This document shows, piece by piece, positions 1 through 32,000 of a stretch of DNA of 32,000 nucleotides. The position numbers and the translations under genes are program-made. Within the stretch, counting starts at the first letter, position 1; each line of letters begins with the position of its first letter. The stretch comes from Nonlabens ponticola. GTDB taxonomy: Bacteria > Bacteroidota > Bacteroidia > Flavobacteriales > Flavobacteriaceae. The DNA lies in the NCBI RefSeq assembly GCF_003966335.1, contig NZ_CP034549.1, positions 210,001-242,000 on the forward strand, in the 5' to 3' direction. The notes beneath the pieces were generated by a model. That model worked only from the letters and a program-made list of their open reading frames with translations. It was not told the DNA's origin and ran no database searches.

Positions 1-1175
1 GATATTGCTTTAGGATAAGGATAGTCAAAGGTCATTCTAGAGTAAGACTCTAGTGTTTGCTTTACAGCATACGTTGACCACTGCTCCCATAAAGGATTAC
101 CTTCTGGCGGGTAGATAGAAACGGCCATGATGTCCTTTCCTCCTACTTTTACTGCCATCGCATCGGCGATGTATCTTCTTGAAGAAGTCCAACCAAAGTC
201 ACGTACATAATCAGCCTTGAGCTTCCATGTTTTAGTCGCTGTTGCATTTCCTTGAGCCATTTTTTCTGCTTCTTCTTGAGTACGCAGGATTACTGGCTTA
301 TCATAGCTTTTAGTTGCTTGCTCATAGCGGTTCATTTCCGTTTTTGAATAAACGTCTTTCTTGTTTTGGATAACTCCGGTACCGTCTAACCAGTGATCTG
401 CAGGAACGGTGATGTTTACTTCAAACGTACCAAACGGTAGCGCAAACTCATCACGACCCCAGAACTGACTGTTTTGCCATCCTTCAACATCATTATAAAC
501 AGCCATACGTGGATAGAACTGTGCAATTACATAAGCTCTATTACCATCAGGGAACTCTTCATAACCACTACGGCCGCGACCGTCAACGTGGTTGTTTATG
601 TTGTAATCCCATTCAATGTCAAATTCAAATGACTTGCCTGGCTTCAAGGTTTCTGGCAACTCCACTCGCATCATCGTTTGATTGATGGTGTAGGTAAGAC
701 CTTTTCCTTTGCTGTCAAGAACTTTGGTAATATTAAACCCACCATCAAAAGGCTCTTTCAAGAACGTGCTGGCAAAGTTTGACGGTGTCGTCGCAGACGG
801 TACACCACTTCCTTCAATCAAAGGTGATTTAGAATCCTTGGCACGTACGTTTTGATCTAGTTGTACCCATAGGTAATCTAGATTGTCTGGTGACTTGTTA
901 GTATAAGTGATCGTCTCATAACCGTTGATGTGATGATTTGCATCATCCAGTTTGATATCCATCTTGTAGTCAGCACGCTGCTGGTAATACATAGGACCTG
1001 GCGCTCCACTCGCGCTGCGGTACTGGTTAGGAGTTGAGAATTCCTGATACAGTTGACGGAATTTGTTCTCATTGGCATGTTCCTTAGCAGGCTCTTCTTG
1101 CTTCTCTGCTTCCTGTGCAAAGGAACCGTAAGAAACAAGCATCATTCCTAGAAACAGAAATTTAATTGCTTTCAT
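1..1175 (-). CDS. M1 family metallopeptidase (aminopeptidase N-like), N-terminal part; the 3' end runs off the window
   Basis: Absent from the ORF track because the window edge truncates it. Reading the reverse complement from ATG at 1175..1173, the frame stays open to position 1. Sequence: MKAIKFLFLGMMLVSYGSFAQEAEKQEEPAKEHANENKFRQLYQEF...RADYKMDIKLDD...ITYTNKSPDNLDYLWVQLDQNV...FYPRMAVYNDVEGWQNSQFWGRDEF...TFDYPYPKAI. It has a signal peptide plus a beta-rich N-domain resembling flavobacterial M1 peptidases. The HEXXH site would lie outside the window, so the family call rests on overall resemblance. Confidence 0.7.
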   Translation of the reverse strand, partial: MKAIKFLFLGMMLVSYGSFAQEAEKQEEPAKEHANENKFRQLYQEFSTPNQYRSASGAPGPMYYQQRADYKMDIKLDDANHHINGYETITYTNKSPDNLDYLWVQLDQNVRAKDSKSPLIEGSGVPSATTPSNFASTFLKEPFDGGFNITKVLDSKGKGLTYTINQTMMRVELPETLKPGKSFEFDIEWDYNINNHVDGRGRSGYEEFPDGNRAYVIAQFYPRMAVYNDVEGWQNSQFWGRDEFALPFGTFEVNITVPADHWLDGTGVIQNKKDVYSKTEMNRYEQATKSYDKPVILRTQEEAEKMAQGNATATKTWKLKADYVRDFGWTSSRRYIADAMAVKVGGKDIMAVSIYPPEGNPLWEQWSTYAVKQTLESYSRMTFDYPYPKAI

Positions 1176-1242
1176 GTAAATATTTAATTTTTGACTAATG
1201 GGTGCTAATTTAAGAATAAAGAAATCGTTGTAGGTATCAAAC

Positions 1243-1803
1243 CTAAAACTTTACCTGATCCACAGGCGTATCCTTTGAATTGAGCAAGCTTTTGCGCTTG
1301 TCGTGTAATTTAAAATGTACAAGGTTTTTTTGATCTGGAAATAGCTCAAACAGCGCCTTATAACTCAGCTCAACTGTATTCGGCTCTCTAGCTACGGGTA
1401 ATTCTATGTAGAGTAGTATCTGGTCTGCATCATATTCTGCGCCAATTACCTTGGGATCTATGTCCTTGCCGTCAATGGATGCCGTGAGGCGCTTAGGAAT
1501 ATATTTTTGAAATAGGGCTAGTTGTGACGGCAATGTTTCTGGGTTTCCTAGAATGACTTCCGTTCCAGTTCGAGCTTCCAGCACGTCCTGAAAATCATCA
1601 ATAAAGAATCTGGATACCATTTGCAGCGCTCCAGCCTTCTCACTGTATGCTACATTAGATACTGATAGATAGTATTTGTGGTCTGTGGTGTTTATGCTTT
1701 CGCGAAAGCGTAACTCCAACAAATCAACGTCTTCATGAGTAGAATTGTCAACAGGAATGGCCATACCGACAAGTGCGATCAAACCAAGAAAAAATAATTT
1801 CAT
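1243..1803 (-). CDS. Small secreted protein, DUF6702-like
   Basis: 186-aa ORF with an ATG start and N-terminal signal peptide (MKLFFLGLIALVGMA). The HKYYLSVSNVAYSEKAGALQMVSRFFIDDF block resembles the DUF6702 family that often neighbours M1 peptidase genes in flavobacteria. Palindrome copy 1 lies inside it and encodes RFRES. Confidence 0.6.
   Translation of the reverse strand: MKLFFLGLIALVGMAIPVDNSTHEDVDLLELRFRESINTTDHKYYLSVSNVAYSEKAGALQMVSRFFIDDFQDVLEARTGTEVILGNPETLPSQLALFQKYIPKRLTASIDGKDIDPKVIGAEYDADQILLYIELPVAREPNTVELSYKALFELFPDQKNLVHFKLHDKRKSLLNSKDTPVDQVKF
1696..1709. repeat. Palindrome copy 1, GCTTTCGCGAAAGC
   Basis: Exact match counted from the sequence. Right flank GTAAC. Lies inside minus-strand CDS 1243..1803, where it reads LRFRES. 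Confidence 0.97.
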
Positions 1804-1814
1804 AGAATATTAAT

Positions 1815-1838
1815 TACTGGCGCAAAATAAGCGCAGTA
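1815..1838 (-). terminator. Possible intergenic hairpin (weak terminator or attenuator) between two minus-strand genes
   Basis: TACTGGCGC-AAAATAA-GCGCAGTA forms an imperfect 8-bp stem with one bulged G. On the minus strand it is followed by AUUAAUAUUCU, which is only moderately U-rich. Confidence 0.3.
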
Positions 1839-1869
1839 CTGCTAGCTGCAAAAAGGATGCCTTACTCTT

Positions 1870-2712
1870 TTACTTCTTTTCCAGCGCGATATCTGGATCA
1901 CGTGATTTGAAGATCGTTGCAGTATCATCAAGAAACTTGAGTAATTCCAGCTCATTTTGAGACTCTAACATATCTCTATCAAGCCCACGTTCCTGTGCAA
2001 AAACCATGAATTCATACAAGTGCTTTTCCTTGATTTGTAAATAATCTACCAGATAATCCTTGTCATATTTGTTCTTGAGAAGTACCTCTTTAAACTGTGT
2101 TCTCTTTGAGGACAAATCGATATCAGCCGTGGCGGCATCATTATTAGTCAAAGCAGATCCTAGTACGCCCAGCAATAAACCTACGGCATTGAACATATTG
2201 AATCTAGGCTGGCTTTGCATAAATGCCTCCTTGCGTATGGTATAATCTTCTGGTTGTCGCACTCTATCTGAAAAGGTGTTCTCTACTCGATCGATACCTG
2301 CAATCCTGATGTTGCGCTCGCTTACCTCATCAATACCTAGATCAAGGTCTTCTACACGCACAACATCTACAATCATGGATTGATCCTCGATGATCACCTC
2401 ATCTAGAACGTTCACACCTTCATTAAGAGTAAGCTCAGTCGTGCCTCGTTTTACAGTAGCCTCACTTATGGTTAGAACAAACGGCTTGAATTGCACCGCT
2501 TGAAATGCCAGCTTATCACCAGCACGCACATCGATGTAAAAAACACCTAGCTCGTTGGTGACGGTACCTTCCAGGGTATTGTTATTAAACACGGTTATTC
2601 CATCAAGTGGATCCTGCGTATTTGTCAATATGCTGCCTTGCAACTGTGTGCGTTCAACTTGAGCGATAGCTGTCGTAGCAAACAGCACTAGTATTATCCA
2701 CAGGTATTTCAT
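1870..2712 (-). CDS. Carboxypeptidase-like regulatory domain (CarboxypepD_reg) protein, secreted
   Basis: 280-aa ORF with signal peptide MKYLWIILVLFATTAIAQ. This is followed by LQGSILTNTQDPLDGITVFNNNTLEGTVTNELGVFYIDVRAGDKLAFQAVQFKPF, typical of the CarboxypepD_reg beta-sandwich. Confidence 0.65.
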   Translation of the reverse strand: MKYLWIILVLFATTAIAQVERTQLQGSILTNTQDPLDGITVFNNNTLEGTVTNELGVFYIDVRAGDKLAFQAVQFKPFVLTISEATVKRGTTELTLNEGVNVLDEVIIEDQSMIVDVVRVEDLDLGIDEVSERNIRIAGIDRVENTFSDRVRQPEDYTIRKEAFMQSQPRFNMFNAVGLLLGVLGSALTNNDAATADIDLSSKRTQFKEVLLKNKYDKDYLVDYLQIKEKHLYEFMVFAQERGLDRDMLESQNELELLKFLDDTATIFKSRDPDIALEKK

Positions 2713-2783
2713 AATGATGAGCGATTTGTATTAATATAAAGTTATAAAGAGGCGCGTCAGCATTTTGCCTGTTTATTGTTAAA

Positions 2784-2791
2784 TACCTTTG
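2784..2791 (+). promoter_or_regulatory. Candidate Bacteroidota -7 promoter box (TAnnTTTG) for pepE
   Basis: TACCTTTG matches the TAnnTTTG consensus exactly and lies 17 nt upstream of the ATG at 2808. A TTTG at 2764..2767 could serve as the -33 element, but its spacing is shorter than the canonical distance. Confidence 0.35.
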
Positions 2792-2807
2792 AGCAAAGTC
2801 ACATTTT

Positions 2808-3521
2808 ATGCGCGACATGATCATAGCCAGCACCTCAACACTGCACGGCGGTAAGTATCTGGAGTATCTGACTAGCGTTCTTGTAAAAAGATTAAAACGC
2901 GTGGATGCTAGCCAGTTGCTATTCATACCATTTGCCAGACCTGGCGGCATATCACATGATGATTATACGTCAAGAGTGCGCGAGGTATTATTGCCGCATG
3001 ACATTGAAGTTGTAGGATTGCATACTCAAAAGGACCTTATCACAGCTGTGCAAAATGCCAAAGCCATTTTTACTGGCGGCGGCAATACATTTCAATTAGT
3101 TAAGATGCTACACGAGTATCAACTGCTTGCGCCACTGCGCCAGGCGATTTATTCAGGCACCTTCTATTTGGGAACTAGTGCTGGCAGCAATATTTGCGGG
3201 CTTAACATGCGCACAACAAATGATATGCCTGTGGTACAGCCAGCTTCTTTCAAGACAATTGGTGCGATAGGTTACAATATCAACCCGCATTATCTAGATC
3301 CTGATAAAAATAGCAAACACATGGGCGAGACGCGAGAGCAGCGTATTGCAGAGTTCCATATCTACAACAACATTCCCGTGGTAGGTTTGCGAGAAGGCAG
3401 TTATATCGACGTGCAAGGTGATCAAGAAATACTGCGTGGCGAGCTAGATGCACGCATTTTTGAACAAGAGAAAAACCCATATGAAGTAGCGCCTGGATAC
3501 GATTTTGCCAGCCTTGCTTAA
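2808..3521 (+). CDS. pepE: Dipeptidase E (peptidase S51, alpha-aspartyl dipeptidase)
   Basis: 237 aa with blocks matching E. coli PepE in the same order: FIPFA, GGGNTFQL, GTSAGSNI (nucleophile Ser), RTTNDMPVV, INPHY, GETREQRIAEF. Confidence 0.9.
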   Translation: MRDMIIASTSTLHGGKYLEYLTSVLVKRLKRVDASQLLFIPFARPGGISHDDYTSRVREVLLPHDIEVVGLHTQKDLITAVQNAKAIFTGGGNTFQLVKMLHEYQLLAPLRQAIYSGTFYLGTSAGSNICGLNMRTTNDMPVVQPASFKTIGAIGYNINPHYLDPDKNSKHMGETREQRIAEFHIYNNIPVVGLREGSYIDVQGDQEILRGELDARIFEQEKNPYEVAPGYDFASLA

Positions 3522-3553
3522 TTCCACTAACTTTAAACGATAACCACACCATC

Positions 3554-3841
3554 ATGAAACTAGACGATATACAACACAAACAAAACGACAGGCGCGGTAT
3601 CTTCTATTATAAAAAAGAAGATCACACCGTTGCGGAACTTACCTATTCCCTAGAAGATGATGTGATGGTGATTGATCATACTGAGGTGGATACCAAGCTA
3701 GAAGGAAAGGGAATGGGTGCCAAAATGGTTGAGAAGAGTTACGCTTTCGCGAAAGCTAACAACTACAAGATTAATCCACTATGTCCATTTGCCGAGGTAG
3801 TTTTTGACCGCAATCCAGACTGGAGCAGCGTGCGCGTATGA
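3554..3841 (+). CDS. Small GNAT-fold N-acetyltransferase (YjdJ-like, about 95 aa)
   Basis: Its size and the LEGKGMGAKMVEKSYAFAKANNYKINPLCPF block are typical of the short single-domain acetyltransferase family. Its TGA overlaps the next gene's ATG (ATGA at 3838..3841). Palindrome copy 2 lies inside it and encodes AFAKA. Confidence 0.7.
   Translation: MKLDDIQHKQNDRRGIFYYKKEDHTVAELTYSLEDDVMVIDHTEVDTKLEGKGMGAKMVEKSYAFAKANNYKINPLCPFAEVVFDRNPDWSSVRV
3743..3756. repeat. Palindrome copy 2, GCTTTCGCGAAAGC
   Basis: Exact match. Flanks are GTTAC on the left and TAAC on the right, giving a near 24-bp palindrome. Lies inside plus-strand CDS 3554..3841, where it reads AFAKA. Confidence 0.97.
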
Positions 3842-4380
3842 ACCTAGCATATGAGACAGATCGATTGTTGATGCGTCCATACAAATTAAATGATGCGCCT
3901 TTCTTGTTTGAGATGAACAACGATGCTGAGGTCATGAAATACACGGGTGATGTTTCATTTGACAACTTGCTAGACGCAGAAGAATATTTGACCGATTACA
4001 CTGAAAACCCAAAAGGCCAAGTCAAAAAATACGGCATGGGCAGGTTTGCAGCAATAGAAAAAAATACAGGAGATTTTATAGGAATTTCAGGAGTAAAAAT
4101 TCACGAGGCATCGCAAATATGTGATCTGGGCTACCGATTACTTAAGAGACATTGGGGAAAAGGATTTGCTACTGAGATGGCTGCGGCATCTCTCAAATTT
4201 GGTTTTGAAATATGTAAGCAGCAGGAAATTGTTGCTCACGTTCATGAATACAATTTGGGATCACAGCGAGTAGTCGACAAACTGGGATTTACACTAGCCC
4301 ATAGATTTTTATGGGATGGGCAATTACCTGGACGCTATTATACCATGACAAGAGAACAATATGACAATCAAAGAAATTGA
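3838..4380 (+). CDS. GNAT family N-acetyltransferase (RimJ/RimL-like)
   Basis: 180 aa. LETDRLLMRPY-type N-terminus (here YETDRLLMRPYKLNDA) and an acetyl-CoA-binding-type RHWGKGFATEMA motif. Confidence 0.8.
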   Translation: MNLAYETDRLLMRPYKLNDAPFLFEMNNDAEVMKYTGDVSFDNLLDAEEYLTDYTENPKGQVKKYGMGRFAAIEKNTGDFIGISGVKIHEASQICDLGYRLLKRHWGKGFATEMAAASLKFGFEICKQQEIVAHVHEYNLGSQRVVDKLGFTLAHRFLWDGQLPGRYYTMTREQYDNQRN

Positions 4381-4810
4381 GGCTATAGAAACATATAGCG
4401 TGCGACATCCGGTTTTGCGCACTGGACGACCTGTAGAAACATGCAAGATGGATGGTGACGATCTAGAAAGCACCATTCATTTGGGTGCTTATGATGGTGA
4501 TTTGCTTGTTGGCGTGACCACATTGCTACTCGACTCAATTGCAGAATTAGATTACCTAAACCATTCCAAAGAAAAAACTTACCGCATGCGTGGCATGGGC
4601 GTACTTGCCAACCAACAAGGAAATGGTATTGGAAGAAAAATCGTAGAACATGCCGAAAACTTATTACGCGATAATGGGATCAAATTGCTATGGTTCAATG
4701 CTCGTATCGTTGCCATACCATTTTACTTGAAATTGGGCTTTATCAAATACGGTAACCAGTTTGATGTGCCCAATGTTGGGCCTCACTATAATATGTATAA
4801 AGAATTATGA
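4361..4810 (+). CDS. GNAT family N-acetyltransferase
   Basis: 149 aa. RGMGVLANQQGNGIGRKIVEHAE matches the Q/RxxGxG/A acetyl-CoA motif. It overlaps the upstream gene by 20 nt and the downstream gene by 4 nt (ATGA). Confidence 0.8.
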   Translation: MTIKEIEAIETYSVRHPVLRTGRPVETCKMDGDDLESTIHLGAYDGDLLVGVTTLLLDSIAELDYLNHSKEKTYRMRGMGVLANQQGNGIGRKIVEHAENLLRDNGIKLLWFNARIVAIPFYLKLGFIKYGNQFDVPNVGPHYNMYKEL

Positions 4811-5517
4811 GATCATTGTTGCTATTACTGTTTTCATGCACGGTTATGACTCAAGCTCAAATGAATGTTGACGATCTGACTGGCCTTGCCGCAAACCCGG
4901 CCAATAAATTGGAGCAACTAACGCAGCTCGCACTAGACAAAATCACTGCTGCGGCTGCAAAAGAAGGTATCAAGATCCAGCTGGTATCTGGTTACCGTAG
5001 TTTTGCTAGACAGCGTTCTATATGGAATCGCAAATACAAACGCTACCAGTCTCAAGGACTTGAACCTGATGCAATCTTTGATAAGATCGTGGAATATTCG
5101 ACCGTGCCTGGAACATCAAGACATCATTGGGGTACTGATGTAGATCTTATTGATGGCAATGCGACTTATTCCGGCGATGTTCTAGTTCCCGATAAATTTC
5201 ACGGCGACGGTCCTTTTTGTGAATTCAAGGACTGGATGGAAGCGCATGCTAGTGATTATGGTTTTGAATTAGTTTATACCAATGCTGGAAATCGCTCAGG
5301 TTTCAAATATGAGCCTTGGCATTATAGTTATGCACCCGTATCTAAAGATTATCTAGAGATCTACAATGAGAAAATGGAGTTTGTAACCTTCCTAAGATCA
5401 CAAGACATCATGGGAATGAATGATATTAGTGACGATAGATTACTGCGATATTTTAAAGAACATATTAATGGTGTAAATCCCAGTTTGAAAACTACAACTA
5501 CAAAAAGAAAAGAATAA
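4807..5517 (+). CDS. Peptidase M15 family D-alanyl-D-alanine carboxypeptidase (VanY-like), secreted
   Basis: Signal peptide MRSLLLLLFSCTVMTQAQ. Zn-ligand and active-site blocks SGYRSFARQ, SRHHWGTDVDL and EPWHYSY are typical of M15B/VanY enzymes. Confidence 0.8.
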   Translation: MRSLLLLLFSCTVMTQAQMNVDDLTGLAANPANKLEQLTQLALDKITAAAAKEGIKIQLVSGYRSFARQRSIWNRKYKRYQSQGLEPDAIFDKIVEYSTVPGTSRHHWGTDVDLIDGNATYSGDVLVPDKFHGDGPFCEFKDWMEAHASDYGFELVYTNAGNRSGFKYEPWHYSYAPVSKDYLEIYNEKMEFVTFLRSQDIMGMNDISDDRLLRYFKEHINGVNPSLKTTTTKRKE

Positions 5518-6278
5518 TGAAACGAGGCGGCAAAATCAGAATATTCATAGGACTAGCGATAGTCTTATTTGCTCTATATCAATATTACTCTAGTGCGACG
5601 ACTAATGAATTTACAGGCGAGAAACAGTATGTGGACCTAACTACCGAGGAAGAAATTGCGCTAGGACTTCAGGCAAAACCCAGCATGATGCAACAGCACG
5701 GTGGCTTACTTCAAGATATCGAGGCTCAAGCGCTAGTAGATCAAGTAGGTGCTCGACTTATACAAAGTTCTATAGCTAGTGATACCGATTACAATTGGGA
5801 ATTTCACTTACTGGCAGATAGTCAAACGATTAATGCATTTGCACTACCTGGCGGACAATGTTTTATCACCGCAGCCATGTACAACCAGCTTGAAAATGTG
5901 GATCAGCTAGCTGGCGTTATGGGTCATGAAATAGGTCATGTTATCGCTCGCCACAGCGCAGAGCGACTAGAACAACAGAAACTATCACAAGGACTGGTTA
6001 CAGGCGCATCAGTTGCTGTTGAAGGTGGTGGACAAATGGCAGCTGCCGTGACTCAAATGGTCAATATGAAGTATGGTCGTGAGGACGAATTGCAAAGTGA
6101 TGATCTAGGTGTGAAAATGATGATGGATGCAGGATTTGATCCATACGAAATGGTAGGTGTGATGGAAATCCTAAAAGCAGCTGGTGGGCCCAACCGCACA
6201 CCAGAATTTCAAAGCACGCATCCAGATCCTGATAATAGGATTGAAAAGATCAAAGAATCGATAAGGAAATATCAGTAG
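5517..6278 (+). CDS. M48 family zinc metalloprotease, membrane-anchored
   Basis: N-terminal TM segment IRIFIGLAIVLFALYQYY. HEIGHVIARH (HExxH) lies about 115 residues after the N-terminal TM segment, followed by a downstream ELQSDDLG block. The start overlaps the upstream stop (TAATG). Confidence 0.85.
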   Translation: MKRGGKIRIFIGLAIVLFALYQYYSSATTNEFTGEKQYVDLTTEEEIALGLQAKPSMMQQHGGLLQDIEAQALVDQVGARLIQSSIASDTDYNWEFHLLADSQTINAFALPGGQCFITAAMYNQLENVDQLAGVMGHEIGHVIARHSAERLEQQKLSQGLVTGASVAVEGGGQMAAAVTQMVNMKYGREDELQSDDLGVKMMMDAGFDPYEMVGVMEILKAAGGPNRTPEFQSTHPDPDNRIEKIKESIRKYQ

Positions 6279-6286
6279 CTCGCTCG

Positions 6287-6328
6287 ATTAAGTATTAAGT
6301 ATTAAGTATTAAGTATTAAGTATTAAGT
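6287..6328. repeat. Perfect tandem heptanucleotide array (ATTAAGT)x6
   Basis: Six exact head-to-tail copies counted directly. The array begins 8 nt after the M48 stop codon and ends 86 nt upstream of the ATG at 6415. Confidence 0.95.
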
Positions 6329-6414
6329 AAAGATGCCTTTTTTAGTGAAGTCCGGAACTATACTTTCATCTCAACCAAGATTTAAATTTAAGTTTCAATT
6401 TAATCGTTGAAATA

Positions 6415-6792
6415 ATGATCGCACTTAGAATTGTTTACATTTTAAACATCATCGTGGCAGGACAAATAGCTTATTCAGCTATGTTCAACCCTAAGAATGC
6501 TGCGCTTACGACCTTTAGTAATTCCTATCCTGCAACAGATATGATTAGATTAGTAGGTTGTTTGTGGGCAGCGATTACAATTTTATCCATTCTAGGTTTG
6601 TGGAAACCCTTTACATTTTCTCCTGTTCTATTACTTCAAGTCATTTATAAAGGATCCTGGCTATTGCTGGTGGCTTTACCGGCCTATCGCAACGACATTC
6701 CATTTCCTAAAGCGATGGCGATCTTTTTTATCGTTTGGGTGATTGCTTTGCCCTTTGTTATACCTTGGAAAATTTGGTTTGCATCAAGCTAG
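6415..6792 (+). CDS. Small integral membrane protein (about 4 TM helices), function unknown
   Basis: 125-aa ORF with four long hydrophobic stretches (IVYILNIIVAGQIAY, LVGCLWAAITILSILGL, VLLLQVIYKGSWLLLVAL, AIFFIVWVIALPFVI). I recognise no family motif. Confidence 0.55.
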   Translation: MIALRIVYILNIIVAGQIAYSAMFNPKNAALTTFSNSYPATDMIRLVGCLWAAITILSILGLWKPFTFSPVLLLQVIYKGSWLLLVALPAYRNDIPFPKAMAIFFIVWVIALPFVIPWKIWFASS

Positions 6793-7009
6793 TAGAAAAA
6801 CTGTTCAAGTCTAGTCGAGAACTACCTCTGGAAAGAGATCTCAAATTCCAGGCTCTAAATCTCATTAAGTCAATATCGAGCAACAGTCCACATATGGTTG
6901 AACCAAAGAAAATTCTCCGCTTTTCGACTGCACTACGACTTAGCTCAGTGATCATCGCCCTAAGTGGTTGCTGTAATAAAATCATTTTGCCTCACAGCTC
7001 ATCACTCCT

Positions 7010-7030
7010 AAGTCATAAGTCATAAGTCAT
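7010..7030. repeat. Tandem heptanucleotide array (AAGTCAT)x3, equivalent to the CATAAGT register
   Basis: Three exact copies counted directly, followed by AATTAATTAA. In the CATAAGT register the unit differs from ATTAAGT at only 2 of 7 positions. Confidence 0.9.
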
Positions 7031-7074
7031 AATTAATTAACTGACTGCTCCACTAAAAGACTTAAAGACAAGCC

Positions 7075-10000
7075 TTACTCCTCAATCACCACTCTTATTC
7101 CTTCGCTATGACTAGAATATTCAGGTGCATACATGCATTCAAGTTGCGTGATACCGTTTGAGAATTGACCAGCGTTGTACGCACGTACATCATATTCAAA
7201 AACATAAGTTCCAGGTCTTAATTGATCAAAAAAGAAATTCGTCGCCACATCTTTAGTACTTTGATAGTAACCTAGACCATCATGATATTTGTATTTAGAA
7301 AGCACATCTACTGGTTCAAATCCACTGGCGCGCATGTCCTTGAGATGCACAAAATCAAGATCTTTTGTGCTGCGTATTTCTATGCGTACTGTAATCAAAT
7401 CGCCTATCGTTAACGGATCATTTGCTGTAATAGGGATTAACTTTTGACCAGTATCTGTATTTATTTTTTTGAATAGTTTTTTCTTGACAGACATCGGTAA
7501 ATCATCATCTATAGTGATTTTGTCTAGATTTTCAAAATATTGCCAGTACAAACCACCGTAACTTGGTACCTCGCTTTTATTCTTAACCTCAACAGTGGCA
7601 TAATCTGGTGTTACCGCCTTATCATTCAAAGACACTTTAAAGTATCCTGTTCCAGCCTCTTTTTGCACGGCATTCATCAAGGAATCTGGGATTGCTTTTC
7701 CTGCCCATTTTATCTGTGTGTTTTCCTTGACGTCTAGCCATTTGTTTCCTTGTAGCAACAGTGCGTATGTCGCATCAGCTGTGGCTTTGGTAGATTTCCA
7801 GCGATTGGGACGCTTATTTTGCAGCAACCATACTTTCAACTCTTCTACCTCTTTTTTATCACGATCCAACTCAGTAAATACCTCGATGGCCAGTGCCTGT
7901 GTCTCGATATCGCTGCTGTACCAGTTGTAGCCGTTGGTATTCTCTTTCCAGTACATTCCGTTTTCTGGGCTGTTGACGGCTGTTTGAGGCAGTCCTTCCA
8001 CGATTTTTTGGGCGAGTTGCTGCTGCCCATTACGGTACAAGCTTATCGCCATCAACAGTTGCTGGTAGATGGATTGAGAGCTGTATGAGGATTTTGCTTT
8101 CGCGAAAGCTAACTCACGACCATCTTTCAACAAACCAGACAAGCTGTTGTCATTGCCAAAACTGCGAGCGTACTGGTAGTGCCAGTAACTCATCCCAAAG
8201 TTGAATTTGTCCAACGTCTTATTGTTTCTCAAGTGGCGTTCAAAGCGATCTTTCCAATCCTTGTCCAGCGCCTTGATGGCATTGTTGTACATACGATCAG
8301 TCTGTGGGCGATCGCCATCATTGATGTTGAGTTGGTTCAAATGACCAATGCCGGCGGCGATGTGACGCGTGATGTATTCACTCTTGCTACCACCAGAAAA
8401 CCATGGGAAATAACCGCTAGATAGCTGTTTTGCCTCAAGTTGGGCAAGAATTTTCTTTTTCTCTCGAGCGGTTTTATCTAGATCAAAAAGTGTGGCGAGT
8501 CGCTGCTGTTTTTCAGCCTCTGATTGTGCGTCACGCAACCATGGCGTATGTGCGAGAATGATGGATTTGAGTTCCTCGTTCTTCTCAAGATTACTCTTGA
8601 GGCCGTCGTTTGCAGCCCAACTGTCAAAAACATCCTTGACCTTAGGATTGCTATTGAGAACATGCGCGGCTACGGAGTTTGCATAGAATCGCGAAAAAGT
8701 CTGCTCTGCACACTCGTGCTCATATTCCATAAGATAAGGAAGCGACTTGATGGCGTACCACGATGGATTTGAGGTGTACTCAAAAGTCAGCTGGTGGTTT
8801 GCTCGTGTGCTGGAAGTGGTGTTAGCCAACTTATCCATGGTCACGCTTGCCGTCTCGCCCGAGCGCACCCATAAAGCTCTAGATTCCGTCACCAGCATGC
8901 GATTGGTGAGCACCGGTAGCGTGTTTTCCTCACCATCAGAGAAATTTCCAGCCGTTGCTAGAACTCGGTACGTGACTGCTTGTGTGCCGATAGGCACGTG
9001 AAACGTCCAGTCAACGCTGGCGTTGCCATTTATAGGTGCGTCAAAATTCTTGACGCTTTTGTTGTTGCCTAGCTTTTCATCAATAGGTTGCATGGTGATG
9101 GCATCAAATAACTGCAAGGTTGCTTTACCGTTCATGATTTTGCCGGACAGATTGGCAATTTTGGTACTAAACCTAATTGTGTCAGTTTCCCGTAAAAATC
9201 GCGGCGGATTAGGAACTAGACTTAGCTCTTTTTGGGTACGCACCAATCCTTCAAACTGTGCCGTTTGCGCCTGTTTATTATGAGCAAACAATCTAAACTT
9301 CCATAAGGTCAAGGCCTCTGGCGATGTAAAACTAAACTTGAGATTTCCGTCTTTATCAGTATATAATTCTGGTAAGAAGAAAGCCGTTTCATTTAGATTT
9401 TTGCGGACTTCTATTTGCTGGAATGCGGCAGCTTGATTTGCAAGATCTGCTGCGGTGACACCTTCCTTTGTGCTTATGATAATGACGCCGTTTGATCCAC
9501 GACTACCGTAGATCGCTGTCGCGCCTGCGTCTTTGAGAACTGCGACTTCTTGGATGTCATTGGGATTTAACGCCTTGAATGTAGCTTCATCAACTATTTT
9601 ACCGTCGACGATGTATAATGGTTCTGCTGAACCATTTAAACTTGCTGCACCTCTTATTTTGACCATGGAATTAGCACCAGGTTGTCCAGAAGAAGTTATA
9701 ATTTCCAGCCCAGCTACTTGACCCTGTAAGGCAGACTCGGCCTGAACTTCTTCCATGTCACTCGATATAGTTGTGCTAGCAACGTTTGACATTCGCCTGC
9801 TTGTTGTTCTATAGCCAGTGACTACAACAGCTTCTAATGAAGCGCTCAAAACTGCATTTTGTACTAATGAGCCAGCAGTTATCGTTTTTTCATCATAACC
9901 GCTAAATGTATATTCTATGGTATCTCCAATATTGGCTTTAATCTTATAATTCCCATCAAAATCTGTGGTAACAGAATCATCATTGCCACTCACGATTACG

Positions 10001-13000
10001 GTGGCTCCTAATATTGGTTCACCACTAGCATCTGTAACCTTACCAACTATGAAACCAATTTCTGGTTTGAAGTTTATAAATTTTCTCTGAATTCCTCTTT
10101 TGTAATTGCCATAATAGTAATCGAAGTTCTCGAAACTTAAACCATGAAGATTAAAGGATTCCCTATCATCGTTAAGTGTAGGCTTAGGATTCTGTAAAAA
10201 GTGATAGAAGACATTAATCGATTGTGAAGCCAGCAAGCTTCTAGGCTTTTCAATTTCAAGTACACCTGCATAATTATAAAGACCTATACCTCGCCATGCT
10301 TTGGTAGCAAACTCGTCAAGACTCTTATCATACATACTGGCAAGAACCTCAGCTTGCATGCTGGTTTTATCTTGATCTTTTATGGTAAATGACCATTCTT
10401 CTGGCTCGCCTGGATAAAGCTTTTGTCTAAAGGTTTGTGTTGCAATGGTAAATTGCTGTCGTGGCGCGACAGGTTTGGTAACTTCAAATTGCTGGCTTGT
10501 AAATTGTCCTAGCTTTTGCACACTGTATTGAAACTTCAACGTTCTCCCATTGATGTTTTTCATCGGGAAACTCATCGTGGTCTTACCGTTGTTCAAATAA
10601 ATCCAACGAGTATCAATTACTTTTTTGAGATCATAGGTTGTCAAATACATGAACACACCATCAGCCGACGTATAAAAATCAACGACAGCTTGATCATCGT
10701 TGTAAATAGCACTATGAGTTACAATTGATGGTTGTGCCGGCCGGTCTTTATTTGCCCATATCTCTACGTCTCGTTTTTCATCTACAAAATCTTCTTCTTT
10801 TTCCAGACTCAGGTTGTTGTCTGCTTCTACTGCTTTAGCGTATAGAATGTAGGTGCCATTTTTCCATTCTCTAGTGATCGGTAATTCAATCGTTGCTAAG
10901 GAATCAGTGGTAGTAGTTTTTTTGAAAAGTATAGGTGCGTCTTTCCAGTCTTCTAGTTGCTCTTCTTTTCTCAATTCTGCATATGGGAACATTTTACGAT
11001 ATTCCTCAACAGATAATTCATGGAATTTTGCATCATTCAATTGATCCTCGATAACGACGTGATCAGCTGCTGATGATCGGCGCACCTGCAATTCAATATT
11101 TGCTTTTACAACTTCACCATTGAGGTTTTGTGCTTGAAGTTTTACGGTATTATTTTCTACCGATATAGGTCCTTGCACTAACATTTTAATCTCGATAGGC
11201 TTCTCACCTACTCGCACGCCGGTATATGCTTTTCTAGTCTCGCCGTTGACATCAGTTACCGACACGTCAATCGTATAATTGTAGATCAGGTTTCTCAGGT
11301 CTACATCATTGGCTATTTTCTCACCTGATTTGAAAGTGATGTCAAATTTTCCAGAGGCATCGGTAGTGATAGTATCAGTTGCAATAATGGGATCTGGCTC
11401 ATGAGAATAAGTACGTCTCAAGTATGGAATATTATCTGAATCTGGTACATTATGAATCGCTTGAGTGACATTATATATTACTTGAGCGCCAGTAATATTA
11501 CTACCTAACAGTGCCTTTGCTTTTCCCGTTACCGTAACTGAGTCACCAAAAACATACGTCTGGGTTACCGGTTCAAATTCTGTCTTAAAGCGAGGACGTT
11601 TGTATTCCTCAACTTTGAAAGAAACGTAACCAGCGTCAAAATCATCAATGAGATCCCAATAAGAATCCTCATCATCATAATCTATATCTATGGAAAATGA
11701 ACCCGTCAATCCATCTTCAGGAAGTATAAATGAGCCGTTGACACTACCGAATTCATTGGTTTCAACTGCTGTCTCAAAAACTTCATCACCAGAGGCATTA
11801 TCAACTGTCACAGTTAATTTTTTGTTTGATACAACTTTGGATTCACCATTCTTGTTTTCTACGAGAATGCTTTTGTAGTAAACTTTTTGCCCTGGTCGGT
11901 AAATGGCTCTATCTAGGTAGGTGTAGACTTTTACATTTCGGTAATCACTTTCTCTGTATTTACTAAAATAACCACGACTCAATGAAGTCCTTACCGTGTC
12001 ACCCTGGTTAATGGCTTCCAGCGAATATTGATAATACCGTCGAGGTAATGTGAAATCTACCTGACCATTTTTATCCGTTTTACCATGGAAGGATGTATAA
12101 CTCTTATTGCCTCTGTAAATGTTATATGAAACGTTAGTAAGTGGTTTTCCTGTGTTTCTTGAGGTAGCGGTGATGGTAGTTTGATTACTTGTCATACTAG
12201 TCGTCAAGGCGATATCAGTTACCTTCAATACAGAACCCGCTTTCATTTTCTTTTGGTCATTGGCATTTAAAAGGACTAAGTATGTTCCCATATCCATTCC
12301 AGACAACGCAAACTCATAGGTATGTAAAAACGTATCATCGCCTTGTGGCAAATTCAATTTCTTGATTTGAGCAAAATTATTTTTCTCACGCGCCTTTTGA
12401 AAATATGCGTTGTGAATAGAATCTCTATTTCCTTTGATGCGGTCAAAATCGTGTGGTACCCTGATAAAATAGACGGTTGCGTGGGTTACGTTTTGGTAAC
12501 TAGTTACACCTCTATAAGGTTGATTAGGCAATACGTTTTGTTGCAGCTGTGTACTTAATTTAGGTGCGTAGATGATGGATAGCAGATTAGTGCAATTCAC
12601 GCTACCCAAGGTTTCTGGATATTTCTCGATTGCGGATTTTGCAAGCTTAATGGCATTGGTACGATAGGCTTTTTGTTCTTCTGTCTCACCATTCTTAGAA
12701 ACCGTATAATAATATTGTGCTAGGCTATATTGCAACAATGTCACCTCTGGCACCGCAGCGTATTCATAAATGAGGTGTTGAATACCGTTCTCAAATTCTG
12801 CAATTTCTTGACTGCTGCTTATTTGTGATCGAGCATAATTGAATCGTTCATTGATAATTGATAAAAATGGTGCCGTTTCCTTACGTTTTTTGTGCAGCTG
12901 TTCTAGTTGGGCATATAATCGCAGGACATCATATTTACTGTAAATTGTGTCGTTTACTGGCCTTTTAAGATTCAGTATCTCTTGAGTAGGCAGGAAGGCG

Positions 13001-13653
13001 TTTGAAACTGTAAGAGTGAACGCGTCCTTAGGCATTGTGATTCCGTAAGCACTGGTTTTGTAAAATTCCAGCGCTTCTTGCGCGAGAATATCCAGCAAAC
13101 TAGGTCGATACTTGCGTGATAGCGGATTGATATTCATGATCACATCATAATCGCCGGCAGGAACTTTGGCCAGCTTGTCTGATTTTTCAAGTGACGCTTG
13201 AAATAAATCAGAAAGTCGAGCATAAAATGTCTTGATATCCCACGTCTTAAAATCATCTCCAGCATCATCCATGGCTGTGCGGTTATTGATGCGATAACGA
13301 TTTGCCGTCAAGTATTGCTCTAACAATTGTGCCTTGAGCGAGATGTAAATATTGCTTTCTGGAAACGAGCTTCCATCAATTTGCTTATCAAGCTCATTAA
13401 TGATGTTTACTTGAGCATTTTCTACATTGATCAATTTGAATTTTGATCTAAACAAAAAGACTTTGATCAATTGAGCATCGTCATTTTTGCGGTTGGCTTT
13501 CTTGTAGATGTTGTCTAATATCTCACTGGCGTCAGTGATATTATTCTCAACTTCAAGCTTCTCGACTTTACGCCACAACTCGTTATAATCCTGCGCTATT
13601 ACAGCATTAATTCCACAAAGTAACACAACCAGACCTGCAATAAAATTTCTCAT
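7075..13653 (-). CDS. Giant alpha-2-macroglobulin family protein with thioester motif and an internal CarboxypepD_reg + TonB-Plug (SusC-like) module
   Basis: The track ORF opens GTG-TTG-TTT-ATG. I take the ATG at 13653 (MRNFIAGLVVLLCGINAVIAQ, a signal peptide). The thioester-type motif YEHECAEQT places CAEQ at 8701..8712. The C-terminal region is A2M-complement/receptor-like. Residues around GKVTDASGEPILGATVIVSG...VVVTGYRTTS...LQGQVAGLEI...IRGAASL...PLYIVDGK...IQEVAVLKDAGATAIYGSRGSNGVIIISTKEG (about 9460..10053) match SusC N-terminal modules. Confidence 0.85.
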   Translation of the reverse strand: MRNFIAGLVVLLCGINAVIAQDYNELWRKVEKLEVENNITDASEILDNIYKKANRKNDDAQLIKVFLFRSKFKLINVENAQVNIINELDKQIDGSSFPESNIYISLKAQLLEQYLTANRYRINNRTAMDDAGDDFKTWDIKTFYARLSDLFQASLEKSDKLAKVPAGDYDVIMNINPLSRKYRPSLLDILAQEALEFYKTSAYGITMPKDAFTLTVSNAFLPTQEILNLKRPVNDTIYSKYDVLRLYAQLEQLHKKRKETAPFLSIINERFNYARSQISSSQEIAEFENGIQHLIYEYAAVPEVTLLQYSLAQYYYTVSKNGETEEQKAYRTNAIKLAKSAIEKYPETLGSVNCTNLLSIIYAPKLSTQLQQNVLPNQPYRGVTSYQNVTHATVYFIRVPHDFDRIKGNRDSIHNAYFQKAREKNNFAQIKKLNLPQGDDTFLHTYEFALSGMDMGTYLVLLNANDQKKMKAGSVLKVTDIALTTSMTSNQTTITATSRNTGKPLTNVSYNIYRGNKSYTSFHGKTDKNGQVDFTLPRRYYQYSLEAINQGDTVRTSLSRGYFSKYRESDYRNVKVYTYLDRAIYRPGQKVYYKSILVENKNGESKVVSNKKLTVTVDNASGDEVFETAVETNEFGSVNGSFILPEDGLTGSFSIDIDYDDEDSYWDLIDDFDAGYVSFKVEEYKRPRFKTEFEPVTQTYVFGDSVTVTGKAKALLGSNITGAQVIYNVTQAIHNVPDSDNIPYLRRTYSHEPDPIIATDTITTDASGKFDITFKSGEKIANDVDLRNLIYNYTIDVSVTDVNGETRKAYTGVRVGEKPIEIKMLVQGPISVENNTVKLQAQNLNGEVVKANIELQVRRSSAADHVVIEDQLNDAKFHELSVEEYRKMFPYAELRKEEQLEDWKDAPILFKKTTTTDSLATIELPITREWKNGTYILYAKAVEADNNLSLEKEEDFVDEKRDVEIWANKDRPAQPSIVTHSAIYNDDQAVVDFYTSADGVFMYLTTYDLKKVIDTRWIYLNNGKTTMSFPMKNINGRTLKFQYSVQKLGQFTSQQFEVTKPVAPRQQFTIATQTFRQKLYPGEPEEWSFTIKDQDKTSMQAEVLASMYDKSLDEFATKAWRGIGLYNYAGVLEIEKPRSLLASQSINVFYHFLQNPKPTLNDDRESFNLHGLSFENFDYYYGNYKRGIQRKFINFKPEIGFIVGKVTDASGEPILGATVIVSGNDDSVTTDFDGNYKIKANIGDTIEYTFSGYDEKTITAGSLVQNAVLSASLEAVVVTGYRTTSRRMSNVASTTISSDMEEVQAESALQGQVAGLEIITSSGQPGANSMVKIRGAASLNGSAEPLYIVDGKIVDEATFKALNPNDIQEVAVLKDAGATAIYGSRGSNGVIIISTKEGVTAADLANQAAAFQQIEVRKNLNETAFFLPELYTDKDGNLKFSFTSPEALTLWKFRLFAHNKQAQTAQFEGLVRTQKELSLVPNPPRFLRETDTIRFSTKIANLSGKIMNGKATLQLFDAITMQPIDEKLGNNKSVKNFDAPINGNASVDWTFHVPIGTQAVTYRVLATAGNFSDGEENTLPVLTNRMLVTESRALWVRSGETASVTMDKLANTTSSTRANHQLTFEYTSNPSWYAIKSLPYLMEYEHECAEQTFSRFYANSVAAHVLNSNPKVKDVFDSWAANDGLKSNLEKNEELKSIILAHTPWLRDAQSEAEKQQRLATLFDLDKTAREKKKILAQLEAKQLSSGYFPWFSGGSKSEYITRHIAAGIGHLNQLNINDGDRPQTDRMYNNAIKALDKDWKDRFERHLRNNKTLDKFNFGMSYWHYQYARSFGNDNSLSGLLKDGRELAFAKAKSSYSSQSIYQQLLMAISLYRNGQQQLAQKIVEGLPQTAVNSPENGMYWKENTNGYNWYSSDIETQALAIEVFTELDRDKKEVEELKVWLLQNKRPNRWKSTKATADATYALLLQGNKWLDVKENTQIKWAGKAIPDSLMNAVQKEAGTGYFKVSLNDKAVTPDYATVEVKNKSEVPSYGGLYWQYFENLDKITIDDDLPMSVKKKLFKKINTDTGQKLIPITANDPLTIGDLITVRIEIRSTKDLDFVHLKDMRASGFEPVDVLSKYKYHDGLGYYQSTKDVATNFFFDQLRPGTYVFEYDVRAYNAGQFSNGITQLECMYAPEYSSHSEGIRVVIEE
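8096..8109. repeat. Palindrome copy 3, GCTTTCGCGAAAGC
   Basis: Exact match. Left flank ATTTT, right flank TAAC. Lies inside the minus-strand A2M gene, where it reads AFAKA. Confidence 0.97.
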
Positions 13654-13764
13654 AAACAACACTTAACTTTTAAAAATACTCAATCTCACGATGAACTGTC
13701 AATGGATGCTGGCACAATTAGCATACCGCATCTGCTTTGGTATCCTTTTTGATATTTTTGAAAC

Positions 13765-14508
13765 ATGAAAATGCTATTCCTATTCACAGCCCTTATTTTT
13801 TGTTATTCTGTTAGTGGTCAGTCAGCTTTCGCGAAAGCGGAACAACTATCCCAGCAATCCAACTACAAACAAGCCATACCGCTCTACAAGGAAGCATTGC
13901 AAGCGGCACCAAAAGACGCCAAAATCTTGATGGCAACGGGAAAAGCATACGGCGAGCTGAAGCAGTTTGAAGAAGCCAGCGAGGTCTATAAAAAACTACT
14001 CGCTATCGATGAATCCATCGCCGACTACCACTTTTACTACGGTGGCTCACTGGGATTGTATGCCAAAAACAGCTCAAAACTCAAAGCGCTGGGCATGCTG
14101 GACGATGTAAAATTTCACTTAAAAAAAGCTGCCGAACTTGATGAAAACCATATAGAAACACGCTGGGCATTAGTCCAGATGTACTGCGAGCTACCGGGAA
14201 TCGTAGGCGGATCTGTTGCAATATCAAGAGAATATGCCGCAGAGCTCGCCAAGATATCGCCAGTCGATGGCTACCTAGCCACAGGCTGGATCGAGATCTA
14301 TGAAGAGAACTACAAGGAAGCAGAAGTTGCCCTAAAAAAAGCAGTAGAAATAGGCAACTCGCCAACCACATACCTCAAACTGGCCGAACTATACAGCAAG
14401 CACATGGATCGCGATGATCTTGCCATAAAAACGCTGCAAAAAGCAGATTCTCAATCTGATGATAAGCGTATTAATGTGGCATTAAAAAGATTAAAAAGTA
14501 AAAACTAG
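13765..14508 (+). CDS. Secreted tetratricopeptide-repeat (TPR) protein
   Basis: Signal peptide MKMLFLFTALIFCYSVSGQ. Repeated A-x-x-Y-x-x-A-L helix-pair patterns follow (YKQAIPLYKEALQAAP, FEEASEVYKKLLAI, YKEAEVALKKAVEI). Palindrome copy 4 encodes AFAKA just after the signal peptide. Confidence 0.65.
   Translation: MKMLFLFTALIFCYSVSGQSAFAKAEQLSQQSNYKQAIPLYKEALQAAPKDAKILMATGKAYGELKQFEEASEVYKKLLAIDESIADYHFYYGGSLGLYAKNSSKLKALGMLDDVKFHLKKAAELDENHIETRWALVQMYCELPGIVGGSVAISREYAAELAKISPVDGYLATGWIEIYEENYKEAEVALKKAVEIGNSPTTYLKLAELYSKHMDRDDLAIKTLQKADSQSDDKRINVALKRLKSKN
13825..13838. repeat. Palindrome copy 4, GCTTTCGCGAAAGC
   Basis: Exact match. Right flank GGAAC. Lies inside the plus-strand TPR gene, where it reads AFAKA. 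Confidence 0.97.
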
Positions 14509-14536
14509 CTTCGATCTTAAATTTTAAGGCAGTCTT

Positions 14537-15139
14537 ATGAATATGCTAAAACAAGGTTTTTTGTTCATTTGTTTTCTTTCACTTTCCTACACCGTCGCTT
14601 TTTCTCAAGAGTACAAAGAAAAAATAGAATCAGAATTCAACGAATATCTGAATACTATTATAGATAAGCAATTTGAAAAATCTACAGAATATCTCACGCC
14701 TGAGTTTTTTAATAGAATACCACGGAAGATCCTCATTCAAGCAATGCAAGAGACTTTCAATAATCCTGATGTGCAATTTGAAATAGTCAATCCAAAAATC
14801 CTGTCAATTGACGATTCAATAAAAATTGATGAGAAATATTATTCTCTTCTTATTTACTCAAATGAATTCAAAGTTATATTCAACTATGCGGAAAAGGATG
14901 AAACCTCTGAGCGGAAGAACTTGCGAACTAAATTGACACTACTAAGTTTAGAAAATTCATTTGGAGCTGGTAATGTCGCCCATGATCAAAAGAATGATCT
15001 CTATACTATACAATCTGAGAAAAAAGTGTACGCTATTTCCCAAGATGGAAAAGATGAATGGAAATTTCTTGTGTTAGAAAGAGATCAAAAAGCAACATTG
15101 CAAAAATTACTACCTCAAGAGCTGTTGCAGAATTTGTAA
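14537..15139 (+). CDS. Hypothetical secreted protein
   Basis: 200-aa ORF with signal peptide MNMLKQGFLFICFLSLSYTVAFSQ. Composition is protein-like and no family is recognised. Confidence 0.5.
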   Translation: MNMLKQGFLFICFLSLSYTVAFSQEYKEKIESEFNEYLNTIIDKQFEKSTEYLTPEFFNRIPRKILIQAMQETFNNPDVQFEIVNPKILSIDDSIKIDEKYYSLLIYSNEFKVIFNYAEKDETSERKNLRTKLTLLSLENSFGAGNVAHDQKNDLYTIQSEKKVYAISQDGKDEWKFLVLERDQKATLQKLLPQELLQNL

Positions 15140-15152
15140 GCCTCGTTAATAA

Positions 15153-15653
15153 ATGTATAAGCTTTTCAAACATCACTTACTGCCGTTCTATTTCATATTA
15201 GCTGGCTGCACATCAACTACTAGCACCTCTATAAGGGAGTTTCATGTTTTTGCTTCAGGTAAACCGATACCAGAAACTTTTGAGATGACCGAAAGTACTA
15301 AAGAAGATGGTGTCTCATATTATTATCTCAGTTTAAGCGATGATAATAAAGATGTTGAAATTCTATATGATGCAGATAAACTAGGGCTTTACTTTGCTGC
15401 GGATCAATATTTAATAAAAAATACTGCGACATTTAAGGAGTCTGGATTGGAAACTTTTGAATTCGGGATCTACTCAAATATTCAAAAATATAATGATGCT
15501 ACTGGACCAATAATTTTTAATGCAGACTATGGCTTGTTAGCAATACTCAACTCTCACGGACCTGATGTAATCGTGCTACCTAATAATACTAGCAGCAAAT
15601 CCGCTGAAACAATAAGGAGACAAATAAATAGTATTGTTTACAATCTTAAATAG
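15153..15653 (+). CDS. Hypothetical lipoprotein
   Basis: 166-aa ORF with a lipobox-like FILAGC at the end of a hydrophobic N-terminus. No family is recognised. Confidence 0.5.
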   Translation: MYKLFKHHLLPFYFILAGCTSTTSTSIREFHVFASGKPIPETFEMTESTKEDGVSYYYLSLSDDNKDVEILYDADKLGLYFAADQYLIKNTATFKESGLETFEFGIYSNIQKYNDATGPIIFNADYGLLAILNSHGPDVIVLPNNTSSKSAETIRRQINSIVYNLK

Positions 15654-15694
15654 GCTATGGTATAATCCGTATTTTTAAAGCATAAATTGAACTT

Positions 15695-17065
15695 ATGCGC
15701 GTACACTTTATCGCGATAGGCGGCAGCGCCATGCACAATCTTGCTATTGCCCTACACCTTAAAGGCGACCAGGTTACTGGTAGCGATGATGCGATTTTTG
15801 AACCTAGTAAATCAAGACTTAAAAAACATGGTCTCCTACCAGATACTATAGGCTGGGATAACTCGCGCATCGACGATTCTATAGATGCCGTGATATTGGG
15901 AATGCACGCTAAGGAAGATAATCCAGAATTGCTCAAGGCACAGGAACTGGACTTGAAAATCTACAGCTATCCTGAGTATCTATACGAGCAATCCAAAAAT
16001 AAAACGCGCGTCGTTATAGGTGGATCGCACGGTAAGACCACTATTACTTCAATGATTCTGCACGTGATGCATTATCACGATAGAGAAGTTGATTATATGG
16101 TAGGTGCACAACTAGAAGGTTTTGAAACCATGGTACACCTTACTGATGATAATGAATTCATGGTACTGGAAGGCGATGAGTATCTCTCGAGCCCCATAGA
16201 TCGCAGACCTAAGTTTCATCTTTATCAACCTAACATCGCTTTAATCTCTGGTATTGCATGGGATCACATCAACGTATTTCCTACCTATGAGAACTATGTA
16301 GAGCAGTTTGAGATCTTTGTAGATCTCATGAAACCTGGTAGCATTCTCGTTTATAATGAAGAAGACAAGGCAGTCAAACAAATTGCAGAAGAAGCCAGAA
16401 AACCAACCAGAAAACATGCCTACAGTGTTCCAGATCATAGCATTGATAACGGTAAAACCTTTCTAGAAACACCAGAAGGCGATATGCCGCTGGAGATTTT
16501 TGGAAAGCACAACCTGAGTAATCTTGCAGGTGCCAAATGGATTTGCCAACACATGGGCATCGACGAAGATGCCTTTTATGAAGCTATCGCGACTTTTAAA
16601 GGTGCCTCAAAACGTCTTGAAATGGTTGCTGAAAGCAGTTACAGTGTTATTTATAAAGATTTTGCACACTCGCCTAGTAAGGTAAAGGCAACCACAAACG
16701 CCATACACAATCAGTACAGCGAGCGCAAGATCATAGCTTGTCTGGAACTACACACGTTTTCAAGTCTGGATCCTGTGTTTTTACAGGAGTATGCGAATGC
16801 GCTGGATTGCGCAGATGTTGCCGTAGTTTTTTACAGTCCAGAAGCGGTTGAGCTCAAACGCCTAGAACCTGTAACTGCGGAACAAATCAAAGAGGCCTTT
16901 GATGATGAGAACCTCATCGTCATGACAGATCCTGCGGCATTTAAAAGCTGGCTGTTTTCGCAAAACCTGAATCAAGCAGCCTTGCTACTCATGAGCAGCG
17001 GCACTTATGGTGGTTTGGATTTTGACAGATTAGGAAGCCTCGTGGATCCTTTAAGCAAGCGATAA
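15695..17065 (+). CDS. mpl: Mur ligase family protein, Mpl-like (UDP-N-acetylmuramate:L-Ala-gamma-D-Glu-mDAP ligase type)
   Basis: 456 aa with blocks collinear with E. coli Mpl: MRVHFIAIGGSAMHNLA, VTGSD, the GGSHGKTTITSM P-loop, EGDEY, WDHINVF, FAHSPSKV and LELHTFSS. I cannot exclude that it is a MurC-type paralogue. Confidence 0.75.
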   Translation: MRVHFIAIGGSAMHNLAIALHLKGDQVTGSDDAIFEPSKSRLKKHGLLPDTIGWDNSRIDDSIDAVILGMHAKEDNPELLKAQELDLKIYSYPEYLYEQSKNKTRVVIGGSHGKTTITSMILHVMHYHDREVDYMVGAQLEGFETMVHLTDDNEFMVLEGDEYLSSPIDRRPKFHLYQPNIALISGIAWDHINVFPTYENYVEQFEIFVDLMKPGSILVYNEEDKAVKQIAEEARKPTRKHAYSVPDHSIDNGKTFLETPEGDMPLEIFGKHNLSNLAGAKWICQHMGIDEDAFYEAIATFKGASKRLEMVAESSYSVIYKDFAHSPSKVKATTNAIHNQYSERKIIACLELHTFSSLDPVFLQEYANALDCADVAVVFYSPEAVELKRLEPVTAEQIKEAFDDENLIVMTDPAAFKSWLFSQNLNQAALLLMSSGTYGGLDFDRLGSLVDPLSKR

Positions 17066-18835
17066 TTAAACGATGCCCATTTTCTTAAGCAGGAAACTCG
17101 CATTCATATTTTGGGCGACGCCATCTTTAAAGGTGTAGTCAAAAAACAGCTCGTCATTGATGATTTGCGCATCAAAGTAATAATTACTGATCTTCTCATA
17201 CTCATGGGCAACCTCAGTCAAGCTTAGATCGTGTGTGGCGATGATGCCTGTGGCTTTATTCTGGGTAAGTCGTTCAATGAGTTTTCTTGAGCCGCTGGCT
17301 TTATCGACGCTGTTGGTTCCTTTTAAAATTTCATCGAGAACGATCAAGTATTTCTCATCTTCCAGTTTATCAACAATGTATTTAAGACGTTTGAGTTCGC
17401 TAAAAAAGTAGGACTCATCATCCTGCAAACTATCGCTGGTGCGCATGCTAGTGATTAATTTGATCGGTGCATATGTTGCCTGTTTTGCACAAAGCGGTAA
17501 ACCAACATTTGCCATGATGATAGAGATGGAAACGGTTCTCAAAAAGGTGCTCTTACCAGCCATGTTAGCACCTGTGATTATATAAAACTCACCTTGCGAA
17601 ATATGAATATCATTACCAATAGCTTTCTCTGGATCTAGTAATGGATGTGCAGCATCTTTTGACTTCAGCTCAAAATCGCCTGATTTTATGTCTGGAAATA
17701 CATAATCAGGATGATTGTAGGCAAAGTTGCCTAGTGAGCTGATAGCATCCAGCTGGGCGACCGTATCCAACCATGGTTTTATGAATTGCTTATTTTCCAT
17801 GATCCACGATTCGATGGAATGTACTTGCTTGAGATTGTACAGCCCAAATCCATTGACAAAAATCCCTAGCAACATATTGCTGCCTTGATCTAGCCGAGTT
17901 ACTGCCTTGCTGAACTCCAACAATCTTTTTGAGGCTGGTTTGCCATCGGTCAAGATCTCTTTGCGCAAATTGATCAAAACCTCGCTTTTTACCTCTAGAT
18001 TCTCGACTAATTGTAACAACTTACCGTACTGAAGGAAGAAACCTTCCAGCTCGGATAAATATTTATCTAGTGATACTATTCTAGCAACGTATTTACCTGT
18101 AATACCAAGACCTAGCAACAGCAAGGCTACAATCCAGTATCCACTTATCAAGTCCAACGAATACAAAACAATGGACAAAACAGATAATGCAAACTGCAAA
18201 TAACCTAACCATGAGAATATTTGAGGAACAAAGGGCTTATAATCCTTAATCCAATCAATTACCGAAACTGGCCTGATCTTATTATCAAGCAATCTTGCCG
18301 TGGCCTCAAATTCTTGTCGATAATCCAATTGATCGGCTAACTCTTCTACGGCTTGCTGTCTGGAAACAATATCGTTGGTTTGATTAGCGAGCAGCTTCTC
18401 GATTAGAGCCTCACTTCCGTTTTTTAGTGCCGTTCGATTGATGTACTGATAAAAGGATCCAGCACCCAACAAATCAATATCTCTAGAATATTCGTGATCT
18501 TCTATTTGATGTTCGGCGCCATCTGGTAAGTCATTGTATTCTCGATTCAGCACTCGTAGTTCTCGCTCATTAATCTCTACAACTTGCTGGTGGTAAGCGC
18601 GTTTTTGTTTGAGGTCTTCGTGTCGGGAAACTAAAAACAAAAACAACGCAATTGTTGCAATAAAAACGATCGCCACATAAAGCCATTGCAGCCATAAGAA
18701 ATACACAACAGCTATCGCAATCACAAAAATCACTAAGCGCACAAGGCTTGATAACCTCAACTGTTTGGTGATGGTACTCACCTCAGCTTCATGTGTATTA
18801 ATTCTTGATTTGTATGAGTTGATGATATTTTCCAA
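17066..18835 (-). CDS. MutS-related ATPase (MutS domain V) with N-terminal transmembrane helices
   Basis: 589 aa. The apparent start codon is TTG at 18835, with no early in-frame ATG. It has two N-terminal TM segments and two more mid-protein. Walker A is ITGANMAGKSTFLRTV, Walker B is LDEILKGTN, and ATHD is present. Its stop codon abuts the mpl stop with zero spacer. Confidence 0.8.
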   Translation of the reverse strand: MENIINSYKSRINTHEAEVSTITKQLRLSSLVRLVIFVIAIAVVYFLWLQWLYVAIVFIATIALFLFLVSRHEDLKQKRAYHQQVVEINERELRVLNREYNDLPDGAEHQIEDHEYSRDIDLLGAGSFYQYINRTALKNGSEALIEKLLANQTNDIVSRQQAVEELADQLDYRQEFEATARLLDNKIRPVSVIDWIKDYKPFVPQIFSWLGYLQFALSVLSIVLYSLDLISGYWIVALLLLGLGITGKYVARIVSLDKYLSELEGFFLQYGKLLQLVENLEVKSEVLINLRKEILTDGKPASKRLLEFSKAVTRLDQGSNMLLGIFVNGFGLYNLKQVHSIESWIMENKQFIKPWLDTVAQLDAISSLGNFAYNHPDYVFPDIKSGDFELKSKDAAHPLLDPEKAIGNDIHISQGEFYIITGANMAGKSTFLRTVSISIIMANVGLPLCAKQATYAPIKLITSMRTSDSLQDDESYFFSELKRLKYIVDKLEDEKYLIVLDEILKGTNSVDKASGSRKLIERLTQNKATGIIATHDLSLTEVAHEYEKISNYYFDAQIINDELFFDYTFKDGVAQNMNASFLLKKMGIV

Positions 18836-18840
18836 TGAAC

Positions 18841-19203
18841 TTATTTGAAGGTTGCGCGTTGCTTGGCTGTTAAACTAGCAACAACCAATTCATAACTATG
18901 ATCGATCCATGAGAAAATCTCTGCATCAGGCATGACGTCGTTGATTTTGATCGTGTTCCAATGCTTTTTGCTCATATGATATCCACCGGTGACCACGCCA
19001 TCATATTGTTCTCTTAATTCGATCGCTTTTTCAGGATCACATTTTACGTTGAGTGTTGGCTGATCTTTTTCCCAATCTGTCAATCGGGTGAGCGCAAACA
19101 TTTTGCCCATAACTTTAAAGACGAGTGTCGTATTGTCAAATGGCATATCAACCGTTGTGTGCTCTTTTGTAAGACAATAATCTTGCAGCTCATCAATCTG
19201 CAT
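18841..19203 (-). CDS. MmcQ/YjbR family DNA-binding protein
   Basis: 120 aa. The pattern L..YCL....T..DMPF......VFKV.GKMFAL, followed by HMSKKHWNTI, is typical of the YjbR family. Confidence 0.7.
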   Translation of the reverse strand: MQIDELQDYCLTKEHTTVDMPFDNTTLVFKVMGKMFALTRLTDWEKDQPTLNVKCDPEKAIELREQYDGVVTGGYHMSKKHWNTIKINDVMPDAEIFSWIDHSYELVVASLTAKQRATFK

Positions 19204-19820
19204 TACTGCTCGAGCTTTTTGGTCTCTAGCGACTGGTCAAGTATAAGAGCGGTATAATCAAGTTTCCACCCAATGGTTTGTGCGAGACCTTCCATTAAGT
19301 GAATGGTGTTGAGCGCTTCCTTGCGAGCCTGTTCCATGAGGCCACTTTCAGGAATTTTGTCAATGATGTGCTGTTTTGCGTTGCGATTAACTTCATTCAT
19401 GTCATCGCTAGAAAAGTAGTTGGCCCAGCCTTCACTTTTATCATAGTAATTAAAATCGGTCTCGATGCTCATGACCTGTGGTTGTGGGAATTCGGTAAGG
19501 CGTATGGTTTTTGCAGTGACATCGCTTTCCATTCTAATTTTTGTGAGGTCAAAGCCTATGTGTGCCTTGGCGTTTATAAGCACAATGGCCTTTTTTTTAC
19601 CTAACAGTAGATTGGCAATTTTATCCTTGACGTTGCGATAATGATAGATCTCGGCAAAGTCACCTTCTACGGTAATGAACTTACAGACAGATCTAATTTT
19701 TTCCATCAGCACCATGCTTTGCTCCTGTGAGTTGTCGCGGCCGCTACCTTTGAAAAAAGCTCTAAAAACAAAAAATGCAATCACCGCACCTACGGCAAGT
19801 CCTATGAATAATAATTCCAT
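19203..19820 (-). CDS. Membrane-anchored protein, DUF4230-like
   Basis: 205 aa with a single N-terminal TM segment (LLFIGLAVGAVIAFFVF). Its size and layout are consistent with DUF4230. It overlaps the downstream gene by 1 nt. Confidence 0.5.
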   Translation of the reverse strand: MELLFIGLAVGAVIAFFVFRAFFKGSGRDNSQEQSMVLMEKIRSVCKFITVEGDFAEIYHYRNVKDKIANLLLGKKKAIVLINAKAHIGFDLTKIRMESDVTAKTIRLTEFPQPQVMSIETDFNYYDKSEGWANYFSSDDMNEVNRNAKQHIIDKIPESGLMEQARKEALNTIHLMEGLAQTIGWKLDYTALILDQSLETKKLEQ

Positions 19821-19829
19821 CCAGCTAAT

Positions 19830-20174
19830 TTAAAATTTATCCAGATGAGTATGCTTAAATGCATCAGGATATTTGAGACCGTAACCCAGCATCCTGTCAA
19901 AGCCTATGTGAGCAAATAGAATCCAGCCAGCCATTTGAACCCATTCTGTATTAAGCAGGTATCCAGCCGCGATACAAAGCGTGGCAATCATCAGGTGATG
20001 AAACAAATTATAGGTAATTGCGCCTACTTTGGTGTTCACCACATACCCTAGCATACTTATATCTGGCGCAAGGAAAAAACCTGCAAACCACCACCAGTTA
20101 AATCCTGCCAGTCCATAACCAGCAATTCCTGCGAGCATCAACGCCAGCCCTTCTAGTTGTAATTGAATTTTCAT
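19830..20174 (-). CDS. DUF4260-like small membrane protein
   Basis: 114 aa and very hydrophobic. The FFLAPDISMLGY and HIGFDRMLGYGLKYP blocks match my recollection of DUF4260. Confidence 0.6.
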   Translation of the reverse strand: MKIQLQLEGLALMLAGIAGYGLAGFNWWWFAGFFLAPDISMLGYVVNTKVGAITYNLFHHLMIATLCIAAGYLLNTEWVQMAGWILFAHIGFDRMLGYGLKYPDAFKHTHLDKF

Positions 20175-20992
20175 AAAATCTTATACAAGATAGGCCTTGA
20201 AGGTGCTGCATCATTTTCAATAGGTGCGATTTGTAAATCCAGAACATACATTCCATCGGCGGCGGCATCAGGCACATAGATCAGCTCTGTGATGGTGGCA
20301 TCTAGCCGTTGCTCGCCATCATAATCCCAGAATTCCTTATGCGCCACTAGTGCACCATTGTCCTTTTCTTTATCGACACTGGGTAAATCGATAAGGACGT
20401 GTTTGATTCCGCTTTCGCGAAAGCGTAACATCACACCAGCATCCAGATAAGGTGGATTTGTATTGCTATAATTCTTGCTTTTCTTGCTCGTTGGATTGGG
20501 TGTCGTTCTAATGATTACGGCATCAATTTCCTGATCCAAATCCTCAAACATACCTGCGGTAATCACCTGATCATCGCCACGAGACTCAGGATTTACCGTC
20601 ACTAATTGTGCTACAAAAAAAGTGTTTTTAAGTGCGTCATTGACGCTGTGAAATTCTTCTGTGATGTGCCCGATACATTCCGTATGCGTCCCATGACTAT
20701 GCGGATTAAAAAACACATCGTTGAAGTTTGTGCTGCCACCTAGCGCGACCTTGCCTACATATCCATCTACCTCTACATGCGTGATCTTGGGCTGGTCGAT
20801 ATACCACGCGCCCACGCCGGCGTCGTGTTGTACGGCGAGACTTATGTCGATGGGTTGCTGTAGATCAATTTGATAATGAGAATTATTGAGGAGTATGTTT
20901 GATGTCACAGGATCGTCGTTTGATGGTGAGGTTTTGATCTGGCAGCTTATGAGTAAGCAAAGCGCGCAAACCAGAAATAAAAATTGCTTCAT
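20171..20992 (-). CDS. Putative cyclase family protein (kynurenine formamidase-like fold), secreted or lipoprotein
   Basis: 273 aa with signal peptide and Cys (LCLLISC). The HSHGTHTECIGH block resembles the HxGTHxDxPxH cyclase motif. Palindrome copy 5 encodes RFRES. There are 4-nt overlaps at both ends. Confidence 0.55.
   Translation of the reverse strand: MKQFLFLVCALCLLISCQIKTSPSNDDPVTSNILLNNSHYQIDLQQPIDISLAVQHDAGVGAWYIDQPKITHVEVDGYVGKVALGGSTNFNDVFFNPHSHGTHTECIGHITEEFHSVNDALKNTFFVAQLVTVNPESRGDDQVITAGMFEDLDQEIDAVIIRTTPNPTSKKSKNYSNTNPPYLDAGVMLRFRESGIKHVLIDLPSVDKEKDNGALVAHKEFWDYDGEQRLDATITELIYVPDAAADGMYVLDLQIAPIENDAAPSRPILYKIL
20411..20424. repeat. Palindrome copy 5, GCTTTCGCGAAAGC
   Basis: Exact match. 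Flanking C and G extend it to a 16-bp palindrome, and the right flank is GTAAC. Lies inside the minus-strand cyclase-like gene, where it reads LRFRES. Confidence 0.97.
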
Positions 20993-22125
20993 GATGTAAG
21001 GTTAAGCATGAATAACTCGCTGGCTATGCCATCACTCAGGAATTTTCCCTTGCGCGTTACCAGTAGCGTCTTATCGTCTAAATATAATAAATGATCCTTG
21101 AGATAGGTCGCGGCTTGTTCCAGCAGGTATTCCCTAAAACGCAGACCATATTCTTTCTCAACATGAACCAGCGACACACCATAAACCGTACGCAAACCGG
21201 TCATTACATACTCATTGTATCGATCGATGATCGTGAGTTCCTCTACTTCCTGCGGTAGATTTCCTGCCTCGATAGCCTTGATGTATTTGACATTGTTGTT
21301 GATATTCCACGCACGTCTATTTCCATCAAAACTGTGCGCGCTAGGCCCAATTCCTAGATAGGATTTGCCAGTCCAGTAAGCTGTATTGTTACGCGAGAAA
21401 AAACCTTTTTTACTGAAGTTTGAAAACTCATAGTTCTCATAACCATGCAACTGCATTACATCCAGTAAAATATTAAACTGCCGCTGCGCCTGCTCATCAT
21501 CAACTGGCTGCATCACGCCTTTATCGATGAACTTCTTGAGTGCTGTGCCGTCCTCTACCGTCAACGCATAGCTGGAGATATGCGGCACATCCAGCTCAAT
21601 CGCTTGATACAAATTCTCACGCCACTGCTCATCTGTCAAACCAGGAATACCATAAATCAGGTCTATAGATATGTTGGGAAACAGCTTTCGCGAAAGCTGA
21701 ATACTCTCCATCGCCTCTATTGCATTATGAGCTCGATTCATCAATTTGAGATCCTGCTCGTGAAATGATTGCACTCCTATGCTTAATCTATTGATTTGAG
21801 ATGCTGCTAGCGACTCAATCTTGGCTGGTGTGAGGTCATCTGGATTAGCTTCTAGGGTGATCTCTAGATTAACGGCGCAATTATATAGGTTAAATACTTC
21901 CTTAAGTATTAGGTCGATTTCTTCAACTTCCAACACACTAGGTGTACCACCACCAAAGTAGATGCAACTCACCTCGACATCCTTAAACTCGTGACGACGC
22001 AACCTTAACTCCTCGCACAACGCATTGATCATAAATGATTTATTCTTAAGTGAAGTCACAAAATGAAAGTCACAATAATGACAAGCCTGCTTGCAAAAAG
22101 GAATGTGAATATAGATACTTGCCAT
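20989..22125 (-). CDS. hemW: Radical SAM heme chaperone HemW (coproporphyrinogen III oxidase-like)
   Basis: The track ORF starts at TTG 22134. I prefer the ATG at 22125, which gives MASIYIHIPFCKQACHYCDF with the CxxxCxxC radical-SAM cluster motif, followed by GGGTPS. Palindrome copy 6 encodes LSRK. Confidence 0.9.
   Translation of the reverse strand: MASIYIHIPFCKQACHYCDFHFVTSLKNKSFMINALCEELRLRRHEFKDVEVSCIYFGGGTPSVLEVEEIDLILKEVFNLYNCAVNLEITLEANPDDLTPAKIESLAASQINRLSIGVQSFHEQDLKLMNRAHNAIEAMESIQLSRKLFPNISIDLIYGIPGLTDEQWRENLYQAIELDVPHISSYALTVEDGTALKKFIDKGVMQPVDDEQAQRQFNILLDVMQLHGYENYEFSNFSKKGFFSRNNTAYWTGKSYLGIGPSAHSFDGNRRAWNINNNVKYIKAIEAGNLPQEVEELTIIDRYNEYVMTGLRTVYGVSLVHVEKEYGLRFREYLLEQAATYLKDHLLYLDDKTLLVTRKGKFLSDGIASELFMLNLTS
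21684..21697. repeat. Palindrome copy 6, GCTTTCGCGAAAGC
   Basis: Exact match. Flanks CA and TG extend it to an 18-bp palindrome, CAGCTTTCGCGAAAGCTG. Lies inside minus-strand hemW, where it reads QLSRKL. Confidence 0.97.
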
Positions 22126-22301
22126 ACACAACAAAAGTAGTTTACAAACGTTAGGGTACCGTTAAAGAATCTCTCAAACCCTAAATCGAGGTCAAACATT
22201 GTTAAATCCTATATTTTAACTACGTGCATTCCTTATATTGAGTAGGTTCGGCATGGTTTATGAAACTATTAACACGAACCTAAAAAACTGATAAAAACAT
22301 T

Positions 22302-23252
22302 ATGATATACCGTCTCTTTTTAATCTTATTTCTAGCTGGAACCCTTGCCACTAGCGCAGCCGATAAATTACCAATGGTAGATATGTCTGTTGAGAGTAAA
22401 GAGGTTCTAACTTTTCAAAATGCTAAGCTCCAATTGAATCTTAAAAATCAATTGATGGCTAATCCAAAGTGGAGATCGCTTATCAATCAAAAGCGCTTAT
22501 CGTTAAGTATTGTCGATCTCAATGATCCAGATAACATTAAATACGCGAGCATCAATGGTGCAAACATGATGTATGCAGCTAGCTTGCCGAAAATCGCAGT
22601 ATTATATGCGGCCATGGACGCCATCGAGAATGGTGAACTAAAAGACACACCTAAAGTGCGTCAAGACATGTGGCTCATGATATCTAAGTCAAATAATGCA
22701 GCGTCTACACGTATGATTGACCGAGTAGGTTTTCAGAAAATCGAAGACTTGATGTGCGATCCTACAAATCCATTTTATGATAAAGATGGTGTTGGTGGAT
22801 TGTGGGTTGGTAAACGATATGCAGCCCAAGGAAAACGCAATCCAGAACCTATCAAAGGTTTAAGTCACGCTGCCACTACAGACGCTGTTGCAAAATTTTA
22901 CTACCAACTTGCTACTGGTCAATTGATCAATGAGCAACGCAGTAAAGAGATGCTAGACATCATGGAAAATCCTAGCCTGCACCACAAGTTTGTGAATACG
23001 CTTGATCGTATTGCACCACAAGCACGCTTGTTTAGAAAAAGTGGATCATGGAGAAACTGGCACAGTGATTCCATTCTGGTTTGGGGCGACAATGGACGCA
23101 AGTATATTCTTGTGGCGTTGGTAGAAGATCCTGCAGGTGAAAACATTATTAGAAGTTTAGTAAAGCCAGCGGAATTGGCGATGCGCAAATCTGTTATCTT
23201 GCCTACACTACTTGATACAGAAGATGGAGCAACTATCCAACAGGGTACGTAA
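22302..23252 (+). CDS. Secreted serine hydrolase, class A beta-lactamase fold
   Basis: Signal peptide MIYRLFLILFLAGTLATSAA. Motifs occur in the canonical order: S-x-x-K (ASLPKIA), S-x-N (SKSNNAAS) and K-S-G (RKSGSW). Confidence 0.75.
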   Translation: MIYRLFLILFLAGTLATSAADKLPMVDMSVESKEVLTFQNAKLQLNLKNQLMANPKWRSLINQKRLSLSIVDLNDPDNIKYASINGANMMYAASLPKIAVLYAAMDAIENGELKDTPKVRQDMWLMISKSNNAASTRMIDRVGFQKIEDLMCDPTNPFYDKDGVGGLWVGKRYAAQGKRNPEPIKGLSHAATTDAVAKFYYQLATGQLINEQRSKEMLDIMENPSLHHKFVNTLDRIAPQARLFRKSGSWRNWHSDSILVWGDNGRKYILVALVEDPAGENIIRSLVKPAELAMRKSVILPTLLDTEDGATIQQGT

Positions 23253-26049
23253 AATATTTGACATTAGGAGTGGCGAGCTTTCGATCTCGTTGCTCATGCA
23301 ACTATACATTTTCTTAATCATAAGTGCATTGCTCGTAGTAAAACCTACGGTCAATGCACTTTTTCTTTCTGAGCTAGGAGCGGATGCTCTTGCCGAGGCT
23401 TTTATTATAATCGCAGTTGCCGCTGTAGTAGGTTCCTTTCTATATAATAGATCGCTTGAGCGCTTTAAACTCAAGAAACTTATACGTGGTACATTAATCG
23501 TTTTTACGGTTATTTTTTCCATCATGGGCGTGCTCGTCATGCTGGGCAATTTCGGGCCTATTCTTGCCTATTTTTTCTATACGACCGTCGCACTATTTGC
23601 GTTGCTGGCGACCTCCCAATTTTGGGTGATGGCAAATGTGGTCTTCAACGTACGTGAGGCCAAAAGACTTTTTGGTTTCATAGGAGCTGGTGGTATTGCC
23701 GGTGGTATTGTAGGTGGTTACATGACATCATTGCTAGCTGAATCGTTAGGAAATGGAGCCTTATTGATTATTGCTGCTGTTTTGATCGCATCATGTATTT
23801 GGGTGATGAATGCCATTTGGCGTACTCGAGTCAATAAGTTGAGTAGTTTTAAGCGCAAGGAACGAGCTACGGTAAGTAGTGAGAATAGCGTCAAGCTTAT
23901 CCTTAATTCAAAGCATTTGACGGCTCTTGCGGCGGTAATTGGTATAGGTGTTCTTGTCGCAAAGCTTGTTGACTATCAATTTAGCTATATATCATCGCGA
24001 GCGATTCCAGATTCACAGGAATTGGCATCCTTTTTTGGTTTCTGGTTCTCGACATTTAATATTGTATCGTTAGCAATACAGCTATTTATAACCAGACATA
24101 TTTTATCTCGATCAGGTGTTAGCGCAAGTTTAGGAGTGCTGCCGTTGGGATTAGTATTGTGTGGCATTGCCCTACTATTAGTTCCAGAACTCTGGATCGT
24201 TGTCGTTATGAAAGGTCTAGATGGTAGCCTTAAACAATCATTGCATAAAAGTGCGGTAGAACTGCTTGCCTTGCCCATCCCTAGCGATGTAAAAAATAAG
24301 ACCAAAACCTTCATCGATGTAGTTGTAGATAGCCTTGCCACAGGCCTTGCTGGATTGATACTCATATTTATTATACGCGCCTTTGACCTAGCACCAGCAT
24401 ATATAACCGTACTCATCATTCTACTGGTAGTGGCTTGGGTGATCATGATTATTAAAGTGCGCGACGCCTACTTTGGTACATTTAAAGAACAGATCATTAC
24501 TCGTGAGCAAATTAAGCTAGAGAAACGATCCAATACGCGCATACGTAATAACATGCGCGTCATTTTTGAATCTGGTGGTGTTGAAGATATCATGTACATG
24601 CTTGCTCGCGTACCAGAACTAGCCCATAAGTCGCTTAAGAATCCGCTGGTCAAATTACTTGTGCACAAAAACCCAAAAGTTAAAGCAGCTGCGATACGAC
24701 AACTTAAGCACGTAGATCGTGGTCAGCCTTTAGGTCAAGTTCAAGATTTGATCTATGAAAAAAATGACGAGGTCGTTCTTGCAGCGATGCAATACCTCAT
24801 GTCTAAGGATACTAAATATCCTGAACAATTCTTTGAAGCCTATCTAGATCACGAGAGTGATTATATCTCAAGTGCCGCGCTGCTATGCCTTGCCCAAGAG
24901 ACTGAGGATAATCCAAAATTAGCATCAAAATATAATCTTGACCTGCGCATCAATCTCTTTCTAGATGAACTGGATCGCCATGAGGACAACTTCCGTAAAG
25001 GTGAGATCATTGAATTAATAAAGGCAATAGGATATGCCAAAGGTGACAACCGCCACAAGTTTATACTGCGCTATCTTAAAAATCCTGATGAGGATCTTCA
25101 TAAAGCAGCCTTGGTCGCTGCAGGAAACACTTCTCATGAACGATTTCTTCCTATTTTACTCGATGAATTAAAGGAAGCACGCTTTCGCGAAAGCGCAATC
25201 AAAGCCATCTCATCCTATGGCAACAGCATTATCAATTATTTAAAAAAGCGTTACACTGACCCTAGCGCAGCGCTGGCTCACAAGAAATACATTCCAGATG
25301 TGTTGATAGATCTGGGAACTAACAAATCTCTGCGTGCGGTATTGCAATTGACTCAATCCGGTAGCCCAGAGATACGCACGCGTACCACCGACAAATTATA
25401 TAATTATAAAAAGGCCAATGGTGATTTAGAAATACCACAAAAAATATATGCCCGATTGATACGTCAGGAATGTGATGAATACATGACATTACAGCAATGC
25501 TATTACAGCCAGCGCGTGGTAGAGCGTTCTAAACTACATCCTGAACGTGTTATAGATATAACTGAGACAGGCTCACGTGAAGAGCTGATTAAACTTTTAT
25601 CTAAACGTATGGATGACGGTATCAAGCGCATCTTTAATATCCTTGCATTGCATTTTAATACAAGGGATGTCTTTATCGCTTTTAAAGGATTGACTAGCGA
25701 GAAAAAGGAAACAAGATCTGCGACGCTAGAGTTTATGGAAGGATTGATAACGCGCAACTATAAGTCACTACTCTTTCCAATATTAGAACAAGGTATCAAT
25801 AATGCAGAGATAGATCCCAACACAGTTGCTGATCGCGTACAACTATTAGAAGAAGATAAATGTTACTTACGAATGCTGGATACGGAAGATCGCAAGCTAG
25901 GATTACTTACCATCCAGATTATTGCAGATTCTTCAAATAAAAAGTGGTTGCCCATACTTGTACGAGCAACCACTAATAAGGATTCTAAAATCGCTGCCGC
26001 TGCATCGCGTGCCTACCAGCAAATGAGCGGTGTTTCACGCACCGCGTAA
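23224..26049 (+). CDS. Polytopic transporter (ATP:ADP antiporter/Npt-like, MFS-type) fused to a C-terminal HEAT-repeat domain
   Basis: The track start at 23212 is TTG. I take the ATG at 23224 (MEQLSNRVRKIFDIRSGELSISLLMQLYIFLII...). About 12 hydrophobic helices fill the first ~430 aa. About 500 aa of helical repeats follow (NPKVKAAAIRQL, NDEVVLAAMQYL, DEDLHKAALVAAG, ESAIKAISSYG, SPEIRTRTTDKL, DSKIAAAASRAY). The N-terminal pattern resembles the COG3202 Npt1/Npt2 family, recalled from memory. Palindrome copy 7 encodes RFRES. Confidence 0.7.
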   Translation: MEQLSNRVRKIFDIRSGELSISLLMQLYIFLIISALLVVKPTVNALFLSELGADALAEAFIIIAVAAVVGSFLYNRSLERFKLKKLIRGTLIVFTVIFSIMGVLVMLGNFGPILAYFFYTTVALFALLATSQFWVMANVVFNVREAKRLFGFIGAGGIAGGIVGGYMTSLLAESLGNGALLIIAAVLIASCIWVMNAIWRTRVNKLSSFKRKERATVSSENSVKLILNSKHLTALAAVIGIGVLVAKLVDYQFSYISSRAIPDSQELASFFGFWFSTFNIVSLAIQLFITRHILSRSGVSASLGVLPLGLVLCGIALLLVPELWIVVVMKGLDGSLKQSLHKSAVELLALPIPSDVKNKTKTFIDVVVDSLATGLAGLILIFIIRAFDLAPAYITVLIILLVVAWVIMIIKVRDAYFGTFKEQIITREQIKLEKRSNTRIRNNMRVIFESGGVEDIMYMLARVPELAHKSLKNPLVKLLVHKNPKVKAAAIRQLKHVDRGQPLGQVQDLIYEKNDEVVLAAMQYLMSKDTKYPEQFFEAYLDHESDYISSAALLCLAQETEDNPKLASKYNLDLRINLFLDELDRHEDNFRKGEIIELIKAIGYAKGDNRHKFILRYLKNPDEDLHKAALVAAGNTSHERFLPILLDELKEARFRESAIKAISSYGNSIINYLKKRYTDPSAALAHKKYIPDVLIDLGTNKSLRAVLQLTQSGSPEIRTRTTDKLYNYKKANGDLEIPQKIYARLIRQECDEYMTLQQCYYSQRVVERSKLHPERVIDITETGSREELIKLLSKRMDDGIKRIFNILALHFNTRDVFIAFKGLTSEKKETRSATLEFMEGLITRNYKSLLFPILEQGINNAEIDPNTVADRVQLLEEDKCYLRMLDTEDRKLGLLTIQIIADSSNKKWLPILVRATTNKDSKIAAAASRAYQQMSGVSRTA
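25181..25194. repeat. Palindrome copy 7, GCTTTCGCGAAAGC
   Basis: Exact match. Flanking C and G extend it to 16 bp. Lies inside the HEAT domain of the plus-strand transporter gene, where it reads RFRES. Confidence 0.97.
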
Positions 26050-26052
26050 TTA

Positions 26053-27300
26053 CTATGAATCTTCTCGTATAGCTTTATCGATCGCACTTGCTAGATACAT
26101 GTGATCGCTTGCACTATTCTTCCCTAATATATTTGACATCAAACAGACGATGTAATTGGTTCCATCTGGATGCTCTACCATGATTACACTGTTCATGTAA
26201 TTGAAGTTCGTACCCATATACTTGCCGCCACCACCACTGTAGTAACTACCAGACTTAAAATATACCGCTGCATCATTCAATCTTGAGCTGTAGGCATAAC
26301 GTATCCTACGATCTGTCATATACATTAATCGCTTTAATTCAAGGCTTGTTTGCTTGTCTACAATATTGCCTTTTTCCAGCTCGATGAACCATTTCATAAG
26401 ACCTTTAGGTGTACCAATACTGCCGCCTTCACGACCCACGTATTTATTAGCACCACTCGTGAAGAATTTACCTAGTCTCCACTCGTCCTCACCTATTCCC
26501 ATTTCTCTTAACGGGTCATTTACAAGACCTATAGCAATATCAGTAAGCTCACCGCGATCTGCGTTGTCAAAAAACTCGTCTGCTTCTTCTTGTGTGAGGT
26601 CAAAGTATTGATCCCCAAAAATATTCATCAACAATGCTTCTCTCCATACAATACTAGCAGCGCCGTTATTACTAACACTTAGCATGTGATCAACCCATTC
26701 ATATAGGCTAAATTCATCACTTGCTACTACTTTTCTCTTTACAAAACGATCTTTTTCTGGATCGTAAACAGGAACCGTGTGATGGTCATACAAACCCCAA
26801 TTTCCAGCGCGCACTACTTTGTTTTTCATAAGTCGCGTACGCACCCCAAAATCTTCTGGGCACAATTTGCCCAGCTGAGTAAAAAAGGCTGTTGCCACGG
26901 CTAGTTTACCAACGCTTCCTGGTTGAAAACCTTGGTTCTCGTTCATCTCTGCATAGCGCGTATTATCAGGATCTGTAATATCTAATACGGTAATCGCATA
27001 ACCGCTACGTCGAGGAAACAATCGCGTCATTTTATCTTGAAAAGTCTCATCGACCGTCATGAATTTCTCTGTTGCTGTAGAATCCATGGTGGTAGAATCT
27101 TCACATAACCATAGATTGAATTGATCGTGTAGCTTGAAAGAGCCTGGTCTTAGGTAATACTCGGTAATCGTACTATCTAGCGTTTTTTCGAGACGCTTTA
27201 ACCGTTTTATACCAGTCTTTTCATATCCATCGATTGGATAAAAAGCCATGGTAATTACGGCTATGAGTAATACTGCTGGTATTGTTATTTTGTTTCTCAA
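26053..27300 (-). CDS. Secreted or membrane-anchored serine hydrolase, class A beta-lactamase fold (paralogue of 22302..23252)
   Basis: 415 aa. The start codon is TTG at 27300, overlapping the upstream TGA (TTGA). N-terminal hydrophobic anchor ITIPAVLLIAVITMAF. Motifs S-x-x-K (GSVGKLA), S-N-N (VSNNGAAS) and K-S-G (FKSGSY). Confidence 0.75.
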   Translation of the reverse strand: MRNKITIPAVLLIAVITMAFYPIDGYEKTGIKRLKRLEKTLDSTITEYYLRPGSFKLHDQFNLWLCEDSTTMDSTATEKFMTVDETFQDKMTRLFPRRSGYAITVLDITDPDNTRYAEMNENQGFQPGSVGKLAVATAFFTQLGKLCPEDFGVRTRLMKNKVVRAGNWGLYDHHTVPVYDPEKDRFVKRKVVASDEFSLYEWVDHMLSVSNNGAASIVWREALLMNIFGDQYFDLTQEEADEFFDNADRGELTDIAIGLVNDPLREMGIGEDEWRLGKFFTSGANKYVGREGGSIGTPKGLMKWFIELEKGNIVDKQTSLELKRLMYMTDRRIRYAYSSRLNDAAVYFKSGSYYSGGGGKYMGTNFNYMNSVIMVEHPDGTNYIVCLMSNILGKNSASDHMYLASAIDKAIREDS

Positions 27301-30215
27301 GATTTTATCTTTTTATGTAAGTATAATTCGGTATTCAAATTGACATCTTCATCAATGGATGATAGGTACTCAGAATTAGTGGCTTGATCATTCTCTACAA
27401 ATGGTCTTATCTGGAATAAATAGAGCTTATCATCCTTGAAGCCCAATTCAATATCCCACGCTCCTTTATAAGAACCATTCTTTGATCCAGGCATGGTGGC
27501 GTGAGCTTCCTTGGCAAATTCTCTGATCGTTTTAAGGTCCTTTTTTGTCAGGATACTGTTGTCAAAATCCACATGCTCCATAACAGATCCACCAGTGTCT
27601 GGCAATCGTCTACGCTTATTCTCACGTGCTGGTGAGATTAATAGACCATCGCCATCTTGATTGACTAAATATGTTTCTGCAGCTTGACCATCAACCGCAC
27701 CACCAGCGCCACGACTCATGGCAACGGTTACACTATTCTCGTCGTTGTTGATAAAGTCTTTAGTAATCAAAACACCGCTGTAATCCACATCTACTGTAGG
27801 AATAATTAAGATCGATGGATAAACATTTTCAGGATTTTCAAGATATGCCTGTCTCCATTTAAAGCTGCGCTCCGTGTAAGGTGATGCCCATACATCCTTG
27901 ATTCCTTTAATGATTTTCTCGCGCTCAACTGCGTTAAAAACAGTTAGATTCAGTCCAGCGCCGGTAAACTCTTCTAGGTCTTCCATATTGGTATCACTAC
28001 GCAAAAACACAGGTACATCACCCATGGAACCACCCAATACGTTTTTAAAATCACTTTCCAGCTGACCTAAAAATGCTGGTTTCAATTCCATCTTATTGAT
28101 GGCATCTCTCAACTTAGAAAATTCTGCTAGCTGGTATTTGATGACCTCTGATTCGTCGAGATCATTGCCTCGCATGGTTTCTGCGGTTTTGAAAATCTCA
28201 GTTAGATATTCCCAATACGTTTGACCACGATCAGGCATTTGTTGATTCATGTGATCTTTGAATACACCAAAGGGTATTACAATCCCATTAACTACGTGTT
28301 GCGGGAACAGTTGCTTCAGCTGCCCTAGATTGGCGGCTTTTGGACCACTTAAAATTCCACTGTCCGCGCTGCTCACCTCACTCATATTAAGCGGCATAGT
28401 GCCGTTTAATTTTAATTTGCCTTCTGGAATGCGTATAGTTTTCTTTTCTTTTCTTTCAGAGCCAAAAAGATCGCGTTCCTCGCCACTCATCTCATCGACC
28501 TCTTTGAGAACCACAGTTCCTCGCGGACTCACCGCATAGAATACTTGCTTACCATCTAGCGACTTTAAATCATCGAGATTGTCAGTAGAGATGGCCGCAT
28601 TAGGTATTCCTAGATTACGAGCCAGCAATTGAACGTGAGACACTAAGTTACCTTCACTAACAGTTGCGATACCGGCTACAGGTTTCAAATCACTCGGTGG
28701 TCTGTCAAAAAGGTAGATCTTGTTAGGATCAACGGTCATGCCTTCGGCATTTCCTTCCACTACGACTAATTCGCCTTTAGCATATCCAGCATTCAGTCCT
28801 CTTATGGTACTAGCGTTATCTACAGCCTGTACTTGGCTTGTCAATCCTATTTGTCTTGAAACTAGCGCGCCAAGGTTGCCAATGGCATCACCCAGCGGCA
28901 ATAACAAAGAACTACGTATGCGATCGTCGAGGAAACCATAAGCTTTAGGTTCAAATTCCATATAACGCTCCACATCATCACCGTAAATAGCATTTACCAT
29001 TCCTGTACCCCATTCTACCTGACTGCGTGCAGCGCTGATAAATTTGAGTAACTCGCTAGCCTTGATTGTCTCACCTTCTGCTTTGAATAATTGATTTTCA
29101 ATAGCATTCCATTCCCATTGCTCTACATATCCAGCTGCTGCCAGCGCTTCACTCAAGGAATGAACTTTATCCAGGTGATCTTGCAATGTCTCTGGTTCCC
29201 ATTGTGCGGTTTTTTGAAAAATTAGTTCTTCCAGTCTCAAGCTCAATTCTAGAGCAGATGTTCTGCGAGTTCCGCGTTTATCATCCTTTATATTCGTGCG
29301 TATATCGCACATCAAGTTTGCCGTAGCAGGTATCAATACAGATGGATTTGTCTCATTAGAGTAGGATTGAGAAAACTGTTCAGCTTGCTTTCTAATATAT
29401 GAATCCTGTGGCCAATCGCTCACCATTTTTTGAAGCTCAGAGACTGCAACAGGTTCAAAAAATTCCTGCATAATGTCAACGAGCTTGTCAAATTCTTCTC
29501 GTTGCTTAAAGCTTAACTTCTCATTGTTTTCCTTTACCCATTCCTGTACAGCGATGATATCTTTAGCCTCTGGATTACCATGTATTTTGATACGTATGTC
29601 CATGAACTTAGGGTGACGCTCTGCAAGTGTTTTACTCAAACTGCGCACTTCTTGTGCGAGGTTTGTATCACCATCATGCGGTAGATCTCTTAAGCTTTCA
29701 CGCACTAGAAAGAAGTCGCGATCAATAATCTCATCGCTGCCTAAAACGGTATAATAAAACTTGCGACCCCATTCCTCTTCATCCTCAATTTGTTTGGCAC
29801 CTCGATAAAACCTACTGCGCTCTTGTATCCAGCCATTGTCGGCAGCAACCAGGAAATTATTAAGTTGGTATTGCTTTAAACGGCTGTGGTTATTCGGGCC
29901 GTCCCAGAATTCCCATAAATCTGCAGATGCCAGTATCTCACCAAAGAAGATGTGCTCTTTGTCTGCAAGACGCTTGACCTCATCCTTATAACTTGCATGC
30001 TGGATGCCACCACCTATGGCATCTGGACATGGATCCTTAGAGCCACGGCGCGATCCATCGGCACAGAACCATTCTATACGCTTGTACGGTCCACGATCCA
30101 GTTGCCTGTAATCGTCGATCATCGCCTCAATACGGTCGTTTGTAAATTCTTGAGCAGTTGATTCCAGACAGCAGCACGCCATCAATAAAATCAGTGGTAG
30201 TAACAATTTATTCAT
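27297..30215 (-). CDS. PEP-utilising enzyme family protein: signal peptide + unknown N-domain + swivel His domain + C-terminal PPDK_N ATP-grasp domain
   Basis: The track ORF starts at TTG 30380. The internal ATG at 30215 gives a canonical signal peptide, MNKLLLPLILLMACCCLESTAQ. The swivel domain is GIATVSEGNLVSHVQLLARNLGIPNA, with the His codon at 28635..28637. ATP-grasp blocks are GPKAANLGQL, LRSDTNMEDLEEFTGAGLNLTVFN, VWASPYTERSFKWRQ, RGAGGAVDG and WDIELGFKDDKLYLFQIRP. Confidence 0.8.
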   Translation of the reverse strand: MNKLLLPLILLMACCCLESTAQEFTNDRIEAMIDDYRQLDRGPYKRIEWFCADGSRRGSKDPCPDAIGGGIQHASYKDEVKRLADKEHIFFGEILASADLWEFWDGPNNHSRLKQYQLNNFLVAADNGWIQERSRFYRGAKQIEDEEEWGRKFYYTVLGSDEIIDRDFFLVRESLRDLPHDGDTNLAQEVRSLSKTLAERHPKFMDIRIKIHGNPEAKDIIAVQEWVKENNEKLSFKQREEFDKLVDIMQEFFEPVAVSELQKMVSDWPQDSYIRKQAEQFSQSYSNETNPSVLIPATANLMCDIRTNIKDDKRGTRRTSALELSLRLEELIFQKTAQWEPETLQDHLDKVHSLSEALAAAGYVEQWEWNAIENQLFKAEGETIKASELLKFISAARSQVEWGTGMVNAIYGDDVERYMEFEPKAYGFLDDRIRSSLLLPLGDAIGNLGALVSRQIGLTSQVQAVDNASTIRGLNAGYAKGELVVVEGNAEGMTVDPNKIYLFDRPPSDLKPVAGIATVSEGNLVSHVQLLARNLGIPNAAISTDNLDDLKSLDGKQVFYAVSPRGTVVLKEVDEMSGEERDLFGSERKEKKTIRIPEGKLKLNGTMPLNMSEVSSADSGILSGPKAANLGQLKQLFPQHVVNGIVIPFGVFKDHMNQQMPDRGQTYWEYLTEIFKTAETMRGNDLDESEVIKYQLAEFSKLRDAINKMELKPAFLGQLESDFKNVLGGSMGDVPVFLRSDTNMEDLEEFTGAGLNLTVFNAVEREKIIKGIKDVWASPYTERSFKWRQAYLENPENVYPSILIIPTVDVDYSGVLITKDFINNDENSVTVAMSRGAGGAVDGQAAETYLVNQDGDGLLISPARENKRRRLPDTGGSVMEHVDFDNSILTKKDLKTIREFAKEAHATMPGSKNGSYKGAWDIELGFKDDKLYLFQIRPFVENDQATNSEYLSSIDEDVNLNTELYLHKKIKS

Positions 30216-30316
30216 TGTCTCAAAAATATGTTTATCCACAGCACGAGCACCGCTGTTTAAGAGCAGTTTAACTCGCTGTAGTGCTCCATAGTTGCGATGA
30301 TGATGGTGGTTATTTT

Positions 30317-30330
30317 GCTTTCGCGAAAGC
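30317..30330. repeat. Palindrome copy 8, GCTTTCGCGAAAGC
   Basis: Exact match. Left flank ATTTT, right flank GTAAC. It lies in the probable divergent promoter region 30216..30443, and only the unlikely TTG-extended ORF would translate it (LSRK). Confidence 0.97.
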
Positions 30331-30443
30331 GTAACTTTCCTACAAAAATTTAAAAACGAATAACCCGTGATCAAAGTCAATATTACCCTTTAATTAACAT
30401 GGCATGTTTGACAAGCGATTTACCTTAAACCAAAAATTTAACC

Positions 30444-31808
30444 ATGTCCATATTTTCCAAGATTAAAGGAACACTCAACCTGATGAAAAAGGTTGATCTA
30501 GATAAACTTGCAGCTCTTAATGAAAAGGTTGATTTGAGTAAAGTGATGGATACCGTAGGCAATCTAGACGATAGACAGCTGGCAGGATTGATGAAGATGT
30601 TATCGACCAAAAAGAAAAAGGGACAAAGCAAACTACCTCCTATTGATGGTGATTTTTATGATTTGAGTCTCAAATTGACACCTGAACAACGCGAGGTGCA
30701 ACTCAAGGTGCGCAATTTTATGGAAGATGAGGTGCAGCCTATCGCAAATGACTACTGGAATCGTGCTGAGTTCCCACACGATCTAATCCCAAAAATGGCA
30801 GAATTAAACATAGCAGGAATTGCTTATCAAGGTTATGGATGTCCAGGAATGGATTTTGTAACTGAAGGCATAATTGCTGAGGAAATTGCGCGTGTTGATG
30901 TATCGATAAGCACCTTTTTTGGTGTGCACAGTGGTCTTGCCATGGGATCTATTTATCTATGTGGCAGTGAAGAGCAAAAACAAGAATGGTTACCGCAAAT
31001 GGCACGCATGGAAAAAATTGGTGCTTTTGGCCTGACGGAGCCTGATACAGGAAGCGGCATCGCTGGTGGCATGGACACTACCTGTCGTCGTGATGGTGAC
31101 AACTGGATCTTAAATGGTCAAAAAAAGTGGATAGGCAACGCCACATTTGCGGATGTGATCATAATCTGGGCGCGTGATGAAGAATCCAATCAAGTAAAAG
31201 GATTTATCGTACGCAAGGGTAATCCCAACTTTCACGCAGAGAAAATGGAGGATAAAATGGCCTTGCGTATCGTACAAAACGCTATTATAACCATGACCAA
31301 TTGTGTAGTACCAGAAAGTGATAGACTGCAAGAAGCGCATAACTTTAAAAGCACTGCCGAAGTGCTGCGTATGACGCGCGCTGGCGTGGCGTGGCAGGCC
31401 GTAGGTTGCGCTCGTGGTGCTTATGAGAATGCACTTAAGTACACAAAGAAGCGAGAGCAATTCGGTAGGCCTATTGCCAGTTTCCAGCTGGTACAAAATC
31501 ATCTTGTGGAAATGCTATCAAACCTTACCAGCATGCAAACGCTATGCTTTAGATTATCCGAAATGCAGGATCAAGAAATTTTAAAAGACGAGCACGCATC
31601 ACTCGCTAAGGTTATATGTTCCATGCGTACTCGAGACATCGTGTCCAGAGCACGCGAAGTTATGGGCGGTAATGGTATCCTATTAGAACACAATGTCGCC
31701 CGATTTGTTGCCGATGCTGAAGCCATTTACAGCTATGAAGGAACTAAGGAAATCAATAGCCTTATCGTGGGTCGTGCAATTACTGGTTATAGTGCGTTTG
31801 TGAGTTAG
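30444..31808 (+). CDS. Acyl-CoA dehydrogenase family protein (glutaryl-CoA dehydrogenase-like) with about 65-aa N-terminal extension
   Basis: 454 aa. ACAD blocks: GAFGLTEPDTGSG, KKWIGNA, a QFGRPIASFQLVQ-type catalytic region, and a YEGTKEINSLIVGRAITG C-terminus. Confidence 0.85.
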   Translation: MSIFSKIKGTLNLMKKVDLDKLAALNEKVDLSKVMDTVGNLDDRQLAGLMKMLSTKKKKGQSKLPPIDGDFYDLSLKLTPEQREVQLKVRNFMEDEVQPIANDYWNRAEFPHDLIPKMAELNIAGIAYQGYGCPGMDFVTEGIIAEEIARVDVSISTFFGVHSGLAMGSIYLCGSEEQKQEWLPQMARMEKIGAFGLTEPDTGSGIAGGMDTTCRRDGDNWILNGQKKWIGNATFADVIIIWARDEESNQVKGFIVRKGNPNFHAEKMEDKMALRIVQNAIITMTNCVVPESDRLQEAHNFKSTAEVLRMTRAGVAWQAVGCARGAYENALKYTKKREQFGRPIASFQLVQNHLVEMLSNLTSMQTLCFRLSEMQDQEILKDEHASLAKVICSMRTRDIVSRAREVMGGNGILLEHNVARFVADAEAIYSYEGTKEINSLIVGRAITGYSAFVS

Positions 31809-31850
31809 AGTGTGTAAGTGTTATTGATTATGACATCGTTTATAATCATA

Positions 31851-31886
31851 AAAAGGGGTAGAATTCATTCTGCCCCTTTTAATTTG
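31851..31886 (+). terminator. Rho-independent terminator downstream of the acyl-CoA dehydrogenase gene
   Basis: AAAAGGGGTAGA-ATTCAT-TCTGCCCCTTTT forms a 12-bp stem with one G-U pair and a 6-nt loop. It is followed by a T-containing tail and lies 43 nt after the stop codon. Confidence 0.75.
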
Positions 31887-32000
31887 TATCAAATCAATTT
31901 CCTTATTACTAACGTTATGACAATTATGACTTAAGGACGACTTAATCATAAGTGAAGTGACCTAGATAAATCATAGCTTTAAAACAAAAAGCTATGAGCG

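Follow-up and report, generated by a model that had tools for sequence, protein, structure and literature searches.

A perfect palindrome iterated along Nonlabens and Dokdonia chromosomes, tentatively a tag of self DNA

The 14-bp palindrome GCTTTCGCGAAAGC occurs in eight exact copies in a 32-kb stretch of the Nonlabens ponticola chromosome (the whole of the DNA analysed, hereafter the window) and at a density of about one copy per 3.4 kb on Nonlabens and Dokdonia chromosomes. Our preferred but tentative reading is that it is a recognition site at the level of DNA, most plausibly a tag of self DNA for uptake or recombination that would be kept by drive or selection.

RESULTS

Copies in the window

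An exact search confirmed the eight copies, and their starts, listed in a preliminary description of this DNA (Table 1). Allowing up to two mismatches gave no copy in the window beyond these eight. The exact motif did not occur in any of 100 dinucleotide-preserving shuffles (mean 0.00, against 8 observed), which bears out the earlier claim that chance is excluded, and matches with two or fewer mismatches averaged 0.13 per shuffle. The GC content of the window is 0.37–0.45 per 2 kb and ∼0.41 overall; the earlier figure of about 40%, judged by eye, was therefore right, and the mean spacing, put at about 4 kb, was measured as 4.09 kb. Apart from a 7-bp tandem repeat at 6287-6329, the motif is the only long k-mer that is iterated in the window.

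Comparison of ∼180 copies from host DNA showed that the conserved palindrome is 16 bp long, (C)GCTTTCGCGAAAGC(G), that is, CGCTTTCGCGAAAGCG. Position −1 is C in ∼80% of arms, the full 16-mer is present in 127 of 184 copies, and further base preferences are seen at −2 to −5. In half of the window copies (4/8), GTTAC lies directly 5′ of the core in the sense of the gene.

Table 1. Motif copies in the window, their genes and their conservation, with an example of the flanking footprint
Feature	Position	Core	Adjacent bases	Gene or context	Codon phase and peptide	Conservation
Copy 1	1695..1710	1696-1709	then GTAAC	DUF6702 gene 1243-1803, minus	phase 1, RFRES at aa 32	
Copy 2	3742..3757	3743-3756	GTTAC before	GNAT acetyltransferase gene 3554-3841, plus	phase 0, AFAKA at aa 64, inside Pfam domain	
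Copy 3	8095..8110	8096-8109		alpha-2-macroglobulin-like gene (2195 aa) 7075-13662, minus	phase 0, AFAKA at aa 1852	
Copy 4	13824..13839	13825-13838		TPR protein gene 13765-14508, plus	phase 0, AFAKA at aa 21	also exact in Nonlabens sp. YIK11 and N. agnitus
Copy 5	20410..20425	20411-20424	then GTAAC	putative cyclase gene 20171-20992, minus	phase 1, RFRES at aa 190	exact in YIK11, N. agnitus and N. antarcticus
Copy 6	21683..21698	21684-21697		hemW 20989-22134, minus	phase 2, LSRK at aa 146, inside radical-SAM domain	conserved in four Nonlabens species
Copy 7	25180..25195	25181-25194		TLC/HEAT transporter gene 23212-26049, plus	phase 1, RFRES at aa 657	conserved in five Nonlabens species
Copy 8	30316..30331	30317-30330	then GTAAC	intergenic, divergent spacer		conserved in five Nonlabens species
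Flank footprint (copy 1)	1666..1739			plus strand GT-rich left, AC-rich right; present at all copies		

Host range and spacing

The motif is a property of the Nonlabens and Dokdonia clade. Six other Nonlabens species carry 6–7 exact copies per 21 kb, and 40 copies were counted in the 137.7 kb made up by the window and five independent Nonlabens loci, with no one-mismatch copy in the same sequence. In all, the motif was found in seven Nonlabens species and many Dokdonia, in independent isolate and metagenome-assembled genomes (MAGs). The count in related genera, proposed earlier as a check, thus gave enrichment in these two genera, and no copy and no alternative iterated palindrome in loci of 21 kb each from Croceibacter, Leeuwenhoekiella, Gillisia and Mesonia. 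Matches in a genome-collection scan were mostly from Nonlabens, Dokdonia and further Flavobacteriaceae, and on complete chromosomes they were spread along the length without clustering. Over 790 kb of host DNA, 184 exact copies were counted where ∼0.001 would be expected, along with 13 one-mismatch and 15 two-mismatch copies; we estimate 700–1000 sites per genome. The outer flanks form 'dialects', with TAC-core-GTA preferred in Dokdonia and TTCC, TTAC or TTTC in Nonlabens. The lytic Nonlabens phages P12024S and P12024L have no copy in 35.7 kb each, and copies occur, three per 11–12 kb, on two phage-like contigs from IMG/VR, L216 (which has genes for portal, capsid and connector) and L180.

The spacing is strongly over-dispersed and the copies repel each other: the smallest of 87 gaps was 748 bp, and only 3 were shorter than 1 kb, compared with 23.2 expected for random placement.

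A DNA-level motif

Seven of the eight window copies occupy Pfam-supported genes and between them use all three codon phases. The earlier description needs correcting for the eighth, which is intergenic. It lies in the spacer between two divergent genes, 102 nt ahead of the true start codon (ATG, 30215) of a PPDK_N-like gene and 114 nt ahead of an acyl-CoA dehydrogenase gene (30444). Here the 15-mer CGCTTTCGCGAAAGC is unchanged in five Nonlabens species, while the remaining spacer is hardly alignable. Non-coding-like sequence holds 23–28% of copies against 8–10% of random positions, a ∼3-fold enrichment. Because all three phases (AFAKA, RFRES, LSRK) and both gene orientations are used and non-coding copies are enriched, the motif acts at the DNA level and not at the coding level, and a peptide-level element was rejected on the same grounds.

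A small hairpin acting in transcripts (5–6-bp stem, CGCG loop), for example as a processing or stability signal, is very improbable and was the least supported of the roles first proposed. The 24-mer consensus does fold, at −8.7 kcal/mol (z = −3.5), and its sequence of GU-rich arm, hairpin and AC-rich arm is its own reverse complement and would therefore look alike in either transcript. However, folds in native context are no better than those of shuffles (z from −0.03 to −1.4), an Rfam covariance-model search of the window gave no match, and the copies occupy three phases, genes of either orientation and divergent promoter spacers, with ∼25% non-coding. A stem would also tolerate compensatory changes; none was seen, all 14 positions being invariant with no symmetric double mutants.

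Each copy sits in a symmetric footprint of ∼25–30 nt on either side, in which the 5′ arm of each strand is C-poor (C 0.10 versus 0.19) and G/T-rich. The C depletion holds equally for the two genera and for the coding-upstream, coding-downstream and intergenic classes. Orthologous positions without the motif show the footprint in weaker form, and around chance matches in other phyla it is absent. The flanks, first described as non-homologous, are so in sequence but share the extended palindromic consensus and this strand-asymmetric composition.

Origin by substitution

New copies arise in place, through point substitutions that fall in ordinary genes as well as in spacers, often with changed amino acids as the price. 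Codon alignments of motif-bearing with motif-less orthologs showed substitutions only, with no indel at any of seven presence/absence sites, and gain of the motif alters the protein (e.g. RLRSS to RFRES, IEFSK to ISLSRK). At the hemW position, four other species have neither motif nor indel (IEFAVP, IELAKK, IEFSKT). At copy 7, N. dokdonensis has a 12/14 match, either a proto-site or a decayed one, and N. xylanidelens is more diverged; the Croceibacter sequence at the position of copy 5, ATATTAGGCGTTGT, is unrelated. In deeper species, copies are found at other positions of the same genes, indicating turnover.

Since the motif is repeated, palindromic and dispersed, it might be taken for a mobile miniature element (MITE, REP or RPE-like), a terminator or an assembly or vector artefact, readings to which we give almost no credence. 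Indel-free alignment of orthologs with and without the motif, and arms that are neither complementary nor homologous past ±5 nt, refute a MITE/REP/RPE-type repeat, in agreement with the earlier view that the copies are not parts of a longer dispersed element. An intrinsic terminator, also discounted earlier, was rejected: there is no T-tract, seven copies are inside genes, the right flanks are A/C-rich, and only one of the eight gave a weak terminator-like match, antisense and inside a gene. The motif lies in frame in conserved genes and is massively enriched in dozens of independent Nonlabens and Dokdonia isolate and MAG assemblies, which refutes an artefact.

Maintenance of existing copies

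Once present, copies stay letter-perfect far longer than neutral sequence, while synonymous sites saturate. YIK11 has exact counterparts of all five window copies in the region that the two genomes share, although third codon positions are only 39–49% identical and the flanks 72%. YIK11 and N. agnitus are 95.3% identical; they show 0 differences at 98 motif positions, and in the flanks they differ at the background 4.8%. SNP density beside the motif is not raised, and frequent mutagenic breakage is therefore not evident. Partly formed or decayed copies are rare, one-mismatch copies amounting to ∼7% of the number of exact ones in the 790 kb of host DNA. The sequence TTCGCGAA was never found outside the motif in host DNA and a T flank is rare at free TCGCGA sites. 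TCGCGA itself occurs outside the motif as often as expected (96 observed, 95.5 expected).

One process that could empty the near-motif space in this way is sequence-specific repair, methylation or gene conversion that turns near-matches into the perfect palindrome inside the cell, with the motif as a functionless by-product. Elhai reportedly put forward a methylation-dependent repair model for HIP1. Such a process would also fit the copies in resident phage-like DNA, their absence from lytic phages, and the remodelling of the flanks along with the motif. We nevertheless think it quite unlikely. A specificity of 16 bp is far beyond known methyltransferases or Vsr-type repair, for which we know of nothing near that length; the expected frequency of TCGCGA outside the motif speaks against it and gives no support to the simple methyltransferase/restriction link first suggested; neither the strong mutual repulsion of copies nor the 3-fold non-coding enrichment is predicted by neutral conversion; and the fact that orthologous copies are conserved where synonymous divergence is saturated points to maintenance of each site individually.

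Slightly more doubtful still is that the motif is the self-marking site of a defence or nuclease system, in which a long-site endonuclease, nickase or modification enzyme would distinguish the chromosome from invaders, for instance by programmed nicks or protective modification. Palindromic exactness would suit a homodimeric nuclease or modification enzyme, lytic phages lack the motif, and the site-centred, strand-asymmetric footprint is the trace expected of repeated 5′-to-3′ processing from a central cut or nick. Against this, no nuclease or modification gene was linked to the motif, substitutions are not in excess around the sites, some phage-like contigs do carry copies, and ∼900 long chromosomal sites are unlike any defence system that we know of.

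DISCUSSION

Among the roles first proposed, a DNA-uptake signal and a dense protein-binding site remain live options. The early comparison with HIP1 (GCGATCGC, with Elhai's alternate HIPs) was well founded, here in a flavobacterium. Both are GC-rich perfect palindromes, clade-specific and over-represented by orders of magnitude across their clade, lying within ORFs in all frames and between ORFs. Both are also conserved between genomes at orthologous positions and non-randomly spaced, as documented for HIP1 (PMC5861425). The function of HIP1 was long obscure and has recently been tied to transformation and recombination: HIP1 makes natural transformation more efficient in a manner resembling Chi or uptake sequences (bioRxiv 10.1101/2024.09.10.611283) and has been proposed as an uptake sequence (bioRxiv 10.64898/2026.06.24.733823). 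The Nonlabens/Dokdonia motif differs in its length (14–16 bp, with preferences to ∼24 bp or more, against 8 bp), in being roughly 5–10 times less dense and much more sharply exact, and in belonging to Bacteroidota with no known cognate methyltransferase. A ∼25-nt strand-asymmetric footprint and a hard minimum spacing are not known to have been described for HIP1.

The sites may instead be bound by a protein that organises the chromosome, as are those of Noc (NBS, ATTTCCCGGGAAAT), SlmA (SBS), MatP (matS) or ParB (parS), a possibility that we regard as rather unlikely. They would serve a dimeric factor of the nucleoid, of segregation or of condensin loading that requires one site every few kilobases, and selection on chromosome function would keep the sites perfect. 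A perfect 14–16-bp palindrome is the classic format of such sites, which are 12–16-bp palindromes that can lie in genes, and parS and NBS share a TTTC...GAAA half-site flavour with the motif. Conservation of orthologous copies, one intergenic copy included, the even spacing with a minimum distance and the scatter of matches along complete chromosomes are all in favour, and a role in nucleoid structure was argued for HIP1 by Xu et al. from conservation and periodicity (PMC5861425). The numbers, however, do not fit well: those systems have tens of sites per genome and not several hundred, and the estimated 700–1000 sites would be 10–40 times the count in any of them. To our knowledge, no chromosome-organising system comes near such a figure. 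Affinity binding usually tolerates degenerate sites, as those systems do, whereas one-mismatch copies are scarce here; genes have to accommodate sites at the expense of their amino-acid sequence, and the sites turn over from one species to the next; and the half-sites, read from the sequence as TTTC-N2-GAAA, are N4 in parS and NBS, thus 2 bp further apart.

Under the preferred reading, a self-DNA tag, the duplex DNA of the site would be read by a putative homodimeric protein and would label DNA as 'self' for genetic exchange, as an uptake signal, a recombination hot spot or both, in the way of the USS of Pasteurellaceae and the DUS of Neisseriaceae. Fragments bearing a perfect copy would be taken up or recombined preferentially, and this bias (molecular drive), together with selection, could create the copies, perfect them and space them evenly. 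Even spacing is reportedly predicted by the molecular-drive models that Maughan, Wilson and Redfield (2010) made for uptake sequences. The motif has the marks of an uptake sequence in being over-represented, evenly spaced, common to related taxa and of point-substitution origin in coding and non-coding DNA, and it shares with USS and DUS the non-coding enrichment and a core with weaker flanking preferences that form lineage dialects in the outer positions. The strand-asymmetric flanks may reflect processing from the centre of the site, since after a central cut or nick the two 3′-ended strands would be exactly the C-poor, G/T-rich ones. G/T-rich 3′-ended strands also flank Chi, to which HIP1 has been likened (bioRxiv 10.1101/2024.09.10.611283); Chi has a similar density (∼one per 3–5 kb) but is a short, asymmetric, orientation-dependent 5–8-mer read as single-stranded DNA.

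Several points count against a self-DNA tag. Known uptake sequences are asymmetric 9–12-mers at ∼one per kb, unlike this long perfect palindrome, and exact palindromes of 16 bp are more often the sites of dimeric DNA-binding proteins or nucleases of the cytoplasm. USS and DUS hosts are demonstrably competent, and DUS have a known receptor (ComP), whereas no receptor, nuclease or methyltransferase candidate was identified here and a literature search found no report of natural competence in Nonlabens or Dokdonia. The only competent member of the family found in that search was Riemerella, for which a specific uptake sequence is not established (PMC7965970). The copies on the phage-like contigs also argue against an uptake tag, unless these are long-resident temperate phages. 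The SNP density beside the motif, which is not raised, counts in the same direction.

The literature search found, in the library that it covered, no paper with the 14-mer or describing such a motif in Nonlabens or Dokdonia, in keeping with the preliminary description, whose author knew of none in flavobacteria. New here are the 16-bp core, the ∼25-nt symmetric footprint, the over-dispersed spacing, the non-coding enrichment and the genus-specific outer flanks. Because it is written by point mutation, recurs about every 3.4 kb and is letter-perfect across species, the motif is apparently a counterpart, so far undescribed, to the HIP1 of cyanobacteria and to DNA-uptake sequences.

Motif copies in the window

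An exact search of the window recovered all eight copies of the 14-bp palindrome GCTTTCGCGAAAGC that the preliminary description had listed, at the same positions (Table). No further copies with up to two mismatches were present in the window, and dinucleotide-preserving shuffles of this ∼0.41 GC sequence produced the exact motif 0 times. The only other iterated long k-mer in the window was a single 7-bp tandem repeat. Seven of the eight copies lie within genes carrying clear Pfam domains (DUF6702, GNAT, alpha-2-macroglobulin-like, TPR, cyclase, radical-SAM HemW and TLC/HEAT transporter), with host genes on both strands. The HemW protein encoded here is 100% identical to that of Nonlabens ponticola, the species of the window. 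The eighth was inside an ORF extension that is missing from the orthologs; alignment of the spacer placed the real start codon at 30215, and this copy is therefore intergenic, between divergently transcribed genes.

Features of the window and their coordinates
Start or span	Strand	Feature	Remark
1696		motif copy	genic
3743		motif copy	genic
6287-6329		perfect tandem ATTAAGT × 6.1 (7-bp unit)	spacer after M48 peptidase gene
6380-6403		AT-rich 6/12-bp repeat	following the ATTAAGT tandem
7075-13662	minus	alpha-2-macroglobulin-like protein, 2195 aa	internal CarboxypepD_reg and TonB-receptor Plug, an unusual combination
8096		motif copy	genic
13825		motif copy	genic
17066-18835	minus	protein with MutS domain V only, 589 aa	synteny in Nonlabens and Croceibacter (ortholog loci L121-L123, L127)
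20411		motif copy	genic
21684		motif copy	genic
25181		motif copy	genic
30215		real start codon	from spacer alignment
30317		motif copy	intergenic

The seven genic copies use all three codon phases and encode AFAKA (three copies), RFRES (three) or LSRK (one). A peptide motif was rejected, since three phases give three peptides and ∼25% of copies are non-coding. The same two facts count against the RNA hairpin proposed in the preliminary description, as do the weak folding of the window copies in their native context and the lack of any Rfam match in the window; we consider this role very improbable. The claim that the copies are not terminators held up, with no window copy behaving as one by flank context and a single weak, antisense match inside a gene in a terminator scan. 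Pfam annotation of 18 ORFs gave housekeeping genes only, with no partner protein among them.

Density and taxonomic range

When one genome per species was scanned, matches came overwhelmingly from Nonlabens, Dokdonia and unnamed Flavobacteriaceae, where 8-kb blocks often contained 2-3 copies; matches in other phyla were single and at chance level. Unbiased densities were obtained from loci picked via HemW rather than via the motif. Nonlabens sp. YIK11 and N. spongiae had 7 copies per 21 kb, and N. antarcticus, N. xylanidelens and N. dokdonensis had 6, with no 1-mismatch variants in these five loci. Adding the window brings the total to 40 copies over 137.7 kb, a mean of one every 3.4 kb. The comparison with related genera suggested in the preliminary description gave a motif that is dense in Nonlabens and Dokdonia, with 0 copies in the loci (21 kb each) of Croceibacter, Leeuwenhoekiella, Gillisia and Mesonia. 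No alternative 'dialect' of iterated palindrome was found in these or the other outgroup loci. Since many independent assemblies contain the motif, it cannot be an artefact.

Two loci from uncultured 'Aquimarina sp.' assemblies (L071 and L110) carry copies with typical flanks, one of them at an orthologous position; the motif may occur outside Nonlabens and Dokdonia as well, unless these bins carry the wrong name. The sole overlapping Dokdonia-Nonlabens locus pair (L093/L104) had no copy in its shared part, and an acyl-CoA dehydrogenase search for cross-genus sites gave no Dokdonia protein among the best 120.

Sharpness, spacing and placement

In 790 kb of host DNA pooled from loci L002-L126, there were 184 exact copies, 13 with one mismatch and 15 with two. 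Ten of the 15 two-mismatch copies still contain a 12-mer, the loss being confined to the outer GC on one side; none is a symmetric double mutant, as quasi-palindrome template switching would yield. The 8-mer TTCGCGAA never occurred outside the motif, and in the same DNA a T flank was rare at free TCGCGA (11 of 146 half-sites). Thus, the sequence space around the motif has been emptied. Free TCGCGA was most often found within ATCGCGAT (21 of 73 sites), a pattern that may point to another, weaker palindromic preference or to depletion of near-motif sequences. Outside the motif the core is as frequent as expected (96 observed versus 95.5 expected), which gives no hint of restriction pressure on it, and a restriction-type avoidance of TCGCGA found no support.

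Copies repel one another. Across 87 gaps the minimum was 748 bp, with none below 500 bp and 3 below 1 kb, against 12.3 and 23.2 expected under random placement. Non-coding-like positions hold 23-28% of copies compared with 8-10% of random positions, a ∼3-fold enrichment. A functionless by-product of repair or conversion leaves both the spacing and this enrichment unexplained, and we consider it improbable.

Core and flank footprint

Among ∼180 copies the conserved palindrome extends to 16 bp, with C at -1 in ∼80% of arms and the full 16-mer in 127 of 184 copies; in the pooled copies T is preferred at -3 and -4. This 16-bp core is the same in Dokdonia and Nonlabens, with outer-flank preferences that differ by genus: TAC-core-GTA in Dokdonia, and TTCC, TTAC or TTTC in Nonlabens. 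At -2, 58% of Dokdonia arms have A, and Nonlabens arms have C, T or A (38%, 34% and 25%); at -4, T is found in 69% of Nonlabens and 48% of Dokdonia arms. To an architectural binding site the palindromic format is well suited, but copy number and exactness are atypical of such sites, and we judge this explanation unlikely.

Every copy is surrounded by a symmetric footprint of ∼25-30 nt, in which the C content of the 5′ arm of each strand falls from 0.19 to ∼0.10 while G and T rise, so that, read on the plus strand, the left arm is rich in G and T and the right arm in A and C. The footprint is alike in coding-upstream, coding-downstream and intergenic-like arms and in both genera, and is absent around chance occurrences of the motif in other phyla. 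It is weaker at orthologous sites without the motif: in a small sample, 'violating' bases numbered 5.4 per 50 with the motif, 8.6 at motif-free orthologous positions and ∼10 in the background. The G/T-rich arms contain no specific Chi-like word, only a mild excess of GATG(A/G) that probably derives from codons.

T peaks recur at -13, -10, -7 and -4 of the 5′ arms with a 3-nt period, also in intergenic-like copies and in codon phases where those positions are not third (small classes of 26-110 arms); the periodicity may be a weak extended consensus rather than codon structure. A long hairpin or MITE was rejected: arms matched at 5.9 of 20 positions within a copy and at 6.0 of 20 with shuffled partners, and are thus not complementary beyond shared composition. 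The earlier view that the flanks are otherwise non-homologous stands for their sequence, and needs amending for the outer preferences and the shared footprint.

Origin and persistence

In codon alignments of orthologs, motif-bearing and motif-free species align gap-free. Existing sequence of partial similarity is turned into the motif by substitutions, which alter the protein as well, as in ELRLRSSE to ELRFRESE and, in HemW, IEFSKTEF to ISLSRKRF. A DNA-level signal can thus repeatedly overwrite amino acids in conserved enzymes (HemW, cyclase). The absence of indels rules out an inserted element, and the motif as a mobile element, terminator or artefact is effectively refuted.

Sites are common to the closer species (N. 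ponticola, YIK11, N. agnitus and N. antarcticus) and lie at other positions in deeper ones, which indicates turnover. All five window copies within the region shared with YIK11 are exact there; between the two genomes, identity is just 39-49% at third codon positions and 72% in the flanks of shared sites. Between YIK11 and N. agnitus (95.3% identical), 0 of 98 motif positions differ, with adjacent flanks at the background rate. There is no mutation hot spot beside the motif (4.8% YIK11/N. agnitus SNPs within 30 nt versus 4.2-5.5% elsewhere). The intergenic window copy is invariant in five species, in a spacer that is barely alignable. Persistence of the motif is far beyond neutral. The MutS-domain-V gene has a copy near its 5′ end in YIK11, N. 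agnitus and N. antarcticus, and none in N. ponticola.

Phages and resident DNA

The lytic Nonlabens phages P12024S and P12024L (35.7 kb each) had 0 copies, with ∼10 expected at host density; their lack of TCGCGA is uninformative because only 0.1 was expected. The motif does occur on some IMG/VR contigs whose GC content is flavobacterial. Host-like densities were found on L216 (portal, capsid, head-tail connector and HNH genes; 3 copies in 12 kb) and L180 (S49 protease and depolymerase; 3 in 11 kb), phage-like regions that could be prophage or free temperate phage. Host-resident DNA can therefore apparently acquire the motif, which the purely lytic DNA of the two phages lacks.

Both lytic phages encode DNA methyltransferases, and several 6-bp palindromes are missing from their genomes or strongly depleted there (observed/expected: CCTAGG 0/6.7, GGTACC 0/6.3, GTATAC 1/9.2, CATATG 1/7.0), which suggests restriction pressure from the host.

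A possible self-DNA tag

Few oligomers are iterated across whole genomes (USS/DUS, Chi, HIP1), and behind each of them a machinery for handling DNA has come to light. The motif is unusually long and unusually exact among them, and to our knowledge nothing comparable has been described in the phylum Bacteroidota. In the searchable literature we found no paper that contains the 14-mer or reports, for Nonlabens or Dokdonia, any uptake sequence or iterated palindrome; for these two genera this agrees with the earlier remark that no such motif was known in flavobacteria.

The observations show the motif to be a clade-specific recognition sequence at the level of DNA, created by substitution, which a strong site-specific force maintains and whose neighbouring copies interfere with one another. 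The perfect 16-bp palindrome and near-digital discrimination point to a putative specific homodimeric protein. In behaviour the best match is with uptake sequences and HIP1, which share with the motif a point-mutation origin, use of all frames, non-coding enrichment, even spacing, conservation, and a common core with lineage-specific outer positions. The likeness to HIP1 proposed from the first reading was confirmed by frame usage, clade specificity, ortholog conservation and non-random spacing; the motif differs from HIP1 and USS in length, exactness, phylum, minimum spacing and strand-asymmetric footprint. HIP1 raises transformation in a Chi-like or uptake-like manner (bioRxiv 10.1101/2024.09.10.611283) and has been proposed as an uptake sequence (bioRxiv 10.64898/2026.06.24.733823); the latter preprint used phylogenetic profiling. 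On this match we tentatively favour a self-DNA tag for uptake and/or recombination, a reading that we place somewhat short of even. We regard a self-mark for a nuclease or modification system as distinctly improbable.

Under such a self-DNA tag, a putative dimeric protein would recognize the 16-bp palindrome during DNA uptake or recombination and would probably cut or nick it. Entry or invasion of DNA from the site centre would explain the G/T-rich 3′-ended flanks, and the bias that follows would have placed ∼700-1000 perfect copies at even spacing in every Nonlabens and Dokdonia chromosome, overriding protein sequence. The footprint seems to fit processing from the site centre, as the 3′-ended strands after a cut or nick would be the C-poor, G/T-rich ones; RecA prefers such strands. 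That the motif is a 'self-DNA' signal in genetic exchange, the first long palindromic one in Bacteroidota, and is read and probably cut or nicked by a dimeric protein, is possible but rather doubtful.

Any mechanism must explain three signatures, the near-absence of imperfect copies, the ∼750 bp minimum spacing and the strand-asymmetric, centred footprint. The hosts, among them Nonlabens and Dokdonia MED134-type strains, are marine bacteria of ecological importance that can be cultivated and have sequenced genomes. In cyanobacteria, adding the HIP1 tag to constructs was recently found to aid genetic tractability; if the motif is an uptake or recombination tag, its addition to constructs could likewise make these bacteria genetically tractable. 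The proposed system, if true, would provide a second, independent case beside HIP1 for working out the function of iterated palindromes, and would mean widespread sequence-selective natural transformation in abundant marine flavobacteria.

Follow-up and report, generated by a model that had tools for sequence, protein, structure and literature searches.

A palindromic word in the Nonlabens ponticola window

The window, a 32,000-nucleotide stretch of the Nonlabens ponticola chromosome, contains eight exact copies of a 14-base palindrome, GCTTTCGCGAAAGC. Seven are embedded in unrelated genes and one is intergenic:

1696–1709, in the DUF6702 gene at 1243–1803, minus strand; encodes RFRES; flanks gtgtttat and gtaactcc
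3743–3756, in the Acetyltransf_CG GNAT gene at 3554–3841 (95 aa), plus strand; encodes AFAKA, residues 64–68
8096–8109, in the alpha-2-macroglobulin-like (A2M) gene at 7075–13662 (2195 aa), minus strand; encodes AFAKA
13825–13838, in the TPR protein gene at 13765–14508, plus strand; encodes AFAKA, at about residue 21
20411–20424, in the putative cyclase gene at 20171–20992, minus strand; encodes RFRES
21684–21697, in the hemW-like radical SAM gene at 20989–22134, minus strand; encodes LSRK
25181–25194, in the TLC/MFS transporter gene with HEAT repeats at 23212–26049, plus strand; encodes RFRES
30317–30330, intergenic, between divergent genes

The intergenic copy lies ~100 nt upstream of the probable start of a PPDK_N-domain gene (ATG near 30217, MNKLLLPL...) and ~115 nt from the divergent gene starting at 30444. 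A first-pass annotation of this DNA had placed the word in seven unrelated genes, with all three reading frames and both coding strands represented, which the window ORFs bear out. Translation confirmed AFAKA three times, RFRES three times and LSRK once in the hosts it had named, three of them on the plus and four on the minus strand; its range of 1696–25194 covers the seven genic copies and leaves out the eighth at 30317. The word was absent from 100 dinucleotide-preserving shuffles of the window, and a search of the window allowing up to two mismatches returned nothing beyond the eight exact copies.

Twelve Nonlabens/Dokdonia loci totalling 266 kb contained 65 copies, or ~1 per 4.1 kb, and every such locus fetched had copies; by our own estimate ~0.001 would be expected by chance for a 14-mer in 266 kb. 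No copy was found in 1.40 Mb from 76 other loci, nearly all from Flavobacteriaceae. Low-GC marine metagenome contigs yielded 171 further copies in 674 kb, and three copies with typical flanks were present on a phage contig that has genes for portal, protease and major head proteins. The sample amounts to ~1 Mb of loci, many of them mutually orthologous, rather than whole genomes, and the load extrapolates to ~700 sites per 2.87-Mb genome. The signal is common to at least two genera, Nonlabens and Dokdonia, in which it has apparently not been described before. Another word, TTCCGAAG, was observed in Salinimicrobium, Zunongwangia and Autumnicola at up to 19 copies per 21 kb.

Among 175 non-redundant sites, 114 (65%) lie within long ORFs and 25% are strictly intergenic. 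The coding share of the genomes bearing the word is presumably ~90%, and against this estimate the sites fall preferentially in spacers. Some are located between convergent genes and others in promoter regions.

Origin and conservation of the sites

In motif-bearing loci, the word accounts for 26/26 occurrences of AFAKA, 10/10 of RFRES and 22/24 of LSRK. AFAKA and RFRES were both absent from ~499,000 residues of ORF space in Flavobacteriaceae devoid of the word. Synonymous positions inside GCTTTCGCGAAAGC never vary at the orthologous sites compared. Because the peptides come from the word and are missing in wordless relatives, and because a quarter of the non-redundant sites are intergenic, the constraint is placed at the DNA level, as had been claimed from the window alone. 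We hold with high confidence, as for this descriptive part as a whole, that the host proteins take whatever peptide GCTTTCGCGAAAGC imposes and that the word is kept by selection or drive on DNA. The AFAKA of the GNAT protein forms the C-terminal end of helix 54–68 in the predicted model (pLDDT 94).

Directed substitution had been one of the origins suggested for the sites, and orthologue alignments of the hemW, cyclase, GNAT and A2M sites agree with it. At the hemW position, 75 orthologues lacking the word read L-A-[TK]-[KR] and none shows an indel; LA[TK]K became LSRK. Most cyclase orthologues listed have no indel at the site, across which 72 wordless orthologues align gap-free. Cyclase outgroups carry [YF][IL]RE[SLK]G there, and some already hold TTTCGCGAAAGC; the change from [YF][IL]RES to RFRES converts Tyr/Phe to Arg. 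GNAT homologues carry E[YF]AR[EK], which was turned into AFAKA without an indel (a gap within three residues of the site was seen in 1 of 120 homologues), and lineage-specific gains of the word in the A2M gene show no indel either. Judged from these alignments, GCTTTCGCGAAAGC sites are written by point substitutions at look-alike proto-sites, in genes in any frame. The alternative of a longer inserted unit whose flanks have since decayed fails at the compared sites, which show neither an insertion nor a stable hairpin. The comparison that had been drawn with Rickettsia palindromic elements (RPEs) fails on the same two points; HIP1 and uptake sequences are closer.

Once present, the sites are kept perfect. 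The window and locus L200 share 71% nucleotide identity, and perfect conservation extends to just 1.9% of their 14-mers but to all five aligned sites; with locus L199, three of three aligned sites are perfect. Four of five sites are kept in each relative of the N. spongiae trio at ~80% nucleotide identity. The A2M site is perfect in all five Nonlabens species compared, where local amino-acid identity is 45–69%, and the TPR site in four Nonlabens species at a local identity of 27–54%. The cyclase site is conserved in three Nonlabens species, the transporter site in Nonlabens sp. YIK11, and the hemW site is perfect also in Nonlabens sp. YIK11 and three Dokdonia loci.

Orthologous positions have either no mismatch to GCTTTCGCGAAAGC or at least three, with nothing between. 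Counts at 0, 1, 2 and 3 mismatches are 65, 4, 2 and 15 in the bearing loci versus 0, 1, 12 and 58 in the 1.40 Mb of controls; per Mb, the 1-, 2- and 3-mismatch forms amount to 15, 7.5 and 56 in the bearing genome loci versus 0.7, 8.5 and 41 in the controls. The metagenome loci, with their 171 perfect copies, contain 18 one-off forms, only a modest halo. Recognition of the word is thus nearly all-or-none, the perfect form almost alone being over-represented.

Flanks, spacing and folding

The core is extended symmetrically to TTNC-GCTTTCGCGAAAGC-GNAA, and ~20 nt on each side are strand-skewed, being G-poor 3' of the word on each strand; intergenic copies are skewed likewise. This flank consensus is present in all frames and at intergenic sites and was replicated at 140 independent metagenomic sites; in hemW and the cyclase it goes with the motif and not with the protein context. 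The unit is a two-fold symmetric DNA signal of ~50 bp with GCTTTCGCGAAAGC as its invariant core.

The sites are evenly spaced. In the Nonlabens/Dokdonia loci the coefficient of variation (CV) is 0.46 versus 0.88 expected, and none of 53 gaps is shorter than 1 kb, an outcome reached in none of 5000 simulations. The metagenome loci have a CV of 0.55 versus 0.87, with 9% of gaps below 1 kb versus 29% expected.

Folding of the word is negligible (−1.9 kcal/mol as RNA and −2.1 kcal/mol as DNA for the 14-mer); replacing the natural flanks by chimeric or random ones does not worsen it, and flank pairs show no site-specific complementarity. A lax terminator pattern fits one of the eight window copies, that at 25181, on the antisense strand, and the flanks, T-rich upstream and A-rich downstream, are the reverse of a terminator. 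Readings of GCTTTCGCGAAAGC as a hairpin, a terminator, an inserted element or a peptide motif were all rejected.

Candidate functions of the word

Like HIP1 of cyanobacteria (GCGATCGC), the word is a perfect palindrome, lineage-specific, hyper-abundant and present in coding (all frames) and non-coding DNA. HIP1 spreads via nucleotide substitution (Robinson 1997, as cited in PMC4390886). Across genomes its sites are conserved more strongly than neutrality would predict, and they are distributed in a non-random, periodic manner (PMC5861425). HIP1 also promotes transformation, in a manner that resembles uptake signals or Chi (bioRxiv 10.1101/2024.09.10.611283; 10.64898/2026.06.24.733823). Conservation of the HIP1 type is seen here (5/5 and 3/3 sites versus a background of ~2%). 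HIP1 is accompanied by many one-off variants (PMC4390886), GCTTTCGCGAAAGC by almost none. The two words also differ in sequence, phylum and length, HIP1 having 8 bp and GCTTTCGCGAAAGC 14 bp, or 16–22 bp with its symmetric flanks; GCTTTCGCGAAAGC is 4–10 times sparser, and its ~20-nt strand-skewed flanks are not described for HIP1. The even spacing of GCTTTCGCGAAAGC is seen at short range in loci of ~20 kb; the periodicity reported for HIP1 is at 10–90 kb. HIP1 has known cognate methyltransferases. The window ORFs that were examined or inferred from synteny included no recognised methyltransferase gene. Elsewhere than in the word, CGCG stands at chance level in the window, the expectation being our own calculation.

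A comparable likeness is found with the DUS of Neisseriaceae and the USS of Pasteurellaceae, exact 9–12 bp words that number in the hundreds to thousands and are specific, with dialects, to a family or genus; they arise by point mutation in pre-existing sequence, occur in all frames and are enriched outside genes. As with them, GCTTTCGCGAAAGC is a hugely over-represented exact word dispersed on both strands, and its flanks recall the weaker extended consensus around USS. DUES evolve by point mutation and drop sharply in abundance from perfect to one-off forms (PMC1939737), and USS accumulate in temperate phages (PMC6776037). DUS and USS differ in being non-palindromic and denser (~1 per kb), and their forms with one to three mismatches are over-represented in a graded way that GCTTTCGCGAAAGC does not show. 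Roughly half of DUS and USS sit in terminators, paired as inverted copies (bioRxiv 10.1101/2025.10.24.684340), whereas GCTTTCGCGAAAGC shows no association with terminators, one of the eight window copies fitting the lax pattern. Uptake bias and a ComP-type receptor have been demonstrated for DUS and USS. A 2025 survey knew uptake sequences from two proteobacterial families only (bioRxiv 10.1101/2025.10.24.684340).

Our preferred reading, put forward tentatively on these analogies, is that GCTTTCGCGAAAGC may be a HIP1- or DUS-like self-DNA recognition site for DNA uptake or recombination. A two-fold symmetric, highly specific protein would read the signal as duplex DNA, and the signal would serve as a 'self' tag in natural transformation, during DNA uptake and/or the subsequent recombination. 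DUS and USS have been shown to act in this way in Neisseriaceae and Pasteurellaceae, and cyanobacterial HIP1 is now proposed to do so. A second tag would be redundant where one already stands within ~1 kb, which, we propose, would give rise to the even spacing. Sites are created by point substitutions at resembling sequences and kept perfect by selection or drive at the DNA level. Riemerella columbina, which belongs to the same family as Nonlabens and Dokdonia, prefers its own DNA, with no uptake sequence defined so far (PMC7965970). The ~20-nt strand-skewed flanks speak against uptake; they are left unexplained by an uptake model and are no known feature of DUS or USS. The further claim that this is the first sequence-specific self-DNA tag of Bacteroidota, palindromic, 14–22 bp long, with strand-skewed arms and a putative two-fold symmetric receptor, is doubtful. 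If it held, the abundant marine flavobacteria Nonlabens and Dokdonia would be naturally transformable with self-preference, and sister clades would use other words, such as TTCCGAAG in Salinimicrobium, Zunongwangia and Autumnicola.

Binding by a lineage-specific nucleoid or chromosome-maintenance protein, with the word as a loop anchor, a condensin or segregation factor site or a topoisomerase site that is directly selected and unrelated to uptake, is unlikely. In its favour, the perfect palindrome and its symmetrically extended flanks point to a dimer or higher oligomer that covers ~50 bp, the spacing is regular, and for HIP1 too a role in the nucleoid has been put forward (PMC5861425). However, direct selection must hold 28 bits at each of ~700 sites, carriage by a phage contig is less expected, and the known sites (parS, NBS, SBS, matS) are degenerate and number tens rather than hundreds. 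ParB-family parS/NBS sites (TGTTNCACGTGAAACA or ATTTCCCGGGAAAT type, 14–16 bp) occur in a few to tens of copies near the origin, unlike GCTTTCGCGAAAGC, because the latter occurs at 1 per 4 kb in every sampled locus; its TTTC/GAAA arms are also 2 bp closer together than theirs. A Chi-like signal for double-strand-break repair, with AddAB/RecBCD-type enzymes recognising the palindrome from both sides and the ~20-nt G/T-rich stretch 5' of the word becoming a 3' tail for RecA nucleation, strikes us as quite unlikely. Chi shares the few-kb spacing, the GT-rich flanks and the occurrence inside genes in any frame; ~1 site per 4 kb resembles the density of Chi in E. coli, RecA favours GT-rich single-stranded DNA, and the flanks here are G/T-rich 5' of the word on both strands. 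The even spacing and the presence of the word on a phage contig fit as well, and HIP1 too has been suggested to act like Chi (bioRxiv 10.1101/2024.09.10.611283). But known Chi sequences are 5–8 nt, asymmetric, replication-oriented and modestly over-represented, and 14 exact bases far exceed any of them; a word of zero expectation must be built site by site, as Chi need not be, and A in the flanks shows no significant 3-nt periodicity (P ~0.1).

The near-absence of 1- and 2-mismatch forms would also follow if the word were a functionless by-product of biased repair or methylation-linked correction, as in Elhai's model of HIP1, with near-matches converted and the word shielded from mutation. The nested palindromes CGCG, TCGCGA and TTCGCGAA could be methyltransferase targets, and phage contigs carry the word at host-like density. 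This account is nonetheless improbable, given that a local bias would not produce even spacing, intergenic enrichment or skewed flanks out to 20 nt; that the one-off GCTTTCGCGGAAGC in tsf is left unconverted in three species; that TCGCGA outside the word is at chance in the window (6 observed versus ~5 expected, by our own calculation); and that no known repair system reads 14 bp. Action as RNA (a hairpin, dimerisation site or nuclease site) is highly improbable. Palindromy means that any transcript running through the word contains GCUUUCGCGAAAGC, identical from either transcribed strand, and the flanks in the mRNA sense are always G/U-rich upstream and A/C-rich downstream. Set against this are the weak hairpin, to which natural flanks add nothing, the missing flank complementarity, the single fit to the terminator pattern among eight window copies, the lack of any Rfam family found, and the sites between convergent genes and in promoter regions; nor does an RNA signal in genes of both orientations need palindromy. 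To take the word for a small mobile or inserted element of the RPE, REP or MITE kind, or else for a convergent peptide motif under protein-level selection, is scarcely tenable, and this reading was refuted for the sites examined. The word is repeated and palindromic, and two disrupted copies contain small palindromic insertions, but no gene compared shows an indel relative to wordless orthologues, and the word has neither target duplications nor a long hairpin. REP/BIME elements are imperfect 20–40 bp palindromes restricted to intergenic DNA, unlike the 65% of sites that are coding. RPEs likewise are palindromic repeats within protein-coding genes that stay functional; they are insertions of ~100–150 bp, which lengthen the protein by a peptide segment and form long hairpins, whereas here five codons are rewritten in place with negligible folding. 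A protein-level motif is contradicted by the missing peptides in wordless relatives and by the invariant synonymous positions.

To our knowledge, such words have been studied thoroughly in three settings only (DUS, USS and HIP1). They shape the proteomes of their hosts, mark the limits between species in gene exchange and yield practical tools. GCTTTCGCGAAAGC would be a fourth, independent case in another phylum, and the unusual length of its exact core, together with its structured flanks and regular spacing, makes it a clean system for how such signals get written and kept. Read as a self-DNA tag, it points to possible DNA exchange via transformation among ecologically important marine flavobacteria, and it could raise transformation efficiency in genetic work on these organisms. 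It also offers a ready host-assignment marker for phages and metagenome contigs. The cyclase, with its Tyr/Phe replaced by Arg, provides a clear example of DNA-level selection overriding protein sequence.

Copies of the word in the window, in related genomes and on phage contigs

An exact search of the window found eight copies of the 14-bp palindrome GCTTTCGCGAAAGC, with none expected by chance and no further copies carrying one or two mismatches. Pfam and six-frame translation placed seven of them in unrelated genes, three on the plus strand and four on the minus strand, where it is read as AFAKA in three, RFRES in three and LSRK in one. These are the seven hosts, peptides and strands described in the first-pass annotation. 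The eighth copy lies beyond the range covered there; it precedes the probable start (MNKLLLPL...) of a PPDK_N-domain gene by ∼100 nt and is therefore intergenic.

Exact copies in the window (start position, host, peptide)
1696, DUF6702 gene, RFRES
3743, Acetyltransf_CG GNAT gene, AFAKA
8096, alpha-2-macroglobulin (A2M) gene, AFAKA
13825, TPR gene, AFAKA
20411, cyclase gene, RFRES
21684, radical-SAM hemW, LSRK
25181, TLC/MFS+HEAT gene, RFRES
30317, intergenic

The word contains the sub-palindromes CGCG, TCGCGA and TTCGCGAA, and TCGCGA and CGCG gave no indication of restriction-site avoidance in the window. Other repeats are also present. A perfect tandem (ATTAAGT)x6 occupies the spacer following an M48 peptidase gene (6287-6329), and two 8-mers are dispersed, CACCATCA/TGATGGTG in 13 copies (for example at 683, 740, 3547, 3663 and 30301) and ATCATCGC in 11, each with ∼0.9 expected from base composition alone; codon or peptide effects may account for their abundance.

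Across the sampled loci the word is specific to Nonlabens and Dokdonia. Among 80 loci fetched around hemW orthologues (1.49 Mb in total, nearly all Flavobacteriaceae), the only bearers were the four Dokdonia loci, at 6, 3, 6 and 4 copies per 21 kb, and a Leeuwenhoekiella locus with a single copy. Syntenic loci of N. antarcticus, N. sp. YIK11, N. xiamenensis and N. tegetincola carry 4-8 copies each, as do those of N. spongiae and two of its relatives; the syntenic Croceibacter locus carries none. Overall, the 12 Nonlabens and Dokdonia loci that bear the word hold 65 copies in 266 kb, or one per 4.1 kb, which by extrapolation would give ∼700 copies per genome, the base of the analysis being ∼1 Mb of sampled loci, many of them mutually orthologous. 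The single Leeuwenhoekiella copy (sp. A16, L120:8607, perfect, one in 21 kb) has flanks that look atypical by eye, and may reflect low-density use of the word by this genus or a relic. Literature searches, including HIP in Bacteroidetes, Dokdonia/Nonlabens palindromes and Flavobacteri* uptake sequences, and one for the 14-mer itself, turned up no paper in the library covered that contains or describes the word.

Scanning metagenomes with the 16-mer CGCTTTCGCGAAAGCG recovered 104 low-GC marine contig stretches with 171 perfect copies. Low-GC viral contigs likewise have the word, flanked in the typical way. One such contig, L089 (IMGVR_UViG_3300031224_000073), with genes for portal, protease and major head proteins, bears three copies in 12 kb, with typical flanks and host-like spacing:

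L089:191, perfect copy
L089:6705, perfect copy
L089:11185, perfect copy

Host-like spacing and typical flanks were also seen in the related metagenomic phage contigs L114 and L117, which carry portal, protease and major-head genes. Phage-contig copies lie within an HNH endonuclease gene and a head-protease gene. The word could be a host-assignment marker for phage contigs.

An evenly spaced, two-fold symmetric DNA signal

The word is evenly spaced and enriched between genes, and it is found on phage contigs. The 53 inter-site gaps in the 12 bearing loci averaged 3.4 kb with a minimum of 1273 bp; none was below 1 kb, versus 23% expected, and the coefficient of variation (CV) was 0.46 versus 0.88, with none of 5000 simulations as extreme. 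The independent metagenome set (67 gaps) gave a CV of 0.55 versus 0.87 (0/2000 simulations), with 9% of gaps below 1 kb versus 29% expected. Where a long gene holds several sites, these are 2 kb or more apart, indicating that the spacing rule is set by distance and not by gene.

The earlier proposal that the constraint acts on the DNA was supported, and the use of all three frames was confirmed. In the bearing loci, 26/26 AFAKA, 10/10 RFRES and 22/24 LSRK peptides were encoded by the word, whereas ∼499,000 residues of ORF space in wordless relatives contained no AFAKA, no RFRES and four LSRK. Frame use in genome and viral loci was AFAKA 21, LSRK 14, RFRES 8 and no ORF 14. When 175 non-redundant sites were classed, 114 were in long ORFs, 44 (25%) were strictly intergenic and 17 were ambiguous.

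The element as a whole is a two-fold symmetric DNA signal of ∼50 bp with an invariant 14-bp core. The flanks are symmetric and follow a TTNC-core-GNAA consensus, with G at +1 (72-91%) and A at +3/+4 (∼55-67%). On both strands the 3' flank is A/C-rich from +4 out to at least ∼+19 and is poor in G (2-12% versus 19-20%). This pattern is present in every frame class and at intergenic sites, and was replicated in 140 independent sites. In hemW and cyclase, 'favoured' flank G/C placements numbered 13-16 with the word versus 8.3-8.7 (sd 2.2) without it, showing that the skew accompanies the word. An apparent 3-nt periodicity in the placement of A within the flanks was not significant by permutation (P ∼0.1-0.17).

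An extended hairpin was also considered. Flank complementarity was 5.07 pairs within a site versus 4.98 between flanks of different sites, and folding energy equalled that of chimeric and random-flank controls, the core hairpin reaching just ∼-2 kcal/mol; the element is thus not an extended stem-loop.

Origin by substitution and maintenance across species

The word is written by substitution, kept across species and nearly all-or-none in sequence. At the hemW site, 75 wordless orthologues have L-A-[T/K]-[K/R] with no indels, and Nonlabens and three Dokdonia have the word-encoded L-S-R-K. Cyclase outgroups read [Y/F][I/L/F]RE[S/L/K]G, with TTTCGCGAAAGC already present in two of them; in Nonlabens the preceding Tyr/Phe has become Arg (CGC), which completes the palindrome. 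GNAT homologues have E[Y/F]AR[E/K/T] where Nonlabens has AFAKA, and only 1 of 120 sequences has a gap within three residues of the site. In the A2M gene, too, lineage-specific gains occurred without indels (for example AAFAKAN versus AVYEKAL and AYFQKAR). Orthologue comparison of these four sites supports the substitution origin suggested in the first-pass annotation; its alternative, insertion of a longer unit, is rejected by the lack of indels at the hemW site and the A2M gains, and its analogy with Rickettsia palindromic elements is likewise rejected. The idea that only variable protein segments host sites is not general, as the GNAT site lies in a fairly conserved helix: site entropy is at the 87th percentile in hemW (a variable stretch) and the 32nd in GNAT, and in a confident predicted GNAT model (pLDDT 94) helix 54-68 ends C-terminally in AFAKA.

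Over 17 kb the window and the compared locus L200 share 71% identity, with 1.9% of 14-mers perfectly conserved versus 5/5 aligned sites; 3/3 sites are conserved in L199. Five Nonlabens species have a perfect A2M site (45-69% local amino-acid identity) and four a perfect TPR site (27-54%). Mismatches at orthologous positions numbered either zero or at least three. Within the N. spongiae group (three genomes, ∼80% nucleotide identity), 4/5 sites are perfect in each relative and one site is decaying, with two mismatches, both at outer positions. A one-off form, GCTTTCGCGGAAGC, in tsf (EF-Ts; peptide ASAKA) is conserved and unconverted in all three genomes, within a ∼7.7-kb stretch otherwise without copies; the surrounding region is 93% identical.

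L203:19488-19501, tsf one-off GCTTTCGCGGAAGC
L205:20084-20097, tsf one-off GCTTTCGCGGAAGC
L206:19506-19519, tsf one-off GCTTTCGCGGAAGC

Sequences with 0, 1, 2 and 3 mismatches numbered 65, 4, 2 and 15 in the bearing loci versus 0, 1, 12 and 58 in 1.40 Mb of controls. A modest halo surrounds the word in metagenome loci (171, 18 and 21 at 0, 1 and 2 mismatches), mostly outer-position variants and the tsf form, which is the commonest one-off form among them.

In two cases another small palindrome has arisen at a motif copy. In hemW of Dokdonia sp. MAG-87 (L126:10429-10466) the conserved copy is split as GCT, cctgtctgccgaacaggcagg, TTCGCGAAAGC by a 21-bp hairpin-forming insert (stem of 8 bp including one G-T pair, loop of 5 nt), which keeps the reading frame and lengthens the protein by LSAEQAG. 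In L206 of the N. spongiae group (13651-13668) a perfect palindrome of 18 bp, TCCCGATAGCTATCGGGA, stands in place of the word's left part, with TCGCGAAAGC after it; L203 (13650) and L205 (13727) have perfect copies at this position, and TCCCGATAGCTATCGGGA is unique to L206 among all loci compared.

Candidate functions and a possible second word

We infer that a symmetric protein of high specificity reads the word as duplex DNA. The word's combination of features fits the uptake sequences of Neisseriaceae and Pasteurellaceae (DUS/USS) and the cyanobacterial HIP1 better than any other system. DUS/USS also arise by point mutation, fall sharply to one-off forms (PMC1939737) and build up in temperate phages (PMC6776037), resembling the substitution origin, the sharp one-off drop and the phage-contig copies seen here. 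HIP1 sites are likewise conserved and non-randomly spaced (PMC5861425); recent work shows that HIP1 promotes transformation and proposes an uptake-like or Chi-like function for it (bioRxiv 10.1101/2024.09.10.611283; 10.64898/2026.06.24.733823). Among Flavobacteriaceae, natural competence is known in Riemerella, and R. columbina favours its own DNA, with no uptake sequence defined for it (PMC7965970). The phenomenon is a HIP/DUES-type signal in a phylum new for such words, with a distinctive anatomy.

Because the features match DUS/USS and HIP1 best, we tentatively favour a self-DNA tag acting during uptake and/or recombination, in which neighbouring tags would be redundant and the even spacing would be explained. 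The skewed arms and extreme sequence homogeneity, the most interesting features, are unaccounted for by the uptake model. A nucleoid or architecture site is an unlikely reading of the same regularly spaced signal, and a Chi-like repair signal, whose GT-rich 5' arms would serve RecA loading, is somewhat less likely. A by-product of repair or methylation bias is improbable. An RNA element is very improbable; no Rfam families and no terminator or promoter signatures were found at the word. Least credible is a mobile insertion or a peptide motif, the former being opposed by the indel-free hemW site of orthologues without the word.

A search of the 76 other loci found no related palindromic 'dialects' and no enriched symmetric two-mismatch variant; the sole find was a non-palindromic 8-mer, TTCCGAAG, of Salinimicrobium. 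Salinimicrobium sp. GXAS 041 (L164) has 19 copies of it in 21 kb, in both orientations (∼0.5 expected); two further loci, L160 and L180, have it too, with seven copies in 11.8 kb of Zunongwangia and nine in 21 kb of Autumnicola. It may be a different hyper-abundant word of a neighbouring clade.

What the first reader, a model, noticed from the sequence alone, without database searches (positions are those of the whole stretch)
22302..30215. Convergent four-gene cluster: exported PEP-utilising/ATP-grasp enzyme, nucleotide-antiporter-like HEAT fusion, and two paralogous beta-lactamase-fold hydrolases
Operon A (plus strand) holds a secreted serine hydrolase (22302..23252), which overlaps by 29 nt a transporter-HEAT fusion (23224..26049). 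Operon B (minus strand) holds the PEP-utilising enzyme (30215..27297), translationally coupled by a TTGA overlap to a second serine hydrolase (27300..26053). The two operons end 3 nt apart. Each carries one copy of the same hydrolase family (SxxK / SNN / KSG), which argues that the pairing is functional rather than accidental. Three of the four products carry export signals, including the ATP- or PEP-dependent phosphotransfer enzyme, and nucleotides are normally unavailable in the periplasm. The fourth product resembles ATP:ADP antiporters. My speculative reading is that the transporter supplies nucleotide to the envelope, where an exported phosphotransferase and two acyl-serine hydrolases modify or detoxify a substrate. 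Candidate substrates are a cell-wall fragment, a beta-lactam-like compound or a rifamycin-like compound, the last by analogy with rifampin phosphotransferase, which uses the same ATP-grasp and swivel-His chemistry. I know of no characterised system with this composition.
Basis: inference. Interest (0 to 1): 0.85.

Follow-up and report, generated by a model that had tools for sequence, protein, structure and literature searches.

The report
Exported dikinase with nucleotide-carrier gene module
Four neighbouring genes form a module conserved across several bacterial phyla: a secreted ATP-dependent phosphate-transfer enzyme, two secreted penicillin-binding-protein-like hydrolases and an ATP/ADP-carrier-type membrane transporter, which suggests, without proving it, that some bacteria deliberately supply ATP to the space outside the inner membrane.

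Summary
The window is Nonlabens ponticola.

The pairing is not accidental. In 80 Flavobacteriaceae loci only these four families are conserved. The same four recur, in shuffled gene orders, in Margulisbacteria and in proteobacterial-type metagenome contigs, including single co-directional operons.

- **D** has this layout: signal peptide, then a 450-aa helical domain with no Pfam or PDB match, then a swivel phospho-His domain, then an ATP-grasp domain. This is the domain order of glucan,water dikinases. It is not the order of PEP synthase or rifampin phosphotransferase.
- **B** belongs to the uncharacterised NTT-HEAT family.
- **A** and **C** are paralogous hydrolases. A is PBP-A-like and lacks a conserved Glu166 equivalent.
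- A lipoprotein acid phosphatase/5'-nucleotidase is a fifth member of the cluster in some lineages.

My best reading, at about 0.5 confidence, is that the carrier exchanges cytoplasmic ATP for spent periplasmic nucleotide. That ATP would fuel an exported "X,water dikinase" acting on an envelope substrate that A and C also process. The substrate is unknown.

The rifamycin and beta-lactam resistance reading is poorly supported. I found no paper describing such a system.

The parts
22302..23252 (+). A: exported class-A-beta-lactamase-fold serine hydrolase, PBP-A-like, 316 aa. Motifs S94xxK97, S130xN132, K246SG248.
   Evidence: ORF. PF13354 at 8e-22. Motifs invariant in 17 orthologues including distant phyla. 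Best solved relative is PBP-A Tll2115 (2j9o), E 4e-7. Signal-peptide-like N-termini in 60 orthologues.
23224..24513 (+). B, membrane domain: TLC/NTT-family (ATP/ADP-carrier-type) transporter, roughly residues 1-430.
   Evidence: PF03219 at 50.1 bits against cut-off 21. Best PDB hits are plastid NTT1 (9j3j, 5.9e-10) and a second ADP,ATP carrier protein 1 entry (9j3n, 2.5e-5). About 11 hydrophobic segments, with a K/R-rich central loop and K/R-rich C-terminal flank. It shares 23-28% identity with the HEAT-less TLC genes found in distant D clusters.
24541..26049 (+). B, C-terminal HEAT-repeat domain of about 500 aa, predicted cytoplasmic. Together with the membrane domain this is an NTT-HEAT fusion.
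   Evidence: HEAT_2 at 8.7e-16 with 5 stretches. The NTT-HEAT architecture is described but uncharacterised in PMC5381601. The HEAT domain is absent from the partner TLCs outside Bacteroidota.
26053..27300 (-). C: exported, enlarged paralogue of A, 415 aa. Motifs S129xxK132, S210xN212, K349SG351. Translationally coupled to D.
   Evidence: ORF. PF13354 at 2.8e-8. hhalign against the A family gives 98.6%, E 9e-16. An invariant 'YPxDG' follows directly after AXA-like cleavage sites. C lies immediately downstream of D in 75 of 80 Flavobacteriaceae loci, and in all 22 metagenome loci with enough flank. TTGA overlap shown.
30150..30215 (-). D: Sec-type signal peptide, MNKLLLPLILLMACCCLESTAQ|E.
   Evidence: A positive n-region, a hydrophobic core and an A/S/G-Q end are conserved in 16 close homologues, in 79 loci and in 73 of 83 full-length representatives down to 25% identity. 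This is a heuristic reading; no SignalP-type predictor was available.
28806..30149 (-). D: N-terminal domain, residues 23-470. It has a small beta subdomain carrying the conserved Cys51/Cys63 pair and a large helical bundle. Presumed to bind the substrate.
   Evidence: No Pfam hit. The AF2 model has pLDDT 94.4 and pTM 0.90. No PDB fold match: best E 0.087, all TM-scores below 0.25. There are 452 representative clusters, and nearly all full-length members are about 930-1040 aa with this domain starting at residue 25-60. The Cys pair and many Arg/Lys/His/Glu residues are nearly invariant in 79 sequences.
28416..28823 (-). D: swivel phosphohistidine domain, catalytic His527 in EGNLVSHVQLLARNLGIPNA.
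   Evidence: It aligns to PEP synthase 8a8e residues 373-467. PF00391 hits all 10 diverse segments tested, three of them above the gathering score. Nine of the 10 also weakly match GWD1_pHisD PF22973. The His is present in 74 of 79 sequences.
27366..28388 (-). D: C-terminal ATP-grasp nucleotide-binding domain (PPDK_N).
   Evidence: PF01326 at 89 bits against cut-off 27. Foldseek hits the Rph ATP-binding domain 5hv1/5hv6 at 1.6e-13 and PEP synthase 2ols. The GPKAANLG, RSDTNxED, DxE and FQIRP motifs are invariant.
30221..30228 (-). TATTTTTG, a match to the Bacteroidota -7 promoter motif TAnnTTTG, 5 nt upstream of D's ATG. This is a tentative promoter element.
   Evidence: Sequence read. The consensus is recalled from my own knowledge. 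Conservation and significance were not tested.

Best explanation
The four genes encode one envelope-located functional module.

D is exported by the Sec pathway. It works as an 'X,water dikinase'. Its C-terminal ATP-grasp domain binds ATP, the swivel His527 picks up the beta-phosphate, and the phosphate is delivered to a substrate held by the novel N-terminal domain. The expected by-products are AMP and Pi.

ATP is not normally available outside the inner membrane. I propose that the co-conserved NTT/TLC-family carrier B, here fused to a cytoplasmic HEAT domain that may regulate or scaffold it, exchanges cytoplasmic ATP for periplasmic AMP/ADP. A membrane potential that is positive outside favours export of the more negatively charged ATP.

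The two exported PBP-A-like acyl-serine enzymes, C (stoichiometrically coupled to D) and A, act on the same substrate. This would parallel phosphorylation-assisted polymer turnover by plant glucan,water dikinase together with hydrolases and phosphatases. The substrate is most likely an envelope polymer or its fragments: peptidoglycan stem peptides, or a periplasmic glycan or ester.

Shown here: the module is real and conserved; D's domain architecture and catalytic motifs are intact; export signals are conserved; the partner is a TLC-family carrier.

Inferred only: D's actual localisation, the direction of transport, the transported species, the identity of the substrate, and the roles of A and C.
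For: 1. Conservation.
- Only D, C, B and A are conserved in 80 Flavobacteriaceae loci.
- The same four families co-localise in distant lineages with different gene orders. L082 (Margulisbacteria) has D->C with a convergent TLC->A. L091 has TLC->A->D->C co-directionally. L088 has a D->C->TLC operon. L083, L085, L089 and L092 carry all four.
- Of 22 metagenome loci with enough flank, C is present in 22, A in 19 and TLC in 14.
- ORF clustering of 92 non-flavobacterial loci again ranks D, C, A and TLC on top.

2. Export.
- Signal-peptide-like N-termini occur in 73 of 83 full-length D representatives and in all listed A and C orthologues.
- D has a conserved Cys pair. Most C proteins carry a Cys-flanked loop.

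3. D looks catalytically competent. The ATP-grasp motifs and the swivel His are invariant.

4. B and its HEAT-less counterparts all pass the TLC gathering threshold, and their best PDB matches are ATP/ADP carriers.

5. A lipoprotein HAD-IIIB acid phosphatase (the class B/C acid phosphatase and 5'-nucleotidase family) sits inside the cluster in 11 loci. This fits periplasmic nucleotide or phospho-ester turnover.

6. The domain order (substrate domain, then pHis, then nucleotide domain) equals that of glucan,water dikinases (PMC5575247; PF22973 hints).
Against: - There is no experimental evidence of any kind. Localisation rests on sequence heuristics only.
- B scores far below the NCBIfam AAA-family cut-off (38 bits against 387). 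Its substrate could therefore differ from ATP/ADP.
- TLC is missing next to D in about a third of well-flanked loci. A and B lie more than 10 kb from D and C in about 14 Flavobacteriaceae loci.
- A dikinase yields AMP, and no characterised NTT is known to me to exchange ATP for AMP.
- ATP could leak out through outer-membrane porins.
- The N-domain has no recognisable relatives, so the substrate is a guess.
- Periplasmic beta-lactamase-fold enzymes need not act on peptidoglycan. EstG is an example.
Confidence: 0.5

Rival explanations
1. The carrier is linked to the module but does not supply ATP. It might import the phosphorylated, possibly nucleotide-like, product made by D, A and C in the periplasm. 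Alternatively it might export a different nucleotide or cofactor that D or the hydrolases need.
For: B is a divergent TLC member: TIGR00769 gives 38 bits against a cut-off of 387. Identity to the partner TLCs is only 23-28%. Characterised NTTs carry varied nucleotides and NAD (PMC5381601). Phosphatases in the cluster could also belong to a scavenging route.
Against: D keeps every ATP-grasp nucleotide-binding motif. It therefore needs a nucleoside triphosphate wherever it is located. No other nucleotide source is encoded in the cluster.
Confidence: 0.15
2. The module is an antibiotic-resistance cluster: a periplasmic Rph-like phosphotransferase plus two beta-lactamases that detoxify rifamycin-like or beta-lactam compounds.
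For: The best structural matches of D's ATP-grasp domain are rifampin phosphotransferases. A and C belong to PF13354 Beta-lactamase2 and carry all three motifs.
Against: - NF041857 and NF000283 score 50 and 30 bits against cut-offs of 999 and 1700.
- Only the ATP-grasp domain matches Rph. The substrate domain is unrelated and placed differently.
- A has no invariant acidic residue where Glu166 would sit, and it resembles the DD-peptidase-like PBP-A.
- The cluster is chromosomal. It is conserved as a core-like unit across many marine genera and several phyla, and no conserved mobile-element genes flank it.
Confidence: 0.08
3. The module harvests energy or nucleotides. D runs in reverse in the periplasm (X-P + AMP + Pi -> X + ATP), or simply processes external nucleotides. 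The NTT then imports the ATP, as NTTs do in intracellular parasites.
For: All characterised NTTs are importers (PMC5381601). Dikinase reactions are reversible in PPDK (established knowledge). Periplasmic nucleotidase-type phosphatases co-occur.
Against: No plausible abundant high-energy X-P donor is known in the periplasm. This reading gives the two serine hydrolases no role. The host organisms are free-living.
Confidence: 0.07
4. D is not exported. Its N-terminal hydrophobic segment is an uncleaved anchor that holds the enzyme on the cytoplasmic face, and the TLC carrier has an unrelated role.
For: No dedicated signal-peptide predictor or experiment was available, so localisation is inferred.
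Against: The charge distribution (K/R before the hydrophobic core, acidic or polar residues after it), the short h-regions, the AXA / A-Q ends, and the conserved start of the mature domain all fit a cleaved Sec signal across more than 70 divergent sequences. The co-conserved partners A and C carry the same kind of signal.
Confidence: 0.05

Closest known systems
Alpha-glucan,water dikinase / phosphoglucan,water dikinase (GWD/PWD, plant plastids)
   Same: The domain order is the same: N-terminal substrate-binding region, then phosphohistidine domain, then a C-terminal PPDK-type nucleotide-binding domain (PMC5575247). There are weak PF22973 GWD1_pHisD matches. Like GWD, the enzyme works alongside hydrolases and, in some loci, a phosphatase.
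   Different: D has no CBM45 or CBM20. Its N-domain is a helical fold with no PDB match. D is bacterial, carries a Sec signal, and is linked to a nucleotide carrier. Its substrate is unknown.
Rifampin phosphotransferase (Rph) and PEP synthase / PPDK
   Same: The ATP-grasp domain and swivel-His chemistry are homologous.
   Different: The domain order is permuted. D has no PEP/pyruvate TIM-barrel and no rifampin-binding domain. All NCBIfam equivalog scores are more than 10-fold below their cut-offs. Those enzymes are cytoplasmic, whereas D has an export signal.
NTT-HEAT fusion proteins (Major et al. 2017, PMC5381601)
   Same: B has the described architecture, a TLC/NTT domain fused at its C-terminus to HEAT repeats. 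NCBI annotates it as an Npt1/Npt2 family nucleotide transporter.
   Different: That paper gives the family no function and no gene context. Here the family, or a HEAT-less TLC relative, is tied to an exported dikinase module. I did not test phylogenetic placement inside the published clade.
PBP-A (Tll2115) of Thermosynechococcus, a class-A-beta-lactamase-like penicillin-binding protein
   Same: It is A's best solved relative (2j9o, E 4e-7). It shares the SxxK/SxN/KxG motifs.
   Different: The similarity is low. C is much more divergent, with large insertions and no PDB sequence hit. Neither A nor C has a known activity.
EstG of Caulobacter, a periplasmic beta-lactamase-fold esterase acting on periplasmic glucans
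   Same: It is a precedent for an exported transpeptidase-fold enzyme acting on a periplasmic glycan rather than on peptidoglycan.
   Different: It belongs to a different branch of the fold. It has no dikinase or carrier partner. I did not test homology to A or C.

Membership tests
PEP synthase / PPDK (PEP-utilising enzymes) | ATP-grasp nucleotide-binding domain (PF01326) | tested here: met
   89.3 bits against cut-off 27, residues 624-950.
PEP synthase / PPDK (PEP-utilising enzymes) | Swivel phosphohistidine domain with catalytic His | tested here: met
   Aligns to 8a8e residues 373-467. PF00391 hits 10 of 10 diverse segments, 3 above the gathering score; the window's own segment scores 17.5 bits against 23.1. 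His present in 74 of 79 sequences.
PEP synthase / PPDK (PEP-utilising enzymes) | PEP/pyruvate-binding TIM-barrel domain and the order ATP-grasp -> His -> substrate domain | tested here: not met
   No PF02896 hit. The N-domain has no Pfam hit. The order is N-domain -> His -> ATP-grasp. NCBIfam equivalogs score 80 bits or less against cut-offs of 598-976.
Rifampin phosphotransferase (Rph) | Reaches the NCBIfam equivalog score and has a rifampin-binding domain between the ATP-grasp and a C-terminal His domain | tested here: not met
   NF041857 scores 49.9 against 999, and NF000283 scores 29.8 against 1700. Foldseek aligns only about 340 columns, the ATP-grasp domain.
Glucan,water dikinase type | Order: N-terminal substrate module -> phosphohistidine domain -> C-terminal nucleotide-binding domain | tested here: met
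   GWD layout taken from PMC5575247.
Glucan,water dikinase type | Carbohydrate-binding modules CBM45/CBM20, and a GWD-type pHis domain (PF22973) at the gathering score | tested here: not met
   No CBM hit. PF22973 scores 17.4 bits against cut-off 27. The N-domain has no fold match.
TLC / NTT nucleotide transporters | Pfam TLC (PF03219) at the gathering score | tested here: met
   B scores 50.1 bits against 21. Partner TLCs in L082, L083 and L085 score 30-72 bits.
TLC / NTT nucleotide transporters | NCBIfam/TIGR00769 AAA-family cut-off (canonical NTP/NDP exchangers) | tested here: not met
   38.4 bits against 387.2.
TLC / NTT nucleotide transporters | Transport of adenine or other nucleotides | not testable with these tools
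   Needs reconstitution or uptake assays.
NTT-HEAT fusion clade (PMC5381601) | NTT domain fused at the C-terminus to HEAT repeats | tested here: met
   Monophyly with the published clade was not tested.
Class A beta-lactamases | SxxK, SxN and KxG motifs | tested here: met
   Invariant in alignments A2 and A3.
Class A beta-lactamases | Omega-loop general base Glu166 | tested here: not met
   In A, no acidic residue is invariant between S130xN132 and K246SG248. For C the question stays open: E309, D315 and E321 are invariant, but their equivalence to Glu166 is unclear.
PBP-A-like penicillin-binding proteins | Sequence relationship to Tll2115, and DD-peptidase or penicillin-binding activity | tested here: inconclusive
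   A's profile hits 2j9o at 4e-7, but only in short stretches. C has no hit. Activity cannot be tested here.
Known anti-phage defence systems | Match to PADLOC models | tested here: not met
   Only a weak generic HEAT-ARM hit for B.

The most novel reading that the evidence does not exclude
Some free-living Gram-negative bacteria keep a dedicated ATP supply line to the periplasm. An NTT-type carrier run in the export direction would power a family of secreted His-swivel dikinases. These would phosphorylate an envelope polymer or its fragments so that dedicated PBP-like enzymes can remodel, repair or degrade it. One mechanistically attractive version is ATP-driven activation of peptidoglycan stem peptides or periplasmic glycans, as a bacterial counterpart of starch phosphorylation by GWD. 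If true, this would overturn the working rule that the periplasm has no ATP-dependent enzymology. It would also give the widespread orphan NTT and NTT-HEAT proteins of free-living bacteria a function.
Probability: 0.4. Interest if true: 0.92.

Novelty: new variant of a known kind. Interest (0 to 1): 0.78.

Why it matters
The textbook view is that the periplasm lacks ATP. Envelope processes are thought to be powered indirectly, by the proton-motive force, by ABC transporters, or by pre-activated substrates.

Here an ATP-grasp/phospho-His dikinase family is exported throughout its range and is genomically tied, across phyla, to a member of the ATP/ADP-carrier family. I found no paper describing such a system.

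If the inferred coupling is right:
- it shows a way of energising extracytoplasmic chemistry;
- it assigns a first function to the NTT-type carriers of free-living bacteria, left open in PMC5381601;
- it defines a new substrate-binding fold;
- it points to an unknown phosphorylated envelope component in abundant marine Flavobacteriaceae.

The hypothesis is directly testable with standard localisation, transport and 32P-labelling assays.

Tried and rejected
- PADLOC scan of all four proteins found no defence-system match.
- NCBIfam has no model for A or C. For D it gives only far-sub-threshold PEP synthase, PigC and Rph hits.
- Single-sequence PDB searches with A and C found nothing. The profile search with C also found nothing useful.
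- The Foldseek search with the full-length D model returned only ATP-grasp matches. A separate, confident N-domain model found no structural relative, so the substrate could not be inferred from the fold.
- Literature searches for NTT-HEAT function, periplasmic ATP or kinases, and exported dikinases found no description of this module. The NTT structure paper behind 9j3j/9j3n was not in the library, so I could not check nucleotide-binding residues in B.
- I looked for further conserved neighbours. None exist in Flavobacteriaceae. Outside that family only the HAD-IIIB phosphatase recurs.
- Window neighbours (HemN-like radical SAM, cyclase, acyl-CoA dehydrogenase, Mur-ligase-like, VanY) are not conserved with the cluster beyond Nonlabens. 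I rejected them as parts of the module.
- I rejected a lipoprotein reading of D's 'LMACCC' and of C's N-terminus, because the Cys is not conserved.
- The topology of the TLC-He_PIG fusions could not be resolved with hydropathy alone.

Full report
**Observation.** The window belongs to Nonlabens ponticola: D is 100% identical to an NCBI protein of that species.
- A is 22302-23252 (+).
- B runs from the ATG at 23224 to 26049 (+). Orthologues support this start rather than the upstream TTG.
- C is 26053-27300 (-).
- D is 27297-30215 (-).
- A and B overlap by 29 nt. D's stop and C's TTG start share TTGA. B and C end 3 nt apart.

Pfam assigns PF13354 to A and C, TLC plus HEAT_2 to B, and PPDK_N to the C-terminal third of D.

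**The hydrolases.** Alignments that include orthologues from distant lineages show invariant SxxK, SxN and KSG motifs in both families. In A these are S94/K97, S130/N132 and K246-G248. In C they are S129/K132, S210/N212 and K349-G351. A profile-profile comparison shows that A and C are paralogues, with C carrying large insertions (98.6%, E 9e-16).

A's nearest solved relative is PBP-A (Tll2115, 2j9o; E 4e-7). C has none. In A no acidic residue is invariant between motifs 2 and 3, so there is no Glu166 equivalent.

Both proteins start with signal-peptide-like segments. In C an invariant YPxDG follows AXA-like sites directly, which looks like a conserved mature N-terminus.

**The dikinase D.** PPDK_N covers residues 624-950. 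A profile of 16 homologues also aligns residues 463-551 to the swivel domain of PEP synthase 8a8e. Isolated His-domain segments from 10 diverse members all match PF00391, and nine weakly match the GWD phosphohistidine domain PF22973. His527 is present in 74 of 79 sequences. The ATP-grasp motifs are invariant.

Residues 23-470 have no Pfam match. Modelled alone with a 79-sequence alignment, this region gives a very confident model (pLDDT 94.4, pTM 0.90). It has a small beta subdomain and a helical bundle, and it has no PDB fold relative (best E 0.087). The full-length model matches Rph and PEP synthase only through the ATP-grasp domain.

The order is therefore signal peptide, novel domain, pHis, ATP-grasp. 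This is permuted relative to PEP synthase, PPDK and Rph. It is the same as in glucan,water dikinases, which have N-terminal CBMs and a C-terminal PPDK-like nucleotide domain (PMC5575247). All NCBIfam equivalog scores are far below their cut-offs.

**Export of D.** The N-terminal segment has K/R first, then a hydrophobic core of about 12-18 residues, then an end such as AQ|E. It is conserved in 16 close homologues and in 79 loci. A whole-library search with the N-domain found 452 representative clusters, nearly all about 930-1040 aa long with the domain starting at residue 25-60. Of the 83 full-length representatives, 73 have a hydrophobic signal-like N-terminus, and the exceptions look like truncated gene calls. 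Cys51 and Cys63 are at least 90% conserved. I could not run a dedicated predictor, so export is a strong inference and not a demonstration.

**The transporter B.** B passes the TLC gathering score. Its best PDB matches are plastid NTT1 and a second ADP,ATP carrier protein 1 entry (9j3j and 9j3n). NCBI names it an Npt1/Npt2 family nucleotide transporter. It fails the TIGR00769 cut-off. Hydropathy and positive-inside counts place the roughly 500-aa HEAT domain in the cytoplasm. This NTT-HEAT architecture was catalogued by Major et al. 2017 as widespread and functionally unknown (PMC5381601). I found no later characterisation.

**Neighbourhood in Flavobacteriaceae.** A genome scan gave 80 Flavobacteriaceae loci. 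C follows D directly in essentially all of them. The convergent A->B pair is adjacent in about 60. Unbiased ORF clustering finds only these four families conserved: 79, 75, 61 and 60 loci, with the next family in 15. In about 14 loci A and B are more than 10 kb away. In at least one such genome a B homologue sits on a contig of the same length as the one carrying D, which I infer to be the same contig.

**Neighbourhood outside Flavobacteriaceae.** Twelve context look-ups of members with 25-34% identity gave the following.
- Margulisbacteria: D->C with a convergent TLC->A (the full-length TLC ORF was checked).
- All four genes in L083, L085, L089 and L092.
- A D->C->TLC operon in L088.
- A co-directional TLC->A->D->C operon in L091.
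- D->C only, or D->C->A, in L084 and L090.
- One solitary D.

A metagenome scan seeded with the distant branch gave 80 more loci. Among the 22 with adequate flanks, C is present in 22, A in 19 and TLC in 14. Clustering again ranks D, C, A and TLC first. These partner TLCs lack HEAT, and two carry a C-terminal He_PIG Ig-like domain. Shuffled order with retained membership across phyla is the classical signature of functional coupling.

**A fifth, facultative member.** In 11 non-flavobacterial loci a HAD-IIIB acid phosphatase (PF03767) with a lipoprotein signal lies inside the cluster next to A or TLC. This Pfam family includes periplasmic class B/C nucleotidases such as AphA and e(P4); that membership is from my own knowledge. 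It fits either removal of AMP or dephosphorylation of D's product.

**Interpretation.** The most economical reading is an envelope module in which an NTT-type carrier provides the nucleoside triphosphate that an exported dikinase needs. The dikinase would phosphorylate a substrate that the two acyl-serine enzymes also handle.

By established bioenergetics, an electrogenic ATP4-/ADP3- exchanger in a membrane that is positive outside tends to export ATP, as the mitochondrial carrier does. For B this is inference only.

The parallel with plant starch phosphorylation (GWD plus hydrolases plus phosphatases) is suggestive. The substrate is unknown. Peptidoglycan stem peptides are suggested by the PBP-A likeness of A. 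However, EstG shows that periplasmic beta-lactamase-fold enzymes can act on periplasmic glucans instead.

**Rivals.**
- The carrier moves something other than ATP, or imports the product.
- The module is an antibiotic-resistance cluster. This is disfavoured by the membership tests and by core-like conservation.
- D runs in reverse, or the module scavenges nucleotides.
- D is not really exported.

Chance adjacency is excluded by the conservation data.

**Novelty and verdict.** Every component belongs to a known superfamily. However, I found no paper describing a module of this composition, D's N-domain has no recognisable relative in Pfam or the PDB, and an exported ATP-grasp/phospho-His enzyme tied to an NTT carrier has no precedent that I could find. 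I file it as a new variant of known kinds (dikinase, NTT, PBP-like hydrolase). There is a substantial chance that it represents a new physiological principle, namely a dedicated nucleotide supply to the periplasm. Its core idea is supported by comparative genomics. Its specific substrate analogies are not supported.

Noticed in passing
L096:6675-7610, L100:8805-9659, L141:7803-8621, L151:12147-13037, L158:10316-11167, L160:4153-5004, L164:9399-10247, L168:6761-7657 and others: A HAD-IIIB acid phosphatase (PF03767, 2e-44) with lipoprotein-type signal peptides lies inside the D/C/A/TLC cluster in 11 of 92 non-flavobacterial loci, usually between A and TLC. It is absent from the window.
   Followed up: partly
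L085:4249-5874 and L089:8272-9915: The partner TLC transporters in two proteobacterial-type loci carry a C-terminal He_PIG (Ig-like) domain instead of HEAT. I could not decide from hydropathy whether that domain faces the periplasm.
   Followed up: partly
window 7075-13662 (-): A 2195-aa ORF combines bacterial alpha-2-macroglobulin domains (MG2, bMG3, A2M, bMG10) with an internal CarboxypepD_reg domain and a TonB-dependent-receptor Plug domain. This is an unusual mixture.
   Followed up: no
window 2808-6278 and 15695-17065: Several peptide and cell-wall-related genes lie elsewhere in the window: peptidase S51, two GNAT acetyltransferases, a VanY-type D-Ala-D-Ala carboxypeptidase, an M48 peptidase and a Mur-ligase-family protein (Mpl/MurC-like). 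None is conserved next to the four-gene cluster in other genera.
   Followed up: partly
window 17066-18835 (-): A 589-aa protein has only MutS domain V at its C-terminus and hydrophobic segments near its N-terminus. It looks like a membrane-associated MutS-related ATPase.
   Followed up: no
window 26053-27300 (-), C residues ~355-362: Most C orthologues have a Cys-flanked loop after the KSG motif (CDRSKGxxCGKY), a likely disulfide. In N. ponticola the loop is shortened and both Cys residues are lost (YSGGG------GKY).
   Followed up: partly
window 30216-30380 (-): D's reading frame stays open upstream to a TTG at 30380, giving a 1027-aa ORF. Homologues and the NCBI model start at the ATG at 30215. 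A TATTTTTG match to the Bacteroidota -7 promoter motif lies 5 nt before that ATG, which hints at a very short leader or none.
   Followed up: partly
L073:12915-13508; L057 and L075 (C starts about 1.7 kb after D): In a few Flavobacteriaceae loci an extra ORF or spacer separates D from C, breaking the otherwise universal 4-nt translational coupling.
   Followed up: no
L081:2543-5299: A divergent D-like protein (918 aa, 29% identity in the N-domain) has no precomputed PPDK_N hit. It stands alone on a Bacteroidota-like contig, with no C, A or TLC neighbour.
   Followed up: no

What the first reader, a model, noticed from the sequence alone, without database searches (positions are those of the whole stretch)
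27297..30215. Domain-permuted PEP-utilising enzyme with a signal peptide and no PEP/pyruvate TIM-barrel
In PEP synthase and pyruvate phosphate dikinase the order is ATP-grasp, then swivel His domain, then a C-terminal TIM barrel. Here the order is signal peptide, a roughly 450-aa unassigned N-domain, the swivel domain (SHVQLLARNLGIP, His at 28635..28637), and then the ATP-grasp (GPKAANLGQL ... LYLFQIRP) at the C-terminus. No barrel is present. The unassigned N-domain, which has four Cys within WFCADGSRRGSKDPCPD and the CCC in the signal region, is the likely substrate-binding module.
Basis: partly seen in the sequence, partly recalled or inferred. Interest (0 to 1): 0.7.

Follow-up and report, generated by a model that had tools for sequence, protein, structure and literature searches.

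The report
Exported dikinase paired with nucleotide transporter
This gene encodes an uncharacterised, apparently periplasmic ATP-using phosphotransfer enzyme that travels across bacterial phyla with an ATP/ADP-carrier-like transporter and two penicillin-binding-type enzymes, which suggests an unexplored ATP-driven chemistry outside the cytoplasm.

Summary
Window 27297..30215 (-) encodes a 972-aa protein, 100% identical to a Nonlabens ponticola protein. Its order is signal peptide, a roughly 440-aa unassigned N-domain, a swivel His domain (H527), then a C-terminal PEPS/PPDK-type ATP-grasp. There is no TIM barrel. Two details are wrong: the WFC..PCP motif has two Cys, not four, and the CCC is specific to this species.

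The order is permuted relative to PEPS/PPDK, but it is the order of plant glucan water dikinases. The N-domain models confidently (pLDDT 94.5) as a mostly helical fold. It has no PDB, Pfam or NCBIfam relative and occurs only in this architecture.

The main new result is context. The gene is always followed by a class-A-like serine enzyme. It usually sits beside a TLC/NTT (ADP/ATP-carrier-like) transporter and a second such serine enzyme. This four-gene module recurs in Flavobacteriaceae, Gemmatimonadota, Margulisbacteria and other distant contigs. Signal peptides, the catalytic His, ATP-grasp residues and a Cys pair are conserved family-wide.

Best reading: a periplasmic "X, water dikinase" fuelled by transporter-delivered ATP. 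The substrate is unknown. It is a new variant of a known kind, with high interest.

The parts
27297..30215 (-). Dikinase-like gene, 972 aa plus stop codon. 100% identical to the Nonlabens ponticola 'PEP/pyruvate-binding domain-containing protein'.
30153..30215 (-). Sec/SPase I signal peptide, residues 1-21, with predicted cleavage STA|QE. This exposes an N-terminal Gln, as in the Bacteroidetes Q-rule.
   Evidence: Alignment (Q22 in at least 90%). SP-like N-termini in about 77 of 82 representatives. Q-rule described in PMC5837995. The cleavage site is inferred, not predicted by a dedicated tool.
28830..30152 (-). N-domain, residues 22-462. It has 19 helices plus a small 3-stranded sheet that carries the conserved Cys pair: C51 (30063..30065) and C63 (30027..30029). 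It is the candidate substrate and phosphoryl-acceptor site.
   Evidence: AF2 pLDDT 94.5, pTM 0.89. No PDB fold match (best E=0.26, TM<0.2). No Pfam or NCBIfam hit. Found only in proteins of about 970 aa. Near-invariant residues: C51, D53, C63, Q72, H73, W129, R138, Q142, E144, E146, R191, R208, H212, R306.
28416..28829 (-). Swivel phosphohistidine domain, residues about 463-600. The catalytic H527 lies at 28635..28637 in the motif EGNLVSHVQLLARNLGIPN.
   Evidence: H527 is conserved in 81 of 85 distant relatives.
27366..28346 (-). ATP-grasp nucleotide-binding domain (Pfam PPDK_N), residues 624-950. Key residues are K626, R739/S740, E745/D746, E923, Q935 and R937.
   Evidence: Pfam E=3.8e-25. 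Foldseek match to RPH 5hv1, E=2e-14. Profile match to PEPS 8a8e, E=4e-35. The key residues are conserved in 82-84 of 85 relatives.
26053..27300 (-). BLa, a 415-aa class-A beta-lactamase/PBP-fold serine enzyme with an N-terminal hydrophobic signal or anchor. Its start overlaps the dikinase stop codon.
   Evidence: Pfam Beta-lactamase2, E=2.8e-8. Directly downstream in 80 of 83 loci; the 3 misses are contig ends. SxxK, SNN and KSG motifs are conserved.
23212..26049 (+). TLC/NTT-type (ADP/ATP-carrier-like) transporter fused to C-terminal HEAT repeats, 945 aa. It is convergent with BLa, and the two stop codons lie 3 nt apart.
   Evidence: Pfam TLC, 51 bits against a cut-off of 21, plus HEAT_2. PDB 9j3j plastid ADP/ATP carrier, E=1e-11. 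Adjacent in 66 of 83 loci. In the reciprocal test the dikinase lies nearby in 42 of 52 loci.
22302..23252 (+). BLb, a 316-aa second class-A-like serine enzyme with a signal peptide. It lies immediately upstream of, and overlaps, the transporter gene.
   Evidence: Pfam Beta-lactamase2, E=8e-22. Upstream of the transporter in 64 of 66 metagenomic loci. SxxK, SxN and KSG motifs are conserved.

Best explanation
The gene encodes an exported (periplasmic) 'substrate, water dikinase' of the PEP-utilising and GWD mechanistic type.

Proposed cycle: the C-terminal ATP-grasp binds ATP. The swivel domain's H527 takes the beta-phosphate, releasing AMP and Pi. The domain then swings to the helical N-domain, where the phosphate passes to a bound acceptor.

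The enzyme sits outside the cytoplasm. Its nucleotide is therefore supplied, and AMP/ADP/Pi retrieved, by the co-inherited TLC/NTT-type carrier. The two co-inherited PBP/class-A-beta-lactamase-fold serine enzymes, both also exported, act on the same envelope substrate before or after phosphorylation.

The acceptor is unknown. My leading guess is a periplasmic cell-envelope molecule such as a peptidoglycan-derived peptide or glycan.

Shown: the architecture, residue conservation, export signals and gene linkage. Inferred: the direction of ATP transport, periplasmic activity and the substrate.
For: 1. Catalytic competence. PPDK_N has E=3.8e-25. The ATP-grasp superposes on RPH, PEPS and PPDK. K626, R739, E745, E923, Q935, R937 and H527 are conserved in 81-84 of 85 relatives down to about 25% identity.

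2. Export. A signal peptide is conserved across the family. The Bacteroidetes members follow the Q-rule. A near-invariant Cys pair, C51/C63, could form a disulfide. No T9SS C-terminal domain was detected. Both serine-enzyme partners have N-terminal signals.

3. Linkage. BLa lies directly downstream in 80 of 83 loci, the TLC-HEAT transporter is adjacent in 66 of 83, and BLb in 63 of 83, while the flanking genes vary. Starting instead from the transporter, BLb is present in 64 of 66 loci and the dikinase in 42 of 52. The same four gene types are clustered in Mesonia, Candidatus Margulisbacteria, Gemmatimonadota and three further distant metagenomic contigs.

4. The transporter is a true homologue of ADP/ATP carriers, with PDB 9j3j at E=1e-11 and shared FWxxAN..EAKR and KxKxxIDVV motifs.

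5. Two lineages have lost the catalytic His. One of them, P0171, also lacks the module. This fits a catalytic role tied to the partner genes.

6. There is a mechanistic precedent for the order acceptor module, His domain, ATP-binding domain with a pivoting His domain: GWD1 (PMC13553574).
Against: No experiment exists. ATP is not normally considered available in the periplasm, and characterised NTTs import ATP rather than export it. The TLC match is to a divergent clade, the NTT-HEAT proteins, which are uncharacterised per PMC5381601. The transported substrate is therefore not established.

Signal peptides were judged by hydropathy and motif inspection, not by a dedicated predictor. In about 20% of loci the two gene pairs are not adjacent. 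Nothing in the data identifies the acceptor, so the peptidoglycan idea rests only on the PBP-like partners.
Confidence: 0.5

Rival explanations
1. A periplasmic glycan dikinase in the strict GWD sense. The N-domain would be homologous to the GWD central domain, and the enzyme would phosphorylate an imported or periplasmic polysaccharide to make it accessible to hydrolases.
For: The domain order is the same as GWD1. GWD1 has an all-helical central domain of about 444 aa (20 helices) that also has no PDB equivalent, and this protein has a helical domain of about 440 aa. The SHV...ARN motif resembles the GWD motif LSHVSVRARN. Pfam GWD1_pHisD gives weak hits.
Against: No CBM or other carbohydrate-binding domain is present. 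No glycoside hydrolase, SusC/D or PUL genes are conserved with the gene. The conserved partners are PBP-like serine enzymes, not glycosidases. The hhalign comparison of His domains gave only E=0.021 and probability 2%. Homology of the central domain could not be tested.
Confidence: 0.15
2. A periplasmic xenobiotic or antibiotic-inactivating module. The dikinase would phosphorylate a small molecule, as rifampin phosphotransferase and phenylphosphate synthase do, while the two beta-lactamase-like proteins hydrolyse it or related compounds.
For: The closest structural relatives of the ATP-grasp are rifampin phosphotransferase (5hv1, E=2e-14) and HpeI. NCBIfam gives partial hits to RPH and PigC. 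The partners belong to the beta-lactamase family and keep the SxxK, SxN and KSG motifs.
Against: The module is chromosomal, vertically conserved across hundreds of Flavobacteriaceae species, and present in several phyla with stable synteny. That pattern suits a housekeeping envelope function better than a mobile resistance trait. The NCBIfam RPH score is 49.9 against a cut-off of 999. The domain order differs from RPH.
Confidence: 0.12
3. The transporter does not deliver ATP. It would move the substrate or the phosphorylated product instead. Alternatively, the enzyme runs in the ATP-forming direction, turning a high-energy periplasmic phospho-compound plus AMP and Pi into ATP that the NTT imports, which is a scavenging system.
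For: Characterised NTTs import ATP. The NTT-HEAT clade is divergent and uncharacterised. PPDK chemistry is reversible (established knowledge).
Against: Water-dikinase reactions are strongly exergonic in the forward direction unless the phospho-compound is PEP-like, and no PEP-binding barrel exists here. The transporter retains carrier motifs shared with ADP/ATP carriers.
Confidence: 0.15
4. An ordinary cytoplasmic PEP synthase or PPDK paralogue whose N-terminus merely looks like a signal peptide, as the 'phosphoenolpyruvate synthase' database annotation implies.
For: Several source annotations call homologues 'phosphoenolpyruvate synthase'.
Against: There is no PEP/pyruvate-binding domain and the domain order is different. 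NCBIfam PEPS scores are 63-80 bits against cut-offs of 598-883. The signal peptide is conserved across phyla.
Confidence: 0.03

Closest known systems
Plant and algal alpha-glucan water dikinase GWD1 and phosphoglucan water dikinase PWD (EC 2.7.9.4 and 2.7.9.5)
   Same: Same linear order: acceptor-side module, then phosphohistidine domain, then C-terminal ATP-binding domain. No TIM barrel. A large all-helical domain directly precedes the His domain. The His-helix motif is similar (SHV...ARN). The inferred mechanism is the same: beta-phosphate to His, then to the acceptor, with AMP and Pi released (PMC13553574).
   Different: This protein has no CBM45 or CBM20. It is bacterial and carries a Sec signal peptide rather than being plastidial. 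Its Pfam GWD1_pHisD match is below threshold. Homology of the helical domains is untested. Its partners are a TLC transporter and PBP-like enzymes rather than starch-metabolism genes.
PEP synthase and pyruvate phosphate dikinase (PEP-utilising enzymes)
   Same: Homologous ATP-grasp (PPDK_N) and swivel His domain, with conserved catalytic residues.
   Different: The order is reversed (His before ATP-grasp). The PEP/pyruvate TIM barrel is absent. An unrelated helical N-domain takes its place. The protein is exported.
Rifampin phosphotransferase (RPH) and small-molecule water dikinases such as phenylphosphate synthase and HpeHI
   Same: These provide the best structural matches for the ATP-grasp (5hv1 E=2e-14; 9goj E=5e-13). 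They share the design logic of a non-barrel acceptor-binding module plus a swivel His domain.
   Different: RPH is ordered ATP-grasp, RIF-binding domain, His. These enzymes are cytoplasmic. The NCBIfam RPH score is far below its cut-off. The comparison with phenylphosphate synthase rests on my own knowledge and was not tested here.
NTT-HEAT nucleotide-transporter fusions (Major et al. 2017, PMC5381601), the family of the neighbouring gene
   Same: The neighbour has exactly this architecture: a TLC domain plus C-terminal HEAT repeats. In the Gemmatimonadota locus it is followed by a cNMP-binding protein, as that paper describes.
   Different: That paper reports no function and no linkage to a dikinase. 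Here the transporter is tied to an exported dikinase. In some distant lineages the HEAT domain is absent.

Membership tests
PEP-utilising enzymes (PEPS/PPDK) | ATP-grasp nucleotide-binding domain (Pfam PPDK_N) | tested here: met
   E=3.8e-25, 89 bits against a cut-off of 27. Foldseek and profile matches.
PEP-utilising enzymes (PEPS/PPDK) | Swivel phosphohistidine domain with a catalytic His | tested here: met
   Pfam PEP-utilizers is below its cut-off (13.8 bits against 23.1). Even so, 21 of 24 homologues hit it. The His aligns in register with PEPS and PPDK. H527 is present in 81 of 85 relatives.
PEP-utilising enzymes (PEPS/PPDK) | C-terminal PEP/pyruvate-binding TIM barrel, and the order ATP-grasp, His, barrel | tested here: not met
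   No barrel domain hit. The protein ends about 20 residues after the ATP-grasp. The N-domain is helical. NCBIfam PEPS scores are 63-80 bits against cut-offs of 598-883.
Glucan/phosphoglucan water dikinase (GWD/PWD) | Order: acceptor module, then His domain, then C-terminal ATP-binding domain | tested here: met
   compared with the GWD1 description.
Glucan/phosphoglucan water dikinase (GWD/PWD) | Starch-binding CBM45 or CBM20 modules | tested here: not met
   No CBM hit at E<=1. The N-domain starts directly after the signal peptide.
Glucan/phosphoglucan water dikinase (GWD/PWD) | GWD-type phosphohistidine domain (Pfam PF22973) | tested here: inconclusive
   E=0.079, 13 bits against a cut-off of 27. 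Only 4 of 24 homologues reach E<0.1. hhalign against GWD His exons gives E=0.021, probability 2%, with the His in register.
Glucan/phosphoglucan water dikinase (GWD/PWD) | Homology of the helical domain to the GWD central domain (PDB 9HA9/9QVI) | not testable with these tools
   The Foldseek PDB library (entries to April 2026) returned no match. Whether it contains 9HA9/9QVI is not known. The protein database held only short exon fragments of GWD.
Rifampin phosphotransferase | Order ATP-grasp, RIF-binding domain, His, and the NCBIfam equivalog score | tested here: not met
   The order differs. NF041857 scores 49.9 bits against a cut-off of 999.
TLC/NTT nucleotide transporters (neighbouring gene) | TLC domain homologous to ADP/ATP carriers | tested here: met
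   Pfam TLC, 51 bits against a cut-off of 21. PDB 9j3j, E=1e-11. The transported substrate was not tested.
Class A beta-lactamase/PBP fold (neighbouring genes BLa and BLb) | Beta-lactamase2 domain with SxxK, SxN and KxG motifs | tested here: met
   Pfam E=2.8e-8 and 8e-22. The motifs are at least 95% conserved. The Omega-loop general base and actual beta-lactam hydrolysis were not tested.

The most novel reading that the evidence does not exclude
Many diderm bacteria run a dedicated ATP economy in the periplasm. In this reading an NTT-type carrier, including the long-unexplained NTT-HEAT fusions of free-living bacteria, exports ATP to an exported swivel-His dikinase. That dikinase phosphorylates a cell-envelope substrate, which two PBP-like serine enzymes then handle. 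The family may also be the bacterial relative from which the plant starch dikinases (GWD/PWD) took their helical-domain, His, ATP-grasp core.
Probability: 0.35. Interest if true: 0.9.

Novelty: new variant of a known kind. Interest (0 to 1): 0.75.

Why it matters
ATP-dependent enzymes are not expected in the periplasm, so envelope chemistry is thought to rely on pre-activated donors. A widespread exported dikinase that is genetically tied to an ADP/ATP-carrier homologue would challenge that view.

It would also give the first testable function for NTT-like transporters in free-living bacteria, which has been an open question since Major et al. 2017. It would point to an unknown phosphorylated envelope molecule. 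Finally, it would define a new acceptor-domain fold and a possible bacterial relative of the plant starch dikinases.

Tried and rejected
1. Ordinary PEP synthase. Rejected: there is no barrel, the order is wrong, and NCBIfam scores are far below the cut-offs.

2. N-domain as a known fold. Foldseek against the PDB, a family profile against PDB sequences, Pfam and NCBIfam all found nothing.

3. Direct comparison with GWD.
   - A 23-aa recalled motif was too short to use as a query.
   - A padded query and a 66-aa GWD-like query returned only plant exon fragments of 60-116 aa.
   - The central domain therefore could not be compared.
   - hhalign of the His domains was inconclusive.
   - The GWD paper has no supplementary text on file.

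4. Lipoprotein reading of LMAC|C. Rejected: the Cys residues are absent from all homologues.

5. Known anti-phage defence system. There were no PADLOC hits apart from a weak HEAT match.

6. Riboswitch or other RNA element. There are no Rfam hits in the window.

7. ECF sigma/anti-sigma pair as part of the module. It is present only in the Mesonia, Leeuwenhoekiella and Salegentibacter loci, 18 of 88.

8. Literature searches for a periplasmic dikinase, for the function of NTT-HEAT proteins, or for this gene cluster found nothing relevant.

9. The PDB has no close sequence relatives of BLa or BLb.

Full report
**What is at the coordinates.** The ORF listing reports an ORF at 27297..30380 on the minus strand. 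The in-frame ATG at 30215 (MNKLLLPLILL...) matches the N-termini of all homologues. The product is therefore 972 aa. It is 100% identical to a Nonlabens ponticola protein annotated 'PEP/pyruvate-binding domain-containing protein'.
- Pfam places PPDK_N, the PEPS/PPDK ATP-grasp, at residues 624-950 with E=3.8e-25.
- Pfam gives only sub-threshold hits for a swivel His domain at 510-576: PEP-utilizers E=0.046 and GWD1_pHisD E=0.079.
- NCBIfam gives partial, far sub-threshold hits to PEP synthase, PigC/RedH and rifampin phosphotransferase. All of them fall on the ATP-grasp.
- Residues 1-500 match nothing.

**Is the His domain real?** Several lines say yes.
- phmmer against PDB sequences aligns 'EGNLVSHVQLLARNLGIP' with 'EGGRTSHAAIVSRELGIP' of PEP synthase 8a8e.
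- A family profile matches PPDK residues 401-464 at E=0.019.
- 21 of 24 homologues hit PEP-utilizers at E<0.1.
- The AF2 model shows a beta-rich domain with the His at the start of a short helix.
- Across 85 full-length relatives, down to about 25% identity in the N-domain, H527 is present in 81.
- In the same set the ATP-grasp residues are present in 82-84 of 85: K626, R739/S740, E745/D746, E923, Q935 and R937.
The catalytic apparatus therefore appears intact.

**The N-domain.** I built an 86-sequence alignment (A2) and modelled residues 23-470.
- The model has pLDDT 94.5 and pTM 0.89. It contains 19 helices and a small three-stranded sheet near the N-terminus. It is not a TIM barrel.
- Foldseek against the PDB finds nothing (best E=0.26, TM<0.2). 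The family profile finds no PDB sequence for this region.
- An exhaustive HMMER search of 1.84 billion representative proteins with the N-domain finds 452 clusters. Essentially all are proteins of about 970 aa with the domain at positions about 25-470; shorter hits look like fragments. The domain therefore exists only in this architecture.
- Near-invariant polar residues suggest a genuine active or binding site. They are C51, D53, C63, Q72, H73, D126, W129, Y137-R138-G139, Q142, E144, E146, R191, R208, K210, H212, D219, R306 and R434.
There are two, C51 and C63, present in 83 and 82 of 85 relatives. The CCC in the signal peptide occurs only in this species.

**Export.** The N-terminus has a Lys-containing n-region, a hydrophobic core of about 14 residues and an S-T-A|Q-E site.
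- Q22 is at least 90% conserved among 24 Flavobacteriaceae homologues. This fits the Bacteroidetes Q-rule for SPase I substrates (PMC5837995).
- Of 82 full-length representatives from diverse lineages, about 77 have a signal-peptide-like N-terminus. The exceptions are mostly truncated gene calls that begin at the conserved RGP(Y/F) motif.
- No T9SS C-terminal domain is detected. A periplasmic location is therefore the expectation. This was judged by inspection and hydropathy, not with a dedicated predictor.

**Gene context, the main new result.**
- Downstream, overlapping the stop codon, is a 415-aa Beta-lactamase2-family protein, BLa. Convergent with it is a 945-aa TLC (ATP/ADP-transporter family) plus HEAT-repeat protein. 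That gene is preceded on its own strand by a second Beta-lactamase2 protein, BLb, of 316 aa.
- In 83 related loci (80 from 80 Flavobacteriaceae genomes, plus three Mesonia places), BLa follows the dikinase in 80. The three misses are contig ends. The transporter is adjacent in 66 and BLb in 63. The outer flanks are not conserved.
- I ran the reciprocal test from the transporter, using 80 metagenomic loci. BLb is immediately upstream in 64 of 66 loci with room. The dikinase is within 8 kb in 42 of 52, and BLa in 52 of 65.
- The module is therefore two tight pairs, dikinase-BLa and BLb-transporter, that are adjacent in about 80% of cases.
- The same four gene types are clustered around relatives with only 25-30% identity. 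These are Candidatus Margulisbacteria, Gemmatimonadota, where the TLC-HEAT gene is followed by a cNMP-binding protein, and three other metagenomic contigs. In several of these the TLC protein lacks HEAT repeats.
- One relative, P0171, has lost the catalytic His and also lacks the module.

**The partner proteins.**
- The TLC domain is truly homologous to solved plastid and bacterial ADP/ATP carriers. PDB 9j3j matches at E=1e-11, with shared FWxxAN...EAKR and P..D.K.K.K..IDVV motifs.
- NTT-HEAT fusions are a recognised, monophyletic and functionally uncharacterised clade in free-living bacteria (PMC5381601).
- BLa and BLb keep the SxxK, SxN (SNN) and KSG motifs at 95% conservation or more. Both have N-terminal hydrophobic signals. 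They have no close PDB sequence relatives.

**Comparison with known systems.**
- Relative to PEPS/PPDK the order is permuted and the barrel is missing.
- The same order is established for plant glucan water dikinase. GWD1 is CBM45-CBM45, then a central all-helical domain (20 helices, 444 aa, reported to have no PDB equivalent), then the His domain, then the ATP-binding domain, with a pivoting His domain (PMC13553574).
- The His-helix motif here (LVSHVQLLARN) resembles GWD's (VLSHVSVRARN). The GWD sequence was recovered from plant exon fragments.
- Statistical support for a specific relationship to GWD is weak. hhalign gives E=0.021 and probability 2%.
- I could not obtain full-length GWD sequences or confirm that 9HA9 is in the fold library. 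Homology between the two helical domains is therefore untested.
- The ATP-grasp is structurally closest to rifampin phosphotransferase and HpeI.
- Overall, the protein works like a GWD- or RPH-type 'X, water dikinase'. It is not a demonstrated member of either family.

**Mechanism proposed.** After export, the enzyme uses ATP delivered by the TLC carrier. H527 takes the beta-phosphate at the ATP-grasp. It then swivels to the N-domain and phosphorylates an acceptor. The two PBP-like enzymes act on the same substrate.
- Shown: architecture, residue conservation, export signals and cross-phylum linkage.
- Inferred: periplasmic ATP supply, direction of transport, water as the gamma-phosphate acceptor, and the substrate.
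- Rivals are listed separately. They are a strict glycan dikinase, an antibiotic or xenobiotic kinase module, a transporter that carries the product or an ATP-forming direction, and an ordinary PEPS.

**Negative results.** There are no Rfam elements in the window and no PADLOC defence match. No paper in the library describes this cluster.

**Verdict.** This is a new variant of a known enzyme kind, embedded in an undescribed and widely conserved four-gene system. The biological implication, ATP-dependent phosphorylation outside the cytoplasm, would be surprising and is directly testable.

Noticed in passing
window 7075..13662 (-): A 2195-aa bacterial alpha-2-macroglobulin-like protein (MG2, bMG3, A2M and bMG10 domains). 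It has CarboxypepD_reg and TonB-receptor Plug domains inserted mid-protein at residues 1205-1393, which is an unusual combination.
   Followed up: no
P0171 (locus L084) and P0227 (locus L088): Two distant family members have lost the catalytic His. P0171 has a degenerate motif, and P0227 has SNV in place of SHV. P0171 also lacks the BL2/TLC partners nearby, so it may represent a pseudoenzyme lineage.
   Followed up: partly
L089 2058..5760 (Gemmatimonadota): The TLC-HEAT transporter is followed by a separate cNMP-binding protein. This matches the NTT-HEAT + cNBD arrangement described by Major et al. 2017, here sitting next to the dikinase module.
   Followed up: no
L090 10934..13174: In one distant locus the BLa-type protein is 746 aa, roughly double the usual length. 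It is followed on the same strand by a 433-aa TLC protein without HEAT repeats.
   Followed up: no
L001 8784..9900; the same arrangement in 18 of 88 loci: An ECF sigma factor and a putative membrane anti-sigma factor lie directly upstream of the dikinase. This occurs only in Mesonia, Leeuwenhoekiella and Salegentibacter, so any envelope-stress regulation would be specific to those lineages.
   Followed up: partly
window 30153..30215 (-): The signal peptide of this species contains a lipobox-like LMAC followed by CC (MACCC). None of the 23 aligned homologues has these Cys residues.
   Followed up: yes
window 30221..30240 (-): A TAttTTTG sequence, resembling the Bacteroidetes -7 promoter element TAnnTTTG, lies only about 6-13 nt upstream of the ATG at 30215. 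If it is functional, the transcript would have almost no leader.
   Followed up: no
window 4807..5517 (+) and 15695..17065 (+): Other peptidoglycan-related genes lie elsewhere in the window: a VanY-type D-Ala-D-Ala carboxypeptidase and a Mur ligase. They lie outside the region compared across genomes, so any link to the module is untested.
   Followed up: no
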